Of a stretch of 64,000 nucleotides of DNA, positions 1 to 64,000 are shown one piece after another; position 1 is the stretch's first letter, and the number at the start of each line of letters is the position of its first letter. Location of the stretch: contig CAZSGP010000001.1 of the NCBI GenBank assembly GCA_964606485.1, positions 161,085-225,084 on the forward strand, read 5' to 3'. The notes under the pieces are model-generated. The model ran no database searches and was not told the DNA's origin. It worked only from the letters and a program-made list of their open reading frames with translations. The stretch is from an uncultured Planctomycetia bacterium. Lineage in GTDB: Bacteria > Omnitrophota > Gorgyraeia > 2-02-FULL-51-18. Made by a program: the position numbers and the translations under genes.

Positions 1-839
1 CTCACTTGAAAGAGTGCTTGGACTCCGCGCTGGCCGCTACTCAAGTCTATGGAGCGGACTGCCCTGTGGTGGTGGTGGATAATTGCAGCAGCGATAACGA
101 CGTCGAAGTTATTCAAAAAAATTATCCGACGGTTGAAGTATTAAAAATGCCAAAAAATGATTACTTATTTTCTTATAACCAAGCGCTAGCGTCTCGAACG
201 GAGGACGTCGTTTTTCTCTTAAATAATGACATGCGTTACGACGCAGGATTTATTGCTTTCATGATTCGTCATTTTAAGGACGAGCGTGTCTTTGCTGTAT
301 CCGCAAAGACCATGGACTGGCATGGAGAAATGGTGCTCACAGCCCGCCGCACAGCAAGCATTAAAAATTTTTGGCTCGTAAAAAAATGGGAAGAGGCTGA
401 TGCGGCCATTGAAACATTTGAGTTTTGCGGAGGCGCTTGCGCGGTTCGTCGAGCTGTATTTTTGCAGTTGGGGGGCTTTGACCGGCTTTACTACCCGGGC
501 TACTGCGAAGATACGGACTTGAGCGCGCGAGCCCACAAAGCAGGGTGGAAGATTCTTTATGAGCCCCAAGCCATTATTTACCACAAAGCCAATGCGTCCT
601 TTCAGAAGAATTTTGCGGAGCGTGAGCTTGAATGTTTGATTCGGCGCAACGAAGTTTTATTTGCTGTAAAAAATGTTGGGAGCGCTCTTTTTGCGGCGGC
701 TTATCTTTTTCTACTTCCCATTAGAGCGCTTAGAAGTTATTGGAATAAAAATCTGCCGCTCGCTATTGGAATTCTTCGAGCGGCGCCATTTTTGCTAACT
801 GCATGGTGTAAACGTTTTGAGTGTAAATATGAAAAATAA
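1..839 (+). CDS. GT2-family glycosyltransferase (5'-truncated at window edge; reading frame open to position 1)
   Basis: Translated ORF has GT2 hallmarks: VVVVDNCSSD (nucleotide-binding D.D region), LLNNDM (DxD-like), GGACAVRRAVFLQLGGFD, YCEDTDLSARA. Listed ORF 'start' at 6 is a TTG; frame continues upstream of window. Confidence 0.75.
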   Translation, partial: HLKECLDSALAATQVYGADCPVVVVDNCSSDNDVEVIQKNYPTVEVLKMPKNDYLFSYNQALASRTEDVVFLLNNDMRYDAGFIAFMIRHFKDERVFAVSAKTMDWHGEMVLTARRTASIKNFWLVKKWEEADAAIETFEFCGGACAVRRAVFLQLGGFDRLYYPGYCEDTDLSARAHKAGWKILYEPQAIIYHKANASFQKNFAERELECLIRRNEVLFAVKNVGSALFAAAYLFLLPIRALRSYWNKNLPLAIGILRAAPFLLTAWCKRFECKYEK

Positions 840-1626
840 AATACTTTCGGGCATTCGGTTTGTAAGAATGGCATTCGAATTTTCAAACCCCCTGCAACTC
901 ATTGTAGAGAAAATTATGACGCGGGGTGTTTATCTAGCTTTTCAACATCATGAATATCGTTTATTTTCCTGCGAGATTCCTTGCTGGGATAGCGTGGCTA
1001 TTCGAGAGTGCCTGGTTGAAAAAGCGTATGACACAGCAATCAAAATGGCGAAACCCGCTAAGGGTCCAGGCAGCTACATCAATATCGGAGCCAATATCGG
1101 CGCGTTTGACGTGGCCGTGTACGAACAATGGGGCCGCGATGCGCGCGGCGTTTCGGTTGAAATGAATCCGTGGACGTGCGCGCGGCTTCTCAACAATATT
1201 TGCTATAACCAGCTTCCGGTTTGCGTGATCAACGCGGCGATTGCAGGTAAACCCGGCAAGATCAAAATCAATTTAAAAGAGAGCCACTCCGGGCAGTCTA
1301 TATACGACAAAGTTTCCGCTGAAACGAATACTGAAATTGAGGCGCTAACGCTTGCCCAAATCCAGAGCCCAGTCGCCGGAAAGGATATTGATCTATTGAA
1401 GGTGGACTGCGAAGGAGCCGAGTATGAGCTTTTTTTGGCGGCAGGTGCGCAGGATTTCAAAAGATTTAAGCATATTGTCATGGAGCTTCATGCACCCCCA
1501 TCTAGCGAATACACCAAAGAACAATTGATCGAGCACATTCAAAAAACCGGCGGGTACGAATCGATGCCGCTTAAAAATTCAAAAAACTCATTAATTTTTT
1601 TCACTAAAAAAAGCAGTGCTCAGTGA
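817..1626 (+). CDS. FkbM-family SAM-dependent methyltransferase (copy 1 of 5)
   Basis: NIGANIGAFDVAVYE (glycine-rich SAM loop) and LKVDCEGAEYELF (FkbM signature C/I-EGAE); overlaps upstream gene by 23 nt. Confidence 0.8.
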   Translation: MSVNMKNKILSGIRFVRMAFEFSNPLQLIVEKIMTRGVYLAFQHHEYRLFSCEIPCWDSVAIRECLVEKAYDTAIKMAKPAKGPGSYINIGANIGAFDVAVYEQWGRDARGVSVEMNPWTCARLLNNICYNQLPVCVINAAIAGKPGKIKINLKESHSGQSIYDKVSAETNTEIEALTLAQIQSPVAGKDIDLLKVDCEGAEYELFLAAGAQDFKRFKHIVMELHAPPSSEYTKEQLIEHIQKTGGYESMPLKNSKNSLIFFTKKSSAQ

Positions 1627-2771
1627 TAGGACGGCTCTACTATTTCTATTTATTCATGATACAGGCTCTAGAGGGGCTGGTTTGGTCGGTGGTATTGAAA
1701 GTGGGGAGGCATCGCAACCATCAAGCCGTGAGTTCGTTGAGGCTTGACGGGCCTGCGAGTATTTCTCTTTTCCATCAAGGAGGAATTGGGAATGGGATTC
1801 TCTTGTCGCCCATGCTTCAGACCTTGAGAGCCGTATATCCAAAATCTAAAATCACTCTTTTTTCGTGGCAGTCGCAGGAAGGGGAATTGCTTAAAGCGGC
1901 CGGACTTGTGGATGAGACTCGCGTGGTTTCAAGATCCGGTTTTTTAAAAAAACCGCAAGATTCTTATGACCTTCTCTTTTCAGCCGCAAGAACCCATGAG
2001 GGCGATAGGGTGGTGCGTCATATTCCGGCCAAGATAAAAATTGGGTTCCGGAAGGATTCGGGTTGGTTTGGACAAGGAGCGACTTATCACCACATTTCTA
2101 TTCCTATTACCGGCCAGGAGCATGAGGCGGCTGCAGATTACCAGTTGCTTAAGCCAATCATTTCGCCGTTACCAGCGATTCCCGAAACGCTGTTACCCGC
2201 GCGCTCAGAACTTTTATCTGCTCAAGCCAAGAAAAGAGGCGCTCCGCTCCGAATAGCGATACACCCGGGTTCGGAAAAAGTATCGGATTGGAAACGAGTC
2301 CCCACTCAAAAAATGGCGGAAGCAGGATCGCAATTAATGTCGGAGCTAGACGCTGAAATTGTGATCATTGCCGGTCCCGACGAAAAAGAGGAGGCGCTCT
2401 GCATTCAAAAAAGCATCGGGCAGAAGGCTGTGTTATTTGAGAGCACTAAAAATATACTGGATACATTTAAGCTTCTGCGTTCGGTGGATGTTTTGGTCAC
2501 CAATGATAGCGGGGTGATGCATTTAGCGGCACTGGCGCAGTGCCCCATCGCGGCAATCTTTGGCCCCACAAATGCTTCGATCTCAGGACCTTGGGGAAAC
2601 TCCTCCTCAACTCGCATCGTGAGCGCATCGCTTTGCTGCAGTCCCTGTTATCGGTTTTACAGTGGCTCGCTCCATTGCATTAATTTAAACAAGCGGGATT
2701 GTTTGGAAAAGATTTCTGCATCGCAAATTGTGAATGCTGTTAAAGATTTACTAGGGTTTTCAAAACAGTGA
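1623..2771 (+). CDS. GT9-family glycosyltransferase (heptosyltransferase-like)
   Basis: IAIHPGSEKVSDWKRVPTQKMAE... and C-terminal VLVTNDSGVMHLAALAQCPIAAIFGPT, which is the classic GT9 motif. GTG start in GTGA overlap with the upstream stop. Confidence 0.8.
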   Translation: MIGRLYYFYLFMIQALEGLVWSVVLKVGRHRNHQAVSSLRLDGPASISLFHQGGIGNGILLSPMLQTLRAVYPKSKITLFSWQSQEGELLKAAGLVDETRVVSRSGFLKKPQDSYDLLFSAARTHEGDRVVRHIPAKIKIGFRKDSGWFGQGATYHHISIPITGQEHEAAADYQLLKPIISPLPAIPETLLPARSELLSAQAKKRGAPLRIAIHPGSEKVSDWKRVPTQKMAEAGSQLMSELDAEIVIIAGPDEKEEALCIQKSIGQKAVLFESTKNILDTFKLLRSVDVLVTNDSGVMHLAALAQCPIAAIFGPTNASISGPWGNSSSTRIVSASLCCSPCYRFYSGSLHCINLNKRDCLEKISASQIVNAVKDLLGFSKQ

Positions 2772-3868
2772 ATCGATTAAAATTTATTCCCGCGTTGATT
2801 AAAATCGGGAGATGTCCTAATCCTCGAGATTTTGAAGAGAGTTCTGCCAGTTTACTAAAATGGATTCATTTGGCATTTGAAAAGAGTGGACAAGCGGGCG
2901 CTTCGTCTGGCTATCATTTGTCGGAGGGTTGGGGGAAGCCGTATCCGGAAATCACGGGCTATCTCATACCAACTCTGTTGGATTACCAGGAAATTGAGCT
3001 CGCAAAAAAAGCCGGCGCGTGGCTTGCTTCCGTGCGTTTTGAAAACGGGTCTGTTTGCCGCAAAGAATGGGAGCCGTCCAATAAAGTGCCAAGCGTTTTT
3101 AATACAGCACAGGTGATCAAAGGTTGGTGCGCGCTTTATGCGCAGACCGGAAACCCAATGTGGCTAAATGAAGCCAAAAAGTCTGCAGACTGGCTTTTGT
3201 CTTTGCAAAATGATGACGGAGTCTGGACCGAGCATACTTTTAATTCAGCGCCCCGTACTTATTATGCGTATGCTGCGAGCGCATTGGCGCTGCTCTGGAA
3301 ATTGAGCGGCAAAGCGGAGTATGCGCACAGCTCCAAAAAAAAGCTGAACTGGGTTTTGTCGCAGCAAGACAAAGACGGATGGTTTAAAAAAGCGGGTTTT
3401 AATGACGCGGAGCTGCCCAGCACGCACACCGCTGGTTATGTGCTGGAAGGATTGTTGGACGCAGGAGAAATTTTAAACGAAAACCGATATTTATTTAACA
3501 GTGAGATCGCGGCCTTTCGCTTGCTGGATGTTTATAACAAAAAAGGATTTCTTCCTGGGGTTATGGCTGCGGGATGGACCTCTAAAAGCAAGTCCCGCTG
3601 TTTAACGGGCGACGCTCAAATGGGGTTGGTGTGGGCAAAACTTGCCCTCAAGACCGGAGACCGCCGCTTTTTACAGGGAGCTACTCAAATAGCCAATGAC
3701 CTTCGAAAAACGCAGCGTATTCTTCCGGATTGGCCGCAGGTTTCAGGGGCCATTCAGGGTTCAGAGCCGCATTGGGGTGATTATGATGCGTTTCGATACC
3801 CAACACACGCATCTAAATTTATGCTGGATCTGCTCTTTAAGCTAAAAGCTTTGGAGAAAAAAAATTAA
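2768..3868 (+). CDS. alpha/alpha-toroid-like protein with QxxDGxW (QW-type) repeats (terpene-cyclase/prenyltransferase-like or AGE/GH-like fold), function unknown
   Basis: Repeated LQNDDGVWTE, SQQDKDGWFK motifs and hydrophobic/aromatic helical-hairpin spacing. No GT or MTase motifs. GTG start in GTGA overlap. Confidence 0.35.
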   Translation: MNRLKFIPALIKIGRCPNPRDFEESSASLLKWIHLAFEKSGQAGASSGYHLSEGWGKPYPEITGYLIPTLLDYQEIELAKKAGAWLASVRFENGSVCRKEWEPSNKVPSVFNTAQVIKGWCALYAQTGNPMWLNEAKKSADWLLSLQNDDGVWTEHTFNSAPRTYYAYAASALALLWKLSGKAEYAHSSKKKLNWVLSQQDKDGWFKKAGFNDAELPSTHTAGYVLEGLLDAGEILNENRYLFNSEIAAFRLLDVYNKKGFLPGVMAAGWTSKSKSRCLTGDAQMGLVWAKLALKTGDRRFLQGATQIANDLRKTQRILPDWPQVSGAIQGSEPHWGDYDAFRYPTHASKFMLDLLFKLKALEKKN

Positions 3869-3869
3869 A

Positions 3870-5228
3870 ATGAGAGTTTTATTTTTAGCGTTTGAATTTC
3901 CGCCGCTTTTGTCCGGAGGCGTTCACCGCGCAGTGAATTTAGCACAGCTCTTGCCCAAAAGGGGAGTCGAACTTCACGTTATCACCGCGAGAAGCGAGGA
4001 TTACCCCGCGTGGTCTAGTGCTTCGCTAGATACCCAACTCTTGGAAAGAATACCTCCGCAAGTTACGGTTCATCGTGTTCCTTACGGATTTCCGTCATGG
4101 TACTGGAAGGCCATCAAAAACCCAGTCTCAGACTATTTGCTGCGATGGATTTTTTTAGGGGACCCGCTTTCATTTTTTTGGAGAAAGCCGCTTTTAGAGA
4201 CGCTCGACCGATTAACCACTGAAAAAAAATTTGATGTTCTGCTTGCGACCGCACCTCCATTTGGCATTGCCAGTCTTGCCCGCACAGTGGCCAGGCGGTA
4301 TAAACTGCCCTGGGTGATGGACTGGCGCGATCCCTGGAGTCTTTGGCTGAGCAATCCCTTTACGTCGTATTTGCATTATCAGGCCGTGCGCGCGGCGGAG
4401 AACCGTTGCTTTGAAGAGGCTTGTTTCTCGGTGGCAACGTCTCCGGTGACGCGTCAGCATTGGACGCACTATTTTCCTAAGGCAGATGCCGAGAAGATGA
4501 AAGTTGTTTACAATGGTTTTGATTCGGATGATTTGAAGCGAGCGCTTGAAAATTTAAAACCCACTTCGTCAGAAAAAACACGCATTGTTCACGCCGGCAG
4601 TTTTTATTACCAGCCAAAGCCCGCTAAAAAAAAATGGCCGCACCAATTTCTGCACTACACGCCGCGGCACGAGGACTGGCTTTACCGTTCACCCTATTTT
4701 TTCTTGAAAGGATTGAGGCACCTTTTAGACCAAAAGCCTTTTTATGCGCAACAATTGGAAATTATTTTTGCGGGCCAAACGCCAAACTGGCTGATGCAGA
4801 TGATTAGCGATTTTAAATTGGGGGAAACCGTGCGTTTAATCGGCCCTTTACACCATCATGAGGCCATAGCGCTTGAGAAGGGGGCTGATGCCCTGCTTCT
4901 CACCGGAGCCAAAGTTCCTGGGGGAGATTACAGCATAGCGGGAAAAACGTTTGAATATTTTGGACTTCAAAAAAGAATTCTGGCAGTTGTAACGGACGGC
5001 GCGATGAAAGATTTGGTTGTTCAATCGGGTTTAGGTTCGATAGCAAGCCCCGATGACAGTCAAGCCGTTGCTGATGCAATCGAGTACCAAATTAAAAATA
5101 AAAATAAAATTCTGGTCTTAACACAGACTCAACAAGAATTTATTGCTTCAATGAGTGCTGACGCGATGGCCGATAAGATGGCTGATCTTTTATGCCGAGC
5201 GGCTAGGCAAGAAGGAGTGCGGGCATGA
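3870..5228 (+). CDS. GT-B fold glycosyltransferase (GT4-like N-terminal domain)
   Basis: N-terminus MRVLFLAFEFPPLLSGGVHRAVNLAQLL (typical GT4 N-domain 'F.P..GG'); Rossmann-like C-terminal half. Confidence 0.6.
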   Translation: MRVLFLAFEFPPLLSGGVHRAVNLAQLLPKRGVELHVITARSEDYPAWSSASLDTQLLERIPPQVTVHRVPYGFPSWYWKAIKNPVSDYLLRWIFLGDPLSFFWRKPLLETLDRLTTEKKFDVLLATAPPFGIASLARTVARRYKLPWVMDWRDPWSLWLSNPFTSYLHYQAVRAAENRCFEEACFSVATSPVTRQHWTHYFPKADAEKMKVVYNGFDSDDLKRALENLKPTSSEKTRIVHAGSFYYQPKPAKKKWPHQFLHYTPRHEDWLYRSPYFFLKGLRHLLDQKPFYAQQLEIIFAGQTPNWLMQMISDFKLGETVRLIGPLHHHEAIALEKGADALLLTGAKVPGGDYSIAGKTFEYFGLQKRILAVVTDGAMKDLVVQSGLGSIASPDDSQAVADAIEYQIKNKNKILVLTQTQQEFIASMSADAMADKMADLLCRAARQEGVRA

Positions 5229-6055
5229 AAAAATGGTTAGCCGAAAATAAGGCCTTAGCGCTGGCACGTTTATTGCCGGCGGGCATTCGAAGGAGACTGC
5301 TTCCGCGGTACCCACTAGAAAAATCAGTTATCTCGTCTGCTTTGCCGGACGGAGGGAAGCTAAAATTTTTTTACGACGAGTCGGACGTATTGCAGTCCAT
5401 GGTTTGGGGCAAAGGTTATGAAACTGAAACGGCTGATTTTATCTTTGAAAAAAGTAAGTCCGCGAGGGTGATGATAGATGTGGGCGCCAATGTTGGTTAC
5501 CACAGCTTGCTAGGCGCGTTATCCTCTAGAGAGATTCAGCTATTTTCGTTTGAGCCACATCCGGCGTTGTTCGCAAGGCTCGTTGAAAACATTGCACTGA
5601 ATGGTCTGGAGAGCCGTGTGCACGCTTGCTGTTGTGCGGTCAGTCATGAAGAGGGGGAGACGCAGTTGTATGCTCCAAAAAGCAAAATTTTATCAGAGAC
5701 TTCTATTGTAAAAGAATTTCGCAGCGATGCAGAGGTGATGAATTGTCGTGCTCAGTCGCTAGATCGATTTGTTGAGGAAAATAAAATTAGCGGGACGGAT
5801 TTAGTCAAAATTGATGTCGAAGGAGCCGAGGGTTTGGTTCTAAAAGGCATGCGATCTCTAATGAAAAAGGAGAAGCCAGACATTATTTGTGAAGTCCTTC
5901 CGGGCCGCTTTGCCCCAGAAACGCAGAGCCTATTAGAAGAATACGGTTACCGGTTCTATTGGATTACGGGGTCAGGCCTTGTAAGTAAGCAGACTATCGA
6001 GGGGGATAGAAATTATCGGTATCAAAACTTTTTTTTTACGACAAAACATCTTTAG
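5225..6055 (+). CDS. FkbM-family methyltransferase (copy 2)
   Basis: IDVGANVGYHSL and VKIDVEGAEGLVL motifs; ATGA overlap with upstream gene. Confidence 0.8.
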   Translation: MKKWLAENKALALARLLPAGIRRRLLPRYPLEKSVISSALPDGGKLKFFYDESDVLQSMVWGKGYETETADFIFEKSKSARVMIDVGANVGYHSLLGALSSREIQLFSFEPHPALFARLVENIALNGLESRVHACCCAVSHEEGETQLYAPKSKILSETSIVKEFRSDAEVMNCRAQSLDRFVEENKISGTDLVKIDVEGAEGLVLKGMRSLMKKEKPDIICEVLPGRFAPETQSLLEEYGYRFYWITGSGLVSKQTIEGDRNYRYQNFFFTTKHL

Positions 6056-6079
6056 TTTGGTTGGGTTGAGGAGATCAGC

Positions 6080-7630
6080 ATGAATCAAAGGAGTGAACGG
6101 GGTTGGCTGCTAGGGATCTTCGTTTTAGCAGTTGCATTGCGATGGGTGGCGTTTTCCGGGGTTTTTGGGTCCGATGATCTCATTTTCTCGAAGCTTGCCA
6201 CCAAAATGGCCAGCGGTTCCTGGAAAGCGGTGGATCCAAGTGATAGCCCTATTATGAAAAACCGCCTTGGATTTATCGTGCCGGTGGCGGCATCCATAAA
6301 ATGGATAGGCGTTAATGAATGGGGGATTTCGTTCTACCCATTTTTAGTCTCAATTCTGGGGGTTCTCCTAGCGTTTGTAGCCGGAAAATCTTTTTTTGGA
6401 CCAAAAGCCGGATTGATTGCAGCGCTGCTTCAGGCGCTACTTCCGATTGATTTGCAGTTAGCCAGTCAGTGCTTGTCAGATTTGCCCGCAGCTTTTTATT
6501 CCAGTATAGGAATTTTTCTAATGTACCGTGCGTGCGTGAGTGCTTCGCGTCAAAAAATACTAAGCGCTCTAGCGGGAATGAGTTTTGGAATCTCGTACTT
6601 AAACCGAGAGAACGTGGTTTATATGATTCCGTTGGCCGCAGGGATGCTGTATTGGGCTTGGAGGCTCGGACGAAAGAACGTCATTTTCTTTTTTATCGCC
6701 GCATTCGGCGCCGTCGGACTTTTGGAAGCGACGTATTATCACTGTTTCACCGGGGATGCTTTTTATCGCTATCACGTTACGGAAAATGTTTATTTTGCAC
6801 GCTACTCCGACCCTTCCGCTAAGTTTGACCCTAGTCGGCCCACACACGGATTTTTCTTTTTTCCAAAAAGAAGCGAATTTACCGGTAGCAGCGCGCAGTA
6901 TTTCATGATTCTAGCTAAGCGCATTTTTAAAGAGGGGCCGCAGCAAATATTCATGAGCTGGGACTATATATACATTCCTTTGGTCGCCGCGATCGGTGCT
7001 TTTTATGCAGGTTTTCGTCGGTTAAAGCCATTTTATTTTCCAGTGATTTGGTTTATTTGGTCCGTTGCAGTTTATAATTTTGGTTCTAGTAGTTTGAAGG
7101 AATATCAACCATTAGCTGTGGCGCCGCGTTATTTTTACCCGCTAGTTTTTCCAGCCATTCTTTTAACGGGTGGTTTTTTGGATAGGCTTTTTTCGCGTGG
7201 GTCGATTTTGGATTCCGACTGGCGTAAAGAGCGTTTCTTCTGGGGAACTCTTTTAGGCGGTCTGATGTGTTGTGTATTTAGCTTGGCCTTTATTTCTACT
7301 CTGCGGTCGGTGCCATACGGGCAATTTGAAAAAAAAGTGAGCAAGGTTTTAAAACCTTCCGACCTGATTTACACAGACTCTAAATCGCCGGACACACTTG
7401 AATTTTTTTGGGGTTATCCGTCTAAAATGAATTTTTTTGAATTTTCAAAACAAAGCTCGGAAAGCATTCCCGAGGGCGCTTATATTTTAATCAACGAGAA
7501 TAAGCTCGCTTATTTATATGGGTACTATCGAAAGTCATACCCTGAATTTTACGGGAAGATTCCTTTGGATTGGAAAGTAATTTTAGAAATACCCGGTAAA
7601 GGCGCAGTCTACAAAAAAGGGAGCGTTTAA
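6080..7630 (+). CDS. Polytopic GT-C glycosyltransferase, GT39/GT83-like (PMT/ArnT family; uses polyprenyl-phosphate-sugar donors)
   Basis: N-terminal RGWLLGIFVLAVALRWVAFSGVFGSDDLIFSKLA (first TM plus DD/DE loop typical of PMT/ArnT-type GT-C); ~11 predicted hydrophobic segments. Good SD (GAGGAG) 7 nt upstream of the ATG. Confidence 0.65.
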   Translation: MNQRSERGWLLGIFVLAVALRWVAFSGVFGSDDLIFSKLATKMASGSWKAVDPSDSPIMKNRLGFIVPVAASIKWIGVNEWGISFYPFLVSILGVLLAFVAGKSFFGPKAGLIAALLQALLPIDLQLASQCLSDLPAAFYSSIGIFLMYRACVSASRQKILSALAGMSFGISYLNRENVVYMIPLAAGMLYWAWRLGRKNVIFFFIAAFGAVGLLEATYYHCFTGDAFYRYHVTENVYFARYSDPSAKFDPSRPTHGFFFFPKRSEFTGSSAQYFMILAKRIFKEGPQQIFMSWDYIYIPLVAAIGAFYAGFRRLKPFYFPVIWFIWSVAVYNFGSSSLKEYQPLAVAPRYFYPLVFPAILLTGGFLDRLFSRGSILDSDWRKERFFWGTLLGGLMCCVFSLAFISTLRSVPYGQFEKKVSKVLKPSDLIYTDSKSPDTLEFFWGYPSKMNFFEFSKQSSESIPEGAYILINENKLAYLYGYYRKSYPEFYGKIPLDWKVILEIPGKGAVYKKGSV

Positions 7631-8319
7631 TGAGCCAGGATAACTACAGCCGCAGTGTGCAAACCTGTTTAGATTGCGGCGTCGGTGTATTTGACCCGGA
7701 TCGAGATAGGGTGTGGAAAGTCATTTGCCGTTATTTACAGCCTTATGTTCCCGCGAGCGGAAGCGTGCTGGATTTGGGTGCAGGGTACTGCTCATTCATC
7801 AATAATATTGCCGCAAAAGATAAACATGCCATGGATTTATATGCAGGTTTCACGACTCATGCGGCCCAGGGTGTTCGGACCAGAGTGGGTAGCTGTGAAG
7901 ATCTAAACGCATACGCATCCGAGAGTATGGATGTAATTTTTGCCAGTAATTTAGTTGAGCATTTGCACAAAGACGAAATTGACCGGATGTTTGACAGTGT
8001 TTTAAAAGTTCTCAAACCCGGAGGGCGCTTGATACTGATTCAACCGAATTTCAAATACAGTTACCGGGAATATTTCGATAATTACACGCATGTTTCAATT
8101 TTTACCGAAGTGTCGCTCGCGGATTTCTTGATTGTCAAAGGTTTTGAGATTGAAAAAATAGAGGCCAGGTTTTTGCCGACCAAAATGAAAAGCCGGTTTC
8201 CAAAGTGGCCGTGGCTTGTGGCGCTTTATCTAGGGTTGCCGGTTCGACCCTTTGCCGGGCAAATGCTTGTGATCGCCAAAAAATCTAAATCTGGGAGCGC
8301 ATCGCATGTGGAACGGTAA
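7630..8319 (+). CDS. Class I SAM-dependent methyltransferase
   Basis: VLDLGAGYCSF (motif I) and LKPGGRLILIQPN (post-I/II region). Confidence 0.7.
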   Translation: MSQDNYSRSVQTCLDCGVGVFDPDRDRVWKVICRYLQPYVPASGSVLDLGAGYCSFINNIAAKDKHAMDLYAGFTTHAAQGVRTRVGSCEDLNAYASESMDVIFASNLVEHLHKDEIDRMFDSVLKVLKPGGRLILIQPNFKYSYREYFDNYTHVSIFTEVSLADFLIVKGFEIEKIEARFLPTKMKSRFPKWPWLVALYLGLPVRPFAGQMLVIAKKSKSGSASHVER

Positions 8320-9061
8320 AAAAGTATCAGTCGCGCTGCCCACTTACAACGAAGCGCTTTCAATTGAAGAAGCGATTAACGGATTTTTTAAGACCGGAGT
8401 GGTGGATGAAGTAATTGTGTGCAACAACAACGCCGCAGCCGGCACCTCTGAGGCTGTCGCAAAGACTAAGGCTAGAGAAGTGTTTGAAAGCCGCCAAGGG
8501 TATGGTTGGTCTTGTCGAAAGGCGATGAGCGAAGCGACCGGCGACATTCTGATCTTATCGGAGCCGGATGGATCATTTGACCCGCAAGATGTGTTCAAAT
8601 TGCTAGCCTACTCGGAGGATTTTGATGTGGTGCTTGGAAGCCGCACCAAACGAGAGCTGATCTGGACCGGAGCCAATATGGGATGGTTTATGAAATGGGG
8701 CAACTGGGCGGTAGCAAAATACGTGGAGTTTTCATTCAACACCACCTCGCTGACGGATGTGGGTTGCACCATGCGTTTGATGAACCGAAAAGTTTACGAC
8801 GCCATTCAAGATCGTTTTACGGTGGGAGGGTCTCACTTTGGGCCGGAGCTCATGCTTTTGTGCATCTGGACAAAAGCGCCGCTCATCGAAATTCCGCTTA
8901 ATTACAAGCGTCGCGTCGGAAAAAGCATGGTGACGGGAAATCGCTGGGTGGCCTTTTTGCTGGGACTCGAGATGATTTATTTTATCACTGTGTTTCATAT
9001 CAAGAAAATGGTGGGGATTATCCCAAAATTTAAATATCGGTTTGAAAAACATCACCCATGA
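8306..9061 (+). CDS. GT2 polyprenyl-phosphate sugar synthase (DPM1/GtrB/ArnC-like)
   Basis: KVSVALPTYNEALSIEEAI, ILILSEPDGSFDPQD (DxD), C-terminal hydrophobic tail. Sits immediately after the GT-C gene, which is the usual donor-synthase/transferase pairing. Confidence 0.7.
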   Translation: MWNGKKVSVALPTYNEALSIEEAINGFFKTGVVDEVIVCNNNAAAGTSEAVAKTKAREVFESRQGYGWSCRKAMSEATGDILILSEPDGSFDPQDVFKLLAYSEDFDVVLGSRTKRELIWTGANMGWFMKWGNWAVAKYVEFSFNTTSLTDVGCTMRLMNRKVYDAIQDRFTVGGSHFGPELMLLCIWTKAPLIEIPLNYKRRVGKSMVTGNRWVAFLLGLEMIYFITVFHIKKMVGIIPKFKYRFEKHHP

Positions 9062-10167
9062 TTAAAAAGAAATCAAAAAAAATCTTTGTTGTCTCGGGAG
9101 CAAGGCCCAATTTTATTAAGATTAATCTGCTGATGCGGCAGATGAGACAAGTGCGTGAGTGGGATGTGAAGCTTGTGCACACCGGACAGCATTATGATTT
9201 TCAAATGTCGGATGTTTTCTTTAAAGAACTAAAAATTGCAACGCCTGATTTTCATTTGGGCGTCAAAGGTGGGACTCACGCGACTCAGACGGCCGAGATT
9301 ATGACCGCATTTGAAGCGCTTGTGATTCGAGAGAAGCCGTCACTGGTCGTTGTGGTGGGAGATGTCAATTCGACGCTCGCTTGCGCGCTAGTCTGTGCGA
9401 AGATTGGAGTGCGGATAGCGCATGTCGAAGCGGGTTTGCGGAGTTTTGACCGTACGATGCCTGAGGAGATAAACCGTATTGTCACCGACCAATTGTCTGA
9501 TCTTTGCTTTGTTTCCGAGCCTAGCGGGTTAAAAAATTTAAAAAAAGAAGGAATTTCTCCCAAAAAAATATTTTGGGTGGGCAATACGATGATCGACACG
9601 CTCGTGGATAGCCGGCCGCTCTTTCAAGCGTCGTCTATTTTAAAGAAGCTCACACTCAAAGCTCAGTCTTATGCAGTGACGACGCTTCACCGGCCAAGCA
9701 ACGTGGACTGCGTTCAATCGCTTGAGGAAATTTATGAGGTATTGTCCGCCGCATGCCGGCGCTTGCCGGTGGTGTACCCCATTCATCCGCGTTCGAAGCA
9801 AAATTTAATTCGACACGGCCTGTTTCAGAAGTTTTTGAAATTAAAAAATTTACAAATGATAGACCCGCTCGGATATGTGGATTTCATGACACTCGTTTCA
9901 GGATGCCGCTTTGTCTTAACAGATTCAGGCGGCGTTCAAGAAGAAACAACTTTTTTGAAAATTCCTTGTTTAACCATGCGCGAAAACACCGAGCGTCCCA
10001 TCACCACTCAGATCGGGACCAACGTATTGGTGGGGCGTCATTTGGGGCGCATACAAAATGAAATAAAGCGGATTTTAAGTCAAAAAAAAGTTAAAGGGCA
10101 GATTCCGCGCTATTGGGACGGATTGGCCTGTAAACGCATTGTGAGCGTTCTTAAAAAAAATAGATGA
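9058..10167 (+). CDS. wecB: UDP-N-acetylglucosamine 2-epimerase (non-hydrolysing)
   Basis: KIFVVSGARPNFIKINLLM, VHTGQHYDFQMSDVFF, VVVGDVNSTLACAL, HVEAGLRSFD. These are canonical WecB/MnaA motifs. Confidence 0.85.
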   Translation: MIKKKSKKIFVVSGARPNFIKINLLMRQMRQVREWDVKLVHTGQHYDFQMSDVFFKELKIATPDFHLGVKGGTHATQTAEIMTAFEALVIREKPSLVVVVGDVNSTLACALVCAKIGVRIAHVEAGLRSFDRTMPEEINRIVTDQLSDLCFVSEPSGLKNLKKEGISPKKIFWVGNTMIDTLVDSRPLFQASSILKKLTLKAQSYAVTTLHRPSNVDCVQSLEEIYEVLSAACRRLPVVYPIHPRSKQNLIRHGLFQKFLKLKNLQMIDPLGYVDFMTLVSGCRFVLTDSGGVQEETTFLKIPCLTMRENTERPITTQIGTNVLVGRHLGRIQNEIKRILSQKKVKGQIPRYWDGLACKRIVSVLKKNR

Positions 10168-11408
10168 AAATTACTCTTTTAAGTCCTGTGCATCTCTGGG
10201 TCAACCCGAGACTTGTGAAGGAGGCCGATGCGCTGACGGAGGCTGGTCATTCTGTGTGGGTGATTTCTACGCAAAATGATTCCTGGTCCGCGCAAAGAGA
10301 CGCCGAGCTTTACAAACGGAAAAAATGGAAATGGACCGCCATTCGGCTGACGCGGTCGGGACTTTCTGGGCGCTGGCGCTGGTTTAGTTCAGCGCTTAAG
10401 CAAAAATTATTTTTTAAACTCTCTTATTTTTTTCCTTATTCGGTGGGGTTAGCGGAGCGGGCCTATTGTCGGGGTTATTCGGCGCTGCTGAGACAAGCCA
10501 TCGCTTCACGAGCTGATTATTATATTGCTCATACGCAAGCCGTGTTGGGAATTGCCGCGCGTGCCGCTTTAAAAAACGGGGTCCGTTTCGGCTTTGACTG
10601 TGAAGATTTAAATGCGGAGGCCGCGGCCGACGGGGGAGCGGATGCCAGAATTAAGCGAAATATCGAAACGATCGAAAAGCATTGGTTGGCCCGTGCCCAA
10701 ACGGTGACTGCCACCTCTCTTCCGATGGCGGAATATCTTGAAAAAAAATATTCGATCCCGAAGCCCAAAGTGGTGCACAACGTATTTTCACGATCGGAGC
10801 TCAGCGGCATTGAGAAGCCGGCACACCGGCCGATGAATTCAAGTCTCTCGATGGTGTGGATGTCGGCAACGATTGGCCGCGGACGAAACTTGGAAGCCGT
10901 TGTGGGCGCTATGAAAGATCTTCCGAGCACAGTGAAGCTAACGGTTTATGGGCGCTTTATTGATCCCAATTTCGAGAGAGAGCTTAAAAGTTTGGCCGGC
11001 GCCGCGGCCGAAAACCGGATTTTATTTTGCCAGATGCCTTCACCGTGGGACGTCATGAAAACAATTTCTAAACATGATGTCGGTCTGGCTATGGATGACG
11101 GCTCGTGCTTAAATTTAGCGCTGACCGTGTGTAATAAATTTTTTCTTTATCTTCAATGTGGACTCGCAGTGGCAGCTACATCCATCGAAGGCCAAAAAAG
11201 TATATTCAAAGAGACTCCGGGAATCGGTTTTATGGTTGCCTCGAGCGATAGGGAGCGCTTTAAGCAGGCTATTTCGAATTACGCCCGTGACCCACAAAAA
11301 TTGTTAGAGGCTAAATCCTTAGCTTGGGAGGCTGGCCAAACCCGGTTTAATTGGGACCAGGAGAAGATAGGATTTTTGGACAGATTCATAAATGACTATT
11401 CGTTATAA
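10164..11408 (+). CDS. GT-B fold glycosyltransferase
   Basis: N-terminal MKITLLSPVHLWVNPRLVKEADALTEAGHSVWVIS (GT4-like N-domain); C-terminal Rossmann-like half. Confidence 0.55.
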   Translation: MKITLLSPVHLWVNPRLVKEADALTEAGHSVWVISTQNDSWSAQRDAELYKRKKWKWTAIRLTRSGLSGRWRWFSSALKQKLFFKLSYFFPYSVGLAERAYCRGYSALLRQAIASRADYYIAHTQAVLGIAARAALKNGVRFGFDCEDLNAEAAADGGADARIKRNIETIEKHWLARAQTVTATSLPMAEYLEKKYSIPKPKVVHNVFSRSELSGIEKPAHRPMNSSLSMVWMSATIGRGRNLEAVVGAMKDLPSTVKLTVYGRFIDPNFERELKSLAGAAAENRILFCQMPSPWDVMKTISKHDVGLAMDDGSCLNLALTVCNKFFLYLQCGLAVAATSIEGQKSIFKETPGIGFMVASSDRERFKQAISNYARDPQKLLEAKSLAWEAGQTRFNWDQEKIGFLDRFINDYSL

Positions 11409-11440
11409 ATTTTATTCAAAAATTAGTATAATCTTGTCTT

Positions 11441-12466
11441 ATGAGCAATATGATTAAGATAGCGGTGATCGGCTTAGGCCACATAGGCCCTAACCATGTG
11501 CGCGTTTTTTCGCAATGTGAGGGCTGTTCGGTCGAGGCGGTTGTAGATGTGGACGCAAAGCGTCGTGAGCATCTCAAAAAACTCTACCCCCAGATGAACG
11601 TGGTGGCGGACTGTCATGAGGTCATCAGAGACGCTTCGATTGATGCAGTCGTCATCGCAACGCCTACAAGCACTCATTACAGTCTCACAAAAGAGGCTCT
11701 CGAGGCCGGTAAGCACGTCTTTCTTGAAAAACCCATGTGTATTGAAACCCGAGACGCAGAAGCTTTGGTCCGTCTAGCTGCGGAAAAGAAAAAAGCCCTG
11801 GTGCATGGCCACATCGTTCTTTACATCGAGTCGCTTCAATATCTGCGGCAAGCGATCTTAAGAGGCGATTTCGGGAGAATTCAGTACGTGGATACCACTC
11901 GGACCAATCTCGGGCCCATCCGTAACGACATCAATGTCATTCAAGATTTAGCGGCTCACGAGTTTGCGACATTTGATTTTATTTTTGGGGGTCTTCCGAT
12001 TTGGATTTCGGCGGCCTCTAGTCGTCTTTTAGGAACGCCTCGGGAAGATGTGGCTTTTATTTCTATGGCTTTTCCGGGAGATATTTTGGTTCATACTCAT
12101 GTGAGTTGGCTGCATCCGCAAAAAAACCGTCTTTTTACGCTGGTTGGTGATAAGAAAATGGCAGTATGGAATGATATGGATGCCGCTGAGCCCATCAGGG
12201 TATTCGATAAGGGGATTGCCGAAGAACCCTACTATGATACGTTCGGACAATTCCGTTTGTGTTTACGGGATGCGGATATGCATGTCCCCAAATTGCCTCA
12301 ATCCGAACCCTTAAAAGTACAGGCTCAGCGATTTGTAGACCGCATTCGAAACGGGTCACCCACTTTAGCTGAAGCCGAGACCGGTCTTCGGGTGATGAAA
12401 TGTTTGGATGCGACTATGCGGTCGCTCAAAGAAAACGGAAAGCGGATTATTTTGGGAGAAGGCTGA
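11441..12466 (+). CDS. Gfo/Idh/MocA-family NAD-dependent sugar-nucleotide oxidoreductase (WbpB/UDP-GlcNAc 3-dehydrogenase-like)
   Basis: KIAVIGLGHIGPNHVRVF (Rossmann), EKPMCIETRDAEAL (the family's EKP motif). Confidence 0.75.
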   Translation: MSNMIKIAVIGLGHIGPNHVRVFSQCEGCSVEAVVDVDAKRREHLKKLYPQMNVVADCHEVIRDASIDAVVIATPTSTHYSLTKEALEAGKHVFLEKPMCIETRDAEALVRLAAEKKKALVHGHIVLYIESLQYLRQAILRGDFGRIQYVDTTRTNLGPIRNDINVIQDLAAHEFATFDFIFGGLPIWISAASSRLLGTPREDVAFISMAFPGDILVHTHVSWLHPQKNRLFTLVGDKKMAVWNDMDAAEPIRVFDKGIAEEPYYDTFGQFRLCLRDADMHVPKLPQSEPLKVQAQRFVDRIRNGSPTLAEAETGLRVMKCLDATMRSLKENGKRIILGEG

Positions 12467-12951
12467 TGCGTCAGATCCCGGACCGGAAATTTGCGAATGT
12501 GGCCGATGATGTGAAGCTCGGCAACAATGTCGCTATTTTCGAATTTGTAAATCTTTATGGATGTGAGATCGGCGATGATAGCCGCATCGGTGCATTTGTC
12601 GAAATTACGGCCGGAGCGAAAATTGGACCGCGAGTGCGGGTACAAAGCCATAGTTTTATTTGCGGCGCCGTCACAATCGAAAGCGATGTTTTTATCGGCC
12701 ACAGCGTCACTTTTATCAATGATCGGTATCCAACCGAAAAAAAGTCCCGGGAAAAAACCTGGACGCAAGAGAATACACTTGTCAAAAAGGGCGCAACCAT
12801 TGGATCGGGTTCTACGATTCTTTGTGGTGTCACCATCGGCGAAAACTCGATGGTGGGAGCGGGAAGTGTCGTTACGCGTGACGTGCCGGATCTTGCGGTG
12901 GTTGCCGGAAACCCGGCCAAAATTATTCGAAAACTCTCAAAACCCCTATGA
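12466..12951 (+). CDS. Left-handed beta-helix (hexapeptide) N-acetyltransferase, WbpD/PglD-like
   Basis: Hexapeptide repeats IGDDSRIGAFVEITAGAKIGPRVRVQSHSFICGAVTIESDVFIGHSV. I prefer the start at 12466 (ATGA overlap with the upstream stop) over the upstream in-frame ATG at 12400. Confidence 0.75.
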   Translation: MRQIPDRKFANVADDVKLGNNVAIFEFVNLYGCEIGDDSRIGAFVEITAGAKIGPRVRVQSHSFICGAVTIESDVFIGHSVTFINDRYPTEKKSREKTWTQENTLVKKGATIGSGSTILCGVTIGENSMVGAGSVVTRDVPDLAVVAGNPAKIIRKLSKPL

Positions 12952-13934
12952 ACCAAAATATTTTAATTACAGGCGGCGCCGGATTTATTGGAAGTCATCT
13001 AGCGGACTATCATATCCAAAAAGGGAACCGAGTTCATATTATCGATGATCTTTCGACCGGTAGTTTCAAAAATGTAGAGCATTTAAAGCCGCACGCCCAT
13101 TTTAGTTATACCCTGGATACCATTAACAATCTCCAGATCACCGCGGAACTTGTCGACAATGCGGATATTGTGTATCACCTTTCAGCGGCTGTGGGCGTTA
13201 AGCTTATCGTTGAGTCTCCGGTTCGAACGCTTCAAACCAATATAGGCGGAACCGAAATTATTTTAGATTTGTGCGCAAAAAAAAGAAAAAAACTACTCAT
13301 CGCCAGCAGTAGTGAGGTTTACGGCAAATCCAAGGACATCCCATTTCATGAGGATGGGGATATTGTCTTGGGGCCGACCAATATCGGCCGGTGGGCTTAC
13401 GCGTCGAGCAAAGCGATTGATGAATTTCTAGCGATTGCTTATTTCAGAGAAAAAAAATGCCCCGTCGTCCTAGCTCGTTTTTTTAATACGATCGGCCCGC
13501 GTCAATCCGGCCAGTACGGCATGGTGGTGCCTCGATTTGTCGAAGCCGCACTCAGCGGCGAGGATTTATTGGTTTACGGCGACGGGAAGCAGTCTCGGTG
13601 TTTTACTCACGTCAAAGATGTTGTGGCGATCAGCTCTAAGCTTATGGAGAATGACCGTGCCGCGGGCGAAGTCTTTAACGTGGGCTCGAGCGAAGAGATC
13701 ACGGTGATGGATTTAGCAAAAAAAATTATATCTCTTTGCGGTTCTACGAGTCGTATAAGATCTATTTCTTATGAGGAAGCCTACGGAAAAGGTTTTGAGG
13801 ATATGGTCCGGCGAGTGCCTAGTCAGGAAAAGATCAAAACATTTCTGGGAATTTATCCGCAGACGAGCCTAGACGAAACGCTTAAGGATGTCATCGCGTT
13901 TCATACCCGGCATCGTCTATCCGCGAATGCATAA
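12948..13934 (+). CDS. SDR-family NAD-dependent nucleotide-sugar epimerase/dehydratase
   Basis: ILITGGAGFIGSHL (GxxGxxG), YASSKAIDE (catalytic YxxxK). Confidence 0.8.
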   Translation: MNQNILITGGAGFIGSHLADYHIQKGNRVHIIDDLSTGSFKNVEHLKPHAHFSYTLDTINNLQITAELVDNADIVYHLSAAVGVKLIVESPVRTLQTNIGGTEIILDLCAKKRKKLLIASSSEVYGKSKDIPFHEDGDIVLGPTNIGRWAYASSKAIDEFLAIAYFREKKCPVVLARFFNTIGPRQSGQYGMVVPRFVEAALSGEDLLVYGDGKQSRCFTHVKDVVAISSKLMENDRAAGEVFNVGSSEEITVMDLAKKIISLCGSTSRIRSISYEEAYGKGFEDMVRRVPSQEKIKTFLGIYPQTSLDETLKDVIAFHTRHRLSANA

Positions 13935-15210
13935 CGTTTTACTAATCGCCCCTTCTTTTTCGCCGTCTAGTTATCCGCCGGCGCTTCGGAATCGTTTATT
14001 TTGTCTGCACCTTAAATCTTTCGGTTGGAACCCGGTTGTCTTGACGGTTGAAACACGATTTTCGGAAGAGCCCTCGGACCCAATCTTCGAAAAAATGATA
14101 CCCGCCGATCTGGAAATTATTCGCACGAAAGCTATCCCGTACCAGTGGACTCGCTTGCTAGGCGTGGGTGATCTGGGACTGCGCTCGTTCTGGAGTCTTT
14201 ACCGCGCCGCGAGCCGCCTGATTCAACAGCGTAAGATTCGCACCGTTTTTATTTCGAGTCCCCCTTGGTATATATTTTTAATCGGAACGCTTCTAAAAAA
14301 GAAGTTTGGCATAAAATTGGTATTAGACTACATCGACCCTTGGGTGGTGGAGAGGGACAGGTTGGCGCCCATATTTTCTAAACGGTATGGCGCTGGTTTT
14401 TTAGCTCGAAGGCTGGATCCGATAGCCGTGAGAAGTGCCGACGCGGTGATTTCTGTATCAGAAAATATTAACGAAACGTTGAAAAATTTATATCCTGAAA
14501 GCGCTCACAAAATTAAGGCCGCCATTCCCTACGGAGTGGAGCTGGAGGACAGTCGTTGGGTTAAAAAGAATCTCAATAATATTTCGGTCTGGCCAAATGA
14601 AAGCCGCAAGATTCACATTGTATATGCGGGGGTTGTTTGGCCTGGGCTCTTACCGGTTTTAGAGATTCTTTTCGAGTCTCTCGCGAAAGTCAAAGCGCGC
14701 AATCCATCTGCTTATCAAATGGGTGCGTGGCATTTTTTTGGCACGTCCTATGCAAGAAATGCCAGCCCCCAAGTTGCGCCGATCGCTGATCGCTTTGGGG
14801 TGAGTGAAGTGGTTCACGAAGAGACGGGTCGCCTGTCTTACCCCATGGCGTTAGCGGTATTAGCCAAAGCCGATATCTTACTGGCGCTAGGTTCTGCGGA
14901 TCCGCACTACGCTTCTTCAAAAATTTATTCCTGCTTAGCCTCCGGTCGCCCTATCTTCGGCCTATACGATAGGCGCAGCTCAGCGGCGGCGGTTCTAGAA
15001 AAGATTCCGGCGGTTCGCCTCATTCGGTTTGATGGGGAGGCGGACCTGAAAAACCTTGTCGAATCTATCTCGACCCAGATAGAAAATTTTGAGTCGCTCG
15101 CGCGTCAGGACATTAAAATTGATGATTCCGTTTTGGAAGCCCGCAGTGCAAAAACAATGACCGCCGAGCTTGTGAAAGTTTTTGAACTTCTTCAAGGCGA
15201 CCCAGTATGA
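13927..15210 (+). CDS. GT-B fold glycosyltransferase (GT4-like)
   Basis: MHNVLLIAPSFSPSSYP... N-domain and a Rossmann-like C-domain. I prefer the start at 13927 (8-nt overlap) over the in-frame ATG at 13888. Confidence 0.5.
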   Translation: MHNVLLIAPSFSPSSYPPALRNRLFCLHLKSFGWNPVVLTVETRFSEEPSDPIFEKMIPADLEIIRTKAIPYQWTRLLGVGDLGLRSFWSLYRAASRLIQQRKIRTVFISSPPWYIFLIGTLLKKKFGIKLVLDYIDPWVVERDRLAPIFSKRYGAGFLARRLDPIAVRSADAVISVSENINETLKNLYPESAHKIKAAIPYGVELEDSRWVKKNLNNISVWPNESRKIHIVYAGVVWPGLLPVLEILFESLAKVKARNPSAYQMGAWHFFGTSYARNASPQVAPIADRFGVSEVVHEETGRLSYPMALAVLAKADILLALGSADPHYASSKIYSCLASGRPIFGLYDRRSSAAAVLEKIPAVRLIRFDGEADLKNLVESISTQIENFESLARQDIKIDDSVLEARSAKTMTAELVKVFELLQGDPV

Positions 15211-15968
15211 AAAACGGTCTTATAAAGCGCTGTCTCACAGCGCGCGTTTTTAAATTGGGCTCAATCTGGAGGATTTGGTTTGGATTATGCCGCGGAATGA
15301 AGATCAGAATATCACCGTCGATGGGGCGATCCGTTTTAAAGGGATACGAAAATAGAAGCCAGCGGTTTTTGCGCGGAAAAATCCGTAAAGGAATGACGGT
15401 CTACGATATCGGCGCCAGCGCCGGCCACTACGGCTTATTTTTCGGCGCCCAAGTCGGTAGTAAGGGTCGTGTGATTTGTTTTGAACCGGTTCCCGCGGTT
15501 TTCGAAGAGCTTATTTTTAATATTCGGCTGAATGGATTGAGTCATGTCACTGGTTATCCTTACGCTTTGGGGGATCGCGACGGCAGAGAAACCTTTCAAC
15601 TGGATCCCGATTTTCAAACTATGGGAAAAATTAGCCGCGTTGAACCGACTTTTAAAATTCCGAATCCTACGGATCTTTTGGTGGAGATGCGTCGCCTGGA
15701 TTCCCTGAAGGCTATTTTAGCTCCACCGGATCTTTTAAAAATTGATACGGAAGGATCTGCGGGCTTGATCTTAGAGGGTGCAAAGGAAATGATTAGGCTA
15801 CATAAACCCCGACTGTTTATTGAGTTTCATGGTCCAGAGGAAAGAAGAAGCGTCTCCAGCGTGCTCAAAGAGCTCGGTTACGTGGTTCAAGATATGGACG
15901 GCCACCCGGCTGAGGACATGGTTCTAGAAAAAATAACGCCCATTTGGTGTTTTAAGCGCGATGAATAA
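15207..15968 (+). CDS. FkbM-family methyltransferase (copy 3)
   Basis: YDIGASAGHYGLFF and LKIDTEGSAGLIL. Confidence 0.8.
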   Translation: MKNGLIKRCLTARVFKLGSIWRIWFGLCRGMKIRISPSMGRSVLKGYENRSQRFLRGKIRKGMTVYDIGASAGHYGLFFGAQVGSKGRVICFEPVPAVFEELIFNIRLNGLSHVTGYPYALGDRDGRETFQLDPDFQTMGKISRVEPTFKIPNPTDLLVEMRRLDSLKAILAPPDLLKIDTEGSAGLILEGAKEMIRLHKPRLFIEFHGPEERRSVSSVLKELGYVVQDMDGHPAEDMVLEKITPIWCFKRDE

Positions 15969-17085
15969 GTTTAAACTGGGTATTTTTGCAACCCACCCCA
16001 TTCAGTATTACGCGCCGATTTTTCGTGAGCTGTCCAGCCGATCAATTATCGAGACAACCGTATTTTATGACAGATATCCAAATGACAAAGAGCAGGGTTT
16101 AGGTTTTGGGATCCCGTTTCAATGGGATGTAGATCTTCTTTCAGGGTATCGACACTTGGTTTTATCAAAACCGTTTAAATCAGCGATCTCGGATACCTCT
16201 TTGGACGCGTGCCTCTTAATGGGTTGGGGTGATCCCTTTTATCGAAAGCTTATCGCCGCCAGCAGAGCACCGGAGAAGCCACTTATGGTGAGGGGGGACT
16301 CTCATTTAAGGACCCCGGGTTCTTCTATAAAAAAAATTGTGAGGGAAGTGACGCATCGGCGTTTGTTTCGTCGCTTTACAGCGTGCTTAGCGGTTGGTGC
16401 GTTGTCTAATGAGTATTTTCGTCATTTTGGAGCCACCCATATTGTGAGAAGTCCGCACTGCGTAGACAATGAATGGTTTTTTAGAATGTCTCAAGAAGCC
16501 CAAAAAACCGCTCAAGGCAAAAGGGCGAGGCTTGGCATCGAAAAAGATGCGGTCGTTTTTTTATTTGCTGGAAAATTTCAGAGTGTTAAGAGAATTATGG
16601 ATTTTTTAAAAGCCATTCAAATTTTGAATGCGGATTCCACGCTAAAGAATCGTTTTTTTGGTCTTTTGGTGGGGGATGGAAGCTTAAAAAAAGAATATGA
16701 AAATTTCGTAAAATCAAATCATCTACCGGTTTTCTTTCTAGGATTTTATAATCAGTCACAAATGCCCGAAGCCTACGCCATGTCCAATGTTTTGGTGCTG
16801 CCGTCCGAATCGGAAACATGGGGGCTTGTGGTGAATGAAGCGATGGCTTGTGGACTGCCGGTGATTGTTTCCGACGGAGTGGGGTGTGCCGCAGATTTAA
16901 TTGCGGAGGGTGTGACCGGATTTACTTTTCCAAAAGGAAATATAAAAGCGCTTTCAGAGCGCATGCGTCAAATGATTCGGCTAGCGCCTCAATCAATGAA
17001 AGCGAAGGTGATGCAAAAAATTTCTCTTTATTCTCCGACACATGCTGCTGCCGGCATTGAGGAGGCTGCGCTCTCATGCCGATAA
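15961..17085 (+). CDS. GT4-family glycosyltransferase
   Basis: VLPSESETWGLVVNEAMACGLPVIVSD (GT4 E-x7-E signature region). Confidence 0.8.
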   Translation: MNKFKLGIFATHPIQYYAPIFRELSSRSIIETTVFYDRYPNDKEQGLGFGIPFQWDVDLLSGYRHLVLSKPFKSAISDTSLDACLLMGWGDPFYRKLIAASRAPEKPLMVRGDSHLRTPGSSIKKIVREVTHRRLFRRFTACLAVGALSNEYFRHFGATHIVRSPHCVDNEWFFRMSQEAQKTAQGKRARLGIEKDAVVFLFAGKFQSVKRIMDFLKAIQILNADSTLKNRFFGLLVGDGSLKKEYENFVKSNHLPVFFLGFYNQSQMPEAYAMSNVLVLPSESETWGLVVNEAMACGLPVIVSDGVGCAADLIAEGVTGFTFPKGNIKALSERMRQMIRLAPQSMKAKVMQKISLYSPTHAAAGIEEAALSCR

Positions 17086-18500
17086 ATCCCGTCGGCCCCA
17101 AGCCTAGGGGCGGCTACTTTTTTGGAATGACGCCGATTGAGGCGACGATTTCGTTTATTGTGGCTATTTTAGGAGGGTTTGTTCTTGAGAATTTATTTCC
17201 CACGAGATCCTGGTGGGCTTTGACAGGCATTATCTTTAGTTTTTTTGTGCTCGGCCACATGTATTTTACCTCAACTCGTTTTATCGTTCTGCCGGAGTTT
17301 ATTACGCTGATCGCCTGTGTAAATTGGGTGGTGGCTCCGTGGTTAGCCTATTTTTACCCGCCTGGTTTTACCGAGTTTAGAATGGTTATCCCAATGAGTG
17401 AATATCTTTCCTTCACCGTTCCTTGCGTGATGGCGCTATGGTTAGGGCTGCACTTGCCCTTGCGTTACCGCGGAATCATCGGCTCTCGAATGGTGATTCC
17501 GGTGGTGTCCCGCAGGGCCTATTTTTTGATCGACCTGGTCATTTTATTCAGCCTTATTCTATCGGCAAGCTCTCATCACTTGCCTCGGATACTTTCGTTT
17601 TTATATTACGTGGTTGCGAATCTACGATTTGTATGCGTGTTTATTTTGATGTTTTTATCGGCCCGAGGCTGGCCGCTAAGAGCTGCGGTGGTGTATATCA
17701 GCTTGTTTTCAGAATCAGCCTCAGGCGGCGTTTTTTATGAATCCATTATGTGGCTTGGATACATGATGATCTGCGTGGCTTACACGCATAAGTGGCGCTT
17801 AAGATTAATTGCTGCGCTCATCATTGCTTTTTGGGCTGTTACAACGCTCAATGTAGTGAAGATGGGATACCGTGAGATTATCGGAGAGAAAAAATACACG
17901 CAAATTCAGAAACTTTCACTACTTGGACAAATGATGGTGGGTCAGGTGACCAACGACCGCCACTGGAAAACGGAGGTTGTGTTTGGTGATAAGCTCGTGC
18001 GATGGAATCAGGGTTGGATTATTGCGCGCGTGATGGCAACGGTTCCGACGGTTGAACCCTACGCGCAAGGCGAAACCATTTATACCGCCATCGGCGCTTC
18101 GATTCTGCCACGCATTTTTTCACCCAATAAGGTCACCGCAGCATCCAAGGAGGTTTTTGAAAAATACACGGATATTCGATTATCCGAAGGAACTTCAATG
18201 GCGCTAGGAACCGCCGGAGAGTTTTACGCTAATTTCGGAAAGATGGGCGGAATTATCGCTGTTGGTATCTACGGCTGGGTCATTGGTTTTGCTTTTTCGC
18301 AGTTTGCGAGATTTTCGCGCAGCAATGCACTCTGGTGGGCTTGGGTGCCATTTGTGATGTTTTCTGCCCTTGTTTGTGAGTGGAATCTAGCGGATATTTT
18401 AAATCACATCATCAAATCGCTTGTTGTGATGGTGTTGGCGGTCAAAATGCTTCCGGTGTTTCAAAAATACCTTTTTCCAAAGGTTCCCCGTGTTTCATGA
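17076..18500 (+). CDS. Polytopic membrane protein, candidate repeat-unit polymerase (Wzy/EpsG-like)
   Basis: About 10-12 hydrophobic segments with a large central extracytoplasmic loop. No catalytic motif recognised, so the call rests on topology and context only. Confidence 0.4.
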   Translation: MPINPVGPKPRGGYFFGMTPIEATISFIVAILGGFVLENLFPTRSWWALTGIIFSFFVLGHMYFTSTRFIVLPEFITLIACVNWVVAPWLAYFYPPGFTEFRMVIPMSEYLSFTVPCVMALWLGLHLPLRYRGIIGSRMVIPVVSRRAYFLIDLVILFSLILSASSHHLPRILSFLYYVVANLRFVCVFILMFLSARGWPLRAAVVYISLFSESASGGVFYESIMWLGYMMICVAYTHKWRLRLIAALIIAFWAVTTLNVVKMGYREIIGEKKYTQIQKLSLLGQMMVGQVTNDRHWKTEVVFGDKLVRWNQGWIIARVMATVPTVEPYAQGETIYTAIGASILPRIFSPNKVTAASKEVFEKYTDIRLSEGTSMALGTAGEFYANFGKMGGIIAVGIYGWVIGFAFSQFARFSRSNALWWAWVPFVMFSALVCEWNLADILNHIIKSLVVMVLAVKMLPVFQKYLFPKVPRVS

Positions 18501-19342
18501 GTGACTTTACGGGCATAAAAAAGCTACCGTTTGATTTGCAGTGTTTTCAAAAGCTGGATTTTCCAAGAAAGCTTGGGCTTGGGGAGAAGCTTTTTTCACG
18601 ACGGCTATCCCGGTGGGGAATTGTCCCGGTTCAAACGGGCGCAGGTATTCCCTGGAAGTTGGACTTAAGAAATTCCACGCATCGGTGGATTTTGTACGGC
18701 AGTTATGATCCTAGTTTTTTAAAATGGGCCAAAAAATTTTTGCCGGCGAATGGTGTGGTGGTGGATTCGGGTGCCAATATCGGCCAGACCGTGATGTATC
18801 TGGGTCAAGCCGTTAAAGGTGGAAAGCTATTTGCGTTTGAGCCGGGCAAAAAGCAGGCTGACTGGCTAACGGAATGCGTGCAACGCAATTTAACCGCACT
18901 GCCCGGGGTGGAAGTCGTTCGATGTGCTTTAGGGGATCACGAAACGGATTTATATTTAAATGACACATGGGTTTCCGAGCGTTTCCACGGAGGCTCAAGT
19001 CAGATTTCCGACACTACTGGTGAACGCGTTCAGGTGCTGAGGCTTGGGGATTTCTTGGAGAAGAGAGGGATTGAAAGCATTGATCTTTGGAAGTTAGATG
19101 TCGAAGGCTATGAGCTTCAGGCGTTAAGGGGAGCCGAGGCCCTGCTAAAGGCAGGTCGAATTCGGGCGTTGTACGTCGAGCTTTTTCGTCAAGAAGGGGA
19201 AGCTTACTACCAGAACGGAGTGGAGATTCGAAGATATCTTCAACAATTTGGGTACCGGCCGTGGGTTTTTAAAAAATATTGCGCTGTTCCGCAATTAGAG
19301 AGAGATACTTCCTTGGCTGCAGACGGGTTATTTTTGCGTTAA
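18497..19342 (+). CDS. FkbM-family methyltransferase (copy 4)
   Basis: VVDSGANIGQTVMYLG and WKLDVEGYELQAL. I prefer the start at 18497 (ATGA overlap) over the in-frame ATG at 18380, which would overlap the membrane-protein gene by 120 nt. Confidence 0.8.
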   Translation: MSDFTGIKKLPFDLQCFQKLDFPRKLGLGEKLFSRRLSRWGIVPVQTGAGIPWKLDLRNSTHRWILYGSYDPSFLKWAKKFLPANGVVVDSGANIGQTVMYLGQAVKGGKLFAFEPGKKQADWLTECVQRNLTALPGVEVVRCALGDHETDLYLNDTWVSERFHGGSSQISDTTGERVQVLRLGDFLEKRGIESIDLWKLDVEGYELQALRGAEALLKAGRIRALYVELFRQEGEAYYQNGVEIRRYLQQFGYRPWVFKKYCAVPQLERDTSLAADGLFLR

Positions 19343-20374
19343 ATGAAGACCCTTATTTTTAGAATTGGGTACCTGGGCGACGCAGTTGTGTCCTTGCCGG
19401 TTTTTAGGGCTATACGGCGGCAGAACCCATCCGACGAAATTATTTTACTGACGCATGCCAGTTCAAATAAAGCTTACTTGCCGGAAATTTTGAAAAAACT
19501 TCACTTAATTGACCAGGTGATTGAATATCGGTCGCCTATGGAAATTGTCAATTGGATCACAACCGTTTTTAGAATTCGCCGCCAAAAACCTGATCGCCTT
19601 ATCTATTTGCCTCCGAGTCGGCGAAAAATCGGTGCCGTTAAAAGGGACCAATTATTTTTTAAATGCTGCGGCATTAGACGTGTTGAGGGTTGCCGGGAAT
19701 TTGAATCGGTCGGGCTTCGTGACAGCGGGGGCCGCTTGCTTCGCTTGCCCCGTGAGAGCGAATTCTTAGTCCGTCACGCTCAAAAAATTGGAATAAAAAT
19801 TTCCGACGAAGACTATGTCAGGCCGGATGAGTTTGTGGCTAGGGTCCAGTGCGTACGCGTAGCGGAATTCCTGGGGAGCGGTAAAGCCGGCATTCGGATC
19901 GCTTTTTGTGTGGGCGCCAAAACAACCGCGCAGAAATGGCCGGTGGAATATTTTAGATCTTTGGGGCATCTTTTGATGGAGTCTATGAAAGTGGAGCTAA
20001 TTCTCGTGGGCTCTGCCGAAGACCGGTCAAATGCTCAAAGTTTGGTAGAGTCCTGGGGTGGCGGGAAAAATTTGTGCGGGGAATTGAATCTTTTTGAAAC
20101 AGCGGAAGTGTTTAGGCATTGCGATCTCTATGTTGGAAATGACACCGGACCTATGCATTTGGCGGCGTTAATAAAAATTCCCTGCGTGGGAATTTTTTCG
20201 GGGCGAAACAATCCCGGTCTGTGGGAGCCGGCGGGAGAGCGCCACACGGTTTTAAGAAAAAGCGTGCCTTGCGAGGGGTGTGAATTGAATATCTGTCCGG
20301 TCAAAGGCCATCCTTGTTTGGCACTGATAACTCCGAAGGAAGTGTTTGAAGCGGTGAAAAAATATTTCCAATGA
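19343..20374 (+). CDS. GT9-family glycosyltransferase (heptosyltransferase-like), second copy
   Basis: C-terminal LYVGNDTGPMHLAALIKIPCVGIFSG (GT9 motif). Confidence 0.7.
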   Translation: MKTLIFRIGYLGDAVVSLPVFRAIRRQNPSDEIILLTHASSNKAYLPEILKKLHLIDQVIEYRSPMEIVNWITTVFRIRRQKPDRLIYLPPSRRKIGAVKRDQLFFKCCGIRRVEGCREFESVGLRDSGGRLLRLPRESEFLVRHAQKIGIKISDEDYVRPDEFVARVQCVRVAEFLGSGKAGIRIAFCVGAKTTAQKWPVEYFRSLGHLLMESMKVELILVGSAEDRSNAQSLVESWGGGKNLCGELNLFETAEVFRHCDLYVGNDTGPMHLAALIKIPCVGIFSGRNNPGLWEPAGERHTVLRKSVPCEGCELNICPVKGHPCLALITPKEVFEAVKKYFQ

Positions 20375-21516
20375 AAATATTGCATGTGATCGGAGATTTT
20401 AACCCGCGCTCGGGGGGTACCGTGGCCGCTGTCAGCGGAATGGCCCAGGCCCAGTCTCAGTTGGGACACCGGGTGAGCATCGCCACGACAAAGTACGCCT
20501 GGAAAGATCGCTACCGGATCGAAGGAGTAGATTTCTTTGTCTATGACTGTAATTTTCCGAAGTGGCGCTGGTCATGGGGCTTGATGATGAATCTCAGCCG
20601 TTTGATTCGAAGCGTTGATGTGGTTCATGTTCACGGTGTTTGGGAATTTCCCATTTGGTGGGCATCTGTTTTATGCGGTTTTTTCAAAAAGCCCTTTATT
20701 TTGACGCCGCATGGAATGCTGGATCGATCATCTCTGTCGAAAAGTTATTGGAAAAAAAGAGTTTATATGACGCTGTTGGGATATCAGGTTTTAAAAGGAT
20801 CCCGCGCAATTCATTTTACTTCTTCGGGGGAGCTTAAGCATTCCGGGTATGCGGAGGCCTCTAAAAGTGTGTGCGCGCCCTTGGGGTTGTTGGAATCTTT
20901 TTATGAAAAGGAGCCGGACCCCGAAGCATTTAAGCGGCGATTTTCCCGCTTCAAAGGACATCAGTTGGTTCTTTTTCTTGGCAGGGTTCACGCGAAGAAG
21001 CAGCCCGATCTTCTTATCAAGGCATTCTCAAATATAAGCCACGATTTTCCGGACGCTCTCCTCATCATCGTTGGGCCCGGGGAGCGCTCTTACGTGAATC
21101 AATTAAAAAAACTTTCAGAATTCTTGGGAATTAGGCAGAGGGTGGTTTTTATCGGAATGCTTCAAGGTGAAATCGTAAAGGAGGCCTATCGCGCAGCAGA
21201 GGTATTTGTGCTGCCCAGCCTTCAAGAAAACTTTGGTTTTACCATCGTGGAAGCGTTGGCCATGGCGTGCCCGGTTATCCTGAGTCCATCAGTCAATCTT
21301 GCGGAGGAGATTCAACAAGCTTCGGCAGGATTTATCACGGAACTAGACGAAAATTCTCTGAGCTCAACCTTGAGAAAAAGTTTAACGCAAAGCGGCCTGC
21401 TTCGGCAGATGGGCGAGAATGGAAAAAAGTACGTTCTCGAGAACTTTAAATGGGATAAAACAATTCTTGGAATTCTCGGGGTATACACCCGCGTATTGAG
21501 TGAGCATCATTCTTAA
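20371..21516 (+). CDS. GT4-family glycosyltransferase
   Basis: VLPSLQENFGFTIVEALAMACPVILS. Confidence 0.8.
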   Translation: MKILHVIGDFNPRSGGTVAAVSGMAQAQSQLGHRVSIATTKYAWKDRYRIEGVDFFVYDCNFPKWRWSWGLMMNLSRLIRSVDVVHVHGVWEFPIWWASVLCGFFKKPFILTPHGMLDRSSLSKSYWKKRVYMTLLGYQVLKGSRAIHFTSSGELKHSGYAEASKSVCAPLGLLESFYEKEPDPEAFKRRFSRFKGHQLVLFLGRVHAKKQPDLLIKAFSNISHDFPDALLIIVGPGERSYVNQLKKLSEFLGIRQRVVFIGMLQGEIVKEAYRAAEVFVLPSLQENFGFTIVEALAMACPVILSPSVNLAEEIQQASAGFITELDENSLSSTLRKSLTQSGLLRQMGENGKKYVLENFKWDKTILGILGVYTRVLSEHHS

Positions 21517-22216
21517 ATCTAAAATAATTTCGCTGAGAGGTCATCACATTTGCCTTGATTTGCTGAGCAGCCAATCAATTGTCGTGGACCTTGGAGCGAA
21601 TACCGGAGAATTTTCAACCGCGTTAAGCGCTTTGGTGGGTTGTAGATGCCACGCGGTTGAACCGTCCATTAAAAATTTTCAAAAAATCCGAGAAACTATG
21701 CAAATACACAAATACTGCTTGGCTATAGGACGTTCTGACGGGGATAAAATGCTTTATATTTCAAAAAATCCAGAGGCAAACCGTTTGGCGCTTATTTCTG
21801 GTGAGGATATCGTAGGAGAACAGAGCGTCCCGTGCATGCGGCTTGAAACATTTTTGAAGAAGAACTCCATCCCTCAAGTTGACTTGCTCAAAGTGGATAT
21901 TGAGGGCGCTGAAATGGATTTACTGGAATCTTTAAGCGACGAAGCGCTTCTTCAAATCCAGCAGCTGACTATAGAGTTTCATGATTTTATACCGGAATTT
22001 AACTGTCGAGATAAAGTAAGGGAGGTTATCCGCAGAATGGAACGGATTGGATTTTATTGTATTAATTTTTCTTTAAGGCATCATGTGGATGTGCTGTTTA
22101 TTAATAAAGCTAAAGCAAATAAATCAAATCATGAATTATTTTATATGAAACACATCTTTAGAAGTATTTTATGGTTTAAAAAAATTATGAGAAAAATTTC
22201 CTATGGACGCCAATAA
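21500..22216 (+). CDS. FkbM-family methyltransferase (copy 5)
   Basis: VVDLGANTGEFS and LKVDIEGAEMDLL. The ORF's first codon is GTG at 21500, 17 nt into the previous gene. Confidence 0.75.
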   Translation: MSIILKSKIISLRGHHICLDLLSSQSIVVDLGANTGEFSTALSALVGCRCHAVEPSIKNFQKIRETMQIHKYCLAIGRSDGDKMLYISKNPEANRLALISGEDIVGEQSVPCMRLETFLKKNSIPQVDLLKVDIEGAEMDLLESLSDEALLQIQQLTIEFHDFIPEFNCRDKVREVIRRMERIGFYCINFSLRHHVDVLFINKAKANKSNHELFYMKHIFRSILWFKKIMRKISYGRQ

Positions 22217-22961
22217 GCCTCTAAAAGATCTTCAGAATTTATGTCGGTATATTTTAATGCCGGGTCCGGATCTTTTTACCTGGCGGCGCGTGCGGCTTAA
22301 GTCTCATTGGAAAAAAGGTCCTCGGCGATTTTTGGATGCGGGTTCCGGCAATGGCTGGTTCTCATACTTGGCTTACCGTTCGGGAGCCACCGTCGTTGCG
22401 GTGAATCATGACGAGGAGCAGGTTCATAAATCAAAATTGTTTTACAACGAATGGCTGGGCATCCCGGAGGATAGGCTGTGTTTTAAAAAAATAAGCCTTT
22501 ATGACCTTGGCGGGCTCGAAGGCGGTTTTGATGAAATTATTTGTTATGAAACACTTGAGCATGTGAAGGATGATTTAAAAGTCTGCCAGCTTTTCTGGAA
22601 GTTGCTTAAGCCCGGCGGAACGCTTCATCTGTGTTGCCCTTACGCCGAACATCCCAAATGGAAAAATGAGATTTTGGATCTTGAAGAGAAAGGGTATCAC
22701 GTAAGGGCGGGCTATACCGAAAAATCCTACCACGCTCTTCTGGGGCTCGCTGGTTTTGTGGCTGATCGATTTGATGGTGTTGGCGGCCCGATGCTGGTTA
22801 GAATTCATTTCTTTATTTTAAATATGCAGCTCAAGTTTGGAAATTGGATGGCTATGCCGTTTTTGGTGCTTTTTTTACCGGTGATAGGGCTGGATGAACG
22901 TTCGCCAAAAGTGCCGTTTAGTCTTTATGTACAGGCTTTGAAGCCAAGAGACATCCGATGA
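22203..22961 (+). CDS. Class I SAM-dependent methyltransferase
   Basis: FLDAGSGNGWFS (motif I), LKPGGTLHLCCP. Confidence 0.65.
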   Translation: MDANKPLKDLQNLCRYILMPGPDLFTWRRVRLKSHWKKGPRRFLDAGSGNGWFSYLAYRSGATVVAVNHDEEQVHKSKLFYNEWLGIPEDRLCFKKISLYDLGGLEGGFDEIICYETLEHVKDDLKVCQLFWKLLKPGGTLHLCCPYAEHPKWKNEILDLEEKGYHVRAGYTEKSYHALLGLAGFVADRFDGVGGPMLVRIHFFILNMQLKFGNWMAMPFLVLFLPVIGLDERSPKVPFSLYVQALKPRDIR

Positions 22962-24154
22962 GTTTTGAGCGGGGGTGTGTGATGGTGGTTCACCCGGGCG
23001 GTCAGCATTCTTATCAAACCGTTCTAGGACTTCAAAAATCAGGACTGCTTCATAGCTATGTGACCGGTTTTTACTACAAGCGATCAAGTTTATGGGTAAA
23101 AATACTGGAGTGTGTTCCAGATTTTTTACTAAAGCGATTCCGACGTAAAATGTCTTTGAAGTTTCACCCGCAAATTGAGGACGAGGCGGTTTGTGTTTTG
23201 CCATGGGGAGAGCTTGTCGGAACGCTTGGTTTTTTTCGTTATAACCGAAAGATCCGCTGGCTTGACGGGCAGGCCGCCAAAAGGGTGTTGTGCCAAAAGC
23301 CCAAAGTGGTGATTTGTTACGATACGTGCGCTGTGCGCACATTTGCAGCCGCCAAGAAGGTTGGAGCGGTTTGTATTTTAGATCAAACGATTGGTCATTT
23401 AAGTTATGCAGAAAAAGTTTTTTTACAATATGGGTTAACGGTGGATATTTCGTCCGAAATGATGGATGAAGCTCATCTTGAGACGCAACTCGCCGATCAC
23501 ATTGTCGTCGGCTCTGAATATGTGCGCCGCACGCTTCTGGAAGCCGGCGTGCCCGATGCTAAGATTTTTGTGTTGCCGTACGGCGTCGATACACAAGCTT
23601 TTCATCCTGCTCCGAGAAAACCCGACGGAGAATTTCGCATGCTTTTTGCGGGACGAATCAACCATCGCAAAGGAATTCAGCATGTTTATCAGGCATTTGA
23701 GGAGCTGGAAAAAGAGTGTCCGGATCTAAGGCTTCATTTAGCTGGGACAGTGTGGGGAGATACGACCTGGATGAAGCGCTTTGGTGAAAAATTGGTCTAT
23801 CACGGCCAAGTGCCTCACAGCAGGCTTTCGTCGGTGATGCAGTCCTGCGACATCTTTGTCCATCCGTCGCTGCACGAGGGTTCTGCGCTTTCTATTTATG
23901 AAGCCATGGCCTCCGGGCTACCGGTGGTCACAACGTCTAACAGTGGTTCGGTGGTGGAGGATGGTGTGAGCGGATTCATTGTGGAGACCGGAGAGGTTCA
24001 GTCCTTGCGAGACAAAATTCTTAAATTGAGAAATGACGAGTTCCTGCGAAAAAAAATGGGGGAGAGCGCCCGGCGCAGGGCCGAACAATTCACTTGGGAA
24101 ATTTATCAAAACCGTTACGCACAAAAGATAAACGAAATGGTTAAAAAAGCGTGA
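22958..24154 (+). CDS. GT4-family glycosyltransferase
   Basis: FVHPSLHEGSALSIYEAMASGLPVVTT. Confidence 0.8.
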   Translation: MSFERGCVMVVHPGGQHSYQTVLGLQKSGLLHSYVTGFYYKRSSLWVKILECVPDFLLKRFRRKMSLKFHPQIEDEAVCVLPWGELVGTLGFFRYNRKIRWLDGQAAKRVLCQKPKVVICYDTCAVRTFAAAKKVGAVCILDQTIGHLSYAEKVFLQYGLTVDISSEMMDEAHLETQLADHIVVGSEYVRRTLLEAGVPDAKIFVLPYGVDTQAFHPAPRKPDGEFRMLFAGRINHRKGIQHVYQAFEELEKECPDLRLHLAGTVWGDTTWMKRFGEKLVYHGQVPHSRLSSVMQSCDIFVHPSLHEGSALSIYEAMASGLPVVTTSNSGSVVEDGVSGFIVETGEVQSLRDKILKLRNDEFLRKKMGESARRRAEQFTWEIYQNRYAQKINEMVKKA

Positions 24155-25662
24155 ATCAGCTTATCACGAAAAAAGTCTCACAAAATGAATTAGCCTGGGT
24201 TTTTTTTATTTTAACCTCGTTTCTTTTTATAAATTTCATCACGTCCGCTTATTCCCCAATTCCTTGGTATGACGAAGTGTTCTATACAAGCCCCGGGGTA
24301 AATTTGTATCTGGGGAAGGGATTTACTTCCGCTGCGTGGCCGGGTTGGAGCGCCGAAAATTTTTGGGCGGCTTACGTCCCGCTTTACCCGCTTCTTTTGT
24401 GCGTATGGCTTAAAATTTTTGGCTTTGGAATTATGGCAGCGCGGTCCATGAATTATTTCTTTGCGGTTCTAATGGGTCTTTTGCTGTGGTTCTCATCCCT
24501 GCGTTTTCAATGGATTCATAAGGCGCATGGACGGGTCATTTTTCTAGCCGCTATGCTATTTAATTTTGATGTCGCTCTCAGCTACCGCAGTGGACGTCAG
24601 GACGGCTTGGCAATGCTTTTGGCTTCCATGGCACTTTTTTCGCTATCTATTCATCGGAAGTGGATTCGATACACAGCCCTTTTCTTGGTCTCTATTCTTT
24701 GCATGTGGACACAGTTGCCGCTGGCGGTTTATGGCGTAGTCCTCGGATTTTTATTCATGCTGATTTTCGACCGGCGGTTTTTTGCTGAATACGTAATTAT
24801 GATCATTGGTTTTTTTGCAGGTTTTTTTCTGGTTCTAAAATTTTATAGTTTTTTTGGAGAAGCCGATGCATTCATGCAGTACAACAACCGCTATATTTTC
24901 TGGGGCCAGAATATTTTAAGCAAATTTCAAAACTTTTACATCGAATTTCCGCCGCCCGGTTCGCTCATTTTAGCGGGAGGTCTCATATTGTTTTTTATTT
25001 TTGCAAAAAAATATTTTTTAGATTTTCATTTGAGACTTATTATTTTCGGCTTTTCTTCGAGTATTATTGTTCCTCTCTCCATGCATTTTGCCGGGCACTT
25101 CCACCAATTTTATTATTGGTTGATTTTTGCGCCTCTCGGGGTTTGTGCGGGGATTCTGGCGTTTGACACGCATTTCTCTCATCATAAAAAATTTCAAAGA
25201 ATTTTGATTGCGACTCTGATCCTCACAGTCGCTACGGGCCTTCCGACGCGACTGGGATTAATGGCGATTGAGAAAGAGTCGCGCGATCACTCGAAGGTGG
25301 AAAAATTTGTGAATAACCACATCGCCGAAAGCGATACGGTTTATGCGGATCTCTTGGTTTATTATGCGGTGAAGAAAGTCTCCAAGGAAGCTTATATGAG
25401 CACCTACACTTTAAACCAGGAAGAGTCGAAAAAAATCGATGTCATGGTGATCCGAACGGATAATTTCATGAAAAATTTTATGCGCTTTAGGGGGCACTGG
25501 AAACTTGTGGGACGTTTTGAAGCGCCGTCTTCTTGGAGCGGTCGCATGAGAACGGGCGGAAAAATTTATAATGTTCCAAAATACCGTTTAGCCATTTACC
25601 GACGATACGACTCCTTGCAGCCCGAGACCAAATATTTTGATCCCGAAGGGAGCGCGCCTTGA
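24151..25662 (+). CDS. Polytopic GT-C glycosyltransferase, GT39/GT83-like (second PMT/ArnT-family member)
   Basis: YSPIPWYDEVFYTSPGVNLYLGKGF (the first-loop DE motif of PMT-type GT-C) and more than 10 hydrophobic segments. GTG start in GTGA overlap. Confidence 0.6.
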   Translation: MNQLITKKVSQNELAWVFFILTSFLFINFITSAYSPIPWYDEVFYTSPGVNLYLGKGFTSAAWPGWSAENFWAAYVPLYPLLLCVWLKIFGFGIMAARSMNYFFAVLMGLLLWFSSLRFQWIHKAHGRVIFLAAMLFNFDVALSYRSGRQDGLAMLLASMALFSLSIHRKWIRYTALFLVSILCMWTQLPLAVYGVVLGFLFMLIFDRRFFAEYVIMIIGFFAGFFLVLKFYSFFGEADAFMQYNNRYIFWGQNILSKFQNFYIEFPPPGSLILAGGLILFFIFAKKYFLDFHLRLIIFGFSSSIIVPLSMHFAGHFHQFYYWLIFAPLGVCAGILAFDTHFSHHKKFQRILIATLILTVATGLPTRLGLMAIEKESRDHSKVEKFVNNHIAESDTVYADLLVYYAVKKVSKEAYMSTYTLNQEESKKIDVMVIRTDNFMKNFMRFRGHWKLVGRFEAPSSWSGRMRTGGKIYNVPKYRLAIYRRYDSLQPETKYFDPEGSAP

Positions 25663-27410
25663 ACATTCTAGGCCTCAACGCTTTTCACGGAGATTCATCT
25701 GCCTGTCTCGTGGTGGACGGAAAACTTGTTGCGGCGGCCGAAGAGGAGCGTTTTCGGCGCGTTAAGCATTGGGCTGGATTTCCCAAGGAAGCCATTGCGT
25801 ATTGTTTGAGAGAAGGTGGAATTTCTTTAGCAGAGATCGATAAAATTGCTATTAATCGCAACCCGAACGCGAATCTCGCCAAAAAATTTTTGTACGCGGC
25901 CTTGCATCAACCGAGCTTCCATAGTGTCTATGGCCGCATTTTAAACTCCGCCAAATTGAAACGGATCGATCTTCTAACTGCAGCCGCGCTTGGAGTGGAT
26001 CCAAAAATTCTGAAAAATAAAATTGTTCACGTCGAGCATCACCGGGCGCATCTAGCGAGCGCTTTTTTTGTTTCGGGTCTTGAGCAGGCCGCACTCGTAT
26101 CGGTAGATGGTTTTGGCGACTTTGTGAGCACCCAGTGGGGCACGGGGCATCATTCTCAGATTACCGTTAGAGATCAGGTTTATTACCCGCATTCGCTTGG
26201 GATTCTCTATTTGGCGTTGACGCAATTCTTAGGATTTCCTCACTATGGAGATGAGTACAAGGTGATGGGCCTTGCTCCTTACGGAAAGCCGGTTTATCTA
26301 GATCAAATACGAAAATTAATTCATCTTAAAAAGAATGGGTTATTTGAGCTAAATCTGGAATATTTCACGCATCACTCAAAAGGCGTTTCGATGAGCTGGG
26401 AGGATGGGCAGCCCGAAATATCTCCGGTATTTTCTGACGCGCTTGAAAAATTATTTGGACCGGCGAGGCTGCCTAGTGAAATGATTGCACCCGTTCACGA
26501 AGATATAGCGGCCTCTCTCCAGGCTGTCTATGAAGAAGTTTTTTTTCATCTGTTAAATTACGTGCAGAAAAAAACAGGGCTTAAGAATTTGTGTCTAGCC
26601 GGTGGTTGCGCCATGAACAGCGTGGCGAATGGGAAAATTTATCAGAAGACTCCTTTCGAAAAAATTTATGTGCAATCGGCTGCGGGTGATGCGGGCGGAG
26701 CGATTGGCGCTGCGTTTTACACAAGCCATCAACTTGAAAAGACAAAGCCTTCATTTGTAATGGATCATGCTTATTGGGGCCCTGAGTTTAGCGCAGAAGA
26801 AATTTTTCAGCAGCTCGATATTAAAAGGCGAGAGATTGAAAAAGAAAATTGTGTCATTAAAAAAATTGACTCTCAAGCGGATCTGTGTCGGTTGGCGGCT
26901 CAAGCCATCATTGAAGGGAAGGTCGTGGGTTGGTTCCAGGGGAGAATGGAGTGGGGACCGCGCGCCTTGGGAAACCGCAGTATTTTGGCCGATCCTCGGC
27001 GCGGCGATATGAAACAAATTTTAAATTCTAAAATCAAACACCGCGAATCTTTTAGGCCCTTTGCGCCTTCTATATTAAGAGAAGAAGTTAAGAATTGGTT
27101 TGAAACCGACGACGATGTGCCCTTTATGCTGGAAGTGTTTCAAATTAAAGCGGAGAAGCGAGCGCTCGTTCCGGCTGTCACCCATGTGAATGGCTCAGGT
27201 CGCCTTCAAACGGTGTCCTCATCGCAAAACCCTCTTTATCATGCGCTGATCACAGAGTTCTATAAAAAAACCGGCGTGCCCATGCTTCTGAATACCTCTT
27301 TTAATGAAAACGAACCGATGGTTTGCCGGCCCGAAGAAGCGCTAGATTGCTTTTTGAGAACAAAAATGGATGTTTTGGTTTTAGGTCATTTCTGCCTTGA
27401 GCGATTTTAA
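25659..27410 (+). CDS. O-carbamoyltransferase (NodU/CmcH family)
   Basis: MNILGLNAFHGDSSACLVVDGKLVAAAEEERFRRVKHWAGFP is the canonical N-terminus of NodU/CmcH carbamoyltransferases. TTG start in TTGA overlap. Confidence 0.85.
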   Translation: MNILGLNAFHGDSSACLVVDGKLVAAAEEERFRRVKHWAGFPKEAIAYCLREGGISLAEIDKIAINRNPNANLAKKFLYAALHQPSFHSVYGRILNSAKLKRIDLLTAAALGVDPKILKNKIVHVEHHRAHLASAFFVSGLEQAALVSVDGFGDFVSTQWGTGHHSQITVRDQVYYPHSLGILYLALTQFLGFPHYGDEYKVMGLAPYGKPVYLDQIRKLIHLKKNGLFELNLEYFTHHSKGVSMSWEDGQPEISPVFSDALEKLFGPARLPSEMIAPVHEDIAASLQAVYEEVFFHLLNYVQKKTGLKNLCLAGGCAMNSVANGKIYQKTPFEKIYVQSAAGDAGGAIGAAFYTSHQLEKTKPSFVMDHAYWGPEFSAEEIFQQLDIKRREIEKENCVIKKIDSQADLCRLAAQAIIEGKVVGWFQGRMEWGPRALGNRSILADPRRGDMKQILNSKIKHRESFRPFAPSILREEVKNWFETDDDVPFMLEVFQIKAEKRALVPAVTHVNGSGRLQTVSSSQNPLYHALITEFYKKTGVPMLLNTSFNENEPMVCRPEEALDCFLRTKMDVLVLGHFCLERF

Positions 27411-27481
27411 TCAGAGATCCCTAAGACCGTATTTTATGGGTAGGGTATTTATCGGGTTTCACTGGCCACCTGGCGATTAAG

Positions 27482-28195
27482 ATGAAACTGTCCATTATTA
27501 TTCCCACGTATAACGAAGAAATGACGATTGAGGAGCTTGTTTCCTTGGTGCAAAGCGTCAAGTATCCCGTGGAGTATGAAATTATTATCGTGGATGACGC
27601 TTCGATCGACCGCACATTCGAGAGGGAGATTATGCTAAAGCTCAGGGATCAATCCGAGCAAATCCGAATTTTTAAAAATCAAATCAACCGCGGTAAAGGT
27701 TTTTCGGTGCGCAAAGGGATTCGAAGGGCCAAGGGCGACATCATCATCGTTCAAGACGCTGATCGCGAGTACGATCCGCGAGAAATTCCAAAACTGATCG
27801 AGCCGATCTTGAAAGGAGCCGAGCAGGTTGTGTATGGCAGTCGATTTATGACTTCTTCTCGTCCGAGGGGGATGGCATTTGCGAATCGATTTGCGAATCA
27901 GTTTTTGACGATGCTGACCAATTGGATGTTTGGTTTAAAGCTGACGGATATGGAAACGTGCTACAAGGCGATTCGAGCAGATTTGTTAAAAAGTCTACCG
28001 CTCCAAGAAAATCGATTTGCGTTTGAGCCGGAAATCACCGGGCTACTTGCGCTTAAGCATGTTCCGATTATGGAGATGCCGATTTCTTATTCGGGAAGAA
28101 CTTCAAAAGAAGGAAAAAAGATTAAAGCGGTTGATTTTTTATTTGCGATATGGGCGCTGGTCCGGTGCAGGTTTTGGAGCGGGTTAGGAGATTAG
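27482..28195 (+). CDS. GT2 polyprenyl-phosphate sugar synthase (DPM1/ArnC-like), second copy
   Basis: MKLSIIIPTYNEEMTIEE, IIVQDADREYDP (DxD). Confidence 0.75.
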   Translation: MKLSIIIPTYNEEMTIEELVSLVQSVKYPVEYEIIIVDDASIDRTFEREIMLKLRDQSEQIRIFKNQINRGKGFSVRKGIRRAKGDIIIVQDADREYDPREIPKLIEPILKGAEQVVYGSRFMTSSRPRGMAFANRFANQFLTMLTNWMFGLKLTDMETCYKAIRADLLKSLPLQENRFAFEPEITGLLALKHVPIMEMPISYSGRTSKEGKKIKAVDFLFAIWALVRCRFWSGLGD

Positions 28196-29404
28196 ATGAA
28201 AGTTATTTTCGTGAACCGCTATTTTTATCCGGATATTTCCGCGACCAGTAAAGTGGTCTCGGATCTCGCAATGGGTCTTGCGCAAAAAGGGTTGAAGATT
28301 CACGTGGTGACAAGCCGCCAAAGACTGGATGAGCCTTCAGCGAAATTAGCATCTCATGAAATTGCACACGGTGTTCACATTCATCGGGTTTGGAGCAGTT
28401 CATTCGGCCGATCCAATCTTCTGCTGCGTTTTTTTGATTACCTTACGTTTTATGGGTCTGCGTTCTGGAAGCTCATGTGGATTGCAAGTTCAAAGGACGT
28501 GGTGGTGGCCATGACGGATCCACCACTCTTGTCTATTGCGGCTATGGAAGCTGTGTTTTGGAAAAGAGCAAAGCTTATCAACTGGAACCAAGATCTTTTT
28601 CCGGAAGTAGCTGAGAAGCTTGGTTTGAGGATTGTTCGAATGCTGAGCCCATTTATAAAACCCCTTCGAAACCTGTCTTTAAAATTTGCCACTAAGAACG
28701 TGGTTATTGGCCAGGCCATGGGATCGCGTCTTTCTGCGTGCGGAGTTGAGCGTAGCAAGATCGAGCTTATTTTTAATTGGGCAGACGGAGAAAAAATCAA
28801 ACCTGTTGAGGCAGCGTCTAACCCTCTGCGGAAGCAGTGGGGTTTTGAAGGCAAGTGGGTGGTGGGGTACTCGGGAAATATGGGTCGCGCGCATGAATTT
28901 GAAACTATCTTGGACGCGTCCGGTGATTTGATAAATCGAGAAGATATTGTTTTTTTGCTCATTGGAAACGGTAAAAAAAGAGAATGGCTTGAAAATGAAG
29001 TCAAACGCAGAAATTTAAAAAATGTTTTTTTTAAACCCCTTCAGCCTGATGAAACCTTGGCGCTGAGTTTGGGGGTGAGCGATATTCATTTGGTGACACT
29101 GGAGCCGAGTCTAGAAGGCTTAATTGTTCCGAGTAAGATTTATGGGATTTTGGCGGCGGGGCGTCCGACGATTTACGTCGGGGATACCCAGTCAGAGATA
29201 TCTGAACTGCTTGCTACGCATCACTGCGGCGCTTCGGTTTCTCGTAGCGATTCCAAAAAATTGGCGAGTCAAATCTGTGCATGGGTGTCCGACCGTGATA
29301 TATTAAGTCAGATGGGTCGCAATGCGCGTCATGTTTTTGAGGAGAAATTCGATAAGCCGTTGGCGCTAGCCCAATGGGCGGCTTTAATTAGGAACGTTCA
29401 ATGA
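28196..29404 (+). CDS. GT4-family glycosyltransferase (WcaI/WbuB-like)
   Basis: MKVIFVNRYFYPDISATSKVVSDLAMGLAQKGLKIHVVTS is the characteristic N-terminus of this GT4 subgroup. Confidence 0.8.
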   Translation: MKVIFVNRYFYPDISATSKVVSDLAMGLAQKGLKIHVVTSRQRLDEPSAKLASHEIAHGVHIHRVWSSSFGRSNLLLRFFDYLTFYGSAFWKLMWIASSKDVVVAMTDPPLLSIAAMEAVFWKRAKLINWNQDLFPEVAEKLGLRIVRMLSPFIKPLRNLSLKFATKNVVIGQAMGSRLSACGVERSKIELIFNWADGEKIKPVEAASNPLRKQWGFEGKWVVGYSGNMGRAHEFETILDASGDLINREDIVFLLIGNGKKREWLENEVKRRNLKNVFFKPLQPDETLALSLGVSDIHLVTLEPSLEGLIVPSKIYGILAAGRPTIYVGDTQSEISELLATHHCGASVSRSDSKKLASQICAWVSDRDILSQMGRNARHVFEEKFDKPLALAQWAALIRNVQ

Positions 29405-30576
29405 GCGAAACGTTTGTTGTTGCGATTTTAAATTTAAGTGTGTTTGCGATGGCTGCAGTCATCTGCTATGGCATCACATTTGGTTTGAGAAGTGTATCTT
29501 ACCGCCTGGATCTTCTCGACTATCCATCGGAACGAAAAATTCACAAAGCGCCGATGCCGTTTCTCGGAGGATTAGGTCTTTTTATTTCGTTTTGGTTCGT
29601 GGTGTTTACCGGATTTTTATTTTGTGTTGTGCTGGGCCCGCGGCTGAGCATTACCCAATGGGGTCACTCGTATCAAATATTGCAGGGAGCTCTTGCAATT
29701 TTTCCAAAAATTCTATGGATCTTTATTGGAAGTTTAATTATTTGGTCGGTCGGAATTTTGGATGATAAGTTTTTATGGTCGCCGATTAAAAAATTAATCG
29801 GGCAGATCGTTGCGGCGTTTATTTTAATTGATTTAGGCCTGACCATTAATCTTGTGAGCAGTTTAGGGTTCCTAGGGTATCTAGCAACGTTTATTTGGAT
29901 TCTTTTGATTATTAATGCTTTTAATTTTATCGATTCACTGGACGGACATTGTGCTGGAATCGCTTTTATTTCGTGCGGCATTTTTTTCTGGATTACTCAA
30001 ATCATCGACCAGACGCTAGTGGGATTTTTTCTAGTGGCATTTGCAGGGTCGTTGTTCGGATTTTTGCCGCATAATTTTAAGCCAGCTAAAATTTTTCTAG
30101 GGGACAATGGCAGCTTGCTGATCGGCTACATGATGGCGGCATTTACACTGCTCTGCCGCTACCAGTCTCCCCAAACACCGCATTTAATCACGGTGTTTAT
30201 CCCGGTGCTTGTTTTCGGGGTTCCCATTTATGATACGTTGTCGGTGGTGGCGGTGCGGCTTCTGAGAGGCCAAGCTCCATGGAAAGGGGACCGCAATCAT
30301 TTTGCGCACCGGCTTGTCAAAATTGGAATGAGCGACAAGGTGGCGGTTGTGTTTTCGTATTTCATCGCCTTTACCCTTGGCCACGTTGCTTTACTCATGA
30401 CCCAGGTGGACTGGTTCGGCGTGTTCATCATTGCTATTATTTTTATGTCGATTATCGGAATGATCGCCTTCCTTGAGTTTTATATCGCGCAGCGCGCCAA
30501 AATCTCTGAATCTCTCGCCAAAGAAAACCGTCGGCGCCGCGAGGACATCCGGGGCTTTGAAAACGACGTTTTTTAA
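29401..30576 (+). CDS. Polyprenyl-phosphate sugar-1-phosphate transferase (WecA/MraY superfamily), initiating enzyme
   Basis: NAFNFIDSLDGHCAGIA (the NxxNxxDGxDGL motif of the MraY/WecA family) and about 10 TM segments. Confidence 0.8.
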   Translation: MSETFVVAILNLSVFAMAAVICYGITFGLRSVSYRLDLLDYPSERKIHKAPMPFLGGLGLFISFWFVVFTGFLFCVVLGPRLSITQWGHSYQILQGALAIFPKILWIFIGSLIIWSVGILDDKFLWSPIKKLIGQIVAAFILIDLGLTINLVSSLGFLGYLATFIWILLIINAFNFIDSLDGHCAGIAFISCGIFFWITQIIDQTLVGFFLVAFAGSLFGFLPHNFKPAKIFLGDNGSLLIGYMMAAFTLLCRYQSPQTPHLITVFIPVLVFGVPIYDTLSVVAVRLLRGQAPWKGDRNHFAHRLVKIGMSDKVAVVFSYFIAFTLGHVALLMTQVDWFGVFIIAIIFMSIIGMIAFLEFYIAQRAKISESLAKENRRRREDIRGFENDVF

Positions 30577-30597
30577 AGCTCTCCTCATCCGAGGATC

Positions 30598-30625
30598 TTG
30601 ACAATTGTTAACAAATGAATAGAAT
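30598..30625 (+). promoter_or_regulatory. Sigma70-like promoter TTGACA-16-TAGAAT with palindromic operator (ACAATTGT / TTGTTAACAA) in the spacer, upstream of the ABC operon
   Basis: Read directly: TTGACA at 30598-30603, TAGAAT at 30620-30625, perfect palindrome TTGTTAACAA at 30605-30614. It sits in a 62-nt gap after about 30 kb of gap-less genes. Confidence 0.5.
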
Positions 30626-30638
30626 AGTCTAGAAATCT

Positions 30639-31586
30639 ATGGTTGAAGCCAAGAATCTCTCTATGTTTTATGGCCCCACCAAGGCGCTCGACTCGGTCTC
30701 GTTTCGCGTGGCTGAGAACGAAGTGGTTGGTCTTTTGGGTCCGAATGGCGCAGGCAAGACTACGATTATGCGCATCTTGACCACTTTTATTTATCCCACC
30801 AGCGGAACGGCGTCGGTCTGCGGCATCGATGTCACCAATAACCCCATTCAAGCGCGTCAAAATATTGGTTATCTCCCAGAGTCGCCTCCCTTATATATGG
30901 ATATGCGAGTTGATGAATTCATCGATTTTGTCGGGCGCGCCCGCGGTTTAAGCGGTCGAAAACTGGCTGAACGTAAGGACTGGGGCGTGGAAGCGTGCGG
31001 GGTAAAGCCGGTTTGGAAGCATCAAATGAGCGAGTTGTCGCTTGGTTTTCGCCAGCGCGTCGGTATTTTTCAAGCGCTGATTCACGATCCCAAAGTGGTA
31101 ATTTTGGACGAACCCACCTCAGGTCTTGACCCTATTCAAATTATTGGTGTGCGCAACCTTATTCGGGATCTTGCCAAAACTAAGACTGTTTTATTTTCGA
31201 CACACATTCTCCAGGAAGCCTCTGCGGTTTCCCAACGCCTTTTTATTATTAATCAAGGAAAGATTGTGGCTCAAGGAACTACCGCGGAACTTCAAGGCGG
31301 CGCAAAAAAAGAAGAGCTAATTTATCTTTCAGCTGATGCCCCGAAGGCGGATTTGGAAAATGCGCTAGCGGCCCTCAAACCTGTGAAGCGGGCCGTGTTC
31401 GTGGATACTTATCGCGGGGCACCCCGGTTTTCAATTTCAGTTTCTTCATTTGAAGAGGCGGCTCGGGAAATTTCAAACGTTTGTCATGAGCGTAAGTGGC
31501 TCGTGAAGGAATTTTCGTCGCATGAAGCCTCTCTAGAGGAAGTGTTTGTCGAATTTTTTAAACGTTCGAAAGGCAAGGTCGAGTAG
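30639..31586 (+). CDS. ABC transporter ATP-binding protein (ABC-2/GldA-like)
   Basis: Walker A LLGPNGAGKTTIM, signature LSLGFRQRV, Walker B VVILDEPTSGLDP. Confidence 0.85.
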   Translation: MVEAKNLSMFYGPTKALDSVSFRVAENEVVGLLGPNGAGKTTIMRILTTFIYPTSGTASVCGIDVTNNPIQARQNIGYLPESPPLYMDMRVDEFIDFVGRARGLSGRKLAERKDWGVEACGVKPVWKHQMSELSLGFRQRVGIFQALIHDPKVVILDEPTSGLDPIQIIGVRNLIRDLAKTKTVLFSTHILQEASAVSQRLFIINQGKIVAQGTTAELQGGAKKEELIYLSADAPKADLENALAALKPVKRAVFVDTYRGAPRFSISVSSFEEAAREISNVCHERKWLVKEFSSHEASLEEVFVEFFKRSKGKVE

Positions 31587-31589
31587 ACA

Positions 31590-34037
31590 ATGCGTCATTT
31601 TTGGACCATTTTTAGACGGGAACTCGGAGCGTATTTCAATTCTTCGATCGCCGTTATTTTCGTCATTGTATTTACCGTTTTAAACAACGGACTTTTCATG
31701 CTCCAGTTTTTCCAAATTGGAAAAGCCGACATGAGAATGTTTTTTAATTTCCTTCCTTATTCGCTCGTTGTATTTATCCCGGCGATTTCCATGCGTCTGT
31801 GGGCCGAGGAAAAAAGAACGAGCACGTTCGAGCTTCTCCTGACTTTTCCGATGCGGCCGGGTGAGCTTGTGCTCGGCAAATACATGGCGAGCCTAGTTTT
31901 TTATATTTTTACGCTTCTATCCACCGTGATGGTGCCGATCATGATTCAAATGCTTGGGCAAGCGGATCCAGGCCCGATTCTAGGGGGGTATTTTGGCGCA
32001 TTTTTAGCGGGAGCCTTGTTTCTGGCTATCGGAATTTTTATATCCGGTCTTTGCAAGGACCAGATTGTTGCATTTATTTTGTCGATGATTGTTTCATTCA
32101 CGCTGTTTCTTGTGGGCCTTGATTCAGTGGCGCTTTTCTTTGATGGTTGGATTTCCGGGTTTGGCACGCTGATTAAAAATACAATTGGCATGACCGGACA
32201 TGTGGCGGGTTTAAGCCGCGGAGTGCTGGACACGAAAGACGTGCTCTACTTCTTGATTTTAATTGGTGTGTTTTTATTTCTCAACGGTCTTTCTTTGGAA
32301 GGCCGCATGAAACCGAAAGCCAAAGTTGTTTTCTCGACGGCCGTGTTCGTGGGTCTTTTGTGCGCGGTGCTTGCGTCTTGGCTTTTGCAGGATGTGAATC
32401 TTGGTCGGTTTGATTTAACACAAGATAAGTCCTACACCATTTCCGATGTTTCGCTTAAAGTGCTTAAGAATTTAAAAGTGCCCGTGCAGGTAAAGCTTTA
32501 TGTCTCGCCGGTAGAGAGCATGCCGACGATCCTGAAGACACTGGAACAGCAAGTGTCAGATAAGCTTTCTGAAATGCGCGCTGCTTCCGACGGCAAACTT
32601 AAGTTCCGCGTGATTCATTTAGAGCCGCTCGACGCCAAAGACGAAGAAGTTCGAAAGAATCTGCAGGAGCAGGGTGTCGCTCCGTTTCAAGTGGAGTCTA
32701 TCCAAAAAGACGAAGTCGGCGTGAAGCTTATTTACTCGACACTTGTGATCGAGTATAAAGAAAAGCCTTCGGAAATCATCCCTCGAATTGTCCCGCAAAC
32801 GCTTCAGACGTTGGAGTACCAGCTTCTATCGCGCATTTATAAAATGACGCAGGAAGACAAGCCTAGAGTTGCTATTTATGCACCGGTGAAGAATGAAGAG
32901 CTCTCGCCGGAACTGAGTCAACTGCTTGGTGCTGCCGGCGTGAAAGATCAAAAAGACTACGAGGATGATTTTAAAACAGCCTCGCTTTTAGTGAAGAACA
33001 ACGGTTATGAAACCAAGCGCGTGGCCCTCACCGCGTCGGATTTGATTCCGGAGAAAACGACGACGCTCGTGGTTTTGAATCCTGGGACGCTGAATGAGCG
33101 CCAGCGCTATGAAATCAGCAAATTTTTGTATCAGGGTGGGCATGTGGTGGTGGCCGCTCAAGGGTTTGAATTTGGTTATAAGCGCGAGGAGTCAGGGGTT
33201 GAAGCCGAGCCCAAAAAGCAAAGTCTCTCCGATTTAAACGCGCTTCTTGAAAAATGGGGCGTGAAAGTCAGCGAAGATATTTTGTGCGACAAGGAATCGG
33301 AAGTTATTTCGATCACCACCGGCCAGACGATTGGGCCATTTGCGCTTGAGATGCCCGTAAAGTTCCCTAATCAAATCGTGATCCGGGAATCGACGATCAA
33401 TAAGACTTCTGCTTTTACCGACAGGCTCCCATCGCTTTTTTATCTCTGGGGTTCGGCGCTTGAGCTTTCGAATGATGCGCTTTCTCAGTCGGGACTTAAG
33501 TCCACCGTGCTTTTCACCTCTAGCGCCAATAGCTGGAAAATGCCCAACGATGGACACACGAATTTAAGTGAGAAAAATAGCAATCCACCGGCTGAAACAA
33601 AGGGGCTTTATCCGCTCGCGGTTCTCCTGGAAGGAAAATTTTCAAGCGCTTTTACCGGTAAAGTGCCCGCATGGCCGGCGACCGATGGACAGGAAGCTGC
33701 GAAAATCGAAGACATTCAACTCGGAGAGCAGAAGCCGGGCAAACTGATCGTCGTGGGTTGCTACAAAACATTCTCGGAAGAATCGATTCAAAATCCCGGC
33801 AATATTAATTTCTATGCCAATATCATCGACGGACTTACGATGGGCGAGGACCTAATCGCGATCCGCTCGAAGTCGGGCGTGATCCGAGACATTAAGCGCG
33901 TTTCCAATGCGGAAAAAATTGGTTACCGTTTTTTTGCGGTATTCCTATTGCCGCTTATTTTGCTCATCCTCACCTTTATTAAAGTGTTTTTACGCAAAAA
34001 AGAAAAAGAGTTTTACCTTAAAGCATCTCAAGTATGA
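31590..34037 (+). CDS. ABC-2 family permease fused to a large GldG-like extracytoplasmic auxiliary domain (GldF-GldG-type fusion)
   Basis: N-terminal ~240 aa has 6 TM helices (ABC-2 permease). It is followed by a ~550-aa soluble region and a terminal TM (LLPLILLILTF), as in GldG-type ABC auxiliary proteins. The family assignment is from architecture, not a searched match. Confidence 0.55.
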   Translation: MRHFWTIFRRELGAYFNSSIAVIFVIVFTVLNNGLFMLQFFQIGKADMRMFFNFLPYSLVVFIPAISMRLWAEEKRTSTFELLLTFPMRPGELVLGKYMASLVFYIFTLLSTVMVPIMIQMLGQADPGPILGGYFGAFLAGALFLAIGIFISGLCKDQIVAFILSMIVSFTLFLVGLDSVALFFDGWISGFGTLIKNTIGMTGHVAGLSRGVLDTKDVLYFLILIGVFLFLNGLSLEGRMKPKAKVVFSTAVFVGLLCAVLASWLLQDVNLGRFDLTQDKSYTISDVSLKVLKNLKVPVQVKLYVSPVESMPTILKTLEQQVSDKLSEMRAASDGKLKFRVIHLEPLDAKDEEVRKNLQEQGVAPFQVESIQKDEVGVKLIYSTLVIEYKEKPSEIIPRIVPQTLQTLEYQLLSRIYKMTQEDKPRVAIYAPVKNEELSPELSQLLGAAGVKDQKDYEDDFKTASLLVKNNGYETKRVALTASDLIPEKTTTLVVLNPGTLNERQRYEISKFLYQGGHVVVAAQGFEFGYKREESGVEAEPKKQSLSDLNALLEKWGVKVSEDILCDKESEVISITTGQTIGPFALEMPVKFPNQIVIRESTINKTSAFTDRLPSLFYLWGSALELSNDALSQSGLKSTVLFTSSANSWKMPNDGHTNLSEKNSNPPAETKGLYPLAVLLEGKFSSAFTGKVPAWPATDGQEAAKIEDIQLGEQKPGKLIVVGCYKTFSEESIQNPGNINFYANIIDGLTMGEDLIAIRSKSGVIRDIKRVSNAEKIGYRFFAVFLLPLILLILTFIKVFLRKKEKEFYLKASQV

Positions 34038-35059
34038 AAATTCAAAAACTAATTGGACTTATTTTTCTGCTGGCTCTGCTCGTTGTCGGCGTTGTTGTGA
34101 AATCAAATCACGACCGCGCAGAGCGCGTGTCTATGGAAGCAAAGTCTGTGGAAGTGGTAACCTTCAATAAGGAGTTGGAATTTTCGGCGGTGCGCAAGAT
34201 TACCGTGACGAAGGGCTTGGATACAACTTCTCAAATTACGATGCTCAAGAATGACCAAAATGCATGGACGATGCCGACTCATTTTGGAGCGGGTGCCCGC
34301 AAGTCGTTGGCCGAAGAGCTGATCAAAAAATTAACGGCTCTAAAAGGGGAGCTTCGATCCGATTCGGATGGAGTGCTGGTTGACTATAAGATCGACGATT
34401 CCCAAGGGCTTCATGTGGTGCTTGAAAACGCATCGGGGAAGGTCTTGACCCACACGGTGCTCAGCTTAGAGCGCCCAGGGCGCTCCGGAAATTTTGTTCG
34501 AACCACCCAAGGCCCCACCGTGATTGTCTCGAAAGAAGATATTTTGATGATTCTTGGCTTTTACTCAAAAGACTCGAAACTTGATCCTAAAAATTTCATG
34601 GATTTAAAAGTGGCAAACTTTGACGCTTCCAAGGTTAAGCGCCTAGAGCTCGTTCAACCCGATTCCAAGTTTGGGGCGCTGACTCTCGTTCAGTCTGGGT
34701 CCGGGGCAGCAGCCAAATGGGCTTTTGAGCCGGTCACAAGCGATGAGATTGACCCATCCAAAATGAGCGAGTTCCTGTCCAATGCCTCGAGCGTCTATGC
34801 TATGGATGCGCTAGACCCCGCGGGGACTTCCTACGGTTTTTCCGCAAAGCCATGGATACGCGTTACCGGAGAAGACCAAGGCAAGCCTTTTGAAATCTCT
34901 TACACGCTTGGCAAGAAAGTGGATGCCGACAAATCCATTTATCTCAAAGTACTTCCCGCCGGAAATGTGTACTCAGTGAGCGAAGGAAATCTCGAATACC
35001 TCTCCAAAAAGGACAAGGTTTTTTTTATTAAGCCTGAGTCCACCGAAGCTAAAAAATAA
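34034..35059 (+). CDS. N-terminally anchored extracytoplasmic protein, DUF4340-like accessory of GldG-type ABC systems (tentative)
   Basis: Single N-terminal TM (LIGLIFLLALLVVGVVV), followed by a beta-rich domain with no catalytic motifs. The call rests on the position after the GldG-like gene. Confidence 0.3.
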   Translation: MKIQKLIGLIFLLALLVVGVVVKSNHDRAERVSMEAKSVEVVTFNKELEFSAVRKITVTKGLDTTSQITMLKNDQNAWTMPTHFGAGARKSLAEELIKKLTALKGELRSDSDGVLVDYKIDDSQGLHVVLENASGKVLTHTVLSLERPGRSGNFVRTTQGPTVIVSKEDILMILGFYSKDSKLDPKNFMDLKVANFDASKVKRLELVQPDSKFGALTLVQSGSGAAAKWAFEPVTSDEIDPSKMSEFLSNASSVYAMDALDPAGTSYGFSAKPWIRVTGEDQGKPFEISYTLGKKVDADKSIYLKVLPAGNVYSVSEGNLEYLSKKDKVFFIKPESTEAKK

Positions 35060-35086
35060 GCTCCTCGTAACACCCATTTCTTTTTA

Positions 35087-35115
35087 TTGACAGGTCTAAG
35101 CGCATTTGATATATT
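35087..35115 (+). promoter_or_regulatory. Consensus sigma70-like promoter TTGACA-17-TATATT
   Basis: TTGACA 35087-35092 and TATATT 35110-35115, inside a 136-nt intergenic gap. Confidence 0.5.
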
Positions 35116-35125
35116 TTCTGTACTT

Positions 35126-35139
35126 CCAGTAAGTACTGG
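35126..35139. promoter_or_regulatory. Inverted repeat CCAGTA-AG-TACTGG just downstream of the -10, candidate operator for the adjacent HTH protein
   Basis: Perfect 6-2-6 inverted repeat read directly at 35126-35139 (it contains the AGTACT palindrome). Sits at roughly +5 to +18 relative to the predicted start site. Confidence 0.35.
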
Positions 35140-35195
35140 ATATACAAGGATAGCAGTAATCATCAAACATTTGAGAATTATAAAAATCAAAGTAC

Positions 35196-35450
35196 ATGCC
35201 TGAAAAAAACGGCTCGCTCCTAACGGCTCAGGAAATATCCAAAAAATTTAAGGTGGCATATCCCACCATTAATCACTACACCGATTTGGGATTTCTCCAG
35301 ATTGTGAAGCGTCAGGGTAACCGCCGCATGTATGATGAGAGCGATGTGAAGAAACGCCTCGAAACCATCTCAGCCCTTGCCAATGAAGGCTACCCTTTAA
35401 GACTAATCCGTAAAAAGCTACTTGTAGATGGAGGGGGTGTGGAGCTATGA
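35196..35450 (+). CDS. Small MerR-like helix-turn-helix DNA-binding protein (84 aa)
   Basis: LTAQEISKKFKVAYPTINHYTDLGFLQIVKRQGNRRMYDESDV is a MerR/excisionase-type HTH (the 'T...I..Y...GLL....R...G.R.Y' pattern). ATGA overlap with the downstream ATPase gene. Confidence 0.5.
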   Translation: MPEKNGSLLTAQEISKKFKVAYPTINHYTDLGFLQIVKRQGNRRMYDESDVKKRLETISALANEGYPLRLIRKKLLVDGGGVEL

Positions 35451-36319
35451 GCTACTATCGCATCTTGGGCTTTGAAAAAGAGCCGTTCTCAACCAGCCCC
35501 GATCCGGAATTTTTCTACTCTTCGCGCGAACATGAGCGCGCACTCACCAATGTCTTGATTGAGCTTCGCTTAAAGCGGGGTCTGAGCGTGGTGCTGGGCG
35601 ATGTGGGCACCGGAAAGACCACACTGTCTCGTAAGCTCGTGCAGGATCTGAAAAACCGCGAAGACTGCTTGTTCCACATTGTCTTAGACCCTTCCTTTGA
35701 GGACCGCACACTTTTTTTAAGATCGCTCGTGCGGAATTTTGGAGCAGCCCCCGAAGCCGAAGCCCAGAAAATGGACGGAACCGCACTCCGTGAAGCATTT
35801 GAGCGCTTTCTCTTTCAAAAAGGGGTGGTGGAAAACCGCACCGTGATTCTTGTGATTGACGAAGCGCAGATGCTTGATCCGGTGACACTTGAAAGCCTGA
35901 GGCTTTTACTCAATTACGAAACCAATCAATTTAAATTGCTTCAGCTTGTGCTGCTCGGGCAGACCGAGCTTTTAGGCACGATTAAAGCGATCCCTAATTT
36001 TTTAGACCGGATTAGCTTTAAGTCGACGCTGAATCCCCTGGATTACAACGAAATGAAGGAAATGATTTTCTTTCGCATTTTGCAAGCCGGGTACAAGGCG
36101 AAAATGGATTTATTTTTAGAAGAGGCTCTGCGGGAAATTTACCAGCACACACAAGGGTACCCGAGACAGGTGACGATGCTTTGTCACCGCGCGCTCAAAG
36201 AGATGCTGATGACGAAGAAAATGGCAGTAGACTTGCAAATTATCGAAACGCTTATCGAAAGTGAGGTAGAGTCCGGATGGCACAGGAGCCAGGGCTTACT
36301 CCAGAAAAACAATTACTAA
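35447..36319 (+). CDS. ExeA/GspA/MshM-like AAA+ ATPase (secretin-associated)
   Basis: Walker A VVLGDVGTGKTTLSRKL, Walker B VILVIDEAQMLD, LVLLGQTEL. The family's characteristic N-terminus YYRILGFEKEPFSTSPDPEFFY is present. Confidence 0.75.
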   Translation: MSYYRILGFEKEPFSTSPDPEFFYSSREHERALTNVLIELRLKRGLSVVLGDVGTGKTTLSRKLVQDLKNREDCLFHIVLDPSFEDRTLFLRSLVRNFGAAPEAEAQKMDGTALREAFERFLFQKGVVENRTVILVIDEAQMLDPVTLESLRLLLNYETNQFKLLQLVLLGQTELLGTIKAIPNFLDRISFKSTLNPLDYNEMKEMIFFRILQAGYKAKMDLFLEEALREIYQHTQGYPRQVTMLCHRALKEMLMTKKMAVDLQIIETLIESEVESGWHRSQGLLQKNNY

Positions 36320-36990
36320 ATCTGATTGAGAACGGTCAGAAAGCTGAGACCGGCACAGGCACGGGTGTGCCCGGAGCGCCGGCCGCGGCTCAAACGAAGA
36401 CCGCTGCTCGGTCCGGACGTTTTTCTTTGGGAGCTTTGCGGGGCGCGGTGCTTGGAAGATTTTCATTCTTTAAGCGCACGACGACGAAGAAGATTTCAAA
36501 ATCAAAAATTCGCCTGAGCCTCGGACTGGCGAATAAGTTTTTAGCGGCCGCCGCAGTGGTGTTGTTTTTTTACGTAGCGTCCGACGTGACTTTTTCTATG
36601 ATGGAACTCGGCAAGGCGCCGAACTTACTGTTTCAGGATGGAAAAGCACAGACTCCAAGTGCGGCTGGACAGGTTTCTCCTTTAAGAGACCAAGCTTATT
36701 ATTCGCAAAAAATATCCTCACGGGATATTTTTAAGGGAGAGGCAGAAAAAAGGGAAAAGAAAAAGGAAGCAGCTGCGCCGCTGGCTGATGCCGGGGAAAA
36801 ATTTAAGAACCTTTCACTTGTCGGAATTTCGTGGTCGAGCAATCCGGATGCGATCATTGAGGACAAGGACCGACAGAAGACTTTTTTTGTGAAGCGCGGA
36901 CAGATGGTGGGGGCGGATATCAAGGTAGAGTCTATTTTAAAAGACCGGGTGATCTTAAGCTTTGACGGCGAGGAATTTGAATTAAAATGA
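36277..36990 (+). CDS. Membrane-anchored periplasmic protein with PilP/GspC-like C-terminal beta domain (candidate secretin-docking component)
   Basis: Single TM (LAAAAVVLFFYVASDV). The C-terminus FFVKRGQMVGADIKVESILKDRVILSFDGEEFEL resembles the PilP / GspC-HR secretin-binding domain. ATGA overlap with the secretin gene. Confidence 0.3.
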   Translation: MAQEPGLTPEKQLLNLIENGQKAETGTGTGVPGAPAAAQTKTAARSGRFSLGALRGAVLGRFSFFKRTTTKKISKSKIRLSLGLANKFLAAAAVVLFFYVASDVTFSMMELGKAPNLLFQDGKAQTPSAAGQVSPLRDQAYYSQKISSRDIFKGEAEKREKKKEAAAPLADAGEKFKNLSLVGISWSSNPDAIIEDKDRQKTFFVKRGQMVGADIKVESILKDRVILSFDGEEFELK

Positions 36991-38786
36991 TTCCAAAAAC
37001 ACGCGATGGAAAATGGGTATTGGCACTACGGGTTATCGTTTTAAGCTTCATTATTTTCTTATTGCCGATTTCTGACCGGCCGACGCCAAAAGCGATTGCG
37101 GCGGATGAAGAGGCGGCGAGTTCGGAGTCTCAGGATCAGTCATCTCCCACCGAAGAGCCCACAGCTCAAGATGTTTCATCCGATGCGCCTCTAACCCCGC
37201 TTTCTGAACAGCAGACACCCGCAGACCAATCCATTCAGGCAGGCTCCGCTGGGCTTGATGAAAAAGTGTCGCTCGATCTAAGAAACATCGACGTGACGGA
37301 CGCGCTCCGGTTTTTGGCTCAAAAAGCGGGTTTGAATCTCGTCATTTCAAAATCCGTCACCGGCCGCGTTCAACTGCTTCTCAACAACGTACCCGTGCGG
37401 GACGTGATGGACCTTATTATGATCACGGGCCAACTCGCCTATGAAAAAAGAGGGGACATCTATTACATTATGACTGAAGCGGAATTCAAAGAACGCTTTG
37501 GGCGAAAATTTTCGGACACCCGCCAAGTCAAAGTGTTTCGTTTGAAATACGCTGTGCCGGACCAGGCTTTTTCACTGTTCGAAATTTTAAAGAGCGAAAT
37601 CGGTCGTTTGCTGGTGGACCCTGAAACGGGAACCGTGCTCGTCATGGATACGCAGGAAAACATTGACCGTATGCAGAGGGCGCTTGAAGGACTTGAACAA
37701 AAGCGCCAAATAAAAGTATTCGATTTAAAGTATGCCAAAGCCTTGGATGTGGAAGCGCGTCTCAAAACACAGCTGGACGCTAAAAAGGTGGGGCTTGTGA
37801 GTTCTGATGAGCGCACCAACCAAGTGATTGTTGAAACGATCAGCGGACGAATGGAAGATGTGGAAGCGCTGATCGCGGATCTGGATCAAAAAACGCGCGA
37901 AGTTTCCATTGATGCAAAAATCGTTAAAGTTACCTTGAGCGACGACTTTAATGCGGAGATTCAGTGGGAAGGACTGGCTTCCCGAGTCGCCAAATACGGC
38001 ACTCAATATTTTTCCAATCACCCGTTTGCGCCGGTGGTTCGCACGAATCGTACGCAGGTTGATAATTTTACGAATATTCAACCAACGGCCAATCCCGCGG
38101 CGGGGGTGAAGAGCACATTGACTGAGAATCTATTTCTCGGGTTTATTGATAATGACGATGCGTTCGAGCTTTTAATCAACTTCCTAAAGACTATTGGGAA
38201 AACTAAAATTTTATCCAATCCAAAAATTACTGTGACCAACAATCAGGAAGCCAAGATTCACGTCGGTGAAAAACAGGCGTACGTGACCACCACAACGACG
38301 ACGGGTCAAAACACCACGACGACCGCCGAATCCGTGACCTTCATCGATATTGGTATTCAATTAGCAGTGACCCCAACGATTAACGCGGATGATTATGTGA
38401 CGATGAAAGTGAAGCCCGAAATTTCAAGCGTCTCAACATTTCTAATTACCCCCAGCGGAAACAAAATTCCGATTATTGATAGCTCCACCGCGGAAACCAA
38501 TGTCATGGTTAAAAATGGAACCTCGATCGTCATTGGGGGTCTTCGAAAGGATGAAAAGACTGAAACCCGGAAGAAGATTCCACTGCTGGGCGATATTCCT
38601 ATTCTCGGGAAGCCCTTTAACTCGTTTAACACGACGAATGAGCGCTCCGAGCTCCTGATTGTGATTACGCCAAACATTGTCCAGGGGGACACGCTGGTTA
38701 GCGAAGGACGACCTGTGGGAGAAAAACCGTTTTTGCCTTATACCGACTATTCTGATTATAATAGCCCCATGAAGGTGAGAAAATGA
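36987..38786 (+). CDS. Secretin (GspD/PilQ/MshL family outer-membrane channel)
   Basis: Signal/anchor WVLALRVIVLSFIIFLLP. The N-terminal region LDLRNIDVTDALRFLAQKAGLNLVISKSVTGRV is N0/secretin-N like. The C-terminal secretin domain reads VMVKNGTSIVIGGLRKDEKTETRKKIPLLGDIPILGKPFNSFNTTNERSELLIVITPNIV. Confidence 0.85.
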   Translation: MIPKTRDGKWVLALRVIVLSFIIFLLPISDRPTPKAIAADEEAASSESQDQSSPTEEPTAQDVSSDAPLTPLSEQQTPADQSIQAGSAGLDEKVSLDLRNIDVTDALRFLAQKAGLNLVISKSVTGRVQLLLNNVPVRDVMDLIMITGQLAYEKRGDIYYIMTEAEFKERFGRKFSDTRQVKVFRLKYAVPDQAFSLFEILKSEIGRLLVDPETGTVLVMDTQENIDRMQRALEGLEQKRQIKVFDLKYAKALDVEARLKTQLDAKKVGLVSSDERTNQVIVETISGRMEDVEALIADLDQKTREVSIDAKIVKVTLSDDFNAEIQWEGLASRVAKYGTQYFSNHPFAPVVRTNRTQVDNFTNIQPTANPAAGVKSTLTENLFLGFIDNDDAFELLINFLKTIGKTKILSNPKITVTNNQEAKIHVGEKQAYVTTTTTTGQNTTTTAESVTFIDIGIQLAVTPTINADDYVTMKVKPEISSVSTFLITPSGNKIPIIDSSTAETNVMVKNGTSIVIGGLRKDEKTETRKKIPLLGDIPILGKPFNSFNTTNERSELLIVITPNIVQGDTLVSEGRPVGEKPFLPYTDYSDYNSPMKVRK

Positions 38787-39925
38787 ACCCAGCTATTCCG
38801 GAACCGGAGATTCCCATCAAGGCCGCCAAGCCCAGGAAAACTCTGCCCCCCATTAAATTGCTCGACCCTCTTACGCTGCTCGTGCTGGCCCTCGGGATTT
38901 CCGTGAGCTTAAATTTATTCGTCCCGTACTTTTTAATTAAAAAAGGCGCGTTGGGATCTGCCGAGCTTAGGCAAGACCACACCAAGCTTAAAAAAAATTA
39001 TGAAGAGCTGCAGAATAAAAAAAATGAGGTTGAAGCTGATCGCAATAACATTTTAGCGCAGACAAAAATTCTCTTGTCTGAGAAGTCCAAATTTTCAGAA
39101 ACTCAAACCGAGCTTGAGGAAGCCAAAAAAAGCAACGGGATTTTGATGTCTCAAAAAGTCAAACTGCTTTCGAGAAGCGAGGAGCTAGAGTCCCGCAGCG
39201 AGGAAATGTCTCAAAATTACAGCCGCTTACAGTCTAATTATTTAGACCTGCAGGCTCAACACGAGACTCTGCAAACGGAAAATATTGAATTGAAGGTTAA
39301 GCTGAATCGGTCGGTTGAAACCTCGCCTCAGTATTCCAAATTGAGCATTGAGCGGAATAATTTGGTTAAGGAGAATAAAAAGCAAAGCGATCAAATTAAA
39401 TCTCTGACCGATCAAACAAAGAAGATTCAGGAGCGTTTGGCAAAATTGGCCGGACGGGAGGGCCAGCTCTCCAAGCAAATACAGGCCCTTAATAAAACCG
39501 TGCGCGATCTCAAATCAGAAAAAGCTAAACTTGAAAAAGCTAACCAAAATGTGAATCGAATCGTGGCCGAGGGGCCGGCGCACTTCAAGGATATGGCCAA
39601 TCAAAACAAGAACCTCATCAAAGAAACTTCCACTATGCACTACAATATGGGTGTATTTTTTACTCAGAAAAAAGAATACGACCGGGCGCTTACGGAGTTT
39701 CAGCGGGCGCTAGACTTTGATCCGACAAATGCAAAAGTGTTGTACAATTTAGGCTACCTGTGTGCAGAACATTTTGAAAATCACGAAAAGGCGGTTGAGT
39801 ATTTTAAGCGGTATTTGCAATTAAGCCCCAGCTCGAAAGAGTCGGAGGCTATTAAGAGCTACGTGTTGGTTCGGCAGGCCTATACGGGACCTGAAAGATT
39901 TAAGGATATGAAGAAAGAGTTTTAA
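38783..39925 (+). CDS. N-anchored coiled-coil protein with C-terminal TPR repeats (MshN/PilF-like candidate)
   Basis: TM LLDPLTLLVLALGISVSL, then ~230 aa of heptad-rich sequence (K/E/L/Q), then TPR-like YNMGVFFTQKKEYDRALTEFQRALDFDPTNAKVLYNLGYL... ATGA overlap with the secretin gene. Confidence 0.55.
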   Translation: MNPAIPEPEIPIKAAKPRKTLPPIKLLDPLTLLVLALGISVSLNLFVPYFLIKKGALGSAELRQDHTKLKKNYEELQNKKNEVEADRNNILAQTKILLSEKSKFSETQTELEEAKKSNGILMSQKVKLLSRSEELESRSEEMSQNYSRLQSNYLDLQAQHETLQTENIELKVKLNRSVETSPQYSKLSIERNNLVKENKKQSDQIKSLTDQTKKIQERLAKLAGREGQLSKQIQALNKTVRDLKSEKAKLEKANQNVNRIVAEGPAHFKDMANQNKNLIKETSTMHYNMGVFFTQKKEYDRALTEFQRALDFDPTNAKVLYNLGYLCAEHFENHEKAVEYFKRYLQLSPSSKESEAIKSYVLVRQAYTGPERFKDMKKEF

Positions 39926-39946
39926 CTAAGGTAAACGGAGGATGGA

Positions 39947-40537
39947 ATGAAGAAGCAGACTGTTGTTATTTTGGGGTTGGGATTGCTGGTTTCAGTGTGC
40001 CTAAGCACCGCGCAAGCGGCTGATTCTAAAAGCGATTCTAAAATTGAAAAAAAGTTGGCCGAAAACCAAGCCAAAAGAAAAGCCGAGTTGAAAGACACAG
40101 AGTGGAAGGTGACCTTTTATTCCAATAAACCGACGGATAAAGACGCGGAAAATGGATCACTTGTCTTCTCCGCCGAAACGATGACATTCAATGGTTTTAA
40201 TAAAGTAGATCTTGGGACCATTGGTTATACGCTGACGGCCTATGCGGACAATGACAAGGGAATGCTTGAAACCTATAAGCCCACAAAGGATGGAAATATT
40301 TCGTTGCGGGCTGATTGGCAAGGACAGATCATGAATGGTGTTATCAGCGAGCAGAAAAATGGTGGTAAGGATGTAAAGACTTACCGCTTCACCAGCGTGA
40401 ATCAGGTTTCGCCTTTAGCGAATCAAGATGAATCAAAAAAGGAGTCTTTGGAAGCGGCGGCTCCGGTAGATGCGGCGCTCCCAGTAATGGCATCAACTGA
40501 AAAAGCGGTTGAAAAATCCGAAAAGAAGAAGCGCTGA
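39947..40537 (+). CDS. Small secreted protein (signal peptide + ~100-aa TEWKV-type beta domain), unknown function
   Basis: Signal peptide MKKQTVVILGLGLLVSVCLSTAQA and a strong SD (GGAGGA). The domain core DTEWKVTFYS...ADWQGQIMNGVISEQ...KTYRFTS is shared with the C-terminus of the next gene. Confidence 0.5.
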   Translation: MKKQTVVILGLGLLVSVCLSTAQAADSKSDSKIEKKLAENQAKRKAELKDTEWKVTFYSNKPTDKDAENGSLVFSAETMTFNGFNKVDLGTIGYTLTAYADNDKGMLETYKPTKDGNISLRADWQGQIMNGVISEQKNGGKDVKTYRFTSVNQVSPLANQDESKKESLEAAAPVDAALPVMASTEKAVEKSEKKKR

Positions 40538-40564
40538 TCTTCTATCGTATTGAGATTTCTGTAA

Positions 40565-40598
40565 ACAAGGGGGTCTTTCAAGGACCCCCTTGTTTTTT
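40565..40598 (+). terminator. Rho-independent terminator
   Basis: ACAAGGGGGTC-tttcaag-GACCCCCTTGT followed by TTTTTT (11-bp GC-rich stem, 7-nt loop, U-run), 28 nt after the stop at 40537. Confidence 0.8.
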
Positions 40599-40609
40599 AA
40601 TATCCAAAA

Positions 40610-40638
40610 TTGACACCGCTGTATGTCCGCACTATGAT
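40610..40638 (+). promoter_or_regulatory. Sigma70-like promoter TTGACA-17-TATGAT
   Basis: TTGACA 40610-40615, TATGAT 40633-40638, 36 nt upstream of the ATG at 40674. Confidence 0.5.
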
Positions 40639-40673
40639 AGCCCTGTGGTAAATATTGCGACCCTCAGAGACTG

Positions 40674-41909
40674 ATGCCAAGACCGCCTCGTATAGAGCTG
40701 GAAGGCGCCGTTAATTTTGTTACTTCCAGAGGAATAAACAACCAAGAAATTTTCAAAGACAAGTCCGACTTTGCTACATATTTAGAACTGGTCAAAAAAT
40801 ACAAAGACCAGCACCGCTTTAAACTTTTTGCTTATCTTTTGCTGCCTGAAAAAATCATGCTCTTGATTGAGTCCGGAGCAGGCGCCACAATTTCCGAAAT
40901 CATGCATGACCTCAACTCGCTTTACACCAAATACTTTAATGGACGCTATGGCCGTAAGGGTCATTTATTTGAAGCGCGTTTTCGTTCGGCGCTTGTCGAA
41001 AAGGCGGTGTGCTTGCCCGAGATTACGCGGTATTTGCACCGGCAGGCCCCCGATTTTTCAAATTACCTTTTTTCAACATACTCATTTTATGTTAAGGCGA
41101 TTTCAGGAACCGGCGCGATCGAGGCGATCAACGCAGAGCTTAATCTCGCCGAAGAAATTGGGGAGGCCTCCGCTATTTTTAAATCAAATTTCGGTCAAGC
41201 CAGTTATGAAGCCTATTGCGAACAGGCCACTTCCGATCAAATGAAGGAACTTGAAAAGAACCTCCGCAGTTCCAAAGTCTTTGGATCGGAAGCGTTTAAA
41301 GTGAGGGTCGAACATGAGATAGAACATCGCCGCACTCATTTGCAGGAAAAGGAGTTGGAAGCCGAGGAGGTTAAAGCCAAGGTCAAGCGTAGAACCGTTT
41401 ACTTGTGGTTAATCGGATCGCTGGTGCTGCTTGCCGGAAGTTTATCGATGTATCTTTACACGACAAAAAAAGCCGTGGAAACGCAGTACCGTAATTTGCT
41501 CACACTCAAAGAGTCAAATTTTGCTGAGCGCACAAAGTTTGAAAACCAGAGCCCGCTGGGTTTGAATGATCTGGAAGGGACTGAATGGAAGGTTGAACTC
41601 GTTTCGCCCCAAGGCTCTACGCCAGATGTCTTGCATTTTGAGGGGGGGCGGTTTTATTCGGATCACTTCGCGAAGCTAGGGTTCCGGGACACCAGCTATT
41701 TTCTAATTCCACAAGGCAACCGGAAGGTGCTTTGGCAGGCGGCCCAATCTTCCTCCAAGGGGGATAGTCTAAATTGGCAAGGGACCTGGCAGGGGGACGC
41801 CATGAAGGGCGACCTTAATTTTGTAATTTCTAACCAATCCGCTCAAACCTACTCTTTCTATAGTAAAGAGTGGTCATACGCCACAGCGCTCGTCGCGCAA
41901 AATAGTTAA
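40674..41909 (+). CDS. Fusion protein: N-terminal inactivated IS200/Y1-transposase-like (COG1943) domain, then coiled coil, a TM helix, and a C-terminal TEWKV-type extracytoplasmic domain
   Basis: Residues 1-120 match the Y1_Tnp fold pattern (AVNFVTSRG..., LFAYLLLPEKIMLLIE, YTKYFNGRYGRKGHLFEARFRSALVE), but the HuH histidines are replaced: EKIMLLIE where N-H-V-H-LLIE is expected. TM VYLWLIGSLVLLAGSLSMYLY. C-terminal domain GTEWKVELVS...LNWQGTWQGDAMKGDLNFVISNQ...QTYSFYS. Confidence 0.55.
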   Translation: MPRPPRIELEGAVNFVTSRGINNQEIFKDKSDFATYLELVKKYKDQHRFKLFAYLLLPEKIMLLIESGAGATISEIMHDLNSLYTKYFNGRYGRKGHLFEARFRSALVEKAVCLPEITRYLHRQAPDFSNYLFSTYSFYVKAISGTGAIEAINAELNLAEEIGEASAIFKSNFGQASYEAYCEQATSDQMKELEKNLRSSKVFGSEAFKVRVEHEIEHRRTHLQEKELEAEEVKAKVKRRTVYLWLIGSLVLLAGSLSMYLYTTKKAVETQYRNLLTLKESNFAERTKFENQSPLGLNDLEGTEWKVELVSPQGSTPDVLHFEGGRFYSDHFAKLGFRDTSYFLIPQGNRKVLWQAAQSSSKGDSLNWQGTWQGDAMKGDLNFVISNQSAQTYSFYSKEWSYATALVAQNS

Positions 41910-41997
41910 TCCACCAAAAATTTAATTAAATCTATATATTATATTTACTAACAAAATTGATAATTTAAATTCGTTTTCATATTAAATATTTAAGCTA

Positions 41998-42026
41998 TTG
42001 ACAAAGGAGTTAACACAATGTAATCT
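41998..42026 (+). promoter_or_regulatory. Candidate promoter TTGACA-17-TAATCT inside an AT-rich 238-nt intergenic region
   Basis: TTGACA 41998-42003. The -10 is weak. Region 41910-42000 is about 80% A+T with A/T tracts (UP-element-like). Confidence 0.3.
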
Positions 42027-42147
42027 CTTAGTAGTGGAATTTGATCTTTGATACTGGTGCTAATAGTTGGCAATCGCTGGGAGTGGTATGCGCGGTTGCT
42101 GATTTTTTTGATAAAAGAATCAAAGTGCCAGGCACTAAGGGCTGAAA

Positions 42148-42903
42148 ATGACAAAAAAATCAAAGAAAGTGAATGTTAAACGTAAAAAATTAACAAACGA
42201 AGAGAGAATTTTTCAAGACTCTCTCGTTCGTAGTGCGTGGCGTCGCTATCGTGTCAATAGTGCCGCATATATTTTTGCCTCCCTAGTTCTTCTAATGAGT
42301 TTTTCCGCATACGCAGAAACCGAAGCCACTAAAGTTGCGAAGCCTGTGCCAAGCGCTAAAGCGCCATCTTCTCTTGCTAGTAAAGAGGGGGAGGCGAAGT
42401 CAGACACCACGGCCAAGAAAGCAGATCTTGCACCAGCAAAAAAAATCAAAAAAAATAGAGACGTGAGAGAGCCTTTCTCAAAATTTAAACTTCCGGATGT
42501 AAACGAAGCGGATGACAAGGAGCCAAGCACCTCCAAATATTTAAAAGGCCGGATCTCGACGATCACCGCTTACGGGATGGGAATTGTCTATGGTGGCGAT
42601 CCGACCATCGGACAGTTGGAATCCTGGAATAATTTTAATAGTAAGACCAAGATCGACGGATTTAAAAAATTCACCGATCTAAAAGAAGGGGACACCGTCG
42701 AAATAAACTACAAGCAAACGATTAAAACCCATAAAAGGATATTGGCAAGAGTTACGCTGGTTCACAAAATGACTAAGGAAGAAAGAGCGGCTGAAGAAAA
42801 GGCTTTGATGGATACGCCGGATGAACCCGTGGTTCCGGAGCCAGTCGCGGCAGTTAAACCCGTTTCAAAAGGAACGACCAATGGCGCAGGCAAAGCACTT
42901 TAA
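42148..42903 (+). CDS. Lys-rich signal-anchored/secreted protein, unknown function; 3' end overlaps the giant gene's start
   Basis: Hydrophobic segment AAYIFASLVLLMSFSAYA followed by a K/A/E-rich low-complexity stretch and a ~110-aa globular C-terminus. The stop at 42901-42903 is 20 nt after the ATG of the giant ORF. Confidence 0.4.
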   Translation: MTKKSKKVNVKRKKLTNEERIFQDSLVRSAWRRYRVNSAAYIFASLVLLMSFSAYAETEATKVAKPVPSAKAPSSLASKEGEAKSDTTAKKADLAPAKKIKKNRDVREPFSKFKLPDVNEADDKEPSTSKYLKGRISTITAYGMGIVYGGDPTIGQLESWNNFNSKTKIDGFKKFTDLKEGDTVEINYKQTIKTHKRILARVTLVHKMTKEERAAEEKALMDTPDEPVVPEPVAAVKPVSKGTTNGAGKAL

Positions 42904-45900
42904 AGCCAAATCGTTTTTTGCGACATCGCTAATTCTAGCGGGGCTGTGTTTATTTTTTACAGCGGACGCGCATGCGGTGCAAATCAAAAAAATCTATAGA
43001 GGCACGGTCAACTTCGATTTTGACGACGTGTCGCAATCGGTGGATATCGGCGCTGCGGTGGACACCACCAAATCCATTGTTCTTTTATCGCTCACCGCGG
43101 AAGGATCCTTCACCGAAGCCGATCAAAACTGTTTTTTTGCGGCGCAGTTTGAAGATGCGAGCACGCTTTACATTGACCGCGCGGGTGCTACCAAAGCGGC
43201 AGGTGTTATTTGGCAGGTGATCGAATTTAACGACGGCGTCAATGTTCAAAGAGGAATTACCAGTCTTCCCAATGGAACGGCATCGCAGTATTTAACAAAA
43301 ACCATCGATTTGCCGGCAGCGCTTACGTCAACATCCACCGCAGTGCCGATTCTTTTTACTCGCATGGCCTACACCAATACTGATTTTACGCATGTTATGA
43401 TGGTTGTTCCGACTCTCCCCAATGTCAATCAATTAACGGTTTCACGCCTTCATAATTCTAAAACTGCTAAAACGGTGACCATGGTGTGGCAGATTATCGA
43501 ATTTTTGAAAGACGCGTCCGTTGTCACCGGCACAGCGACGCTGCCTCAGCCTGGAGCGGTGACGATTGATCAAACGCTCAACGTGGATATATCAGGCATG
43601 ATCACGCTCAATAACGGAGGGCAGAACGCGCTGCTTTTTTTCTCGACGCAAGCCGGTACGGCAATAGCGGGAACGGACGCGCGCATCTTTGTTCGCGGTA
43701 GAATCACGTCGGCAACCAACTTGCAATTCATCCGAGCTTATGCCTCGAATAACGCCAATATGACGGTGCCCATCCGTTACTATGTCGTTGATTTAAAGGA
43801 ATCCACCTCTGGTAATGCGCTTGGGTATGGAAATATCTACGGCAGCACCACGGAGGGTCCTGGGATGACCCCCAACCCCAATCTTCGATCGATTTCAAGC
43901 TCCACGAACACCACACCTATTATGATCCAAATGAGCAATACCCACGGCTTTAACGCAAGCGGCGGCCAGTGGGTGACGATTAACGGCCATAATACCAACA
44001 CGAACGCGAATGGCACGTGGAAGGCAATTGTCGGCGTTAATTGCACAAACGGGACTGCCGGAGCCGGCGATTGCACGACTTCTCAGTTTGAGTTAACCGG
44101 TTCTATCGGAAACGGCGTGGGTGGCGCCACGGGTCAGGTTTGGATGAATCCACAAACTTTCGTTGTGAGCACTGCTACCAATGCGAATCCAATCGTTGTC
44201 ACGACCAGTGCTGTCAATAATTTTGAAACAGGGCAGCGTGTGCAGATTGTTGGCGCCACCGGCAACACCGCGGCCAACGGCACTTGGATTATCACAAAGT
44301 CGGGTACGGTAGGGACGCAATTTACGATTCCCGTGGCCGGAAACGGTGCTTACGGGGCAAACAGCGCCTATGTTCAGCCGGTTGATCTTGCCGTTACAAA
44401 TAAAAATATTGCCGCTTCCACGAATGCGACGCCGATTAGCATAAATATTAATGCTCATGGCTATGCGACGGGTCAGTACGTGAGAGTGGCTAACCATACA
44501 CCCAATACCGGGGCCAATGGACAGTGGTTTATCACTGTTACGGATGCTAATAACTTTACTTTAAATGGTTCGGTGGGAAATGGCGCCACTTCGGCCACTG
44601 GTACGGTGGGCGTTTCAAATATTGCGATTACGTCGTCCACGAATGCGAGTCCTATCAGTCTTAACGTAGCCAATCACGGTCTGGTTTCTGGACAGTTGAT
44701 CCGAATTTTAAGTCATGTCACCAATACAGCCGCCAACGGGGTTTGGTATGTCACCGTGACGGACGCTAATAATTTTACGCTCAATGGTTCGACTGGGAAT
44801 GGTGTGGGCGGCGCAACGGGCGTGATGTTTCCGATCCCCACGGGTTGGCGCATTGAATCCAGCGACGACTTGGTGTATCCAAACGAAATTACTTTAACGT
44901 GCACCGCGCACCCTTTTTCAAATGGGCAGCTGATCAACGTTTCTAATCACTATATTAACAACAGCACCACGAACTCCACGGCCAACGGAAACTGGATTGT
45001 TAAAAGCGCAACGGCCAACACGCTGACCTTGACCGGATCTTTGGGTACCAACGGCGACGGGTCCGGTGCGGGTGGAAGAACCGGTTGGATCACCCCCGCA
45101 AACGTGAATGCCATTCCGGCATCGAGCGTGGAGAGAACAATCGTGATTCCGTCGACGTCCGTATCGGGCAGCACGCAAAATAATACAGCCTCAGAGGCGA
45201 GGATGGCGAGCTACTTGTCGAGCCCCACCACGCTTCATTTTATGCGCGATATCACCGCTAAAACGTTCCCTGCGGATTTTAACGTCTCTATTTTTGAATT
45301 CCCGTCAATCACCCTGACCTACCCAACGACGGCGACCTCTCTAACGGTGGGAACGAGCTATCCTTTTACATGGAAAAATTCTTTGGATGTGGCCGCCCAC
45401 GATTACAAAGTCCAATTTTCGGTTGATGCGCCCCATGCGGTTTGGAATGATCTGGGTAGTGTTTGCGTCGATGGAACCCAGTCTTGTCAAGGATCCCTGC
45501 AGACGGCGCCCACGACCTTAGCGGCCGGAACAGTCAACGTGAAAATCCCTGATAATCTTGGAACCACGGCTAAGTTTAGAATTTGGGATGTGGTGGATGG
45601 CGCTACGCTAGCAGCCGTTCGGGTTAGCGACGCTTCGAACGAAAATATGAAACTGATTAGAAATTTGACGTTGACGGATCCAGTGGGCGGCGAAAATTGG
45701 ACAGTGGGGGATCTTAAAAATCTGACTTGGACTTTTAGAGGTTTTACGAATTTCGGGACGGTGAAAATAGAGTACTTCGACGGCGCGTCTTGGGCGACGG
45801 TGCCGGGTGCCGGAACATTGGCTGTGAACAACGGGGGCGGTTCGAGCGACCCGTTCGCCGGAACAGGTTCGTTTACTTGGTCCCAGATTCCCAATCTCAC

Positions 45901-48900
45901 CGGAACCAATCAGGCGCTGGTTAAATTTAGAATTGTCGCCAATGATTCTGCCATTGATGGAACCGCTTTTACGAGCACCTCCGGAAATCTTACCGTTCGG
46001 CGGGGACTGACTCTCACGTCTTTAAACTCAGGAACCTACAACGACCAAACACCTATCGATATTACCTGGGATTATTTGGGTGAAAAGACCGCCGATGCGT
46101 TTGACTGGGGAAACTTAAAATTCGAATTTTGTAATAACGGTGTCTGTGCCCAACCCTCGGACTGGACCAGTCTTCCGATTACAACGGGCCCAACGACTTA
46201 TCTTGCGGATCAGGCGGTGAATATTAATGAGACGGGAACGCCTCCTTTTTCAGGAGCCGGTAAGTATGTTTGGACAATTCCGACCGGCTTTACCACCAAC
46301 GGAGCGCAAGCCAAGATCAGAATTTCAAGTGCCAGCGATCCTAGCATTATTCAGACGTCCTCAAGTTTTTTTACAATCAATCCGACGGTCAGGTTGCTCA
46401 CTCCCTCATCTACGGGCATTGTGATGTACCGCGGGGGAAGTTCGTATGACATTACTTGGACAGCAGATGCTTCTATTGCGAACGTAAAACTGGATTATGC
46501 AACTGATGGCGTAACGTTTAGCAATCCAATTGCGGCGAGCGTGGCTTCTTCAGGCGTGGGCACTAATACTTACTCATGGACCGTGCCGAATAATGTCGGA
46601 ACCAATGTAAAAGTAAAAATTGGAAATGCCGATACGATCGGCATCTACCCGCCAGGCTCATTCACCGCGGTTTCAGCAAATCCATTTACGATTAAAGGCA
46701 GTATCGACGGCATTACACCCAATAGCGGAACCGTTCCTTATGCTGCTCCTTCTGTTTCGGTCACCTGGAACTCCCACGGAGCTTTAGGAAATGTGAAAAT
46801 ATTTTTATCATCCGATGGCAGCACCTCCAATTTTCCGACTCAGCTAAATTCCGGATCGGTGGCAGGCGGCAATGACACCAGCAGTCCCAACAGTTTTTCA
46901 TGGGATTTGACAAGCCCCAGCATTCCGCCGGGAACGTACGTGATCCGCGTTCAAGAAGTGGATGGGGGCGGTACTCCGATCGGGGATGTTTACGGTGATT
47001 CTTCCGCGACATTTAAAGTGGTTGGAGCGATAGCGATTACGAACCCTCCGGTGAATCCGAGTCCTCCGACGTGGGTTGTAAACCAAAATGATGCCACGAC
47101 ACTTTTAACTTGGACAAAAAATCCAGGCTCGCTTGGAAACGTGAAGGTGGAATATTCCATTGACGACGGCGCGACGTGGCCGGGCGGCGCTCAAATCATC
47201 AGCGCTTCCAACAGTGGAACGACGCAAGCATTTACCGTGCCGGCATCCGCGGTGAGCGCAAGTTACATGAAATTCAAAGTTAGCTTGGTCAGCGATCCAA
47301 CCAATGTTCAGGCAACGTCTGACCGCGTCAAAGCCAGAGGCACTTTGCAAGTTGTTCTCCCCAATGCCACGACTGATATTTTAAAAGTTGATCAATCGTA
47401 CAACATCACGTGGACCAGCAAAGATTTCCTAAATAACGATTTGAACTGGGACAATGTCGATATCAGCTATTCCTTTGACGGAACGATTTATACGCCCATT
47501 ACTGGCGTAAACGGCGTTCCGGCCATTCCAGCGGCGTACTCCTGGACTCCCGATCCCGCTGTTCAAAGTGACACGGTTAAAATTAAAGTTCAGGGCCACA
47601 CTTACACCGACGTCGCAGACACCTCGGATAATTTTTTCAAAATTAAACCGAATATGGTTATCTTGACGCATAACGGCGGCGGCGCTCCAATCTGGTACGT
47701 CGACGCATATTCTGCCGCCGCGAGCATCACCTGGGAAACGCATGCGAAAGCGGGAACTGTCAATAACGTGAATCTTTATTATTGCAAAGGCGCTTTGGCG
47801 GATGATTGCGCAGGTTCAGGAACGTGGAACGCGATTCCGGGAACGGCGGGACTTTCGAATATTAATGCCTACAGCTGGAGCGTGGCGGATGCGATCGGGC
47901 CCTACACCCGTGTGAAAGTGGAGCCTCTGGTAAACGGAGCGACCGACGCGACGCTGGCGGATATTTCCAACAATGATTTTACGATTCGCGGCGCTTTTGA
48001 GTTTGTTCAGCCGGCCGCGGCGGCGATTTTAAGAGTGGGTGCTACGCCCACCATTCAGTGGACGAATCACGGCACCATGCCGAATGCGCCGACTCCGAAT
48101 ATTTCGATTAAATATACGCTGAACGGGTCAGTTTACACGGATATTGATGGCTCGCAACCTTTGACAAATGCCGCAGCGTATGGTGGTCACACCTATAACA
48201 CTTGGACGATTCCAGACGCGGCACGCGGAGCAGTGGGACTCAAAATTCAATGGGAAGGGGACGCAGCCAATGTGAATGCGACCCGCGCCGTTTCAATCAA
48301 GCCCGATATTGTGATCAATTCTCCCAACGGCCTCACCTACCACATTGGAGATACGCCCGTGATTGAATTCACTCATACGGGACGCACGTCGGATACTTTT
48401 AAAGTCCGCTACTCCATCGACGGCGGCACAAACTGGAGCGACGCGGGAGCGAGTCCTACGGTGACCAGTGTCGCGCCGAACACGCCTTACACTTTCTCGC
48501 CGGCACCGGCGTTTACGATTCCAAACGACACTGGCATTGTGGTGCCGAATCAATTTAAAATCCGCGTGGAGCTTGTGGGTGATGAGACCGATGTGAAAAA
48601 AGATTCGGCCGTGAACACTATTTTAGGGAAATTGGCACCGGTATCGGCGCCGGCGGGTCCTTGGACCGCGGGTGTGACGACCCCGAATATTACGTGGACG
48701 CCCCAGGGAATCACGACGGTTAAAATCGAATACGCAACCGACGGAGTCACTTTTTCGAACGTCATTAACAATACGGCCACCGGAAATAATTATACGTGGC
48801 CGGCCATTCCCGGCTCGGCCGTCAGCGACAATGTCAAAGTTCGTGTCACCGCGCAAGACGCTAATGATAGCGTCACTTCCGTTACAACGGGCAGTGCCGT

Positions 48901-51900
48901 GACAATTTTACCGCAACTGGTTTTAACGGCTCCGAATGGACCTCTGGCGCGTTACGTTGGAGATGCATTGCCAATTACGTGGAATAGCACGGGTGCCGGA
49001 AATATTAAAATTGAATATACGTCCGATGCCGATCAGGTGACCCCAACTTGGACAACGCTGCCGGGCTATGGCACGGTGGACAGCACGCCGCAGAGCGCTT
49101 CGAATGCGTCGGTGCCGAATGTGATCAGCAATCATGTGAAATTTAGAATTACTAATTTAAACGCGAATCCTGCTTTGGTAGTGACAAGCGAGTCCTCGAT
49201 TGAATTTCCGATTAAGGGTTCGCTGGTTCTAAATTCTCTGACTGCGGCCGGACTTTCTTACACATTGGGCGATCAGCCGGATGTGAGCTGGACTCCCAAC
49301 GGAAGCATTGGGGATATCACTGTGGAATATTATAACGGTTCGAGCTGGAGCACGCTCACAACGACTGCTCCTGAAAGCGGGCCGTTTTCACTGCTATTGG
49401 ATGCGGCAAATGGAATCACCACTGCCACCAATTTAGCAAAGGTGCGTATTTCTGCAACAAACGGATCAACCGCCGTCATCGCATCTGCCAATGCTTTTAT
49501 TGTGAAGCCGCTTATTTCTGTTACGGCACCGTCGGCCGGAAATGATGTCTGGAGAGTGGACGATTCCAACGCCGTCGGGACGGAGCGCTTTATTACCTGG
49601 ACTAAAAAAGGCGCCAACATTGCCAATGTGAAAATCGAATATTCTACCGATAATTTTTCGAGCGACATCAACGAGATTTATGCGTCGACAGCGAACGACG
49701 GCACGCAGAGTTGGTCCGCTTCAGCGGGTGCTACTTCCGACGTTCCGGACGTGATTAACCCCTCGCCAAATATCAAAATTCGAGTTTCGACATTGCCCAC
49801 TTCAGACCCATGGGCTGTTTCGGCAACTTCTTCGGTTTTTAGAATTATCGGACAATTGCGAATGGATACTCCTGACGATGCAACTCCTGCGAAGTGGACG
49901 ATTAATTCCACAAAAACAATCGGGTGGACCAACTTGCACGGAACTATCGACAATGTCAAAATTTATTATTCAACGGCCGGCGATGGAGGCCCGTGGACCA
50001 TACTCCGCAATAGCGGAGGCACTATTGCTACTGTCCCATCAGGGGGTCCCGGAGCTCACACTTACGATTGGGCGATTCCTGACGATTTTCCGATTGTAAA
50101 AGATGATTTTAGATTGAAGGTTGTGGACGCCGACAATTCAAATGTGGAAGATGCGTCCACCGCCGCAAGCTCTACGCTTTCCAAATTTACTTTCGTTCAT
50201 CCCATCACAACCGACGTGTGGGTGGCCGAAACTACGCATACCATTCAGTGGACCACTGCTCAAGCGGGTGTCCCGGCAAACGTCAAGATTGAAGTCAACA
50301 CCGGTTCGGGATGGACCAATCTCGTTGAGAATGAAGGAACGGCCAACGATGGCATCATCGTGAATGATGGATCTCAGCCGTGGCTTCTTTCCGCAACAAG
50401 ATCGCTTGCCGCGCAAGTGCGGATTTCAGATCCTTCAAATTCAACCGACAGTGTGACGCTGAGCCAAACTTTTAAAATCAGAGGAGATTTAACGGTTCAA
50501 ATTCCATCTGATGGAACGCAGTCATGGAGTGTTGCTGCGAGCAATGCCGACACGCATGCGATTACTTGGGTGAAGAAGGGAAATATTGCGAACGTTAATC
50601 TTCAAATGACCAAAGACTTTACCGCCGGAACGCCGGTGTGGGAAAATCTTGCGGACGGGACAACACCGACGCCGCAAGTCACGCAAAATCTTGATGTAAC
50701 CGGAAGCGCTAATGGCCCCTACACCTTTACTTGGGTGGTTCCGAATATCGCGGGTATCACGACTACCAAAGCAGCTATTCGCGTGGTAGACGCTTCTGAC
50801 GGAACTGTTTTGGATGACTCCGATAATATCTTCACGATCAAAGGAAACGTTGCACTCACCGCCCCGAATGGGGGAGGCACTTACGCTGTCGGAGACTCAA
50901 TCACGATTAGCGGCACTTTGTTCGGTCCGATCACAAAGATCCGTCTTTTCTATACCAAATTGGGCGTGAATTACAATCTGCTCGGAGTTGCCGGTCAATA
51001 TTCGACCATGGACGTTGGCGGAGCGTCTTTTACGACGAGCAGCAATCTGGTTCCGAATTTAATTGGAAACGGAATCACGATGACGGTGCAGGACGATTCG
51101 AACACCACCGTTCAAGATGTGTCCGATGCGAGCTTCGGTTTTAAAGGCAATGTCGGCATCACCGCTCCGACCACAGCCGGCACAACAGGTTCACCGTTTA
51201 TCGCGAATACTTCTCAGGATATTGTTTGGGATCGCTTTGGCTCGATCGGCAACATGACGTTTTATTACAGCGTAAACGATGGCCCCTATACGGCGGTCGC
51301 CGGCGCCGGTGCTGTTCCGTCCCCCTCAGCTAGCGGCAATACTTTTTCATGGACGGTTCCTGATGATTCCATTGTTTCGAACAATGTTAAAATTAAAATG
51401 ACGGGACCCGATCTTTATAATGATGTGATTTCCGAACCCTTTATCGTGAAAGGCAGTATTGCAATCAACGCTCTGGCAGGTCCTTATGTGTTGGGGGACG
51501 ATGTCAATTTAACGTGGACGGCTCACGGAGACATTGGTGTTGTCAAAGTTGAATATTTTGACGGCACGGGTTGGAACGTGATCACAAGCTCCGCGCCGCA
51601 AAACGGACCCTATACACTAACTCTCGACACCGCTACTGGTATTACAAAAGCAACAAACATTGCTCAAGTTCGAGTTTCTGCGAATGCCGACCCGGCGGTT
51701 GTCTCAACATCCGGACAATTTATGGTGAAGCCGCTCATCACTGTGACGGCACCTGCGTCCGGTAATGATATTTGGAGAGTCGACGATTCCAATACGGTGG
51801 GAACGGAGCGACTCATCACATGGACCAAGAAAGGTTCAAACATTGCGAATGTGAAGATTCAGTATTCTTCCGATAATTTCGTGAGCGATATCAACGACAT

Positions 51901-54900
51901 ATATGCGACTACCGCCAATGACGGAAGTCAGAGTTGGTCGGCCGCACTCGGCGCAACATCCGATGTACCGGATAATATCCGCACCTCTAAAGATTTGAAA
52001 GTTAGAGTTTTAACGTTGCCGACTTCCGATCCATGGGCGGTGTCTGCCTCCTCCGCTGTTTTCCAAATCATCGGTCAGCTCACGATGGATACTCCGAATG
52101 ATGTGACGGGAGTCAAGTGGAGAATTAATTCCACGAACACGGTTGCCTGGACCAATACGCACGGCTCTATTGACGACGTAAAAATATATTATTCGACCGA
52201 TTCGGGAACGAACTGGACGATTATCCGTAATTCCGGGGGTAACATTGCGTCTGTTCCTTCGGGATCTGCCGGACAACAGCATACTTATGACTGGGCGATT
52301 CCCGACGACTTTCCGATTATTAAAGATACTTTTAGATTAAAAGTCGTGGATTTCGGAAATGCCAATGTCGAAGATCCTTCGACGGCCCTAAGCTCGACGC
52401 TTTCGAAATTTGTCTTCACGCATCCCATTTCGACTGACGTTTGGGTTGCTGAAAACACTCAAACCATTCAATGGACCACGGCTCAAGCAGGTGTGCCCAC
52501 CAATGTGAAAGTGGAATACAACGTCGGTGGCGGCTGGACGGTGATTAGCGAAAACGAGGGAACGGCCAATGACGGCATTATCGTTAATGACGGCACCCAA
52601 CCTTGGACGCTTCCGTCTACAAGATCTTTGGCGGCTCAAGTCAGAATTTCAGATCCAGACGATGTGAATAGTATTACGAACAGTCAGGCCTTTAAAATTC
52701 GCGGCGATCTGACGATGACCGCACCCAATACCGGAACCGAGTCGTGGGGGGTTGGTATCAATAATGGTGACACGCACGCCATTACCTGGACTAAAAAGGG
52801 AAATATCGCCAACATCAATTTGCAAATGACAAAAGACGTTACCGCCGGAACTCCAGTGTGGGAAAACTTGGTTGATGGAACCACGCCGACTCCGCAGGTG
52901 ACACAAAATATCGATGTCACCGGAAGCGCCAACGGACCCTTTACGTTTAACTGGGTGATCCCGAATGTTGCGGGTATCACCACGACCAAGGCGGCGATTC
53001 GCGTGATTGACGCCTCTGACGGAACCGTACTAGATGATTCGGATGCGATGTTTACGATTAAGGGTACGGTGCATTTGTCGAATCCCAACGGCGGCGGCTC
53101 TTACGCGGTCGGTAGTGTGATCACGGTTGATGGAACCGTGTTTGGTCCGATTACGAACGTGCGTCTTTATTACACCAAGAGCGGCACGGATTATGGGTTA
53201 AACGAAGTTGTTGGCGGTCAAGTGGTGGCGGTCACGGGTTCCAATTTTACTAAACAATGGACGGTTCCGGATAGAATTGGGACGGGAATTACCGTTCGCG
53301 TGGAAGACGCATCAAACTCCGTCGTGCAGGATCCATCCGATGCCGGCTTTGGCATTAAAGGAAATGTTGCGATCACCGCTCCGACGACTGCAGGAACCAC
53401 TGGAACGCCGTTTATTGCGAACACCGCTCAGAATATTATTTGGGATAAATTCGGTTCGATCGGCAATATGACATTTACTTATAGTGTCAATGACGGACCC
53501 TATACGGCGGTATCGGGAGCCGGCGCGGTTCCTTCGCCTTCCTCCACAAATAATACTTTTTCTTGGACGGTGCCAGATACTGGAATTGTTTCGACCAACG
53601 TCAAAATTAAAATGTCCGGCAGCGATCTTTTGAATGACGTGATCTCAGAGCCATTTATTGTTAAGGGGAGCATTGTCTTAAACGCTGTTACCGGTCCTTA
53701 CGCTTTGGGTGACGATGCCAATCTCACTTGGACGGCTCACGGAGATATTGGTTTTGTGAAAGTAGAGTATTTCGACGGCACAGGCTGGAATGTTGTGACG
53801 ACCACCGCTCCTCAAAATGGCCCTTACACGATCACGCTGGATTCTGGCGCAAGCATCACCAAAGCCACAGATATCGCACAAGTGAGAATTTCATCGGCCG
53901 CTGATCCCGCAGTTGTTTCGACATCCGGTCAATTTATGGTCAAGCCGGTAGTGGCTATCACAAGCCCTGCGGGTGGCAATGATATCTGGGTGGTGGACGC
54001 GGTCAAAAATATTACGTGGAATAAAAAAGGCTCAAATATTGCCAACGTAAAAATTGAATATTCGAGTGATAATTTCGCCGCCGACATAAACCCGCTCACG
54101 GGCGCTGAATTCACAAACGGTGACACCACTAACGACGGAACAGCCTCATGGATTGTTCCGGATAACTTGCGTTCTTCCAAAGATCTGAAAATCAGAATCC
54201 GAACTTTAGCGACAGCAGATCCTTGGGCTGTCACAGCTGTTTCCGTCCCCTTCCAAATCATCGGTCAACTCACTATGGACACTCCCGATGACTCAACCGC
54301 AGTCAAATGGAGAATCAATTCCACGAACACCATTGCTTGGACCAACACGCACGGCGCGATTCAAAACGTAAAGATCTATTACTCTTCAGCAGGGGACGGA
54401 GGTCCTTGGACTCAGCTTCCCGGTACTGGAAACATTGGGTCAGGTGCCGCCCAGCAACAACACACTTATGATTGGGCTATTCCCGACGACTTCCCGATCA
54501 TCAAAGATACCTTTAGATTAAAAGTGGTCGATGCAACAAACGCCAACGTGGAAGACGCGTCTACTGCAGTGAGTTCGACCCTCGCAAAATTCACCATCTC
54601 TCATCCAATCTCATCCGATATTTGGGTTGCTGAAAACACTCAAACTATTCAGTGGGCCACTGCTCAAGCGGGTGTGCCGGCTAATGTGAAAGTGGAGTAC
54701 AACGTTGGAGCGGGTTGGGTTCCTATCAACGAAAATGAGGGAACAGCTAATGACGGCATCATTGTGAATGATGGGACGCAGCCTTGGCTCTTGACTGCCA
54801 CCCGATCTCTTGCGGCACAGGTGAGAATTTCAGATCCGAGTAATTCGGACAGCATTGTGAATAGTCAGTCGTTTAAGATTAGGGGAAGCTTAACGATGAC

Positions 54901-57900
54901 AGCACCCAACACCGGAACGGAGTCTTGGGGAGTGGGTGTCAATGATGCTGATACTCACGCCATCACCTGGACTAAAAAGGGAAATATCGCCAACGTCAAT
55001 TTACAATTAACCAAAGATTTTACGGCCGGAACTCCCGTTTGGGAGGATTTGGTTGATGGAACGTCTACTCCTCAAAACACACAAAATATTGATGTCACCG
55101 GAAGCGCCAACGGACCCTTTGCTTTTAACTGGGTGATACCGAATGCGGCGGGTATCACCACCACGAAAGCGGCGATTCGCGTGATTGACGCTTCTGACGG
55201 AACGGTGTTGGACGATTCGGACGTGATGTTTACCATTAAGGGTAATGTGCATTTATCCAATCCCAACGGCGGCGGCTCTTACGCGGTGGGTAGTGTAATT
55301 ACCGTTGATGGCTCGGTGTTTGGTCCGATTGCAAACGTCCGTCTCTACTATGTCAAAAGCGGAACGGACTATGGCCTGAACGAAGTGGTTGGTGGTCAAA
55401 TTGTTGCGGTTGCCGGAGCGAGTTTCACCAAACAATGGACGGTTCCAGATCGTATTGGCACCGGTGTTACGATCCGCGTGGAAGACGCAGCCAATTCTAT
55501 TGTGCAGGATACATCCGATGCCGGTTTTGGCATTAAAGGAAATGTTGTAATTACAGCCCCGACGACTGCGGGAACCACCGGGTCTCCCTTTATCGCGAAC
55601 ACCGCTCAAAACATTGTTTGGGACCGCAATGGAACGATCGGGAATCTTACCTTCTACTATAGCGTCAATGACGGCGCTTACACGGCGGTGTCGGGAGCCG
55701 GCGCTGTACCGTCCCCCTTATTAACGGGTAATAGTTTTTCTTGGACGGTGCCGGACACAGGAATTGTTTCGACCAACGTTAAAATTAAAATGTCCGGAAG
55801 CGATCTTTTGGCAGATGTGATCTCTGAGCCATTCATTGTAAAAGGTACAATCGTGCTAAACGCGGTTACCGGGCCCTATACCTTAGGAGATGATGCCAAT
55901 CTTACTTGGACCGCTCACGGAGATATTGGTGTTGTGAAAGTGGAATATTTCGACGGCACGGGTTGGAACGTGGTTACAACATCCGCTCCTCAAAACGGAC
56001 CCTATACGCTGACGCTTGATTCCGGAGCGAGCATTACCAAAGCGACTAACATCGCCCAAGTGAGAGTTTCGGCCAACGCCGACCCTGTGGTGGTTTCAAC
56101 CTCCGGGCAATTCATGGTGAAGCCGTTTGTTTCGATCACAAGTCCTGCCGGCGGCAATGATATCTGGGTGGTGGATGCGACAAAGAATGTGACGTGGAGC
56201 AAAAAAGGTTCGAATATTGCGAATGTTCATATCGATTATTCATCCGATAACTTTAGCGCTGACGTCAACAATCTAACGGGCGTTGAGTTCACGAATGGTG
56301 ACACAACGAACGATGGTACAGCGCAGTGGATTGTTCCGGATAACTTGCGTTCTTCCAAAGATCTGAAAATCAGAATCCGTACTTTACCATTAGCGGATCC
56401 ATGGGCGATTAGCGCAACTAGCGTCCCCTTCCAAATCATCGGTCAACTCACCATGGACACTCCCGATGACTCAACCGCAGTCAAATGGAGAATTAATTCC
56501 ACCAACACCATTGCTTGGACCAACACGCACGGCGCGATTCAAAACGTAAAGATCTATTACTCTTCAGCAGGGGACGGAGGTCCTTGGACTCAGCTTCCCG
56601 GTACTGGAAACATTGGGTCAGGTGCCGCCCAGCAACAACACACTTATGATTGGGCTATTCCCGACGACTTCCCGATCATCAAAGATACCTTTAGATTAAA
56701 AGTGGTCGATGCAACAAACGCCAACGTGGAAGACGCGTCTACTGCAGTGAGTTCGACCCTCGCAAAATTCACCATCTCTCATCCAATCTCATCCGATATT
56801 TGGGTTGCTGAAAACACTCAAACTATTCAGTGGGCCACTGCTCAAGCGGGTGTGCCGGCTAATGTGAAGATCGAATATTCATATGACAATACGAATTGGT
56901 TTTCCATAGCAGAAAACGAAGGAACGGCTAATGACGGCATCATTGTAAACGATGGCACTCAACCCTGGGCATTGCCCGCGACAAGAGCGCTTGCCGCGCA
57001 TATCCGCATCTCAGATCCGAATGATGTTAGCAGTATCGTGTCTAGCGACGCCTTTAAGATTAGAGGCGATTTGACCATAGACATTCCAAGCGATGGAACG
57101 CAGTCATGGGGAATTGGTATCAATAACGCTGACACCCATACGATTCAATGGACGAAAAAGGGAAGTATCGCCAACGTCAACTTACAAATGACCAAAGATG
57201 CTTCCGTTGGTTCTCCTGTATGGGAAGATCTAGTAGATGGAACCACACCTGCGGGTCAGGCGACTCAAAATATTGATGTCACCGGCAGTGCGAATGGCCC
57301 TTACACATTTAACTGGGTGATTCCTAACACTGCGGGTATGACAACGACGAAAGCAAAAATTCGCGTAGTGGATGCGTCCGATGGAACGGTGCTCGACGAT
57401 TCTGATTCTATGTTTACCATTAAGGGCAACGTACACTTGACCGGCCCTAATGGCGGTGGCAACTACGCTGTGGGAAGTGCGGTTACGGTGAACGGATCCG
57501 TATTTGGTCCGATCACTAGCGTCCGTCTGTATTACACGAAGAGCGGCACGGATTATGGACTTAACGAAGTGGTGGGTGGCGATGTGGTGGCCGTCTCGGG
57601 CTCAAGTTTTACGAGACAATGGACGATCCCAGACCGGATTGGCTCAGGAATCACTGTCCGGGTGGAAGACTCCACAAACTCACTGATTCAAGATACGTCC
57701 GATGCCGGATTTAATATCAAAGGCAATGTGGTGATCTCGGCTCCCACGACTGCAGGAACCACCGGCACGCCGTTTATCGCGAATGCGTCGCACAATATTA
57801 TTTGGGATCGCAACGGATCCATCGGCAACATGACTTTTTATTACAATGTGAACGATGGAGCGTGGACGGCTGTGTCGGGCGCCGGCGCGGTTCCTTCACC

Positions 57901-60900
57901 TGCACTGTCCAATAACAGTTTTGCGTGGACGTTGCCGGACACGGGAATTGTTTCAACCAACGTTAAAATTAAAATGTCCGGCTCAGATTTATTGGCGGAT
58001 GTGATCTCCGAACCCTTTATCGTCAAGGGAAGCATTGTGTTAAACGCGGTACCGGGCCCTTACTTTTTAGGAGATGATGCGAATCTCACCTGGACGGCTC
58101 ACGGTGATATTGGAAATGTCAAAGTCGAATATTTTGACGGCGCGGGGTGGAACGTGGTTACAACTGCCGCTTCTCAGAACGGTCCCTACACCCTGACACT
58201 GGATGCGGTGAACAGTATCACCAAAGCAACCGACATCGCACAAGTGAGAATTTCCTCTAACGCTGACCCGGCCGTTGTTTCAACCTCGGCACAATTCCTC
58301 GTCAAGCCGCTCATTACGGTTACAAGTCCTGCGGGAGGCAATGATATTTGGGTAGTGGACGCCGTTAAAAATATTACCTGGGATAAAAAAGGTTCAAATA
58401 TTGCGAATGTTCACATTGATTATTCAACCGATAACTTTAATACAGACGTCAACAATCTCACCGGTGCTGAATTTACAAATGGAGACACGACGAATGACGG
58501 CACCGCTTCGTGGGTGGTTCCGGATAACTTGCGTTCTTCAAAAGATCTGAAAATCAGAATCCGCACATTGCCTTTGCCGGATGCGTGGGCAGTATCGGCA
58601 ACATCTGTCCCCATTCAGATTATCGGTCAGCTGACCATGGACACCCCCAATGACGTCACGGGAGTGAATTGGAGAATCAACGCGACGAATACCGTCGCGT
58701 GGACCAACACGCACGGCGCCATTCAAAACGTAAAAATTTATTATTCTTCGGATTCCGGTACAAATTGGACCGTTATCCGCAATGCCGGCGGCAGCATCGG
58801 AAACATCTCATCGGGTGCGGCTGGCCAGCAGCATACTTACGACTGGGCGATTCCCAGTGACTTTCCGATTATCAAGGATACGTTTAGGCTTAAAGTTGTC
58901 GATGCATCGAATGCCAACGTGGAGGACCCCTCAACGGCCGTTAGTTCCACTCTAGCCAATTTTACGTACACGCATCCAATCTCCTCGGATGTGTGGATCG
59001 CGGAGAACACTCAAACCATTCAATGGGCGACACCGAGCGCGGGTGTTCCGGCTAACGTCAAAGTGGAGTATTCCTATAATGACACGAACTGGTTCCCGAT
59101 CGTAGAAAACGAAGGCACGGCCAATGACGGCATTATTGTGAACGATGGCACTCAGCCTTGGGCGCTTCCGACGACTCGGTCGCTTGCCGCTAAAATTAGA
59201 ATTTCAGATCCGAATGATTCGACGAACAGCGCCATCAAGAGTCAGGCCTTTAAAATTCGTGGTGATGTCACGCTGACTGCGCCAAACTCTGCTTTGTCAT
59301 GGGGTATCGGTGTGAACAATGCGGATAATCACGCGATTACTTGGACAAAGAAAGGGGATATTGCCAACGTTAATCTTCAGTACACCAAAGATGCCTCTGC
59401 TGGAACCGTGGTTTGGGAAGATTTGGTCGACGGCACAACTCCGACGCCCAATGCCACACAAAATATTTCGACAGCGGGCTCAGGGCCCTTTACCTACAAT
59501 TGGGTCATCCCTAATATCTCCGGTATCATTACAACGAAAGCCAGGATTCGCATTATCGATGCTTCCGACTCGACGGTTTACGACGATTCGGATGTGAACT
59601 TTATCATCAAGGGTAACGTGGGTATTAGTTATCCGGATGGATCGGTGAATTATGCCGTCGGCAGTGTCGTGACGGTGACGGGAACGATTTTCGGTGACAT
59701 CCCACAGATTCGCTTAAGTTACAACAAGGGTGGAACGTGGTACGGTTTGAACGGAGTAGTGGGTGGTGCGCTAGTGGATTCCGCCGGAACAACCTACTCT
59801 TATGATTGGACGATTCCCGACGCGATCGGCAACGGCATTTACGTGCGCGCAGAAGATTCGAACAACAACACCGTCGGTAGCAATTCTCCGACATTTGGCA
59901 TTAAAGGCAATGTGGCGATCACGGCGCCAACGACTATCGGCACGACAGGGTCTCCGTTTATTGCCAACACCGCTCAGAGCATTGTCTGGGATCGCAACGG
60001 TACGATTGGAAATCTCACTTTTTCATATAGCGTGAATAACGGAGCCTACACCGCCGTTGCCGGTGCGGGTGCCGTGCCGTCGCCATTATTAACGGGCAAT
60101 AGTTTTTCTTGGACCGTCCCTGACACCGACATTGTTTCAACCAACGTTAAAATTAAAATGTCCGGCGCCGATCTCTTGGCGGATGTGATTTCTGAGCCCT
60201 TTATTGTGAAGGGCACCATTGCGCTTAACGCGGTGACAGGGCCTTATACGCTTGGGGATGATGCCAATCTGACTTGGTCTGCTCACGGAGATATTGGGCT
60301 TGTGAAAGTGGAATACTTCGACGGCACCGGTTGGAACGTGATCACAACCACGGCTCCGCAGAATGGGCCCTATACGCTGACACTGGATGCGGTCAATAGC
60401 ATCACCAAAGCCAGCAATATTGCACAAGTTCGCGTTTCCGCGGCCTCCGATCCGGTCGTAGTTTCAACCTCGGGGCAATTCATGGTGAAACCGTTTATTG
60501 TCATTACGGCACCCACCGGTGGAAATGATATTTGGGTGGTTGACGCAGCGAAAAATATTACCTGGACAAAAAAAGGTTCGAATATTGCGAATGTGCGCAT
60601 TGATTATTCATCCGATAACTTTACAAACTCAGATCTTTTAACCGGCGCCGAATTTACGAACGGAGACACGCCCAATGATGGAACGGTGTCTTGGGATGTG
60701 CCGGATAATATTCGTTCAGCCAAAGATTTAAAAATCCGCATTCGCACGCTTCCGCTTTCCGACACGTGGGCGGTGAGTGCGAACTCTGCCCCATTCCAAA
60801 TTATTGGCCAGCTCACCATGGACACGCCGGATGACACGACACCCGTGGTGTGGAGAATTAATTCAACCAATACCGTTGCTTGGACCAACACGCACGGCGC

Positions 60901-63900
60901 GGTTCAGCAGGTAAAATTATGGTATTCGTCAAACGGCGACTCCGGCCCGTGGACTCAACTTCCCGGAACGGGCAATATCAACTCCGGTGCGGCCGGACAA
61001 CAGCATACGTATGACTGGGCAATTCCCGGAACATTCCCAATCATCAAAGATAATTTCCGTATCAAAGTCAGTGACGCTGCCAATGCAAACGTTTTTGACC
61101 AGTCCACAGCGGCGAGCTCCACCATCGCAACGGTAACTTTTGCGCATCCAATCTCATCCGATGTTTGGGTAGCGGAAAACGCGCACAATATTCAATGGAC
61201 GACTCCTCAGGCGGGTGTTCCGACCACTGTAAAACTAGAATACAACGTCGGCGGCGGTTGGGTTTTGGTCCCAGAAAATGACGGAACGGTTAATGATGGT
61301 ATTGTAACGAATACTGGAACGCGGTCGTGGACGTTGCCGACCACAAGATCTTTGGCGGCAAAAGTCCGCATTTCCGATCCGAACGATGCCAATAGTATTG
61401 TCGAAAGCGATCCGTTTAAAATCCGCGGTGATCTGACTGTGACTTCTCCGACGCTCGGCTCCGAAGCGTGGGTGGTGATGACGACTCACGACATTACGTG
61501 GACGAAAAAGGGAAATATTTCCGCAGCGAACTTGCAAATCACAAAAGACGCTACCGTTGGAACGCCAGTTTGGGAAAATTTAGTGGATGGAGATGCCAAC
61601 ACCACGCAAAATATTTCACTTCCGGGAACGGGCCCATATACTTTTACGTGGAGAGTTCCAAATGATCCCACCATCATGAGCTCCAAAGCAAGAATTCGCG
61701 TGGTGGATGCTTCCGATCCAGCGGTCTACGATGATTCGGACACCAATTTTACAATCCAGGGCCGATTGACATTGAACGCAGCGGTGCCCAATCCACTTTA
61801 TGTGGCTGATATCTATTCCATTGCCTGGACTCGCGAGGGCACGATTCCAACGGTGAAGGTGGAGTACTCGGTGAATGGCGCACCGTTTCAATATTGCTTG
61901 GATGCTGTGACGGCACCGGCGGACAGTGTTGTGGCCAATTCCTTTAACTGGAAAGTTCCCGACAGCATCAACACCAATGTGATCTTGCGCATCAGCAATA
62001 CCGATGCGACAAAGCCGACGATCGTTGCTTCTTCCAACACCTTCGCCATCAAAGGCCAAATCGCTTTGGATGCGCCTACGGCAGGTCTACTCTGGAAAGT
62101 GGATGACTCCAATGCCATTCAATGGACACCCACGGGTACGATGGGAACGGTCAAGCTCGAGTATTCGAAAGATGGATTTGCGACAGCGGGCATTCCGGTC
62201 ACCGGCCCCGCCAATGAAAGTGCTGCTGCGCTTTCCGCGGGTGTGAGCGGCGTGCAACAAAGTTTCACCTGGAAAATTCCTAATGACATCAACGACACAG
62301 TGACCGTGAAAATTTCACCCAACGTAGTAACTCAGGCTGCTGCAGTCGAGTCCGGTGTATTTAAAATTGTCGGTGCTTATAAATTGCTGACTCCCAACGG
62401 TGGTGGAGGACAATTTTTTGAAGTGGATGGCTCGACTCCGATCACATGGGAAAAACACGGAACGGTGGGCGCGATCCGTATTGATTATTCGACGAATGGG
62501 TTTTTAAATGAAACTCAGACGATTACGATTGCAGACTCCATTGCGAATCCCGGATTGGTTCAGCCGGGCGACTTGAGTTACTCATGGACCATTCCAAACT
62601 CAATCGGTGGAAGCGTGCGCGTCAGAATCTCGGATCCGTCTGTAGGGGTTTCCACAGTTGCGGACGGTTCTGACAACGATTTTGCAATCCGCGGAAAGAT
62701 TGATGTTTCGGCTCCTGCGGGCGGCGAAGTGTGGCTGATTGGAAGCGATCATACTATTCAGTGGGCGAAACATGGAACGATGCCGGCTGTAAAGGTGGAG
62801 TATTCGATCGGCGGCGGCGCGTATTCTTACGTGAAAGATGCGGGCGGAGTCGACGCGACCAGTGTCGCCGGAAACTCTTATTCATGGCGCATTCCGGATC
62901 AAAAAACATTGAACGGCGCTCGAATCAAAGTGACCAATCTATCGGACCAAACCAATGTTTACACTATCAGCAATCCTTTAACGATTCGCGGTGGTTTTAG
63001 CTGGCAGTTTCCGAATGTCGCAGGCCAGGTCTTTAAAGTGGGGACCACACAAAACCTGACGTGGACAACGTTCGGTACGATCACGAACGCGTCTCTTGAA
63101 TATTCGAATAATAGCGGATTTTCGTACCAGTCGGTGAAGGATGCGGGCGGTGCGGACGCAACCGGATTTATCAACACCGGCAGTTTCAACTGGGTGATTC
63201 CCAACGATATCTCAAAAGACGTCTACATTCGCATTAAAGACGCTTCAGATCCTGACGCCAAAGATATCACGCCGAAGATTAAAATTGCGGGCACGCTTTT
63301 TGTGGATCAGCCCGTGGGAACGTCGCGGTGGGGCGTCGGATCCACGCAAAGCATTATTTGGCATTCCACCGGATCCATTCAGAATATGAAAATTGAATAT
63401 TCAACCGATGGCGGATCGAACTGGGTGGTTCCGGCTATTCAGGATCTGGTTCCCGTGAGCAATGGAACACAGGCTTGGCTTATTCCGAACGCCGTCACGG
63501 CAAATGCCATGATTCGCATCAAGGACGTGATTTCAGATAGCGGTTCCGATCCGGTTACTTCCAATCCGTTCAAGATCACGGGTACCTTCTCATTTCTTGC
63601 GCCGCTTGCCGCTGATGTGTGGCCGGTAACGACAGGAGAAATTGCCAACACGACACGAAATATTGTGTGGTCCACTCAGGGTAATGTTACCTCGATTAAT
63701 TTACGCTACTCACCAACTGGCGCAGCGCCTTGGACACTGATCAACACCGCTGGTCCAATTGCGGATGGTGGGAATGGCGGTTCTTATACCTGGACGGTTC
63801 CCGATAGCATCAGCGCTTCGACAAAAATTTTAATTGAAGATAACGCCGATAACCAGACCAACACTTCTTCTGGAACGTTCACCGTTCGCGGGGATTTGAA

Positions 63901-64000
63901 CATCACATCTCCGGTTGGCGGTGAAAAGTGGGGAGTGGGCGATATCAAAAATATCACGTGGCAGAGAAACGGATCTATTTCCGAAGTGTTTATTTATTAC
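42881..64000 (+). CDS. Giant secreted repeat protein (adhesin / S-layer-like), 5' part only: more than 7040 codons, open to the window end
   Basis: ATG at 42881 in a frame with no stop to 64000. Signal peptide MAQAKHFKAKSFFATSLILAGLCLFFTADAHA. Thr/Ser/Asn/Gly/Val-rich. Dozens of ~100-aa domains share the pattern W(T/S)..G.I.NVKI.YS.DGG.W..I...N.G...W.VPD....V.I.-, resembling Ig-like/beta-sandwich (Kre9/KNH-like) repeats. Confidence 0.85.
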   Translation, partial: MAQAKHFKAKSFFATSLILAGLCLFFTADAHAVQIKKIYRGTVNFDFDDVSQSVDIGAAVDTTKSIVLLSLTAEGSFTEADQNCFFAAQFEDASTLYIDRAGATKAAGVIWQVIEFNDGVNVQRGITSLPNGTASQYLTKTIDLPAALTSTSTAVPILFTRMAYTNTDFTHVMMVVPTLPNVNQLTVSRLHNSKTAKTVTMVWQIIEFLKDASVVTGTATLPQPGAVTIDQTLNVDISGMITLNNGGQNALLFFSTQAGTAIAGTDARIFVRGRITSATNLQFIRAYASNNANMTVPIRYYVVDLKESTSGNALGYGNIYGSTTEGPGMTPNPNLRSISSSTNTTPIMIQMSNTHGFNASGGQWVTINGHNTNTNANGTWKAIVGVNCTNGTAGAGDCTTSQFELTGSIGNGVGGATGQVWMNPQTFVVSTATNANPIVVTTSAVNNFETGQRVQIVGATGNTAANGTWIITKSGTVGTQFTIPVAGNGAYGANSAYVQPVDLAVTNKNIAASTNATPISININAHGYATGQYVRVANHTPNTGANGQWFITVTDANNFTLNGSVGNGATSATGTVGVSNIAITSSTNASPISLNVANHGLVSGQLIRILSHVTNTAANGVWYVTVTDANNFTLNGSTGNGVGGATGVMFPIPTGWRIESSDDLVYPNEITLTCTAHPFSNGQLINVSNHYINNSTTNSTANGNWIVKSATANTLTLTGSLGTNGDGSGAGGRTGWITPANVNAIPASSVERTIVIPSTSVSGSTQNNTASEARMASYLSSPTTLHFMRDITAKTFPADFNVSIFEFPSITLTYPTTATSLTVGTSYPFTWKNSLDVAAHDYKVQFSVDAPHAVWNDLGSVCVDGTQSCQGSLQTAPTTLAAGTVNVKIPDNLGTTAKFRIWDVVDGATLAAVRVSDASNENMKLIRNLTLTDPVGGENWTVGDLKNLTWTFRGFTNFGTVKIEYFDGASWATVPGAGTLAVNNGGGSSDPFAGTGSFTWSQIPNLTGTNQALVKFRIVANDSAIDGTAFTSTSGNLTVRRGLTLTSLNSGTYNDQTPIDITWDYLGEKTADAFDWGNLKFEFCNNGVCAQPSDWTSLPITTGPTTYLADQAVNINETGTPPFSGAGKYVWTIPTGFTTNGAQAKIRISSASDPSIIQTSSSFFTINPTVRLLTPSSTGIVMYRGGSSYDITWTADASIANVKLDYATDGVTFSNPIAASVASSGVGTNTYSWTVPNNVGTNVKVKIGNADTIGIYPPGSFTAVSANPFTIKGSIDGITPNSGTVPYAAPSVSVTWNSHGALGNVKIFLSSDGSTSNFPTQLNSGSVAGGNDTSSPNSFSWDLTSPSIPPGTYVIRVQEVDGGGTPIGDVYGDSSATFKVVGAIAITNPPVNPSPPTWVVNQNDATTLLTWTKNPGSLGNVKVEYSIDDGATWPGGAQIISASNSGTTQAFTVPASAVSASYMKFKVSLVSDPTNVQATSDRVKARGTLQVVLPNATTDILKVDQSYNITWTSKDFLNNDLNWDNVDISYSFDGTIYTPITGVNGVPAIPAAYSWTPDPAVQSDTVKIKVQGHTYTDVADTSDNFFKIKPNMVILTHNGGGAPIWYVDAYSAAASITWETHAKAGTVNNVNLYYCKGALADDCAGSGTWNAIPGTAGLSNINAYSWSVADAIGPYTRVKVEPLVNGATDATLADISNNDFTIRGAFEFVQPAAAAILRVGATPTIQWTNHGTMPNAPTPNISIKYTLNGSVYTDIDGSQPLTNAAAYGGHTYNTWTIPDAARGAVGLKIQWEGDAANVNATRAVSIKPDIVINSPNGLTYHIGDTPVIEFTHTGRTSDTFKVRYSIDGGTNWSDAGASPTVTSVAPNTPYTFSPAPAFTIPNDTGIVVPNQFKIRVELVGDETDVKKDSAVNTILGKLAPVSAPAGPWTAGVTTPNITWTPQGITTVKIEYATDGVTFSNVINNTATGNNYTWPAIPGSAVSDNVKVRVTAQDANDSVTSVTTGSAVTILPQLVLTAPNGPLARYVGDALPITWNSTGAGNIKIEYTSDADQVTPTWTTLPGYGTVDSTPQSASNASVPNVISNHVKFRITNLNANPALVVTSESSIEFPIKGSLVLNSLTAAGLSYTLGDQPDVSWTPNGSIGDITVEYYNGSSWSTLTTTAPESGPFSLLLDAANGITTATNLAKVRISATNGSTAVIASANAFIVKPLISVTAPSAGNDVWRVDDSNAVGTERFITWTKKGANIANVKIEYSTDNFSSDINEIYASTANDGTQSWSASAGATSDVPDVINPSPNIKIRVSTLPTSDPWAVSATSSVFRIIGQLRMDTPDDATPAKWTINSTKTIGWTNLHGTIDNVKIYYSTAGDGGPWTILRNSGGTIATVPSGGPGAHTYDWAIPDDFPIVKDDFRLKVVDADNSNVEDASTAASSTLSKFTFVHPITTDVWVAETTHTIQWTTAQAGVPANVKIEVNTGSGWTNLVENEGTANDGIIVNDGSQPWLLSATRSLAAQVRISDPSNSTDSVTLSQTFKIRGDLTVQIPSDGTQSWSVAASNADTHAITWVKKGNIANVNLQMTKDFTAGTPVWENLADGTTPTPQVTQNLDVTGSANGPYTFTWVVPNIAGITTTKAAIRVVDASDGTVLDDSDNIFTIKGNVALTAPNGGGTYAVGDSITISGTLFGPITKIRLFYTKLGVNYNLLGVAGQYSTMDVGGASFTTSSNLVPNLIGNGITMTVQDDSNTTVQDVSDASFGFKGNVGITAPTTAGTTGSPFIANTSQDIVWDRFGSIGNMTFYYSVNDGPYTAVAGAGAVPSPSASGNTFSWTVPDDSIVSNNVKIKMTGPDLYNDVISEPFIVKGSIAINALAGPYVLGDDVNLTWTAHGDIGVVKVEYFDGTGWNVITSSAPQNGPYTLTLDTATGITKATNIAQVRVSANADPAVVSTSGQFMVKPLITVTAPASGNDIWRVDDSNTVGTERLITWTKKGSNIANVKIQYSSDNFVSDINDIYATTANDGSQSWSAALGATSDVPDNIRTSKDLKVRVLTLPTSDPWAVSASSAVFQIIGQLTMDTPNDVTGVKWRINSTNTVAWTNTHGSIDDVKIYYSTDSGTNWTIIRNSGGNIASVPSGSAGQQHTYDWAIPDDFPIIKDTFRLKVVDFGNANVEDPSTALSSTLSKFVFTHPISTDVWVAENTQTIQWTTAQAGVPTNVKVEYNVGGGWTVISENEGTANDGIIVNDGTQPWTLPSTRSLAAQVRISDPDDVNSITNSQAFKIRGDLTMTAPNTGTESWGVGINNGDTHAITWTKKGNIANINLQMTKDVTAGTPVWENLVDGTTPTPQVTQNIDVTGSANGPFTFNWVIPNVAGITTTKAAIRVIDASDGTVLDDSDAMFTIKGTVHLSNPNGGGSYAVGSVITVDGTVFGPITNVRLYYTKSGTDYGLNEVVGGQVVAVTGSNFTKQWTVPDRIGTGITVRVEDASNSVVQDPSDAGFGIKGNVAITAPTTAGTTGTPFIANTAQNIIWDKFGSIGNMTFTYSVNDGPYTAVSGAGAVPSPSSTNNTFSWTVPDTGIVSTNVKIKMSGSDLLNDVISEPFIVKGSIVLNAVTGPYALGDDANLTWTAHGDIGFVKVEYFDGTGWNVVTTTAPQNGPYTITLDSGASITKATDIAQVRISSAADPAVVSTSGQFMVKPVVAITSPAGGNDIWVVDAVKNITWNKKGSNIANVKIEYSSDNFAADINPLTGAEFTNGDTTNDGTASWIVPDNLRSSKDLKIRIRTLATADPWAVTAVSVPFQIIGQLTMDTPDDSTAVKWRINSTNTIAWTNTHGAIQNVKIYYSSAGDGGPWTQLPGTGNIGSGAAQQQHTYDWAIPDDFPIIKDTFRLKVVDATNANVEDASTAVSSTLAKFTISHPISSDIWVAENTQTIQWATAQAGVPANVKVEYNVGAGWVPINENEGTANDGIIVNDGTQPWLLTATRSLAAQVRISDPSNSDSIVNSQSFKIRGSLTMTAPNTGTESWGVGVNDADTHAITWTKKGNIANVNLQLTKDFTAGTPVWEDLVDGTSTPQNTQNIDVTGSANGPFAFNWVIPNAAGITTTKAAIRVIDASDGTVLDDSDVMFTIKGNVHLSNPNGGGSYAVGSVITVDGSVFGPIANVRLYYVKSGTDYGLNEVVGGQIVAVAGASFTKQWTVPDRIGTGVTIRVEDAANSIVQDTSDAGFGIKGNVVITAPTTAGTTGSPFIANTAQNIVWDRNGTIGNLTFYYSVNDGAYTAVSGAGAVPSPLLTGNSFSWTVPDTGIVSTNVKIKMSGSDLLADVISEPFIVKGTIVLNAVTGPYTLGDDANLTWTAHGDIGVVKVEYFDGTGWNVVTTSAPQNGPYTLTLDSGASITKATNIAQVRVSANADPVVVSTSGQFMVKPFVSITSPAGGNDIWVVDATKNVTWSKKGSNIANVHIDYSSDNFSADVNNLTGVEFTNGDTTNDGTAQWIVPDNLRSSKDLKIRIRTLPLADPWAISATSVPFQIIGQLTMDTPDDSTAVKWRINSTNTIAWTNTHGAIQNVKIYYSSAGDGGPWTQLPGTGNIGSGAAQQQHTYDWAIPDDFPIIKDTFRLKVVDATNANVEDASTAVSSTLAKFTISHPISSDIWVAENTQTIQWATAQAGVPANVKIEYSYDNTNWFSIAENEGTANDGIIVNDGTQPWALPATRALAAHIRISDPNDVSSIVSSDAFKIRGDLTIDIPSDGTQSWGIGINNADTHTIQWTKKGSIANVNLQMTKDASVGSPVWEDLVDGTTPAGQATQNIDVTGSANGPYTFNWVIPNTAGMTTTKAKIRVVDASDGTVLDDSDSMFTIKGNVHLTGPNGGGNYAVGSAVTVNGSVFGPITSVRLYYTKSGTDYGLNEVVGGDVVAVSGSSFTRQWTIPDRIGSGITVRVEDSTNSLIQDTSDAGFNIKGNVVISAPTTAGTTGTPFIANASHNIIWDRNGSIGNMTFYYNVNDGAWTAVSGAGAVPSPALSNNSFAWTLPDTGIVSTNVKIKMSGSDLLADVISEPFIVKGSIVLNAVPGPYFLGDDANLTWTAHGDIGNVKVEYFDGAGWNVVTTAASQNGPYTLTLDAVNSITKATDIAQVRISSNADPAVVSTSAQFLVKPLITVTSPAGGNDIWVVDAVKNITWDKKGSNIANVHIDYSTDNFNTDVNNLTGAEFTNGDTTNDGTASWVVPDNLRSSKDLKIRIRTLPLPDAWAVSATSVPIQIIGQLTMDTPNDVTGVNWRINATNTVAWTNTHGAIQNVKIYYSSDSGTNWTVIRNAGGSIGNISSGAAGQQHTYDWAIPSDFPIIKDTFRLKVVDASNANVEDPSTAVSSTLANFTYTHPISSDVWIAENTQTIQWATPSAGVPANVKVEYSYNDTNWFPIVENEGTANDGIIVNDGTQPWALPTTRSLAAKIRISDPNDSTNSAIKSQAFKIRGDVTLTAPNSALSWGIGVNNADNHAITWTKKGDIANVNLQYTKDASAGTVVWEDLVDGTTPTPNATQNISTAGSGPFTYNWVIPNISGIITTKARIRIIDASDSTVYDDSDVNFIIKGNVGISYPDGSVNYAVGSVVTVTGTIFGDIPQIRLSYNKGGTWYGLNGVVGGALVDSAGTTYSYDWTIPDAIGNGIYVRAEDSNNNTVGSNSPTFGIKGNVAITAPTTIGTTGSPFIANTAQSIVWDRNGTIGNLTFSYSVNNGAYTAVAGAGAVPSPLLTGNSFSWTVPDTDIVSTNVKIKMSGADLLADVISEPFIVKGTIALNAVTGPYTLGDDANLTWSAHGDIGLVKVEYFDGTGWNVITTTAPQNGPYTLTLDAVNSITKASNIAQVRVSAASDPVVVSTSGQFMVKPFIVITAPTGGNDIWVVDAAKNITWTKKGSNIANVRIDYSSDNFTNSDLLTGAEFTNGDTPNDGTVSWDVPDNIRSAKDLKIRIRTLPLSDTWAVSANSAPFQIIGQLTMDTPDDTTPVVWRINSTNTVAWTNTHGAVQQVKLWYSSNGDSGPWTQLPGTGNINSGAAGQQHTYDWAIPGTFPIIKDNFRIKVSDAANANVFDQSTAASSTIATVTFAHPISSDVWVAENAHNIQWTTPQAGVPTTVKLEYNVGGGWVLVPENDGTVNDGIVTNTGTRSWTLPTTRSLAAKVRISDPNDANSIVESDPFKIRGDLTVTSPTLGSEAWVVMTTHDITWTKKGNISAANLQITKDATVGTPVWENLVDGDANTTQNISLPGTGPYTFTWRVPNDPTIMSSKARIRVVDASDPAVYDDSDTNFTIQGRLTLNAAVPNPLYVADIYSIAWTREGTIPTVKVEYSVNGAPFQYCLDAVTAPADSVVANSFNWKVPDSINTNVILRISNTDATKPTIVASSNTFAIKGQIALDAPTAGLLWKVDDSNAIQWTPTGTMGTVKLEYSKDGFATAGIPVTGPANESAAALSAGVSGVQQSFTWKIPNDINDTVTVKISPNVVTQAAAVESGVFKIVGAYKLLTPNGGGGQFFEVDGSTPITWEKHGTVGAIRIDYSTNGFLNETQTITIADSIANPGLVQPGDLSYSWTIPNSIGGSVRVRISDPSVGVSTVADGSDNDFAIRGKIDVSAPAGGEVWLIGSDHTIQWAKHGTMPAVKVEYSIGGGAYSYVKDAGGVDATSVAGNSYSWRIPDQKTLNGARIKVTNLSDQTNVYTISNPLTIRGGFSWQFPNVAGQVFKVGTTQNLTWTTFGTITNASLEYSNNSGFSYQSVKDAGGADATGFINTGSFNWVIPNDISKDVYIRIKDASDPDAKDITPKIKIAGTLFVDQPVGTSRWGVGSTQSIIWHSTGSIQNMKIEYSTDGGSNWVVPAIQDLVPVSNGTQAWLIPNAVTANAMIRIKDVISDSGSDPVTSNPFKITGTFSFLAPLAADVWPVTTGEIANTTRNIVWSTQGNVTSINLRYSPTGAAPWTLINTAGPIADGGNGGSYTWTVPDSISASTKILIEDNADNQTNTSSGTFTVRGDLNITSPVGGEKWGVGDIKNITWQRNGSISEVFIYY
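43900..45130 (+). repeat. Five tandem ~75-aa 'NT-ANG-W' repeats within the giant ORF
   Basis: The recurring pattern P-I-(V/S)...H..(A/E)-(T/S)-GQ.(V/I).(I/V)...(T/N)-NT-(A/G)-ANG-(T/Q/V)-W-(I/F/Y)-(I/V)-T..(D)-(A)-N-(N)-FTL-(N/T)-GS-(V/T)-GNG read 5 times, e.g. TAANGTWIITKSG, TGANGQWFITVTDANNFTLNGSVGNG, TAANGVWYVTVTDANNFTLNGSTGNG. Confidence 0.6.
49200..61750 (+). repeat. Tandem array of ~2.2-kb supermodules (7 beta-sandwich domains A-G each; five full units plus flanking partial units) inside the giant ORF
   Basis: Domain-A anchor (VKP.I.VT.P..GNDIW.VD...ITW.KKG.NIANV.I.YS.DNF) recurs at 49501, 51724, 53941, 56118, 58300 and 60486, giving periods of 2223, 2217, 2177, 2182 and 2186 nt. Domain B stretches at about 54271-54690 and 56431-56860 are nucleotide-identical. 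Confidence 0.8.

Follow-up and report, generated by a model that had tools for sequence, protein, structure and literature searches.

A methyltransferase-rich surface-glycan gene array in an uncultured bacterium, probably of the Omnitrophota

Does a long block of glycan genes carrying five FkbM-family methyltransferases build one heavily methylated cell-surface glycan? The question is raised by a first-pass annotation of the 64,000-nucleotide stretch of DNA analyzed here (the window), which described an exceptional, single 30-kb block and a hydrophobic glycan with most of its residues methylated and/or carbamoylated. Our analysis finds a fairly ordinary bacterial surface-sugar cluster with unusually many sugar-methylating enzymes, the high methyltransferase count being due to genes that this strain has gained in addition to a conserved core.

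The same-strand array at window positions 6-30576 contains 29 tightly packed genes (Table 1). From one gene to the next the spacing is -47 to +71 nt, most neighbors overlap, and the genes are laid out as one operon would be, in agreement with the operon-like arrangement first described. The single block, by contrast, could not be upheld: the left edge of the window cuts the first gene, and the array continues for at least 9 kb upstream (in L002), without change of strand or spacing. This upstream part adds four glycosyltransferases, three further methyltransferases and an ABC ATPase that is Wzt-like and extended at its C-terminus (Wzt_C match not significant, E = 0.1); C-methyltransferase, aminotransferase, ATP-grasp and GT2 genes are among its contents. 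What the window shows is therefore the right-hand and larger portion of a long, operon-like array, probably from an Omnitrophota bacterium, in which a single initiating transferase is visible, encoded by the final gene.

Table 1. Genes of the array, in window coordinates, with the profile, structural or homologue evidence for each assignment
Feature	Position	Strand	Status	Evidence
GT2 glycosyltransferase, N-terminus outside window	6..839	+		PF00535 45.1 bits; full length 292 aa in L002
FkbM1 methyltransferase	829..1626	+		PF05050 50.6, TIGR01444 71.6 bits
GT9 a (heptosyltransferase-family)	1623..2771	+		PF01075 61.2 bits
Cytoplasmic (alpha/alpha)6-barrel carbohydrate-active enzyme (hydrolase or epimerase)	2768..3868	+	core	AF2 + Foldseek
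GT4 a	3870..5228	+	core	PF13579 + PF13439; 49% identical to L083
FkbM2 methyltransferase, RfbT-like	5225..6055	+		PF05050 72.5, PF05575 28.0 (cut-off 27.9), TIGR01444 105.1 bits
GT-C (PMT_2/ArnT-like), polytopic	6080..7630	+	insertion	PF13231 40.5 bits; hydrophobic segments; absent from L083
Class-I SAM methyltransferase a	7630..8319	+	insertion	PF08241 44.7 bits
GT2, likely polyprenyl-phosphate sugar synthase	8306..9061	+	insertion	PF00535 62.3 bits
UDP-GlcNAc 2-epimerase WecB	9058..10167	+	core	TIGR00236 323.9 bits (cut-off 210), PF02350 357.6 bits
GT4 b	10164..11408	+	core	35% identical to L083
GFO/IDH/MocA oxidoreductase, WbpB-like (UDP-GlcNAc 3-dehydrogenase type)	11441..12466	+	core	PF01408 99 bits
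Hexapeptide sugar N-acetyltransferase, WbpD-like	12466..12951	+	core	PF00132 84.2 bits
Extended SDR nucleotide-sugar epimerase, dehydratase or decarboxylase	12948..13934	+	core	PF16363 185.4, PF01370 168.5 bits
GT4 c	13888..15210	+	core	55% identical to L083
FkbM3 methyltransferase	15207..15968	+	insertion vs L083	PF05050 53.1, TIGR01444 85.9 bits
GT4 d	15961..17085	+	core	PF00534 117 bits
Wzy-type homologue, polytopic (~9 non-overlapping hydrophobic segments)	17076..18500	+	core	hydropathy; relatives' Pfam matches
FkbM4 methyltransferase	18497..19342	+	core	PF05050 73, TIGR01444 78 bits
GT9 b	19343..20374	+	core	PF01075 81.6 bits; 43% identical to L083
GT4 e	20371..21516	+	core	PF00534 110.7 bits
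FkbM5 methyltransferase	21500..22216	+	low-GC insertion	PF05050 73.9, TIGR01444 79.9 bits
Class-I SAM methyltransferase b	22203..22961	+	insertion	PF13489 44.3, PF08241 41.8 bits
GT4 f	22958..24154	+	core	PF00534 114.3 bits
503-aa polytopic membrane protein, possible second GT-C	24151..25662	+	insertion	homologue evidence
NodU/CmcH-family O-carbamoyltransferase	25659..27410	+	core	Carbam_trans_N PF02543 218 bits, Carbam_trans_C PF16861 249.3 bits
GT2c, likely polyprenyl-phosphate sugar synthase	27482..28195	+	insertion	PF00535 109.7 bits
GT4 g, WcaI-like	28196..29404	+	core	NF007640 165 bits (cut-off 276)
WecA/MraY-family polyprenyl-phosphate HexNAc-1-phosphate transferase, initiator	29401..30576	+	core	PF00953 104.2 bits

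All five FkbM assignments stand, with scores above both profile cut-offs (PF05050, 50.6-73.9 bits against 22.7; TIGR01444, 71.6-105.1 bits against 37.7). Of the second motif reported for all five, only K-x-D-x-E-G is invariant; the literal pattern fails in FkbM3 (GSA ending), FkbM4 (KLD) and FkbM5 (DIE). Pairwise identity among the five is 20-32%, closer kin occur in other loci for FkbM1 (46%), FkbM3 (35%) and FkbM4 (59%), and the genes are old, divergent lineages rather than recent duplicates. FkbM1 shares 41-46% identity with FkbM genes of L083 and L091, FkbM2 just reaches the Pfam cut-off for RfbT and is missing from the same position in L083, and FkbM4 keeps its place directly after the Wzy-like gene in L083, L084, L089 and L090 (57-60% identity). 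The GC content of FkbM5 is 0.379, against 0.43-0.49 in every other gene of the array.

The two class-I methyltransferases and the carbamoyltransferase of the first-pass annotation are likewise supported by Pfam matches. The carbamoyltransferase, 61-62% identical to its L083 and L085 counterparts, scores 159 bits against the NodU equivalog, far under the cut-off of 1000. Signal peptides are absent from all of the methyltransferases and the carbamoyltransferase, as are membrane segments, bar a weak C-terminal hydrophobic stretch in class-I methyltransferase b, so that decoration of an undecaprenyl-linked glycan on the cytoplasmic side is a reasonable prediction. Every FkbM or class-I methyltransferase gene lies directly behind a transferase gene, mostly overlapping it. 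The model of the (alpha/alpha)6-barrel protein (pLDDT 95.9) matches GH88, GH76, CPF_2247 and cellobiose/glucose 2-epimerases (TM 0.6-0.72); some of its homologues carry fused GT4 domains, and in an ENA relative a 50%-identical homologue is encoded immediately upstream of the GT4 a counterpart.

Summed by class, the window holds 15-16 transferases, matching the ~16 first estimated, and about 20 are counted with the upstream part. Neither GT9 protein comes near any of the heptosyltransferase equivalog cut-offs. The top NCBIfam matches of the GT2 at 8306-9061 (AglJ and dolichyl-P-hexose transferase) and of GT2c (AglJ, ArnC, PpgS and dolichyl-P-hexose transferase) all lie under their cut-offs; the former enzyme is likely to supply the donor for the GT-C enzyme. 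For the 503-aa protein the Pfam search returned no match and hhalign against the local PMT_2 gene was not significant; D41-E42 is invariant across 49 relatives, four of which match PMT_2, and the protein is suggestive of a second GT-C. The WecA-like initiator (95 bits against TIGR02380, under the cut-off of 326) is 57-58% identical to its L083 and L085 counterparts. The Wzy-like protein, 44-47% identical to those of the same two loci, has no direct Pfam or NCBIfam match, and its AF2 model (pLDDT 92.4) gave no PDB match with Foldseek; 17 of 57 relatives match PF14296 and seven PF01901. Connected through homologues of homologues only, it may be a remote homologue of Wzy-type polymerases. No transferase or methyltransferase of the array reaches an equivalog-level cut-off, so that sugars, linkages and sites of methylation cannot be assigned.

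The sugar-precursor genes previously listed are also present. The WbpB-like product has UDP-GlcNAc 3-dehydrogenase as its top NCBIfam match (143.9 bits, cut-off 450; 68% identical to L083), the WbpD-like product scores 84 bits for the NeuD/PglB/VioB subfamily (78% identical to L083), and the extended SDR, 81% identical to L083, stays below NCBIfam equivalog level. In L085 a DegT aminotransferase comes after the WbpB/WbpD-like pair.

Comparison with related loci explains the composition of the array. L083 has 17 collinear genes in common with it (30-81% amino-acid identity), most of which are also found in L085 and a 38-kb ENA contig, and these approximately 17 genes make up a collinear core in common with other uncultured genomes, which are most likely Omnitrophota. 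The collinear core starts only at 2768/3870, and the first five genes of the window lie outside the L083-collinear segment, the 41%-identical relative of FkbM1 being elsewhere in L083; the order GT9-GT4-GT4-carbamoyltransferase is kept. Relatives that share the core carry 0-2 FkbM genes. Missing from L083 are FkbM2 with the PMT_2, methyltransferase and GT2 genes, FkbM3, FkbM5 with its methyltransferase, the 503-aa protein and GT2c. The array is thus a mosaic of conserved core and insertions, the extra methyltransferases and GT-C/GT2 pairs being strain-specific. Antigenically variable surface-glycan loci usually gain genes in this way. The relatives also share the chromosomal site, with a secretin module, a Y1-transposase-like gene and a giant ORF downstream; the named best matches of the secretin are almost all Omnitrophica/Omnitrophota. 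The giant product is a repeat-type protein with a signal peptide (12.3% Thr, 8.7% Ser), pilins are also encoded a few kb downstream, and between the glycan locus and the giant gene lie several unrelated genes and a strong terminator-like hairpin (40563-40595).

Two sets of loci served for a comparison of FkbM density: 33 from metagenomes, each 12 kb or longer and with a homologue of the Wzy-like gene, and 80 from genomes, each surrounding a homologous carbamoyltransferase. The former hold no FkbM gene in 23 cases, one in six, two in three and three in one; the maximum among the latter is three. The array has five over 22 kb and three within the same +/-10 kb span, and the word exceptional is only partly justified: over equal lengths of DNA its FkbM density reaches the highest values observed without exceeding them.

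On balance, we think it probable that the product of the array is one or more cell-surface heteroglycans linked to polyprenyl diphosphate, and infer the following substrates and order of steps. The WecA/MraY-type enzyme would load HexNAc-1-phosphate onto undecaprenyl phosphate, and WecB, the WbpB-like and WbpD-like enzymes and the SDR would provide sugar nucleotides of ManNAc, 2,3-diacetamido or related types for chain extension by cytoplasmic GT4, GT9 and GT2 enzymes. With the chain still on the cytoplasmic face, the soluble FkbM and class-I enzymes would O-methylate particular residues and the NodU/CmcH-type enzyme would add a carbamoyl group, and the (alpha/alpha)6-barrel enzyme may trim or epimerize the chain. 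After export, the Wzy-type protein would polymerize or transfer the unit, and in this strain two extra modules, each a GT2 polyprenyl-phosphate sugar synthase with a GT-C, may attach side residues at the outer face. The Wzy-dependent route of export and polymerization is incomplete as seen, because no Wzx/MOP flippase, Wzz or Wza/OPX gene was found in the window, the 9 kb upstream or the relatives. Seven O-methyltransferases stand against 12 Leloir transferases (three GT2, two GT9 and seven GT4), the initiator and 1-2 GT-C enzymes, and it therefore does not follow that most residues are methylated: if each enzyme acts once, about one methyl group per two residues would be expected at most, and the earlier wording is an upper bound. 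Some FkbM enzymes, moreover, methylate no more than the end of the chain, RfbT of V. cholerae O1 being an example (PMC9929944). The hydrophobic character first ascribed to the glycan is a conjecture.

A normal repeat unit needs far fewer than 15-16 transferases, a number that points to a very long unit or to two or more products. It is possible, if on the whole doubtful, that the locus is composite, with methyltransferases spread over several glycans, none heavily methylated: an ABC-transporter-dependent polymer made by the upstream genes (Wzt-like ATPase, C-methyltransferase, aminotransferase, ATP-grasp and GT2s) and a Wzy-type glycan made by the core. The content of the upstream part, a transferase total too high for one repeat unit, the late start of the core and the non-collinear first five genes all fit such a division, which is opposed by the unbroken strand and spacing, the single visible initiator, the insignificant Wzt_C match and the lack of a Wzm permease up to where the sequence ends. 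Transfer of the glycan, or part of it, to protein rather than lipid A or capsule appears improbable. The PMT_2-type GT-C enzyme, or else the Wzy-like protein, would act on the Thr/Ser-rich secreted giant protein or on pilins. PMT_2 is the protein O-mannosyltransferase family, the giant protein has a signal peptide and much Thr and Ser, and glycan locus, secretin module and giant ORF occur in the same order in three genomes. However, adjacency by itself is weak evidence, the hairpin and unrelated genes intervene, the PMT_2 gene is a strain-specific insertion, and relatives of the Wzy-like protein match Wzy polymerase families, not Wzy_C O-oligosaccharyltransferases.

Known systems offer two further comparisons. 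The inner core of Pseudomonas aeruginosa is a carbamoylated, heptose-containing core oligosaccharide, and the GT9, GT4 and carbamoyltransferase genes could be likened to a pathway for such a core rather than for a polymer. The two GT9 genes and the gene order kept in L083 would suit it; we nevertheless hold it to be very improbable, since the GT9 scores are far under all heptosyltransferase equivalog cut-offs, ADP-heptose synthesis, Kdo transferase and lipid A genes are absent from the locus, and a WecA-type initiator and a Wzy-type protein belong to its core. We also regard as unlikely, to a lesser degree, that several FkbM enzymes act solely on an adaptor or on the terminal sugar at the non-reducing end, for capping or chain-length control of a glycan lightly methylated overall. 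Capping would not call for as many as two class-I and five divergent FkbM enzymes, every one of which has a different transferase gene as its partner, and FkbM4 is kept beside the Wzy-like gene in several relatives with no recognizable Wzt nearby; the Wzt-like ATPase upstream and the RfbT match of FkbM2 are consistent with it. Its models are terminal methylation in ABC-transporter-dependent O-antigens and RfbT of V. cholerae O1. RfbT caps the chain end, and its methylation of the O-polysaccharide defines the Ogawa serotype (PMC9929944). For the polyprenyl-diphosphate-linked heteroglycans that we favor, RfbT is equally the precedent for FkbM-type O-antigen methylation (PMC9929944).

According to the ORF listing and base composition, the window holds, from its left edge up to position 30576, one unbroken series of genes on the same strand, with junctions ranging from -47 to +71 nt and most genes overlapping, by 1-17 nt. 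Pfam and NCBIfam scans bear out the enzyme inventory of the first-pass annotation for this series, but not its confinement to 30 kb, since the array runs on for at least 9 kb past the left edge. All credible genes of the 64-kb window lie on the + strand and GC skew is positive throughout (cumulative skew rises); scans of the window returned neither tRNA genes nor Rfam matches.

Features of the glycan array and its downstream neighbourhood, in window coordinates
Feature	Position	Strand	Evidence or remark
FkbM methyltransferases (FkbM1-FkbM5)	829-1626, 5225-6055, 15207-15968, 18497-19342, 21500-22216	+	PF05050, TIGR01444
Class-I SAM methyltransferases (n = 2)	7630-8319, 22203-22961	+	
NodU/CmcH-type carbamoyltransferase, two-domain	25659-27410	+	PF02543 218 bits, PF16861 249.3 bits
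GT2 Leloir glycosyltransferases (n = 3)	GT2b 8306-9061, GT2c 27482-28195	+	
GT9 Leloir glycosyltransferases (n = 2)	GT9b 19343-20374	+	PF01075 61 and 82 bits
GT4 Leloir glycosyltransferases (n = 7, GT4a-GT4g)	3870-5228, 10164-11408, 13888-15210, 15961-17085, 20371-21516, 22958-24154, 28196-29404	+	
PMT_2-type GT-C	6080-7630	+	PF13231 40.5 bits (cut-off 26.1); hydrophobic segments
WecA/MraY-family initiator	29401-30576	+	PF00953 104.2 bits
Sugar-precursor enzyme, WecB	9058-10167	+	equivalog level
Sugar-precursor enzyme, GFO oxidoreductase			best match UDP-GlcNAc 3-dehydrogenase (NCBIfam)
Sugar-precursor enzyme, NeuD/PglB-type hexapeptide acetyltransferase			
Sugar-precursor enzyme, extended SDR	12948-13934	+	
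Wzy-like protein, 474 aa	17076-18500	+	
Polytopic membrane protein, 503 aa	24151-25662	+	
(alpha/alpha)6-barrel protein, 366 aa	2768-3868	+	
GldA-like ABC ATPase, fused GldF-GldG permease/auxiliary (815 aa), DUF4340 protein	30639-35059	+	
MSHA/T2SS-like module: AAA_22 ATPase, T2SSC-like protein, secretin, TPR/coiled-coil protein	35447-39925	+	secretin 36987-38786
Terminator-like hairpin	40563-40595	+	15-bp stem and T-run
Y1-transposase-like gene, 411 aa	40674-41909	+	IS200-like Y1 transposase domain
Giant ORF, at least 7,040 aa	42881-64000	+	continues past right edge

The carbamoyltransferase carries both the Kae1/ASKHA-like N-terminal and the YrdC-like C-terminal domains of the NodU/CmcH family, and falls well short of the NodU equivalog (NF041651, 159 bits vs a cut-off of 1000). 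The initiator likewise scores below the ECA WecA equivalog (95 vs 326 bits), and neither GT9 gene matches the WaaC, WaaF or WaaQ equivalogs (best 63.7 and 85.2 bits vs a cut-off of 134.6). Because none of the transferases and methyltransferases matched at equivalog level, neither sugars nor linkages can be specified. Signal peptides are absent from every methyltransferase and from the carbamoyltransferase, the sole predicted membrane segment among these proteins being a weak C-terminal hydrophobic stretch in the second class-I methyltransferase.

The five FkbM ORFs were not reassigned to other families, as all score above the curated cut-offs of PF05050 (50.6-73.9 bits, cut-off 22.7) and TIGR01444 (71.6-105.1 bits, cut-off 37.7). 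Both G-A-x-x-G and K-x-D-x-E-G are invariant across their alignment, in keeping with the family SAM motif and the core of the second motif previously noted in all five; the strict form of that second motif, however, is not matched by FkbM3, FkbM4 or FkbM5. FkbM2 also reaches the family cut-off of RfbT (PF05575, 28.0 vs 27.9 bits). Solely from gene context and from RfbT (PMC9929944), we infer that these enzymes would O-methylate sugar hydroxyls. Every methyltransferase gene comes after one for a transferase, in most cases with its start codon overlapping the preceding stop codon, an arrangement that fits one methyltransferase per transferase step. Recent tandem duplication of the FkbM genes is rejected because they share just 20-23% identity when all five are aligned and no more than 32% in pairwise comparison. 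Closer relatives occur in other loci for FkbM1 (46% identity), FkbM3 (35%) and FkbM4 (59%), and in at least four other loci, too, FkbM4 comes directly behind the Wzy-like gene. The composition of FkbM5 (GC 0.379, GC3 0.372), far below that of the other array genes (GC 0.43-0.49), points to a probable recent foreign origin.

For the Wzy-like gene, the assignment to a putative Wzy-type protein is supported indirectly. Its product is polytopic, with approximately nine non-overlapping hydrophobic segments by hydropathy, and among 57 aligned and scanned relatives (of 75 found) 17 match PF14296 (Wzy polymerase) and seven match PF01901. The AlphaFold model of the protein (pLDDT 92.4, pTM 0.92) returned no Foldseek match in the PDB better than E = 0.67; either the predicted fold is missing from solved structures or Foldseek is blind to it. 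The 503-aa polytopic membrane protein, which has no direct family match, is a possible second GT-C: 857 relatives were retrieved from 1.84 billion representatives, a first-loop Asp-Glu pair (D41-E42) is invariant across 49 of them, and four of those 49 match PMT_2. Profile comparison of this protein with the local PMT_2 gene (hhalign) was not significant. The 366-aa protein is predicted to fold as an (alpha/alpha)6 barrel (pLDDT 95.9) whose nearest structures are GH88, GH76, CPF_2247 and sugar 2-epimerases, and fusions to GT4 domains occur among its homologues; most likely, it is an enzyme that trims or epimerises the glycan in the cytoplasm. None of these three proteins matches a family directly, and PDB sequence searches with them gave nothing useful.

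The sequence of the window recurs on an 83-kb Logan contig (SRR12487046_619) and on a 546-kb NCBI contig, and the array goes on in the same strand through the 9 kb preceding the window (positions 1-9172 of the upstream-extended locus, L002). These encode, in order, a 413-aa ABC ATPase with a C-terminal extension (Wzt_C matching at E = 0.1, which is not significant), a class-I methyltransferase, a sugar C-methyltransferase (Methyltransf_13/14), an ATP-grasp enzyme, a second class-I methyltransferase, a DegT aminotransferase and, at the end, four glycosyltransferases; the fourth of these is the GT2 gene that is truncated at the window's left edge. This gene set suggests a branched, C-methylated, amide-substituted amino sugar as a candidate component. 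Array and upstream segment together hold ten methyltransferases and approximately 20 transferases, and the upstream extent is a lower bound, the sequence read starting at the ABC ATPase. For an ABC-transporter-dependent O-polysaccharide pathway, that ATPase would be a candidate Wzt, with the place for a Wzm permease lying further to the left.

Comparison with related loci separates a conserved core from a set of strain-specific insertions. The nearest relatives of the Wzy-like protein sit in loci of the same gene order. In one of these (L083, GCA_964642015.1), 17 genes are collinear with window positions 3870-30576 at 30-81% amino-acid identity, in the order GT4a, WecB, GT4b, GFO, acetyltransferase, SDR, GT4c, GT4d, Wzy-like, FkbM4, an FkbM1-like gene, GT9b, GT4e, GT4f, carbamoyltransferase, GT4g and WecA. 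The same order appears on a 38-kb ENA contig, where the barrel gene lies just upstream of the GT4a counterpart and an asparagine-synthase-like gene takes the place of the carbamoyltransferase. The locus of an Omnitrophica MAG (L085) comprises about half of the core and contains no FkbM genes, with MBOAT and AMP-binding genes instead. The gains of the window with respect to L083 are FkbM2 with the PMT_2 gene, a methyltransferase and GT2b (5225-9061), FkbM3, FkbM5 with a methyltransferase (21500-22961), the 503-aa protein and GT2c. GT2b and GT2c have polyprenyl-phosphate sugar synthases (e.g. AglJ, ArnC, PpgS) as best matches, and both have a GT-C or GT-C-like gene nearby; a polyprenyl-phosphate sugar synthase and a GT-C are the usual pair for outer-face side residues.

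The FkbM load of the array was gauged by running a profile built from its five genes on loci of comparable size. Among 80 genome loci, spanning 10 kb on either side of a 54-62% identical carbamoyltransferase, 25 contain at least one FkbM gene, with a maximum of three; these carbamoyltransferase relatives are spread across many phyla, and the combination with FkbM genes is a common one. A second set comprised 33 metagenome loci with a Wzy-like homologue, each 12 kb or longer; FkbM genes number zero in 23 of these, one in six, two in three and three in one. The window holds three within 10 kb on either side of the Wzy-like gene, and five within 22 kb. The locus had been termed exceptionally modification-rich in the first-pass annotation; the FkbM count does top the observed range, but it does not go beyond it. 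The literature searched yielded nothing specific on multi-FkbM O-antigen loci, carbamoylated O-antigens or Rhizobium etli O-antigen methylation.

In the pathway we propose, a glycan would be started on undecaprenyl phosphate by the WecA-type enzyme, assembled on the cytoplasmic face by soluble transferases, O-methylated and carbamoylated on the cytoplasmic side, exported and then handled by the Wzy-type protein, with GT-C enzymes presumably adding further residues on the outer face in this strain. No Wzx (MOP-family) flippase is present in the window ORFs, in L002 or in the loci of the relatives, nor is a Wzz/PCP chain-length regulator or a Wza/OPX exporter present in the window, in L002 or in those loci; the only secretin in the window is part of the MSHA/T2SS-like module. 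The extent of decoration can be bounded from the enzyme ratio, seven O-methyltransferases vs 12 Leloir transferases, the initiator and one or two GT-C enzymes, which corresponds to a ceiling of roughly one methyl for every two residues, provided that each enzyme acts once. RfbT, an FkbM-type enzyme, acts only at the chain end (PMC9929944), and the locus may make more than one product. For these reasons, the earlier proposal of a glycan with most residues modified is best read as an upper bound. The hydrophobic character suggested along with it is a prediction.

Between the WecA-like gene and the secretin module, and behind a 62-nt gap containing a promoter-like TTGACA-16-TAGAAT, sits the GldA/GldF-GldG/DUF4340 system. 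A role for this transporter as the core exporter is rejected, given that it is absent at that position in the two syntenic relatives. Both relatives do carry, 3' of the glycan locus, an AAA_22 ATPase, a T2SSC-like protein, a secretin and a TPR protein, followed by a Y1-transposase-like gene, a gene of approximately 250 aa and a giant ORF. Named best matches of the window secretin are almost all from Candidatus Omnitrophica/Omnitrophota (50-67% identity), which makes a source within this phylum likely. The terminator-like hairpin follows the 196-aa gene closing the secretin module, and is the only convincing terminator within 27-43.5 kb. In three genomes, the Y1-transposase-like gene comes after the secretin module and before the giant gene; this constant position suggests that it is resident, and possibly domesticated, and not a mobile insertion. 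The giant protein has a classic signal peptide (MAQAKHFKAKSFFATSLILAGLCLFFTADAHA/VQ), no further hydrophobic segment, no Pfam domain, a high content of Thr (12.3%) and Ser (8.7%), and divergent internal repeats of approximately 250-300 aa (24-40% identity); giant ORFs occupy the same position in the two related genomes. An earlier study of Omnitrophota describes giant genes with secretion genes ahead of them (bioRxiv 10.1101/2023.11.21.568195). It is conceivable, although we deem it improbable, that in one Omnitrophota clade a conserved functional group is formed by the glycan locus, the secretin module and the giant secreted Thr/Ser-rich repeat protein (more than 7,000 aa). The glycan, methylated and carbamoylated, would then be linked to the giant surface fibre or the pili, or be built jointly with them, and strain-specific gain of methyltransferases would tune surface chemistry for contact in ultra-small, possibly host-attached cells.

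If our reading is right, the locus ranks among the more richly decorated bacterial surface-glycan loci recorded so far, holding ten methyltransferases (counting the upstream part) and a carbamoyltransferase. To our knowledge, Omnitrophota have almost no cultured members and no glycan chemistry. The FkbM enzymes, five divergent proteins whose genes each pair with one for a transferase, would constitute minable sugar O-methyltransferases of differing specificity, and the core-plus-insertions layout provides a natural experiment on decoration-gene gain across related genomes. All components belong to known families and to a known kind of pathway; the locus does not indicate a new mechanism, and is notable for its decoration load and its lineage.

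Judged by its gene content, the locus would work like a WecA-initiated O-antigen/exopolysaccharide cluster with a WbpB/WbpD-type amino-sugar branch. The B-band wbp cluster of Pseudomonas aeruginosa is WecA/WbpL-initiated and Wzy-type, and makes 2,3-diacetamido sugars. The array shares with wbp-type clusters a HexNAc-1-P transferase, a WbpB-like and WbpD-like pair, a WecB/WbpI-type 2-epimerase, several GT4 enzymes, a putative Wzy-type membrane protein and the layout as a single same-strand array; a DegT aminotransferase, located upstream here, adjoins the WbpB/WbpD-like pair in L085. It differs in that Wzx, Wzz and WbpA are absent from the visible span, in its 15-16 transferases (vs 3-5), and in its seven methyltransferases, carbamoyltransferase, two GT9 enzymes, one or two GT-C enzymes and (alpha/alpha)6 enzyme. 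A different outcome, a cytoplasmic polymethylated polysaccharide of mycobacterial type, was also considered. The mycobacterial 3-O-methylmannose polysaccharide cluster consists of four genes (MeT1, pMeT3, ManT and MmpH), and its product is a heavily O-methylated, cytoplasmic, lipid-carrier-independent homopolymer (PMC9883506). Both systems bring together methyltransferases, glycosyltransferase and a cytoplasmic (alpha/alpha)6-barrel glycan-processing enzyme, but MmpH is not among the best 50 structural matches of the barrel protein, and this alternative is rejected in view of the GT-C enzymes, the putative Wzy-type protein and the membrane-bound initiator found here.

With regard to decoration, RfbT/WbeT of Vibrio cholerae O1 is an FkbM-related SAM methyltransferase encoded in the O-antigen locus that methylates the polysaccharide (PMC9929944). 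The FkbM-type enzymes of the array similarly reside in a glycan locus, FkbM2 reaching PF05575, although RfbT is a single enzyme capping terminal perosamine whereas the array has five mutually divergent ones. In rhizobia, the Nod-factor enzymes NodS, NodU/NolO and NoeI decorate a GlcNAc-based glycan in the cytoplasm. A class-I methyltransferase, a NodU-type carbamoyltransferase and an FkbM-family O-methyltransferase are present here too, whereas NodA, NodB and NodC genes are absent and the proposed substrate is a polyprenyl-linked heteroglycan rather than a lipo-chitooligosaccharide. By family assignment, the predicted decoration enzymes of the array are thus of the same families as RfbT, NoeI, NodS and NodU.

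Follow-up and report, generated by a model that had tools for sequence, protein, structure and literature searches.

Two GT-C-fold membrane glycosyltransferases, each accompanied by a polyprenyl-phosphate sugar synthase, raise the question of which molecule receives the sugars that they transfer. The window (the whole stretch of 64,000 nucleotides analysed here) also holds a giant gene, and the original prediction proposed O-glycosylation of its product, with ArnT-like decoration of a lipid-linked glycan or lipid A as the alternative. We consider it probable that the pairs are two mutually independent GtrB/GT-C-type modules that decorate a lipid-linked surface polysaccharide outside the cytoplasm, after its export, and the acceptor is most likely the surface polysaccharide of their own cluster rather than the giant protein. 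The genes of the two modules are the following.

6080..7630, + strand: GTC1, a GT-C-fold polytopic membrane glycosyltransferase of the PMT_2 superfamily (516 aa, ATG start)
7630..8319, + strand: class I SAM methyltransferase (Pfam Methyltransf_11/25/23), between GTC1 and GT2a
8306..9061, + strand: GT2a, a DPMS/ArnC-class polyprenyl-phosphate sugar synthase (251 aa; Pfam GT2)
24151..25662, + strand: GTC2, a GT-C-fold membrane glycosyltransferase (503 aa, GTG start)
25659..27410, + strand: NodU/CmcH-type O-carbamoyltransferase (Pfam Carbam_trans_N and Carbam_trans_C, E 1e-64 to 1e-74), between GTC2 and GT2b
27482..28195, + strand: GT2b, a DPMS-class polyprenyl-phosphate sugar synthase (237 aa, no TM helix)

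The four open reading frames predicted to form the pairs are all present on the + strand, and their identities were confirmed by the PMT_2 match of GTC1, by acidic pairs after TM1 and by the DPMS, ArnC and GtrB matches of the GT2s. Each GT-C had been placed next to its synthase; they are indeed paired in the cluster, but one gene lies between the partners in both cases (7630-8319 and 25659-27410). Similarly, the description of the GT-Cs as "PMT/ArnT-type" is right about the fold and about the PMT_2 superfamily for GTC1, although neither enzyme belongs to GT39 or GT83. The expected DPM1 plus PMT logic, in which the GT2 makes the donor in the cytoplasm and the GT-C uses it periplasmically, is supported, and relatives keep a lipid-sugar synthase nearby.

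In the Pfam scan, PMT_2 is matched by GTC1 (E 4e-10) and by nearly all of its full-length aligned relatives (52/53), from a family with 1659 members at E<=1e-3. An acidic pair, D32-D33, directly follows TM1 of GTC1, which ends in an extracytoplasmic domain of about 110 aa; its structure model was of too poor quality for use. The GTC1 family profile matches the TM core of AglB (2.5e-4) and, by hhalign, the GTC2 family (96.7 %). No Pfam or NCBIfam model was matched by the GTC2 subfamily, where D41-E42 is invariant after TM1. Thus far, both GT-C subfamilies are poorly described; the strategy that they carry out is already known.

Regarding the synthases, GT2b matches the dolichol-P-mannose synthase of P. 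furiosus over its full length (PDB 5mlz, E 4.8e-26, residues 1-234), with ArnC and GtrB as the next matches, and its NCBIfam matches include AglJ (2e-30) and PgfS (3.5e-19). For GT2a, the best NCBIfam matches are AglJ and dolichyl-P-hexose transferase, and the best PDB matches are ArnC (2.9e-7 over the full length) and then DPMS; a single C-terminal TM helix spans residues 214-232. The two synthases are only 27 % identical and, consequently, they probably carry different sugars.

Both pairs lie within a glycan cluster that spans at least 44 kb without gaps, with all genes pointing the same way; its main features in the window are these.

6..30576, + strand: glycan-assembly array with GT2, two GT9, about nine GT4, six FkbM, two class I methyltransferases and WbpB/D/I-like sugar-nucleotide enzymes (Pfam scans)
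2768..3868, + strand: cytoplasmic alpha/alpha-toroid protein with neither signal peptide nor TM helix, a conserved neighbour of the GTC1 family
3870..5228, + strand: GT4, a conserved neighbour of the GTC1 family
17076..18500, + strand: polytopic membrane protein (474 aa; hydropathy shows about 9-10 hydrophobic segments plus one large loop)
22958..24154, + strand: GT4 glycosyltransferase (Pfam Glycos_transf_1), a conserved neighbour of the GTC2 family
29401..30576, + strand: WecA-like polyprenyl-phosphate HexNAc-1-P transferase (Pfam Glycos_transf_4 9e-30; NCBIfam ECA_wecA 5e-27)

Between 6 and 30576, no two neighbouring genes are more than 71 nt apart, and the start of GTC2 overlaps the stop of the GT4 upstream. 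Altogether, the cluster encodes about 15 cytoplasmic glycosyltransferases, eight methyltransferases and one carbamoyltransferase (NCBIfam NodU, 1.9e-46). Upstream of the window, the array runs on for 9 kb or more, as far as an ABC ATPase resembling Wzt/TagH (1e-38 to 1e-43; upstream locus L009). The WecA-like enzyme would initiate the Und-PP-linked glycan, the presumed acceptor. The polytopic protein 17076-18500, with no match in Pfam, NCBIfam or PDB, is possibly a Wzy/WaaL-type polymerase or ligase and as such would determine what finally becomes of the glycan.

Relatives in other genomes are found in similar surroundings. Among 26 loci of GTC2 relatives, each of at least 8 kb, GT4 genes occur in 17, DPMS-like GT2 genes in 10 (mostly adjacent to the GT-C) and GT9 genes in three; homologues of the GT4 at 22958..24154 are present in 10/26, and also in L004/L005. 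For instance, L004 has its GTC2 homologue inside a Wzx/Wzy_C/GT9/GT4 locus, and L033 reproduces a gene set (GT4, FkbM, a homologue of the polytopic protein, GT4, GT4, DPMS-like GT2 and GTC2-like), with the polytopic protein homologue in the company of the GT4, GT2 and GTC2-like genes. The lipid-sugar synthase beside GTC1 relatives is a DPMS-like GT2 in some loci and a DPPRS-like UbiA in others. In L003 and L007, homologues of the toroid protein (E 1e-50 to 1e-55) and of the GT4 adjoin GTC1 homologues, and Wzy_C is also there. A methyltransferase comparable to that of the first module adjoins a GT-C or GT2 in L003 and in the P0005 locus.

These data are best read as an O-antigen-like polymer receiving its side chains in the periplasm by GtrB/GT-C-type glycosylation. 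Judging from gene content, this polymer would be assembled on undecaprenyl-PP at the cytoplasmic face by the WecA-like initiator and the GT4, GT2 and GT9 enzymes, would be heavily O-methylated and O-carbamoylated, probably with 2,3-diacetamido sugars, and would be exported by a predicted Wzm/Wzt-type ABC transporter. In parallel, as suggested by their family membership, GT2a and GT2b would each transfer a monosaccharide from a nucleotide sugar to undecaprenyl phosphate, and the Und-P-sugars would be flipped to the other face of the membrane. There, GTC1 and GTC2 would add side branches or caps to the exported glycan, the transfer presumably relying on the Asp-Asp or Asp-Glu pair of the first periplasmic loop. 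The methyltransferase and carbamoyltransferase wedged into the pairs may modify the branch sugar or the lipid-linked donor, and the glycan would end up attached to lipid A-core or some other anchor, with the polytopic protein perhaps serving as the ligase. Some observations count against this reading: the 64-kb window contains no GtrA/SMR/MATE-type flippase gene, the array having no free coding space, the retrieved DNA does not reach Wzm, and the ABC system within the window is GldA/GldF/GldG-like, not Wzm/Wzt.

Kelly et al. 2024 (PMC11127046), Rush et al. (10.1101/180810) and Rismondo et al. (PMC5836110) establish this mechanism class for ABC-transporter-dependent glycans and describe GtrA/GtrB/GtrC-type three-component examples, such as O-antigen glucosylation in Salmonella/Shigella, GacI/GacL in S. 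pyogenes, and CsbB-YfhO and GtlA-GtlB in B. subtilis/Listeria. As in those systems, the Und-P-sugar would come from a DPMS/GtrB-class GT2 and be transferred outside the cytoplasm by a polytopic enzyme of the GT-C type, and the genes are found inside or next to the acceptor-glycan cluster, which here has ABC-transporter-type features. By contrast, no flippase gene of the GtrA/SMR/MATE type accompanies our modules, there are two modules per cluster, each with a modifying enzyme between the partners, and the GT-Cs have no detectable sequence similarity to solved members. Moreover, the GT2s are short, with one TM helix in GT2a and none in GT2b, whereas GtrB-type enzymes are described with a TM anchor of 1-2 helices (PMC11127046). 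The GT136 pentofuranose three-component system, which adds side chains to the Citrobacter youngae O1/O2 O antigens (Kelly et al. 2024, PMC11127046), appears analogous in its post-polymerisation decoration of an O polysaccharide by a GT-C. Its donor arm (a DPPRS-type UbiA and a HAD phosphatase) adjoins the closest GTC1 homologues (32-33 % identity) elsewhere, but the donor synthase in the window is a GT2, not a PRPP-dependent UbiA, which implies that the sugar is of the hexose type and comes from a nucleotide sugar. The MATE flippase of that system is also absent here, and the structure model of GTC2 has a small C-terminal alpha/beta domain, unlike the beta-rich CBM of ORF12 (PMC11127046).

Alternatively, the GT-Cs could act like ArnT, Rgt or FlmK and transfer sugars from Und-P-sugar onto lipid A phosphates, Kdo or core residues instead of a polymer, which we regard as unlikely. 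The combination of a GT-C with an ArnC-like GT2 for periplasmic transfer in a Gram-negative envelope recalls ArnT/ArnC (GT83), ArnC is the best solved relative of GT2a, and the two GT9 genes of the cluster are heptosyltransferase-like; in addition, the GTC2 homologue P0007 shares its locus with Wzy_C (WaaL-like) and GT9, and a PagL gene lies about 5 kb from P0008. However, neither GT-C clusters with ArnT or matches it significantly in sequence, the ArnC model gives 24-64 bits against a cut-off of 529 bits, and ArnA, ArnD, ArnE/F, a deacetylase or deformylase and the Ara4N pathway are all absent. Instead, translational coupling links the GT-Cs to GT4, methyltransferase and carbamoyltransferase genes of the O-polysaccharide type and to no lipid A genes. 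Of the acceptors originally proposed, the lipid-linked glycan is a better candidate than the giant protein.

A PMT-like system, in which single sugars would pass from Und-P-sugar to Ser/Thr of the giant or other envelope proteins in the periplasm before their export, seems very improbable. To our knowledge, the streptococcal Pgf and GtrB/PgtC2 systems are the sole well-documented bacterial precedent for adhesin glycosylation through a GT2 and a GT-C.

From ~42881: giant open reading frame with signal peptide, 7039 or more codons, continuing beyond the end of the window

In favour of such a system, bacterial surface proteins are O-glycosylated by GT-C and GtrB-type pairs acting extracytoplasmically (PgfS/PgfM1, with PgfM2, and GtrB/PgtC2; PMC12041528, PMC5856776), GT2b matches the PgfS model, and the giant frame is real: a Sec-signal protein with 21 % Ser+Thr shares the 64-kb window. 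Nevertheless, its supposed Thr/Ser richness is only moderate (T 12.2 %, S 8.7 %). The streptococcal systems target poly-Ser/Thr intrinsically disordered regions (PMC12041528, PMC5856776), but the visible 7039 aa contain no poly-Ser/Thr tract, and no 20-aa window exceeds 50 % Ser+Thr, let alone 60 %. Those systems are also Gram-positive and not embedded in a 44-kb polysaccharide cluster. Unlike GT39 PMTs (yeast Pmt1/2/4 and actinobacterial Pmt, which work with DPM1/Ppm1), GTC1 and GTC2 match neither PF02366 nor the solved Pmt1, Pmt2 and Pmt4, lack PMT_4TMC and MIR, and sit in a polysaccharide context. Furthermore, the GT-Cs belong to a contiguous glycan operon array, whereas the giant gene is a separate transcription unit, 17.2 kb downstream of GTC2 and 35 kb from GTC1, behind a 387-nt gap, a secretin operon, a strong terminator with a 15-bp stem, a gene resembling a transposase and an AT-rich gap of 238 nt. 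Nor do giant genes lie near the relatives elsewhere: in about 65 loci with GT-C relatives, no open frame exceeds 1252 aa within 10 kb, and GT4 glycan genes are the conserved neighbours.

Least probable of all is that one or both GT-Cs are processive or branch-initiating and build the glycan itself from Und-P-sugar, like mycobacterial Emb, Aft and Mpt, since, although a DPPRS homologue adjoins the closest GTC1 homologues, as in arabinan synthesis, and GT-C tandem duplicates occur in L051/L052 and L020, the complex polymer is already accounted for by the cytoplasmic Leloir glycosyltransferases and the Wzt-like exporter, the GT-Cs are small (about 500 aa), without the large CBM-bearing domains of Emb and AftD, and there is one GT-C per donor synthase.

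The two GT-C membrane glycosyltransferases GTC1 and GTC2 and their partner polyprenyl-phosphate sugar synthases GT2a and GT2b are best read as two modules of the GtrB/GT-C type (GT2a/GTC1 and GT2b/GTC2) that put monosaccharides, as branches or caps, onto the polysaccharide of the surrounding gene cluster, a reading that we consider reasonably probable. The polysaccharide would be exported first, and GTC1 and GTC2 would then attach the branches at the periplasmic face. What the analysis shows is the class of each enzyme, the fold with its catalytic motif, the operon embedding of these genes, and their link across genomes with donor synthases and glycan-building glycosyltransferases; which sugars are donated, what accepts them, when this happens and whether the interleaved methyltransferase and carbamoyltransferase take part are inferred. 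The original prediction had presented the four genes as two pairs, and all of them were found on the + strand with exactly the boundaries that it gave. Both members of each pair are present, but one gene interrupts each:

6080-7630, + strand: GTC1, 516 aa
7630-8319, + strand: class I methyltransferase, between GTC1 and GT2a
8306-9061, + strand: GT2a, 251 aa
24151-25662, + strand: GTC2, 503 aa
25659-27410, + strand: NodU/CmcH-type carbamoyltransferase, between GTC2 and GT2b
27482-28195, + strand: GT2b, 237 aa

Both modules are embedded in an array (6-30576) in which all genes are on the + strand and stops and starts overlap or are at most 71 nt apart. Its members include:

6-30576, + strand: glycosyltransferases (a GT2, two GT9 and about nine GT4)
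6-30576, + strand: methyltransferases (six FkbM and two class I)
6-30576, + strand: a carbamoyltransferase, WbpB/WbpD/WbpI-like sugar-nucleotide enzymes and a WecA-like initiating phosphotransferase
17076-18500, + strand: polytopic membrane protein, 474 aa, with a large loop at about residues 265-390

The array extends at least 9 kb upstream of the window, in DNA of the same contig (L009) recovered from an SRA assembly, where it includes more GT2s, a DegT aminotransferase, an ATP-grasp enzyme, methyltransferases and a 413-aa ABC ATPase, the partial sequence of which has the TagH and Wzt/RfbE glycan exporters as its best families (1e-38 to 1e-43). This gene content is that of an ABC-transporter-dependent, WecA-initiated, O-antigen-like polysaccharide. 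Additionally, the methyltransferases of the window and L009 and the carbamoyltransferase predict a glycan that would be unusually heavily O-methylated and carbamoylated. The methyltransferase genes of the window, the two class I and the six FkbM-family ones (817-1626, 5225-6055, 15207-15968, 18380-19342 and 21500-22216, plus one that is RfbT-like), are on the + strand within 817-22961. The polytopic protein encoded at 17076-18500 had no match in Pfam, NCBIfam or the PDB, even as a two-sequence profile, and a homologue (22 % identical) is encoded in a metagenomic locus (L033, 5425-6855), where its neighbours are GT4, DPMS-like GT2 and GTC2-like genes. The protein is a candidate Wzy/WaaL/O-OTase-type enzyme that has gone unrecognised.

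GTC1 and GTC2 are members of the GT-C_A superfamily. An architecture of about 8-13 TM helices, with juxtamembrane helices in the first extracytoplasmic loop, is seen in the predicted structure of GTC2 (about 12 long helices; EL1 helices 48-54, 68-74 and 78-90) and is indicated by the hydropathy of both proteins, and solved GT-C enzymes were recovered by structural or profile similarity. For GTC1, AlphaFold with an alignment of three sequences gave a model that is all-helical to about residue 420 at low confidence; because it was too poor to use (pLDDT 41.7), GTC1 was given no fold placement. The fold search has no power to tell acceptors apart: of the five best structural neighbours, the first acts on a lipid-linked oligosaccharide, the second and fourth on a protein, the third on a polysaccharide and the fifth on lipid A.

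In sequence, GTC1 is placed within the broad PMT_2 family of Pfam (E 4e-10). Its relatives number 1659 by exhaustive phmmer search, and PMT_2 is found in 52 of the 53 aligned at full length, a weak PF02366 match in 19 and PMT_4TMC in none. When compared with all PDB sequences, the GTC1 family profile finds archaeal AglB, in its TM core (E 2.5e-4), and nothing else. GTC2 had no match in Pfam or NCBIfam at a cut-off as loose as E<=5, and neither the protein nor its family profile had a meaningful match among all PDB sequences. It falls in a subfamily not covered by the present models of Pfam and NCBIfam. This subfamily, present in at least 61 environmental contigs, is a candidate new CAZy/Pfam family of periplasmic glycan-modifying enzymes. 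Word-indexed homologue searches returned 2-5 relatives per GT-C, and so understate family size against phmmer (1659 for GTC1) and the metagenome scan (61 loci for GTC2). Pairwise BLAST of GTC1 against GTC2 found no similarity; at profile level, hhalign (96.7 %, E 4e-10) aligns the two families over 435 columns, which take in the C-terminal domain, about 110 residues long. In that alignment, the acidic pairs that lie just after TM1 line up with each other: D41-E42 of GTC2, invariant in 5 sequences, and D32-D33 of GTC1, invariant in 8, D32 being conserved in at least 90 % of 53.

The donor synthases belong to the GtrB/DPMS/ArnC class of GT2 enzymes, as in GtrABC-type systems. Among PDB sequences, GT2b matches the Pyrococcus dolichol-phosphate mannose synthase (DPMS) over its full length (E 4.8e-26), followed by ArnC and the GtrB homologue sll0501; for GT2a, ArnC comes first, again at full length (2.9e-7), and DPMS next. 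The best NCBIfam models for both are AglJ and dolichyl-phosphate hexose transferase, with all scores under the equivalog cut-offs. GT2a has one TM helix, at the C-terminus, and GT2b has none. As they are only 27 % identical, they are distinct enzymes and probably carry different sugars. The logic of DPM1 plus PMT, which had been proposed for the pairs, is consequently sound at the level of enzyme class (a GT-C with a DPMS/ArnC-class GT2). The weak point of the branch-addition reading is the lack of a GtrA/SMR/MATE flippase gene in the window: no dedicated small flippase of these types is among the Pfam matches of any window ORF, and no unassigned coding stretch longer than 71 nt is left in 6-30576 for an overlooked one. 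The flippase may be encoded elsewhere.

As in GtrABC-type systems, the polytopic transferases are kept across genomes with a synthase and acceptor-glycan genes. For instance, GTC1 homologues that are 32-33 % identical (L003 and L007) occur with a GT4, a Wzy_C protein and homologues (E 1e-50 to 1e-55) of the toroid, a cytoplasmic alpha/alpha-toroid protein of the window. The donor-synthase neighbour of GTC1 homologues is a DPMS-like GT2 in L007 and L008, and a UbiA protein with a HAD phosphatase in L002 and L003; the UbiA protein of L002 is a full-length homologue of the mycobacterial decaprenyl-phosphate phosphoribosyltransferase (E 4.3e-31). A UbiA-type donor synthase (UbiA/DPPRS) together with a HAD phosphatase provides the donor in the "three-component" system for pentofuranose side chains of Citrobacter O antigens (Kelly et al. 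2024, PMC11127046). As in the GT136 system (C. youngae ORF12), where the UbiA-type donor synthase is PRPP-dependent, UbiA/DPPRS lies beside GTC1 homologues, but the window has a GT2 instead. With either type of synthase beside the GTC1 family, the "three-component" concept (Kelly et al. 2024) reaches environmental bacteria. The toroid proteins themselves (2768-3868, + strand; L003 7230-8435; L007 10275-11510) show weak matches to SQHop_cyclase_C, prenyltransferase and GH127, and toroid, GT4 and GTC1-family gene make up an uncharacterised three-gene module kept in unrelated contigs.

For GTC2, the metagenome scan found 61 loci, and neighbours were counted in the 26 of at least 8 kb. A GT4 is present in 17 of the 26 (10 have a homologue of the window GT4 that overlaps GTC2), a DPMS-like GT2 in 10, adjoining the GT-C in most of these, and a GT9 in 3. 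One locus (L004) has its GTC2-family gene within a Wzx/Wzy_C/GT9/GT4 locus. Another (L033) is a miniature of the window, with GT4, FkbM, a 17076-18500-like gene, two further GT4, a DPMS-like GT2 and a GTC2-like gene. In some metagenomic loci, two GTC2-family genes stand in tandem or close together and are accompanied by one or two DPMS-like GT2 (L051/L052, 1123-4326; L020, 1126-8776), which suggests that module duplication is a recurrent route to glycan-branch diversity. The mechanism is ordinary and the setting unusually rich: a single polysaccharide cluster of an uncultured lineage, very large and heavily methylating, contains two separate lipid-donor/GT-C modules.

Among the alternatives, decoration of the LPS core or lipid A by the GT-Cs survives best; we nevertheless regard it as unlikely. 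The clustering with ArnT that the original prediction had named as evidence against itself was not seen: GTC1 and GTC2 are not GT83 enzymes, because they have no sequence match to ArnT and no Arn companion genes. The set of an ArnC equivalog, ArnA, ArnB, ArnD and ArnE/F was not found; the ArnC model gives 24 and 64 bits against a cut-off of 529 bits, and Pfam scans of all window ORFs revealed no formyltransferase/decarboxylase, deformylase or EamA/SMR pair.

Two further alternatives involve the giant protein downstream, proposed originally as the O-glycosylation substrate. The relevant features are:

30639-35059, + strand: GldA-like ABC ATPase (294 bits), fused GldF-like permease/GldG-like auxiliary protein (815 aa) and DUF4340 protein
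35447-39925, + strand: secretin operon (ExeA-like ATPase, GspC/GspB-like protein, PilQ/GspD/MshL-like secretin and coiled-coil TPR protein)
35447-40537, + strand: whole block, with a small secreted protein after the secretin operon
40674-41909, + strand: Y1-transposase-like gene, 411 aa (N-terminal IS200/Y1-transposase-like domain, TM segment and C-terminal domain)
42148-42903, + strand: Lys-rich signal-anchor protein, 251 aa, its end overlapping the start of the giant ORF
42881-64000, + strand: giant ORF with a Sec-type signal peptide, 7039 aa or more, running off the window end

In the broader of the two, which seems to us rather improbable, the secretin operon and the giant protein would form one functional unit with the 44-kb glycan cluster, in a Gram-negative organism that is probably a deltaproteobacterium. 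In one variant, both GT-C/DPMS pairs would carry out O-glycosylation of the giant protein itself, in the periplasm; in the other, the whole methylated/carbamoylated glycan with the branches from the GT-Cs would be moved en bloc to it, with the 17076-18500 protein as O-oligosaccharyltransferase. If true, the product would be a giant surface glycoprotein, and GTC2 would establish a new GT-C family whose role is protein-linked. The narrower one, direct protein O-glycosylation as in the original prediction, is more doubtful still. The length claimed for the giant protein, more than 7000 aa, was confirmed (at least 7039 codons from about 42881, leaving the window). The distance to the gene is 17.2 kb for GTC2 and 35 kb for GTC1, with transcription-unit boundaries on the way, since between them are a 387-nt gap after the Gld-like ABC system (which ends at 35059), the secretin operon, a strong intrinsic terminator (40563-40595, with a perfect 15-bp stem), the transposase-like gene and an AT-rich gap of 238 nt, after which comes the two-gene unit in which the 251-aa protein precedes the giant ORF. 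Just 3' of the terminator, at 40610-40638, lies a near-consensus promoter-like site.

The enzymes do not fit a PMT either. GTC1 and GTC2 are not GT39 enzymes, because neither matches PF02366 or PF16192 (PMT_4TMC) at E<=1e-3 or any solved PMT; the GTC2 family has no match at all, and when all PDB sequences were searched, with single sequences and with profiles, Pmt1, Pmt2 and Pmt4 were not among the matches. Likeness to PMTs is at the fold level only (10-11 % identity).

Regarding the acceptor, actinobacterial Pmt prefers Pro/Thr/Ser-rich linkers. The giant protein contains 12.2 % Thr and 8.7 % Ser throughout, a level typical for large beta-rich surface proteins. In its visible 7039 aa, the densest 20-aa windows have 50 % S/T and 65 % S/T/P, none reaches 60 % S/T, and no Ser/Thr(/Pro)-rich disordered region of the kind that PMTs use was found. 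N-x-S/T sequons occur at the expected frequency. The streptococcal PgfS/PgfM1 and GtrB/PgtC2 systems, which also combine a GT2 with a GT-C, target poly-Ser/Thr intrinsically disordered tracts (PMC12041528), whereas the visible part of the giant protein has no such tract. Additionally, the expected co-occurrence of GT-C and giant genes was not seen, as about 65 relatives' loci contain no open frame longer than 1252 aa, in flanks of at most 10 kb, shorter than the GT-C-giant distance in the window. Together with the glycan-gene context of the relatives, these results indicate that the original prediction had the logic of the mechanism right and probably the acceptor wrong, and a giant protein nearby is no evidence for protein glycosylation. 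We regard periplasmic synthesis of the backbone by the GT-Cs as the least probable alternative.

A poly-Thr stretch of the secretin (residues 432-451) was considered as another O-glycosylation target and rejected because it is inside the Pfam Secretin match (400-566), outside the low-complexity N-terminal region. Two heptosyltransferase-like GT9 genes (1623-2771 and 19343-20374, + strand) lie inside the O-polysaccharide-type cluster. GT9-like enzymes include cytoplasmic autotransporter heptosyltransferases, and by analogy this pair would be an alternative route of adhesin glycosylation.

The Gld-like ABC system is immediately 3' of the WecA-like gene and apparently co-transcribed with the polysaccharide cluster, a gliding-motility-type system in an organism that is apparently not of the Bacteroidota. 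The best model for the ExeA-like ATPase is the XrtA/PEP-CTERM-associated ATPase TIGR03015 (175 bits, under the cut-off), and the transposase-like gene may be a domesticated or RayT-like element at the junction of gene blocks. The giant protein has no significant Pfam domain; in its N-terminal part (residues ~330-720) a unit of about 75 aa, with an "ANGxW" motif at its end, is repeated five or six times, and then come super-repeats of about 730-740 aa, with motifs recurring at 2611, 3351, 4077 and 4805. Near 44 kb, GC content shifts from about 0.44-0.48 to about 0.50 and GC skew from about +0.1 to about 0, and AT skew becomes positive inside the giant ORF.

Follow-up and report, generated by a model that had tools for sequence, protein, structure and literature searches.

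A GldA/GldF/GldG-like ABC system occurs in an uncultured Omnitrophota bacterium, not in a member of the Bacteroidota, and it raises the question of what such a machine does in this host and how its genes are expressed. In the 64-kb window (the whole stretch of DNA that was analysed), the operon lies on the forward strand and is separated from a preceding WecA-like transferase gene by a 62-nt gap (30577-30638). It comprises an ABC ATPase gene (30639-31586, 315 aa), a gene for an 815-aa fusion protein (31590-34037), and a gene for a 341-aa DUF4340 protein (34034-35059). Pfam profile searches placed PF00005, PF09822, PF23357, and PF14238 each above cutoff, and the top NCBIfam matches of the operon proteins were GldA, GldF, and GldG. 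The gene order that the earlier note had read from the sequence alone (ABC ATPase, GldF-type permease fused to a GldG-like part, DUF4340 protein) is therefore confirmed by profile matches, as is the GldA/GldF-GldG/DUF4340 type of the system.

The ATPase (PF00005) is predicted to be competent, with Walker A (GPNGAGKT, aa 34-41), Walker B including its glutamate (VVILDE, aa 153-158), the H-loop (H189), and a variant C-loop (LSLGFRQR) all intact. A weak DrrA-type domain was found at its C-terminus. Against the GldA model TIGR03522 it scored 293.6 bits, below the equivalog cutoff of 402.6.

The fusion protein is composed of two parts. The first (31590-32309, aa 1-240) is a GldF-like ABC-2 (type V) permease with six TM helices, which scored 160.8 bits against the GldF model TIGR03518 (cutoff 288.5). 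The second (32325-33992) is GldG-like and, according to hydropathy, consists of TM7 (aa 246-264), a periplasmic region (aa 265-782), and an anchoring TM8 (aa 783-801). The periplasmic region contains DUF7088 (PF23357, aa 278-387, 65 bits versus a cutoff of 27.8) and ABC_transp_aux, a GIFT domain (PF09822, aa 468-732, 137.3 bits versus 34.7). The match to the GldG model TIGR03521 reached 147.5 bits, below the cutoff of 389.85, and its alignment covered the full length of the model (6-550 of 552). No invariant Cys or His was present in the periplasmic region among 66 homologues, so a catalytic triad of the glutamine-amidotransferase type is unlikely.

An AF2 model of the fusion protein (pLDDT 84.2, pTM 0.78) was compared with known structures by Foldseek. 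The membrane domain was closest to NosY (E 7e-5 to 5e-4, TMt up to 0.71), followed by CcmB, ABCG5/8, and PmtCD, while neither Wzm nor TarG appeared in the top 50 matches. The ABC_transp_aux part was closest to the N-terminal GIFT domain of IFT52 (5fmr, 5fms; E ~1e-6, TMt 0.63-0.69). IFT52 is a eukaryotic cytoplasmic scaffold of intraflagellar transport with 11-13% identity to the GIFT domain of the fusion protein, and the likeness is one of fold alone, which gives no clue to a ligand.

The third protein belongs to PF14238 (44.1 bits, cutoff 25) and has a single N-terminal membrane anchor (aa 6-24), no lipobox, and two tandem beta/alpha modules predicted to lie on the periplasmic side. Foldseek found no significant PDB neighbour for its AF2 model (pLDDT 94.8), and its relatives amount to 4,969 cluster representatives at E ≤ 1e-3. 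In most loci compared, the DUF4340 gene directly follows the GldFG gene; no DUF4340 gene could be detected in certain close loci (L063/L107 and L005), and the protein may therefore be dispensable. DUF4340 genes in ABC operons elsewhere, such as SAR11 OG1814, Pseudomonas aeruginosa PA4040, V. spinosum VSP_RS39600, and Synechococcus PCC 7002 A2528, share this Pfam domain with the operon described here, and none of them has a known function; VSP_RS39600 was termed essential solely by sliding-window analysis. It was reported that the SAR11 gene is kept beside ABC components and that its product is expected to form part of the complex (bioRxiv 10.64898/2025.12.11.693642).

With a probability of roughly 0.55, we regard the region as an operon of three genes that is self-contained and encodes an ABC machine of the envelope, most likely an exporter or mechanotransducer driven by ATP. 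In this model a dimer of the fusion protein would be powered by two GldA-like ATPase subunits. TM7 and TM8 would link each type-V permease covalently to a non-catalytic periplasmic domain of ~520 aa (DUF7088 and GIFT), and the inner-membrane-anchored periplasmic DUF4340 protein, with its tandem modules, would be the third partner. ATP hydrolysis may shift the membrane domains, as in type-V ABC systems such as NosFY and CcmAB, and both DUF4340 and the tethered periplasmic domain would receive this motion; an envelope component could in this way be extracted, handed over, or held on the periplasmic side. The most plausible substrate would be a lipid-linked glycan or a surface/outer-membrane assembly factor, and neither nutrient import nor gliding is envisaged.

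The closest structural model for such a mechanism is NosDFY(L) (PDB 7o0y, 7o12, 7qba), whose membrane subunit NosY is the best match of the fusion membrane domain. NosDFY is a type-V ABC system that acts on a periplasmic partner and does not carry out bulk transport. However, the likeness to NosY is one of fold alone (~19-22% identity), and partners of the NosD/NosL type are missing; NosD, NosL, and NosZ are all absent from the window. In place of the NosD beta-helix, the periplasmic partner here would be the fused GIFT domain together with DUF4340. The operon is thus not of the NosFY type, since the fold matches but the nos context does not, and the resemblance concerns mechanism only.

The order ATPase-GldFG-DUF4340 was found in ~120 loci from Omnitrophota, Hydrogenedentota, and others. 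In the close clade, the neighbourhood comprises a secretin module, the ABC module, unk196, a Y1_Tnp-like gene, unk251, and a giant ORF, and the secretin module adjoins the ABC module in either order. In this Omnitrophota lineage the operon, as the ABC module, is part of a conserved neighbourhood for surface biogenesis that also includes the glycan cluster, the secretin module, and the giant gene. Synteny of the ABC, HTH, ExeA, and secretin genes, which the earlier note had proposed to check, holds in the nearest clade with a varying order of modules and is lost beyond it, where many Omnitrophota and Hydrogenedentota loci have the three-gene core without a nearby secretin or giant gene. The core lies beside GT2 and PMT_2 genes in Ca. 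Velamenicoccus archaeovorus, beside BamA-Skp-LpxD-LpxC-LpxA-LpxI in L126, and beside a WbaP-like sugar transferase and an HtrA-like protease in Hydrogenedentota.

The operon is preceded by a promoter of its own. A sigma-70-type sequence on the forward strand, TTGACA-16-TAGAAT (30598-30625; TTGACA 30598-30603, TAGAAT 30620-30625), matches the consensus at 11 of 12 positions, and its -10 hexamer ends 13 nt ahead of the ATPase ATG at 30639. When both strands of the window were searched, just three promoters matched at 11/12 or better; all are on the forward strand and occupy the intergenic gaps 30577-30638, 35060-35195, and 40538-40673. The pattern TTGACA-N16-TA[G/A]AAT precedes the ATPase gene in six of 11 close orthologous loci (L002, L004, L008, L063, L064, L097), in five of them 8-12 nt from the ATG. 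The hexamers and the 16-nt spacing are retained in these promoters and the spacer sequence varies; elsewhere in the orthologous loci the exact pattern occurs solely before MerR, in two loci. The promoter proposed earlier is thus present and conserved, and by these sequence criteria it is a real one.

The start codon that follows is conserved as M-[IV]-[EQV]-A in the window and in five orthologous loci, with the -10 hexamer 8-13 nt away, and no Shine-Dalgarno-like sequence precedes the ATPase gene in any of them. Because the -10 hexamer lies so near the start codon and a Shine-Dalgarno sequence is lacking, we infer that the ATPase mRNA is leaderless or nearly so, with the transcription start placed from spacing. 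The operon would accordingly be transcribed from a strong, conserved promoter of its own with little or no transcript leader. The gap at 30577-30638 showed no terminator, and transcription may therefore also read through from the gene ahead of it. The description of this site as the first punctuation after about 30 kb of gapless genes is roughly right, although smaller gaps exist upstream at 27411-27481 (71 nt), 11409-11440 (32 nt), and 6056-6079 (24 nt), none of which holds a consensus-level promoter.

The glycan genes upstream suggest a competing explanation, in which the operon encodes a functional Wzm/Wzt analogue that exports the Und-PP-linked, heavily methylated glycan of that cluster, with GldG and DUF4340 as periplasmic hand-over parts. 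The 30-kb cluster contains about a dozen glycosyltransferases (GT1/GT4, GT2, GT9), a PMT_2-type membrane transferase, the WecA-like initiating transferase that ends 62 nt before the operon, six FkbM methyltransferases, and one carbamoyltransferase, and no Wzx or Wzm/Wzt match was recognised in it. Since such a cluster without a recognised exporter lies directly upstream, plain glycan export is conceivable, and this weighs against the main reading. The WbaP-like initiating transferase adjoining the operon in six Hydrogenedentota locus groups, and the GT2 and PMT_2 neighbours in V. archaeovorus, point the same way. Wzm and TarG have the type-V ABC fold, and Wzm/Wzt, KpsM/KpsT, and TarG/TarH share the ABC-2 (type V) fold class with the operon permease but have neither a periplasmic domain of the GldG type nor a DUF4340 partner.

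Several observations nevertheless make glycan export rather unlikely. The permease scored 26.1 against PF01061, the Wzm/KpsM/TagG family, short of the 26.9 required; the NCBIfam search gave no match to Wzm, KpsM, TagG, or Wzt, no Wzt_C carbohydrate-binding domain was detected, and the nearest structures are NosY and CcmB, with Wzm and TarG outside the top 50 matches. The permease is thus not placed in the Wzm/KpsM family, an assignment that according to the earlier note would have made the system an ordinary glycan exporter, and the Gld-type reading stands. In addition, the operon has its own conserved promoter, in most close relatives the secretin module separates the ABC module from the glycan cluster, and a glycan cluster is missing from the surroundings of many distant loci. 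Two cluster proteins with at least eight TM helices and no assigned family (17076-18500 and 24151-25662) could also be Wzx/Wzy-type parts.

Another explanation looks downstream, where, as anticipated, a secretin module and a giant gene follow the ABC operon. The module has five genes on the forward strand (35196-39925), identified by profile matches: a MerR_1-like HTH protein (35196-35450), an ExeA/GspA-like AAA ATPase (35447-36319), a T2SSC/T2SSB-like protein (36277-36990), a secretin (36987-38786), and a coiled-coil/TPR protein (38783-39925). It is preceded by a second forward-strand promoter, TTGACA-17-TATATT with a TG extension (35087-35115), and orthologues have a promoter at the same place. 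A strong intrinsic terminator with a 15-bp stem followed by a T-run (40563-40595, +) is the sole strong, long-stemmed terminator-like site in the scanned interval 25000-42000; none lies between 35059 and 40563, and hence none separates the ABC operon from the secretin module. A giant open frame runs from 42821 to the window end and encodes at least 7,060 aa.

On this basis the operon might be a dedicated accessory of the secretin/giant-protein pathway, acting in the stabilisation or assembly of the secretin complex or in the anchoring or export of the giant protein. The neighbourhood of secretin module and giant ORF is kept in the close clade despite module swaps, and in three close loci without the promoter (L003, L005, L067) the ATPase gene lies 19-50 nt past the TPR gene, which suggests co-transcription. 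The two modules can swap order and are sometimes probably co-transcribed, and the lack of a terminator up to 40563 in the window also speaks for this explanation. [quoted passage not shown] However, the adjacency of ABC and secretin modules is limited to loci of at least 51% identity; in V. archaeovorus and other more distant Omnitrophota, as in all Hydrogenedentota loci, the core is retained with neither a secretin nor a giant gene adjoining, and the ABC module is not named among the conserved neighbours in the papers on Omnitrophota giant genes. A dedicated accessory role is quite unlikely.

With regard to regulation, the promoter spacer contains a 10-bp palindrome, TTGTTAACAA (30605-30614), overlapped by an 8-bp one, ACAATTGT (30601-30608), and these had been read as an operator. 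Their exact placement in the spacer and the HTH gene 4.5 kb downstream would suit binding by a regulator that acts as a dimer, for example the MerR-like protein, and hence a regulated promoter. However, TTGTTAACAA occurs in none of the six orthologous promoters and has no second copy in the window, neither palindrome recurs there above expectation, and perfect 10-bp palindromes number 89 in the 64 kb. The chance of at least one in the 62-bp gap is 0.08, or 0.045 if the spacer alone is shuffled. MerR-type operators normally lie within promoter spacers of 19-20 nt, compared with 16 nt here. A different palindromic element, GTACTTCCAGTA-AG-TACTGGATATAC (35120-35145), begins 4 nt past the -10 hexamer of the second promoter, is found at the equal position in six loci (L002, L003, L004, L008, L064, L066), and is the single such site in the window; it is a candidate operator for the MerR-like protein and is absent from the ABC promoter. 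The operator claim did not hold up: TTGTTAACAA is probably incidental, and a true operator function is highly improbable.

Finally, F. johnsoniae GldA/GldF/GldG have the same make-up, with an ABC ATPase, an ABC-2 permease, and a GldG whose large periplasmic loop is flanked by a TM anchor at either terminus, and differ in that GldF and GldG are fused in the present host and a DUF4340 gene follows; their substrate is unknown (PMC9127263). That the operon is a true orthologue serving surface gliding has a next to negligible probability, for although GldA, GldF, and GldG are the best NCBIfam matches and the GldG alignment is of full length, all three equivalog scores fall well below their cutoffs, no other gld, spr, or T9SS gene occurs in the window or in ~125 related loci, and the core occurs widely among phyla for which Bacteroidetes-type gliding is not known. 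The label of gliding or surface-protein handling given earlier is not transferable, because the scores are sub-cutoff and the core spans Omnitrophota and Hydrogenedentota in varied envelope contexts, including loci without a secretin or giant gene. The operon is a member of a known, uncharacterised membrane ABC family: the nearest homologues are annotated as "Gldg family protein", and in the fusion protein both domains of that family score above cutoff and two TM anchors enclose a large periplasmic region.

The ABC module of the window comprises an ATPase gene (30639-31586), a gene for an 815-aa protein in which a GldF-like permease is fused to DUF7088 and ABC_transp_aux (31590-34037), and a gene for a DUF4340 protein (34034-35059), which is the gene content that the earlier note had described. 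HMM assignment confirmed both ABC_transp_aux and DUF4340. With regard to the polysaccharide exporters proposed there as a competing assignment, PF01061 narrowly missed its cutoff, and the models for Wzm, KpsM, TagG, and Wzt gave no match. The module adds a new member to an already known and widespread family of envelope ABC systems, and the reading preferred here, at a probability of roughly 0.55, is that it would form an ATP-driven envelope machine acting at the outer face of the inner membrane.

The fusion protein has six permease helices, a seventh helix (residues 246-264), a periplasmic region (265-782), and a C-terminal anchor (783-801), and its predicted layout is the known GldG topology joined to GldF. 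Its exact sequence occurs on a contig of the Logan assembly for run SRR12487046 and on an NCBI contig of 546 kb. The nearest relatives, at 58-65% identity, belong to metagenome bins of Candidatus Omnitrophota/Omnitrophica, and wrong labels (other phyla) are attached to some of these bins. An AlphaFold2 model built with 66 homologues reached a pLDDT of 84.2 and a pTM of 0.78. The best structural match of the predicted membrane domain is NosY of NosDFY (E 7e-5 to 5e-4; TMt 0.71 for the AMPPNP state), followed by CcmB, ABCG5/G8, and PmtCD, while the predicted periplasmic ABC_transp_aux domain matches the N-terminal GIFT domain of IFT52 (E about 1e-6). No Cys or His is invariant among the 66 homologues, and the amidotransferase-like fold is therefore probably non-catalytic.

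The ATPase retains intact Walker A, Walker B/catalytic Glu, and H-loop motifs, and its C-loop is an LSxGxRQR variant. It is 315-331 aa long in the window, in two related loci (L004 and L063), and in distant loci, and 244-251 aa long in five others (L002, L003, L008, L041, and L064); the comparison indicates that a C-terminal domain of approximately 70 aa, with a weak match to DrrA1-3_C, has been lost in one subclade.

The DUF4340 protein has a single N-terminal anchor and no lipobox. A word-indexed protein search returned only the protein itself when queried with the single sequence and six proteins when queried with a 14-sequence alignment; an exhaustive HMMER search was then used, which provided 56 homologues for modelling. 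The resulting model (pLDDT 94.8, pTM 0.85) contains two tandem beta/alpha modules, for which Foldseek found no significant neighbour in the PDB, and a PDB sequence search with profiles of the fusion and DUF4340 proteins likewise matched nothing. DUF4340 relatives amount to 4,969 representatives of 50%-identity clusters and span about 330 to about 816 aa, a growth in length that apparently reflects added modules. The longest forms (749-816 aa) were observed in L010, L032, L071, and L073, which are other Omnitrophota and Verrucomicrobiota-labelled loci, and DUF4340 was undetectable in L063/L107 and L005. A gene of approximately 190 aa (N-terminal anchor, Pfam-negative) follows DUF4340 or the GldF-GldG gene in L003, L004, L008, L041, L063 (4886-5467), L064, and L066; the window lacks it, and there the second promoter (35087-35115) comes straight after DUF4340.

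In the mechanism proposed here, the machine would draw on ATP to work on a target at the periplasmic side of the inner membrane; it could pull out an envelope component, pass it on, or keep it in place. This reading is based on the type V fold with NosY and CcmB as its nearest matches, the competent ATPase, the doubly tethered periplasmic domain, and the modular anchored partner. The nearness of the membrane domain to NosY and CcmB favours periplasm-directed hand-over or mechanotransduction over classical transport.

Omnitrophota (43-65% identity) and Hydrogenedentota share the order ATPase-GldFG-DUF4340, which also recurs in bins bearing the labels Verrucomicrobiota, Planctomycetota, and Sumerlaeota (32-41%); in a few of these, two genes encode GldF and GldG separately. 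In the close clade, the usual order (L003, L008, L041, L063, L064, L066/L116, L067, and L097) is a glycan cluster with a WecA-like gene last, the MerR-ExeA-T2SSC-secretin-TPR genes, the ABC module, the ~190-aa gene, a homologue of the 196-aa secreted protein, a Y1_Tnp-like gene, a small gene, and a giant ORF. The ABC module lies 5′ of the secretin module (35196-39925 in the window) in the window and L004, and L002 shows a further rearrangement. As module order varies within a kept neighbourhood, the ABC and secretin modules behave as separate movable units with their own promoters. Elsewhere, GT2 and PMT_2 genes adjoin the ABC module in Ca. Velamenicoccus archaeovorus, and in L126, from another Omnitrophota bin, it lies just 3′ of a BamA-Skp-LpxD-LpxC/FabZ-LpxA-LpxI cluster (999-7851). 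In 10 locus groups of Hydrogenedentota, DUF4340 is followed directly by an HtrA/DegP-like protease (Trypsin_2 and PDZ), and in 6 groups a WbaP-like sugar transferase (Bac_transf) lies upstream; example neighbour genes are in L081 (14715-15836) and L059 (7241-8665). A further set of recurrent Hydrogenedentota neighbours, Cluster 3, was dropped as antisense ORF artefacts of GC-rich DNA. Judged from gene content, the common theme of the neighbours is cell-envelope biogenesis, with no single fixed partner.

All genes of the window are on the + strand, and positions 1-30576 are occupied by a large glycan-synthesis cluster. It encodes glycosyltransferases of the GT2, GT9 (two genes), and GT1/GT4 families, a PMT_2 membrane glycosyltransferase, six FkbM-type and two other methyltransferases, a UDP-GlcNAc 2-epimerase, an oxidoreductase, an acetyltransferase, an epimerase/dehydratase, a carbamoyltransferase, and two proteins without family assignment (17076-18500 and 24151-25662), each with at least eight TM helices. 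The number of FkbM-type genes is unusually high, and a protein with a squalene-hopene-cyclase C-terminal-like repeat is encoded at 2768-3868.

It is conceivable, albeit unlikely, that the ABC module exports the glycan made by this cluster, whose last gene, next to the module, encodes a WecA-like initiating transferase and in which no Wzx, Wzy, or Wzm/Wzt was recognised; however, the ABC operon has a separate promoter, the position of the module is variable, and the HMM results and structural neighbours point elsewhere. A dedicated role as helper of the secretin/giant-protein pathway is a somewhat poorer candidate still: it would agree with the clade-specific linkage and with a report that GldK needs GldF for its stability in Flavobacterium (PMC9127263), but many loci have no such neighbours. 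The link to a secretin module and a giant surface protein pointed out in the earlier note holds in the nearest clade, sometimes with apparent co-transcription, and fails outside it, where the secretin module is not adjacent; it is noteworthy and does not define the function of the ABC module. A bolder version, in which the ABC module would power a hybrid trans-envelope system from the inner membrane, coupled via the GspC/GspB-like protein to the neighbouring, otherwise platform-less secretin and delivering the adjacent giant surface protein or its glycan coat, is a long shot; if true, it would constitute an ABC-powered secretin pathway, unlike T2SS, T4P, and T3SS. A true gliding function is highly improbable: the Gld models of NCBIfam score best for the proteins of the module, yet all far under the equivalog cutoff; these proteins are related but not orthologous to the gliding proteins of Flavobacterium.

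It was reported that T2SS-like loci lie beside giant genes in Omnitrophota (bioRxiv 10.1101/2023.11.21.568195); the Omnitrophota giant-gene papers do not mention the ABC module, and the literature search retrieved no paper linking GldG or the module to this phylum. Nothing functional was found in the literature on PA4037-PA4040 or on GldG in other phyla. DUF4340 has been noted in SAR11 as a likely ABC subunit (bioRxiv 10.64898/2025.12.11.693642), called an "essential domain" in Verrucomicrobium spinosum by a sliding-window analysis only (the whole-gene score is non-essential), found to be stress-induced in Synechococcus PCC 7002, and is present as PA4040 in P. aeruginosa; none of these reports yields a function. 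GldA/F/G-type ABC systems with DUF4340 partners are very widespread, with no member of known substrate. As the organism is uncultured, the practical value of the locus is as a pointer to the DUF4340 systems of the latter three, tractable species.

The promoter that the earlier note had placed before the ATPase gene was confirmed in every element, namely TTGACA at 30598-30603, a 16-nt spacer, TAGAAT at 30620-30625, and the ATG at 30639. With both strands of the window counted, only three promoter matches of at least 11/12 occur, one in each intergenic gap separating modules (30577-30638, 35060-35195, and 40538-40673). For comparison, 123 related loci were gathered from genome and metagenome collections, and the proteins of the window were mapped onto them by tblastn; 11 distinct loci with at least 51% identity were taken as close orthologues. 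TTGACA-N16-TA[G/A]AAT precedes the ATPase gene in six of the 11 (L002, L004, L008, L063, L064, and L097), and elsewhere in these loci the exact pattern is absent save 5′ of the MerR-like gene in two. The two hexamers and their 16-nt separation do not vary, the intervening sequences bear no relation to one another, and this is the pattern expected of a promoter; the predicted element is therefore well supported and real. The distance from the −10 hexamer to the ATG is 13 nt in the window, 8-12 nt in five of the six loci, and 38 nt in L008, the start codon being pinned by a conserved N-terminus (M-[IV]-[EQV]-A). No SD-like sequence precedes the start in the window or in the short-spaced promoter-bearing loci, so that, from this spacing of 8-13 nt, the mRNA probably has no leader or almost none. 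The conserved hexamers would offer a clean example in Omnitrophota of probable leaderless expression. Three close loci without the promoter (L003, L005, and L067) have a gap of 19-50 nt between the TPR and ATPase genes, which suggests co-transcription of the ATPase gene with the secretin module; L003 and L067 carry an AAGG-type SD. Within the glycan cluster, a perfect TATAAT (11428-11441 up to the start codon) lies 7 nt 5′ of the ATG at 11441 in a 32-nt gap, a good −35 hexamer being absent, and the start of this gene could be a second leaderless one in the window.

The palindromes noted earlier, TTGTTAACAA at 30605-30614 and ACAATTGT at 30601-30608, are both present. The proposal that the former is an operator was not borne out: conservation in orthologous promoters, the check suggested at the time, came out negative, with TTGTTAACAA absent from the spacers of all six promoters compared (that of L063 has only an A/T run). 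The window holds 89 perfect 10-bp palindromes and no second copy of this one, and the probability of finding one in the 30577-30638 gap by chance is 0.045-0.08. TTGTTAACAA was rejected as an operator on the orthologue comparison and chance tests, and the earlier reading was, overall, accurate as observation and about half right as interpretation.

At the second promoter, a 26-bp palindromic element, GTACTTCCAGTA-AG-TACTGGATATAC (35120-35145), begins 4 nt after the −10 hexamer and is the single match in the window to the consensus G[T/C]ACTTnnnGTA-N2-TACnnnAAGT[A/G]C. It occupies the same position 5′ of the MerR-like gene in L002, L003, L004, L008, L064, and L066. When the arms were compared by hand across loci, the outer and inner bases were kept, and the middle bases varied without constant complementarity, a pattern more in line with an operator bound by protein than with an RNA stem. 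The obvious candidate binder is the 84-aa MerR_1/BldC-like HTH protein (35196-35450), and the element is a candidate autoregulatory operator of its gene. An Rfam scan of 29-43 kb gave one sub-threshold snoRNA-like match, on the minus strand, which is regarded as chance.

In the window, the secretin module encodes, in order, the MerR_1-like HTH protein, an ExeA/GspA-like ATPase, a T2SSC/T2SSB-like protein, the secretin, and a coiled-coil/TPR protein. Downstream of it lie the gene for the 196-aa secreted protein (39947-40537), a strong terminator (40563-40595), and then a 411-aa gene with an N-terminal Y1_Tnp (IS200/RAYT-like) domain (40674-41909) and its own promoter (40610-40638). The latter gene is syntenic in all close loci (42-45% identity), and the C-terminal ~160 aa of its product share homology with the 196-aa secreted protein encoded next to it (E 4e-5). 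This gene has the appearance of a domesticated resident and not of a mobile element. It is followed by a 251-aa gene and by the giant ORF (42821-64000, + strand), which encodes at least 7,060 aa from a signal-peptide-like N-terminus and is open to the end of the window. Pfam matched nothing in its first 2,500 aa, and in seven related loci (L003, L005, L008, L041, L063, L064, and L066) this gene set is likewise followed by a homologous giant ORF.
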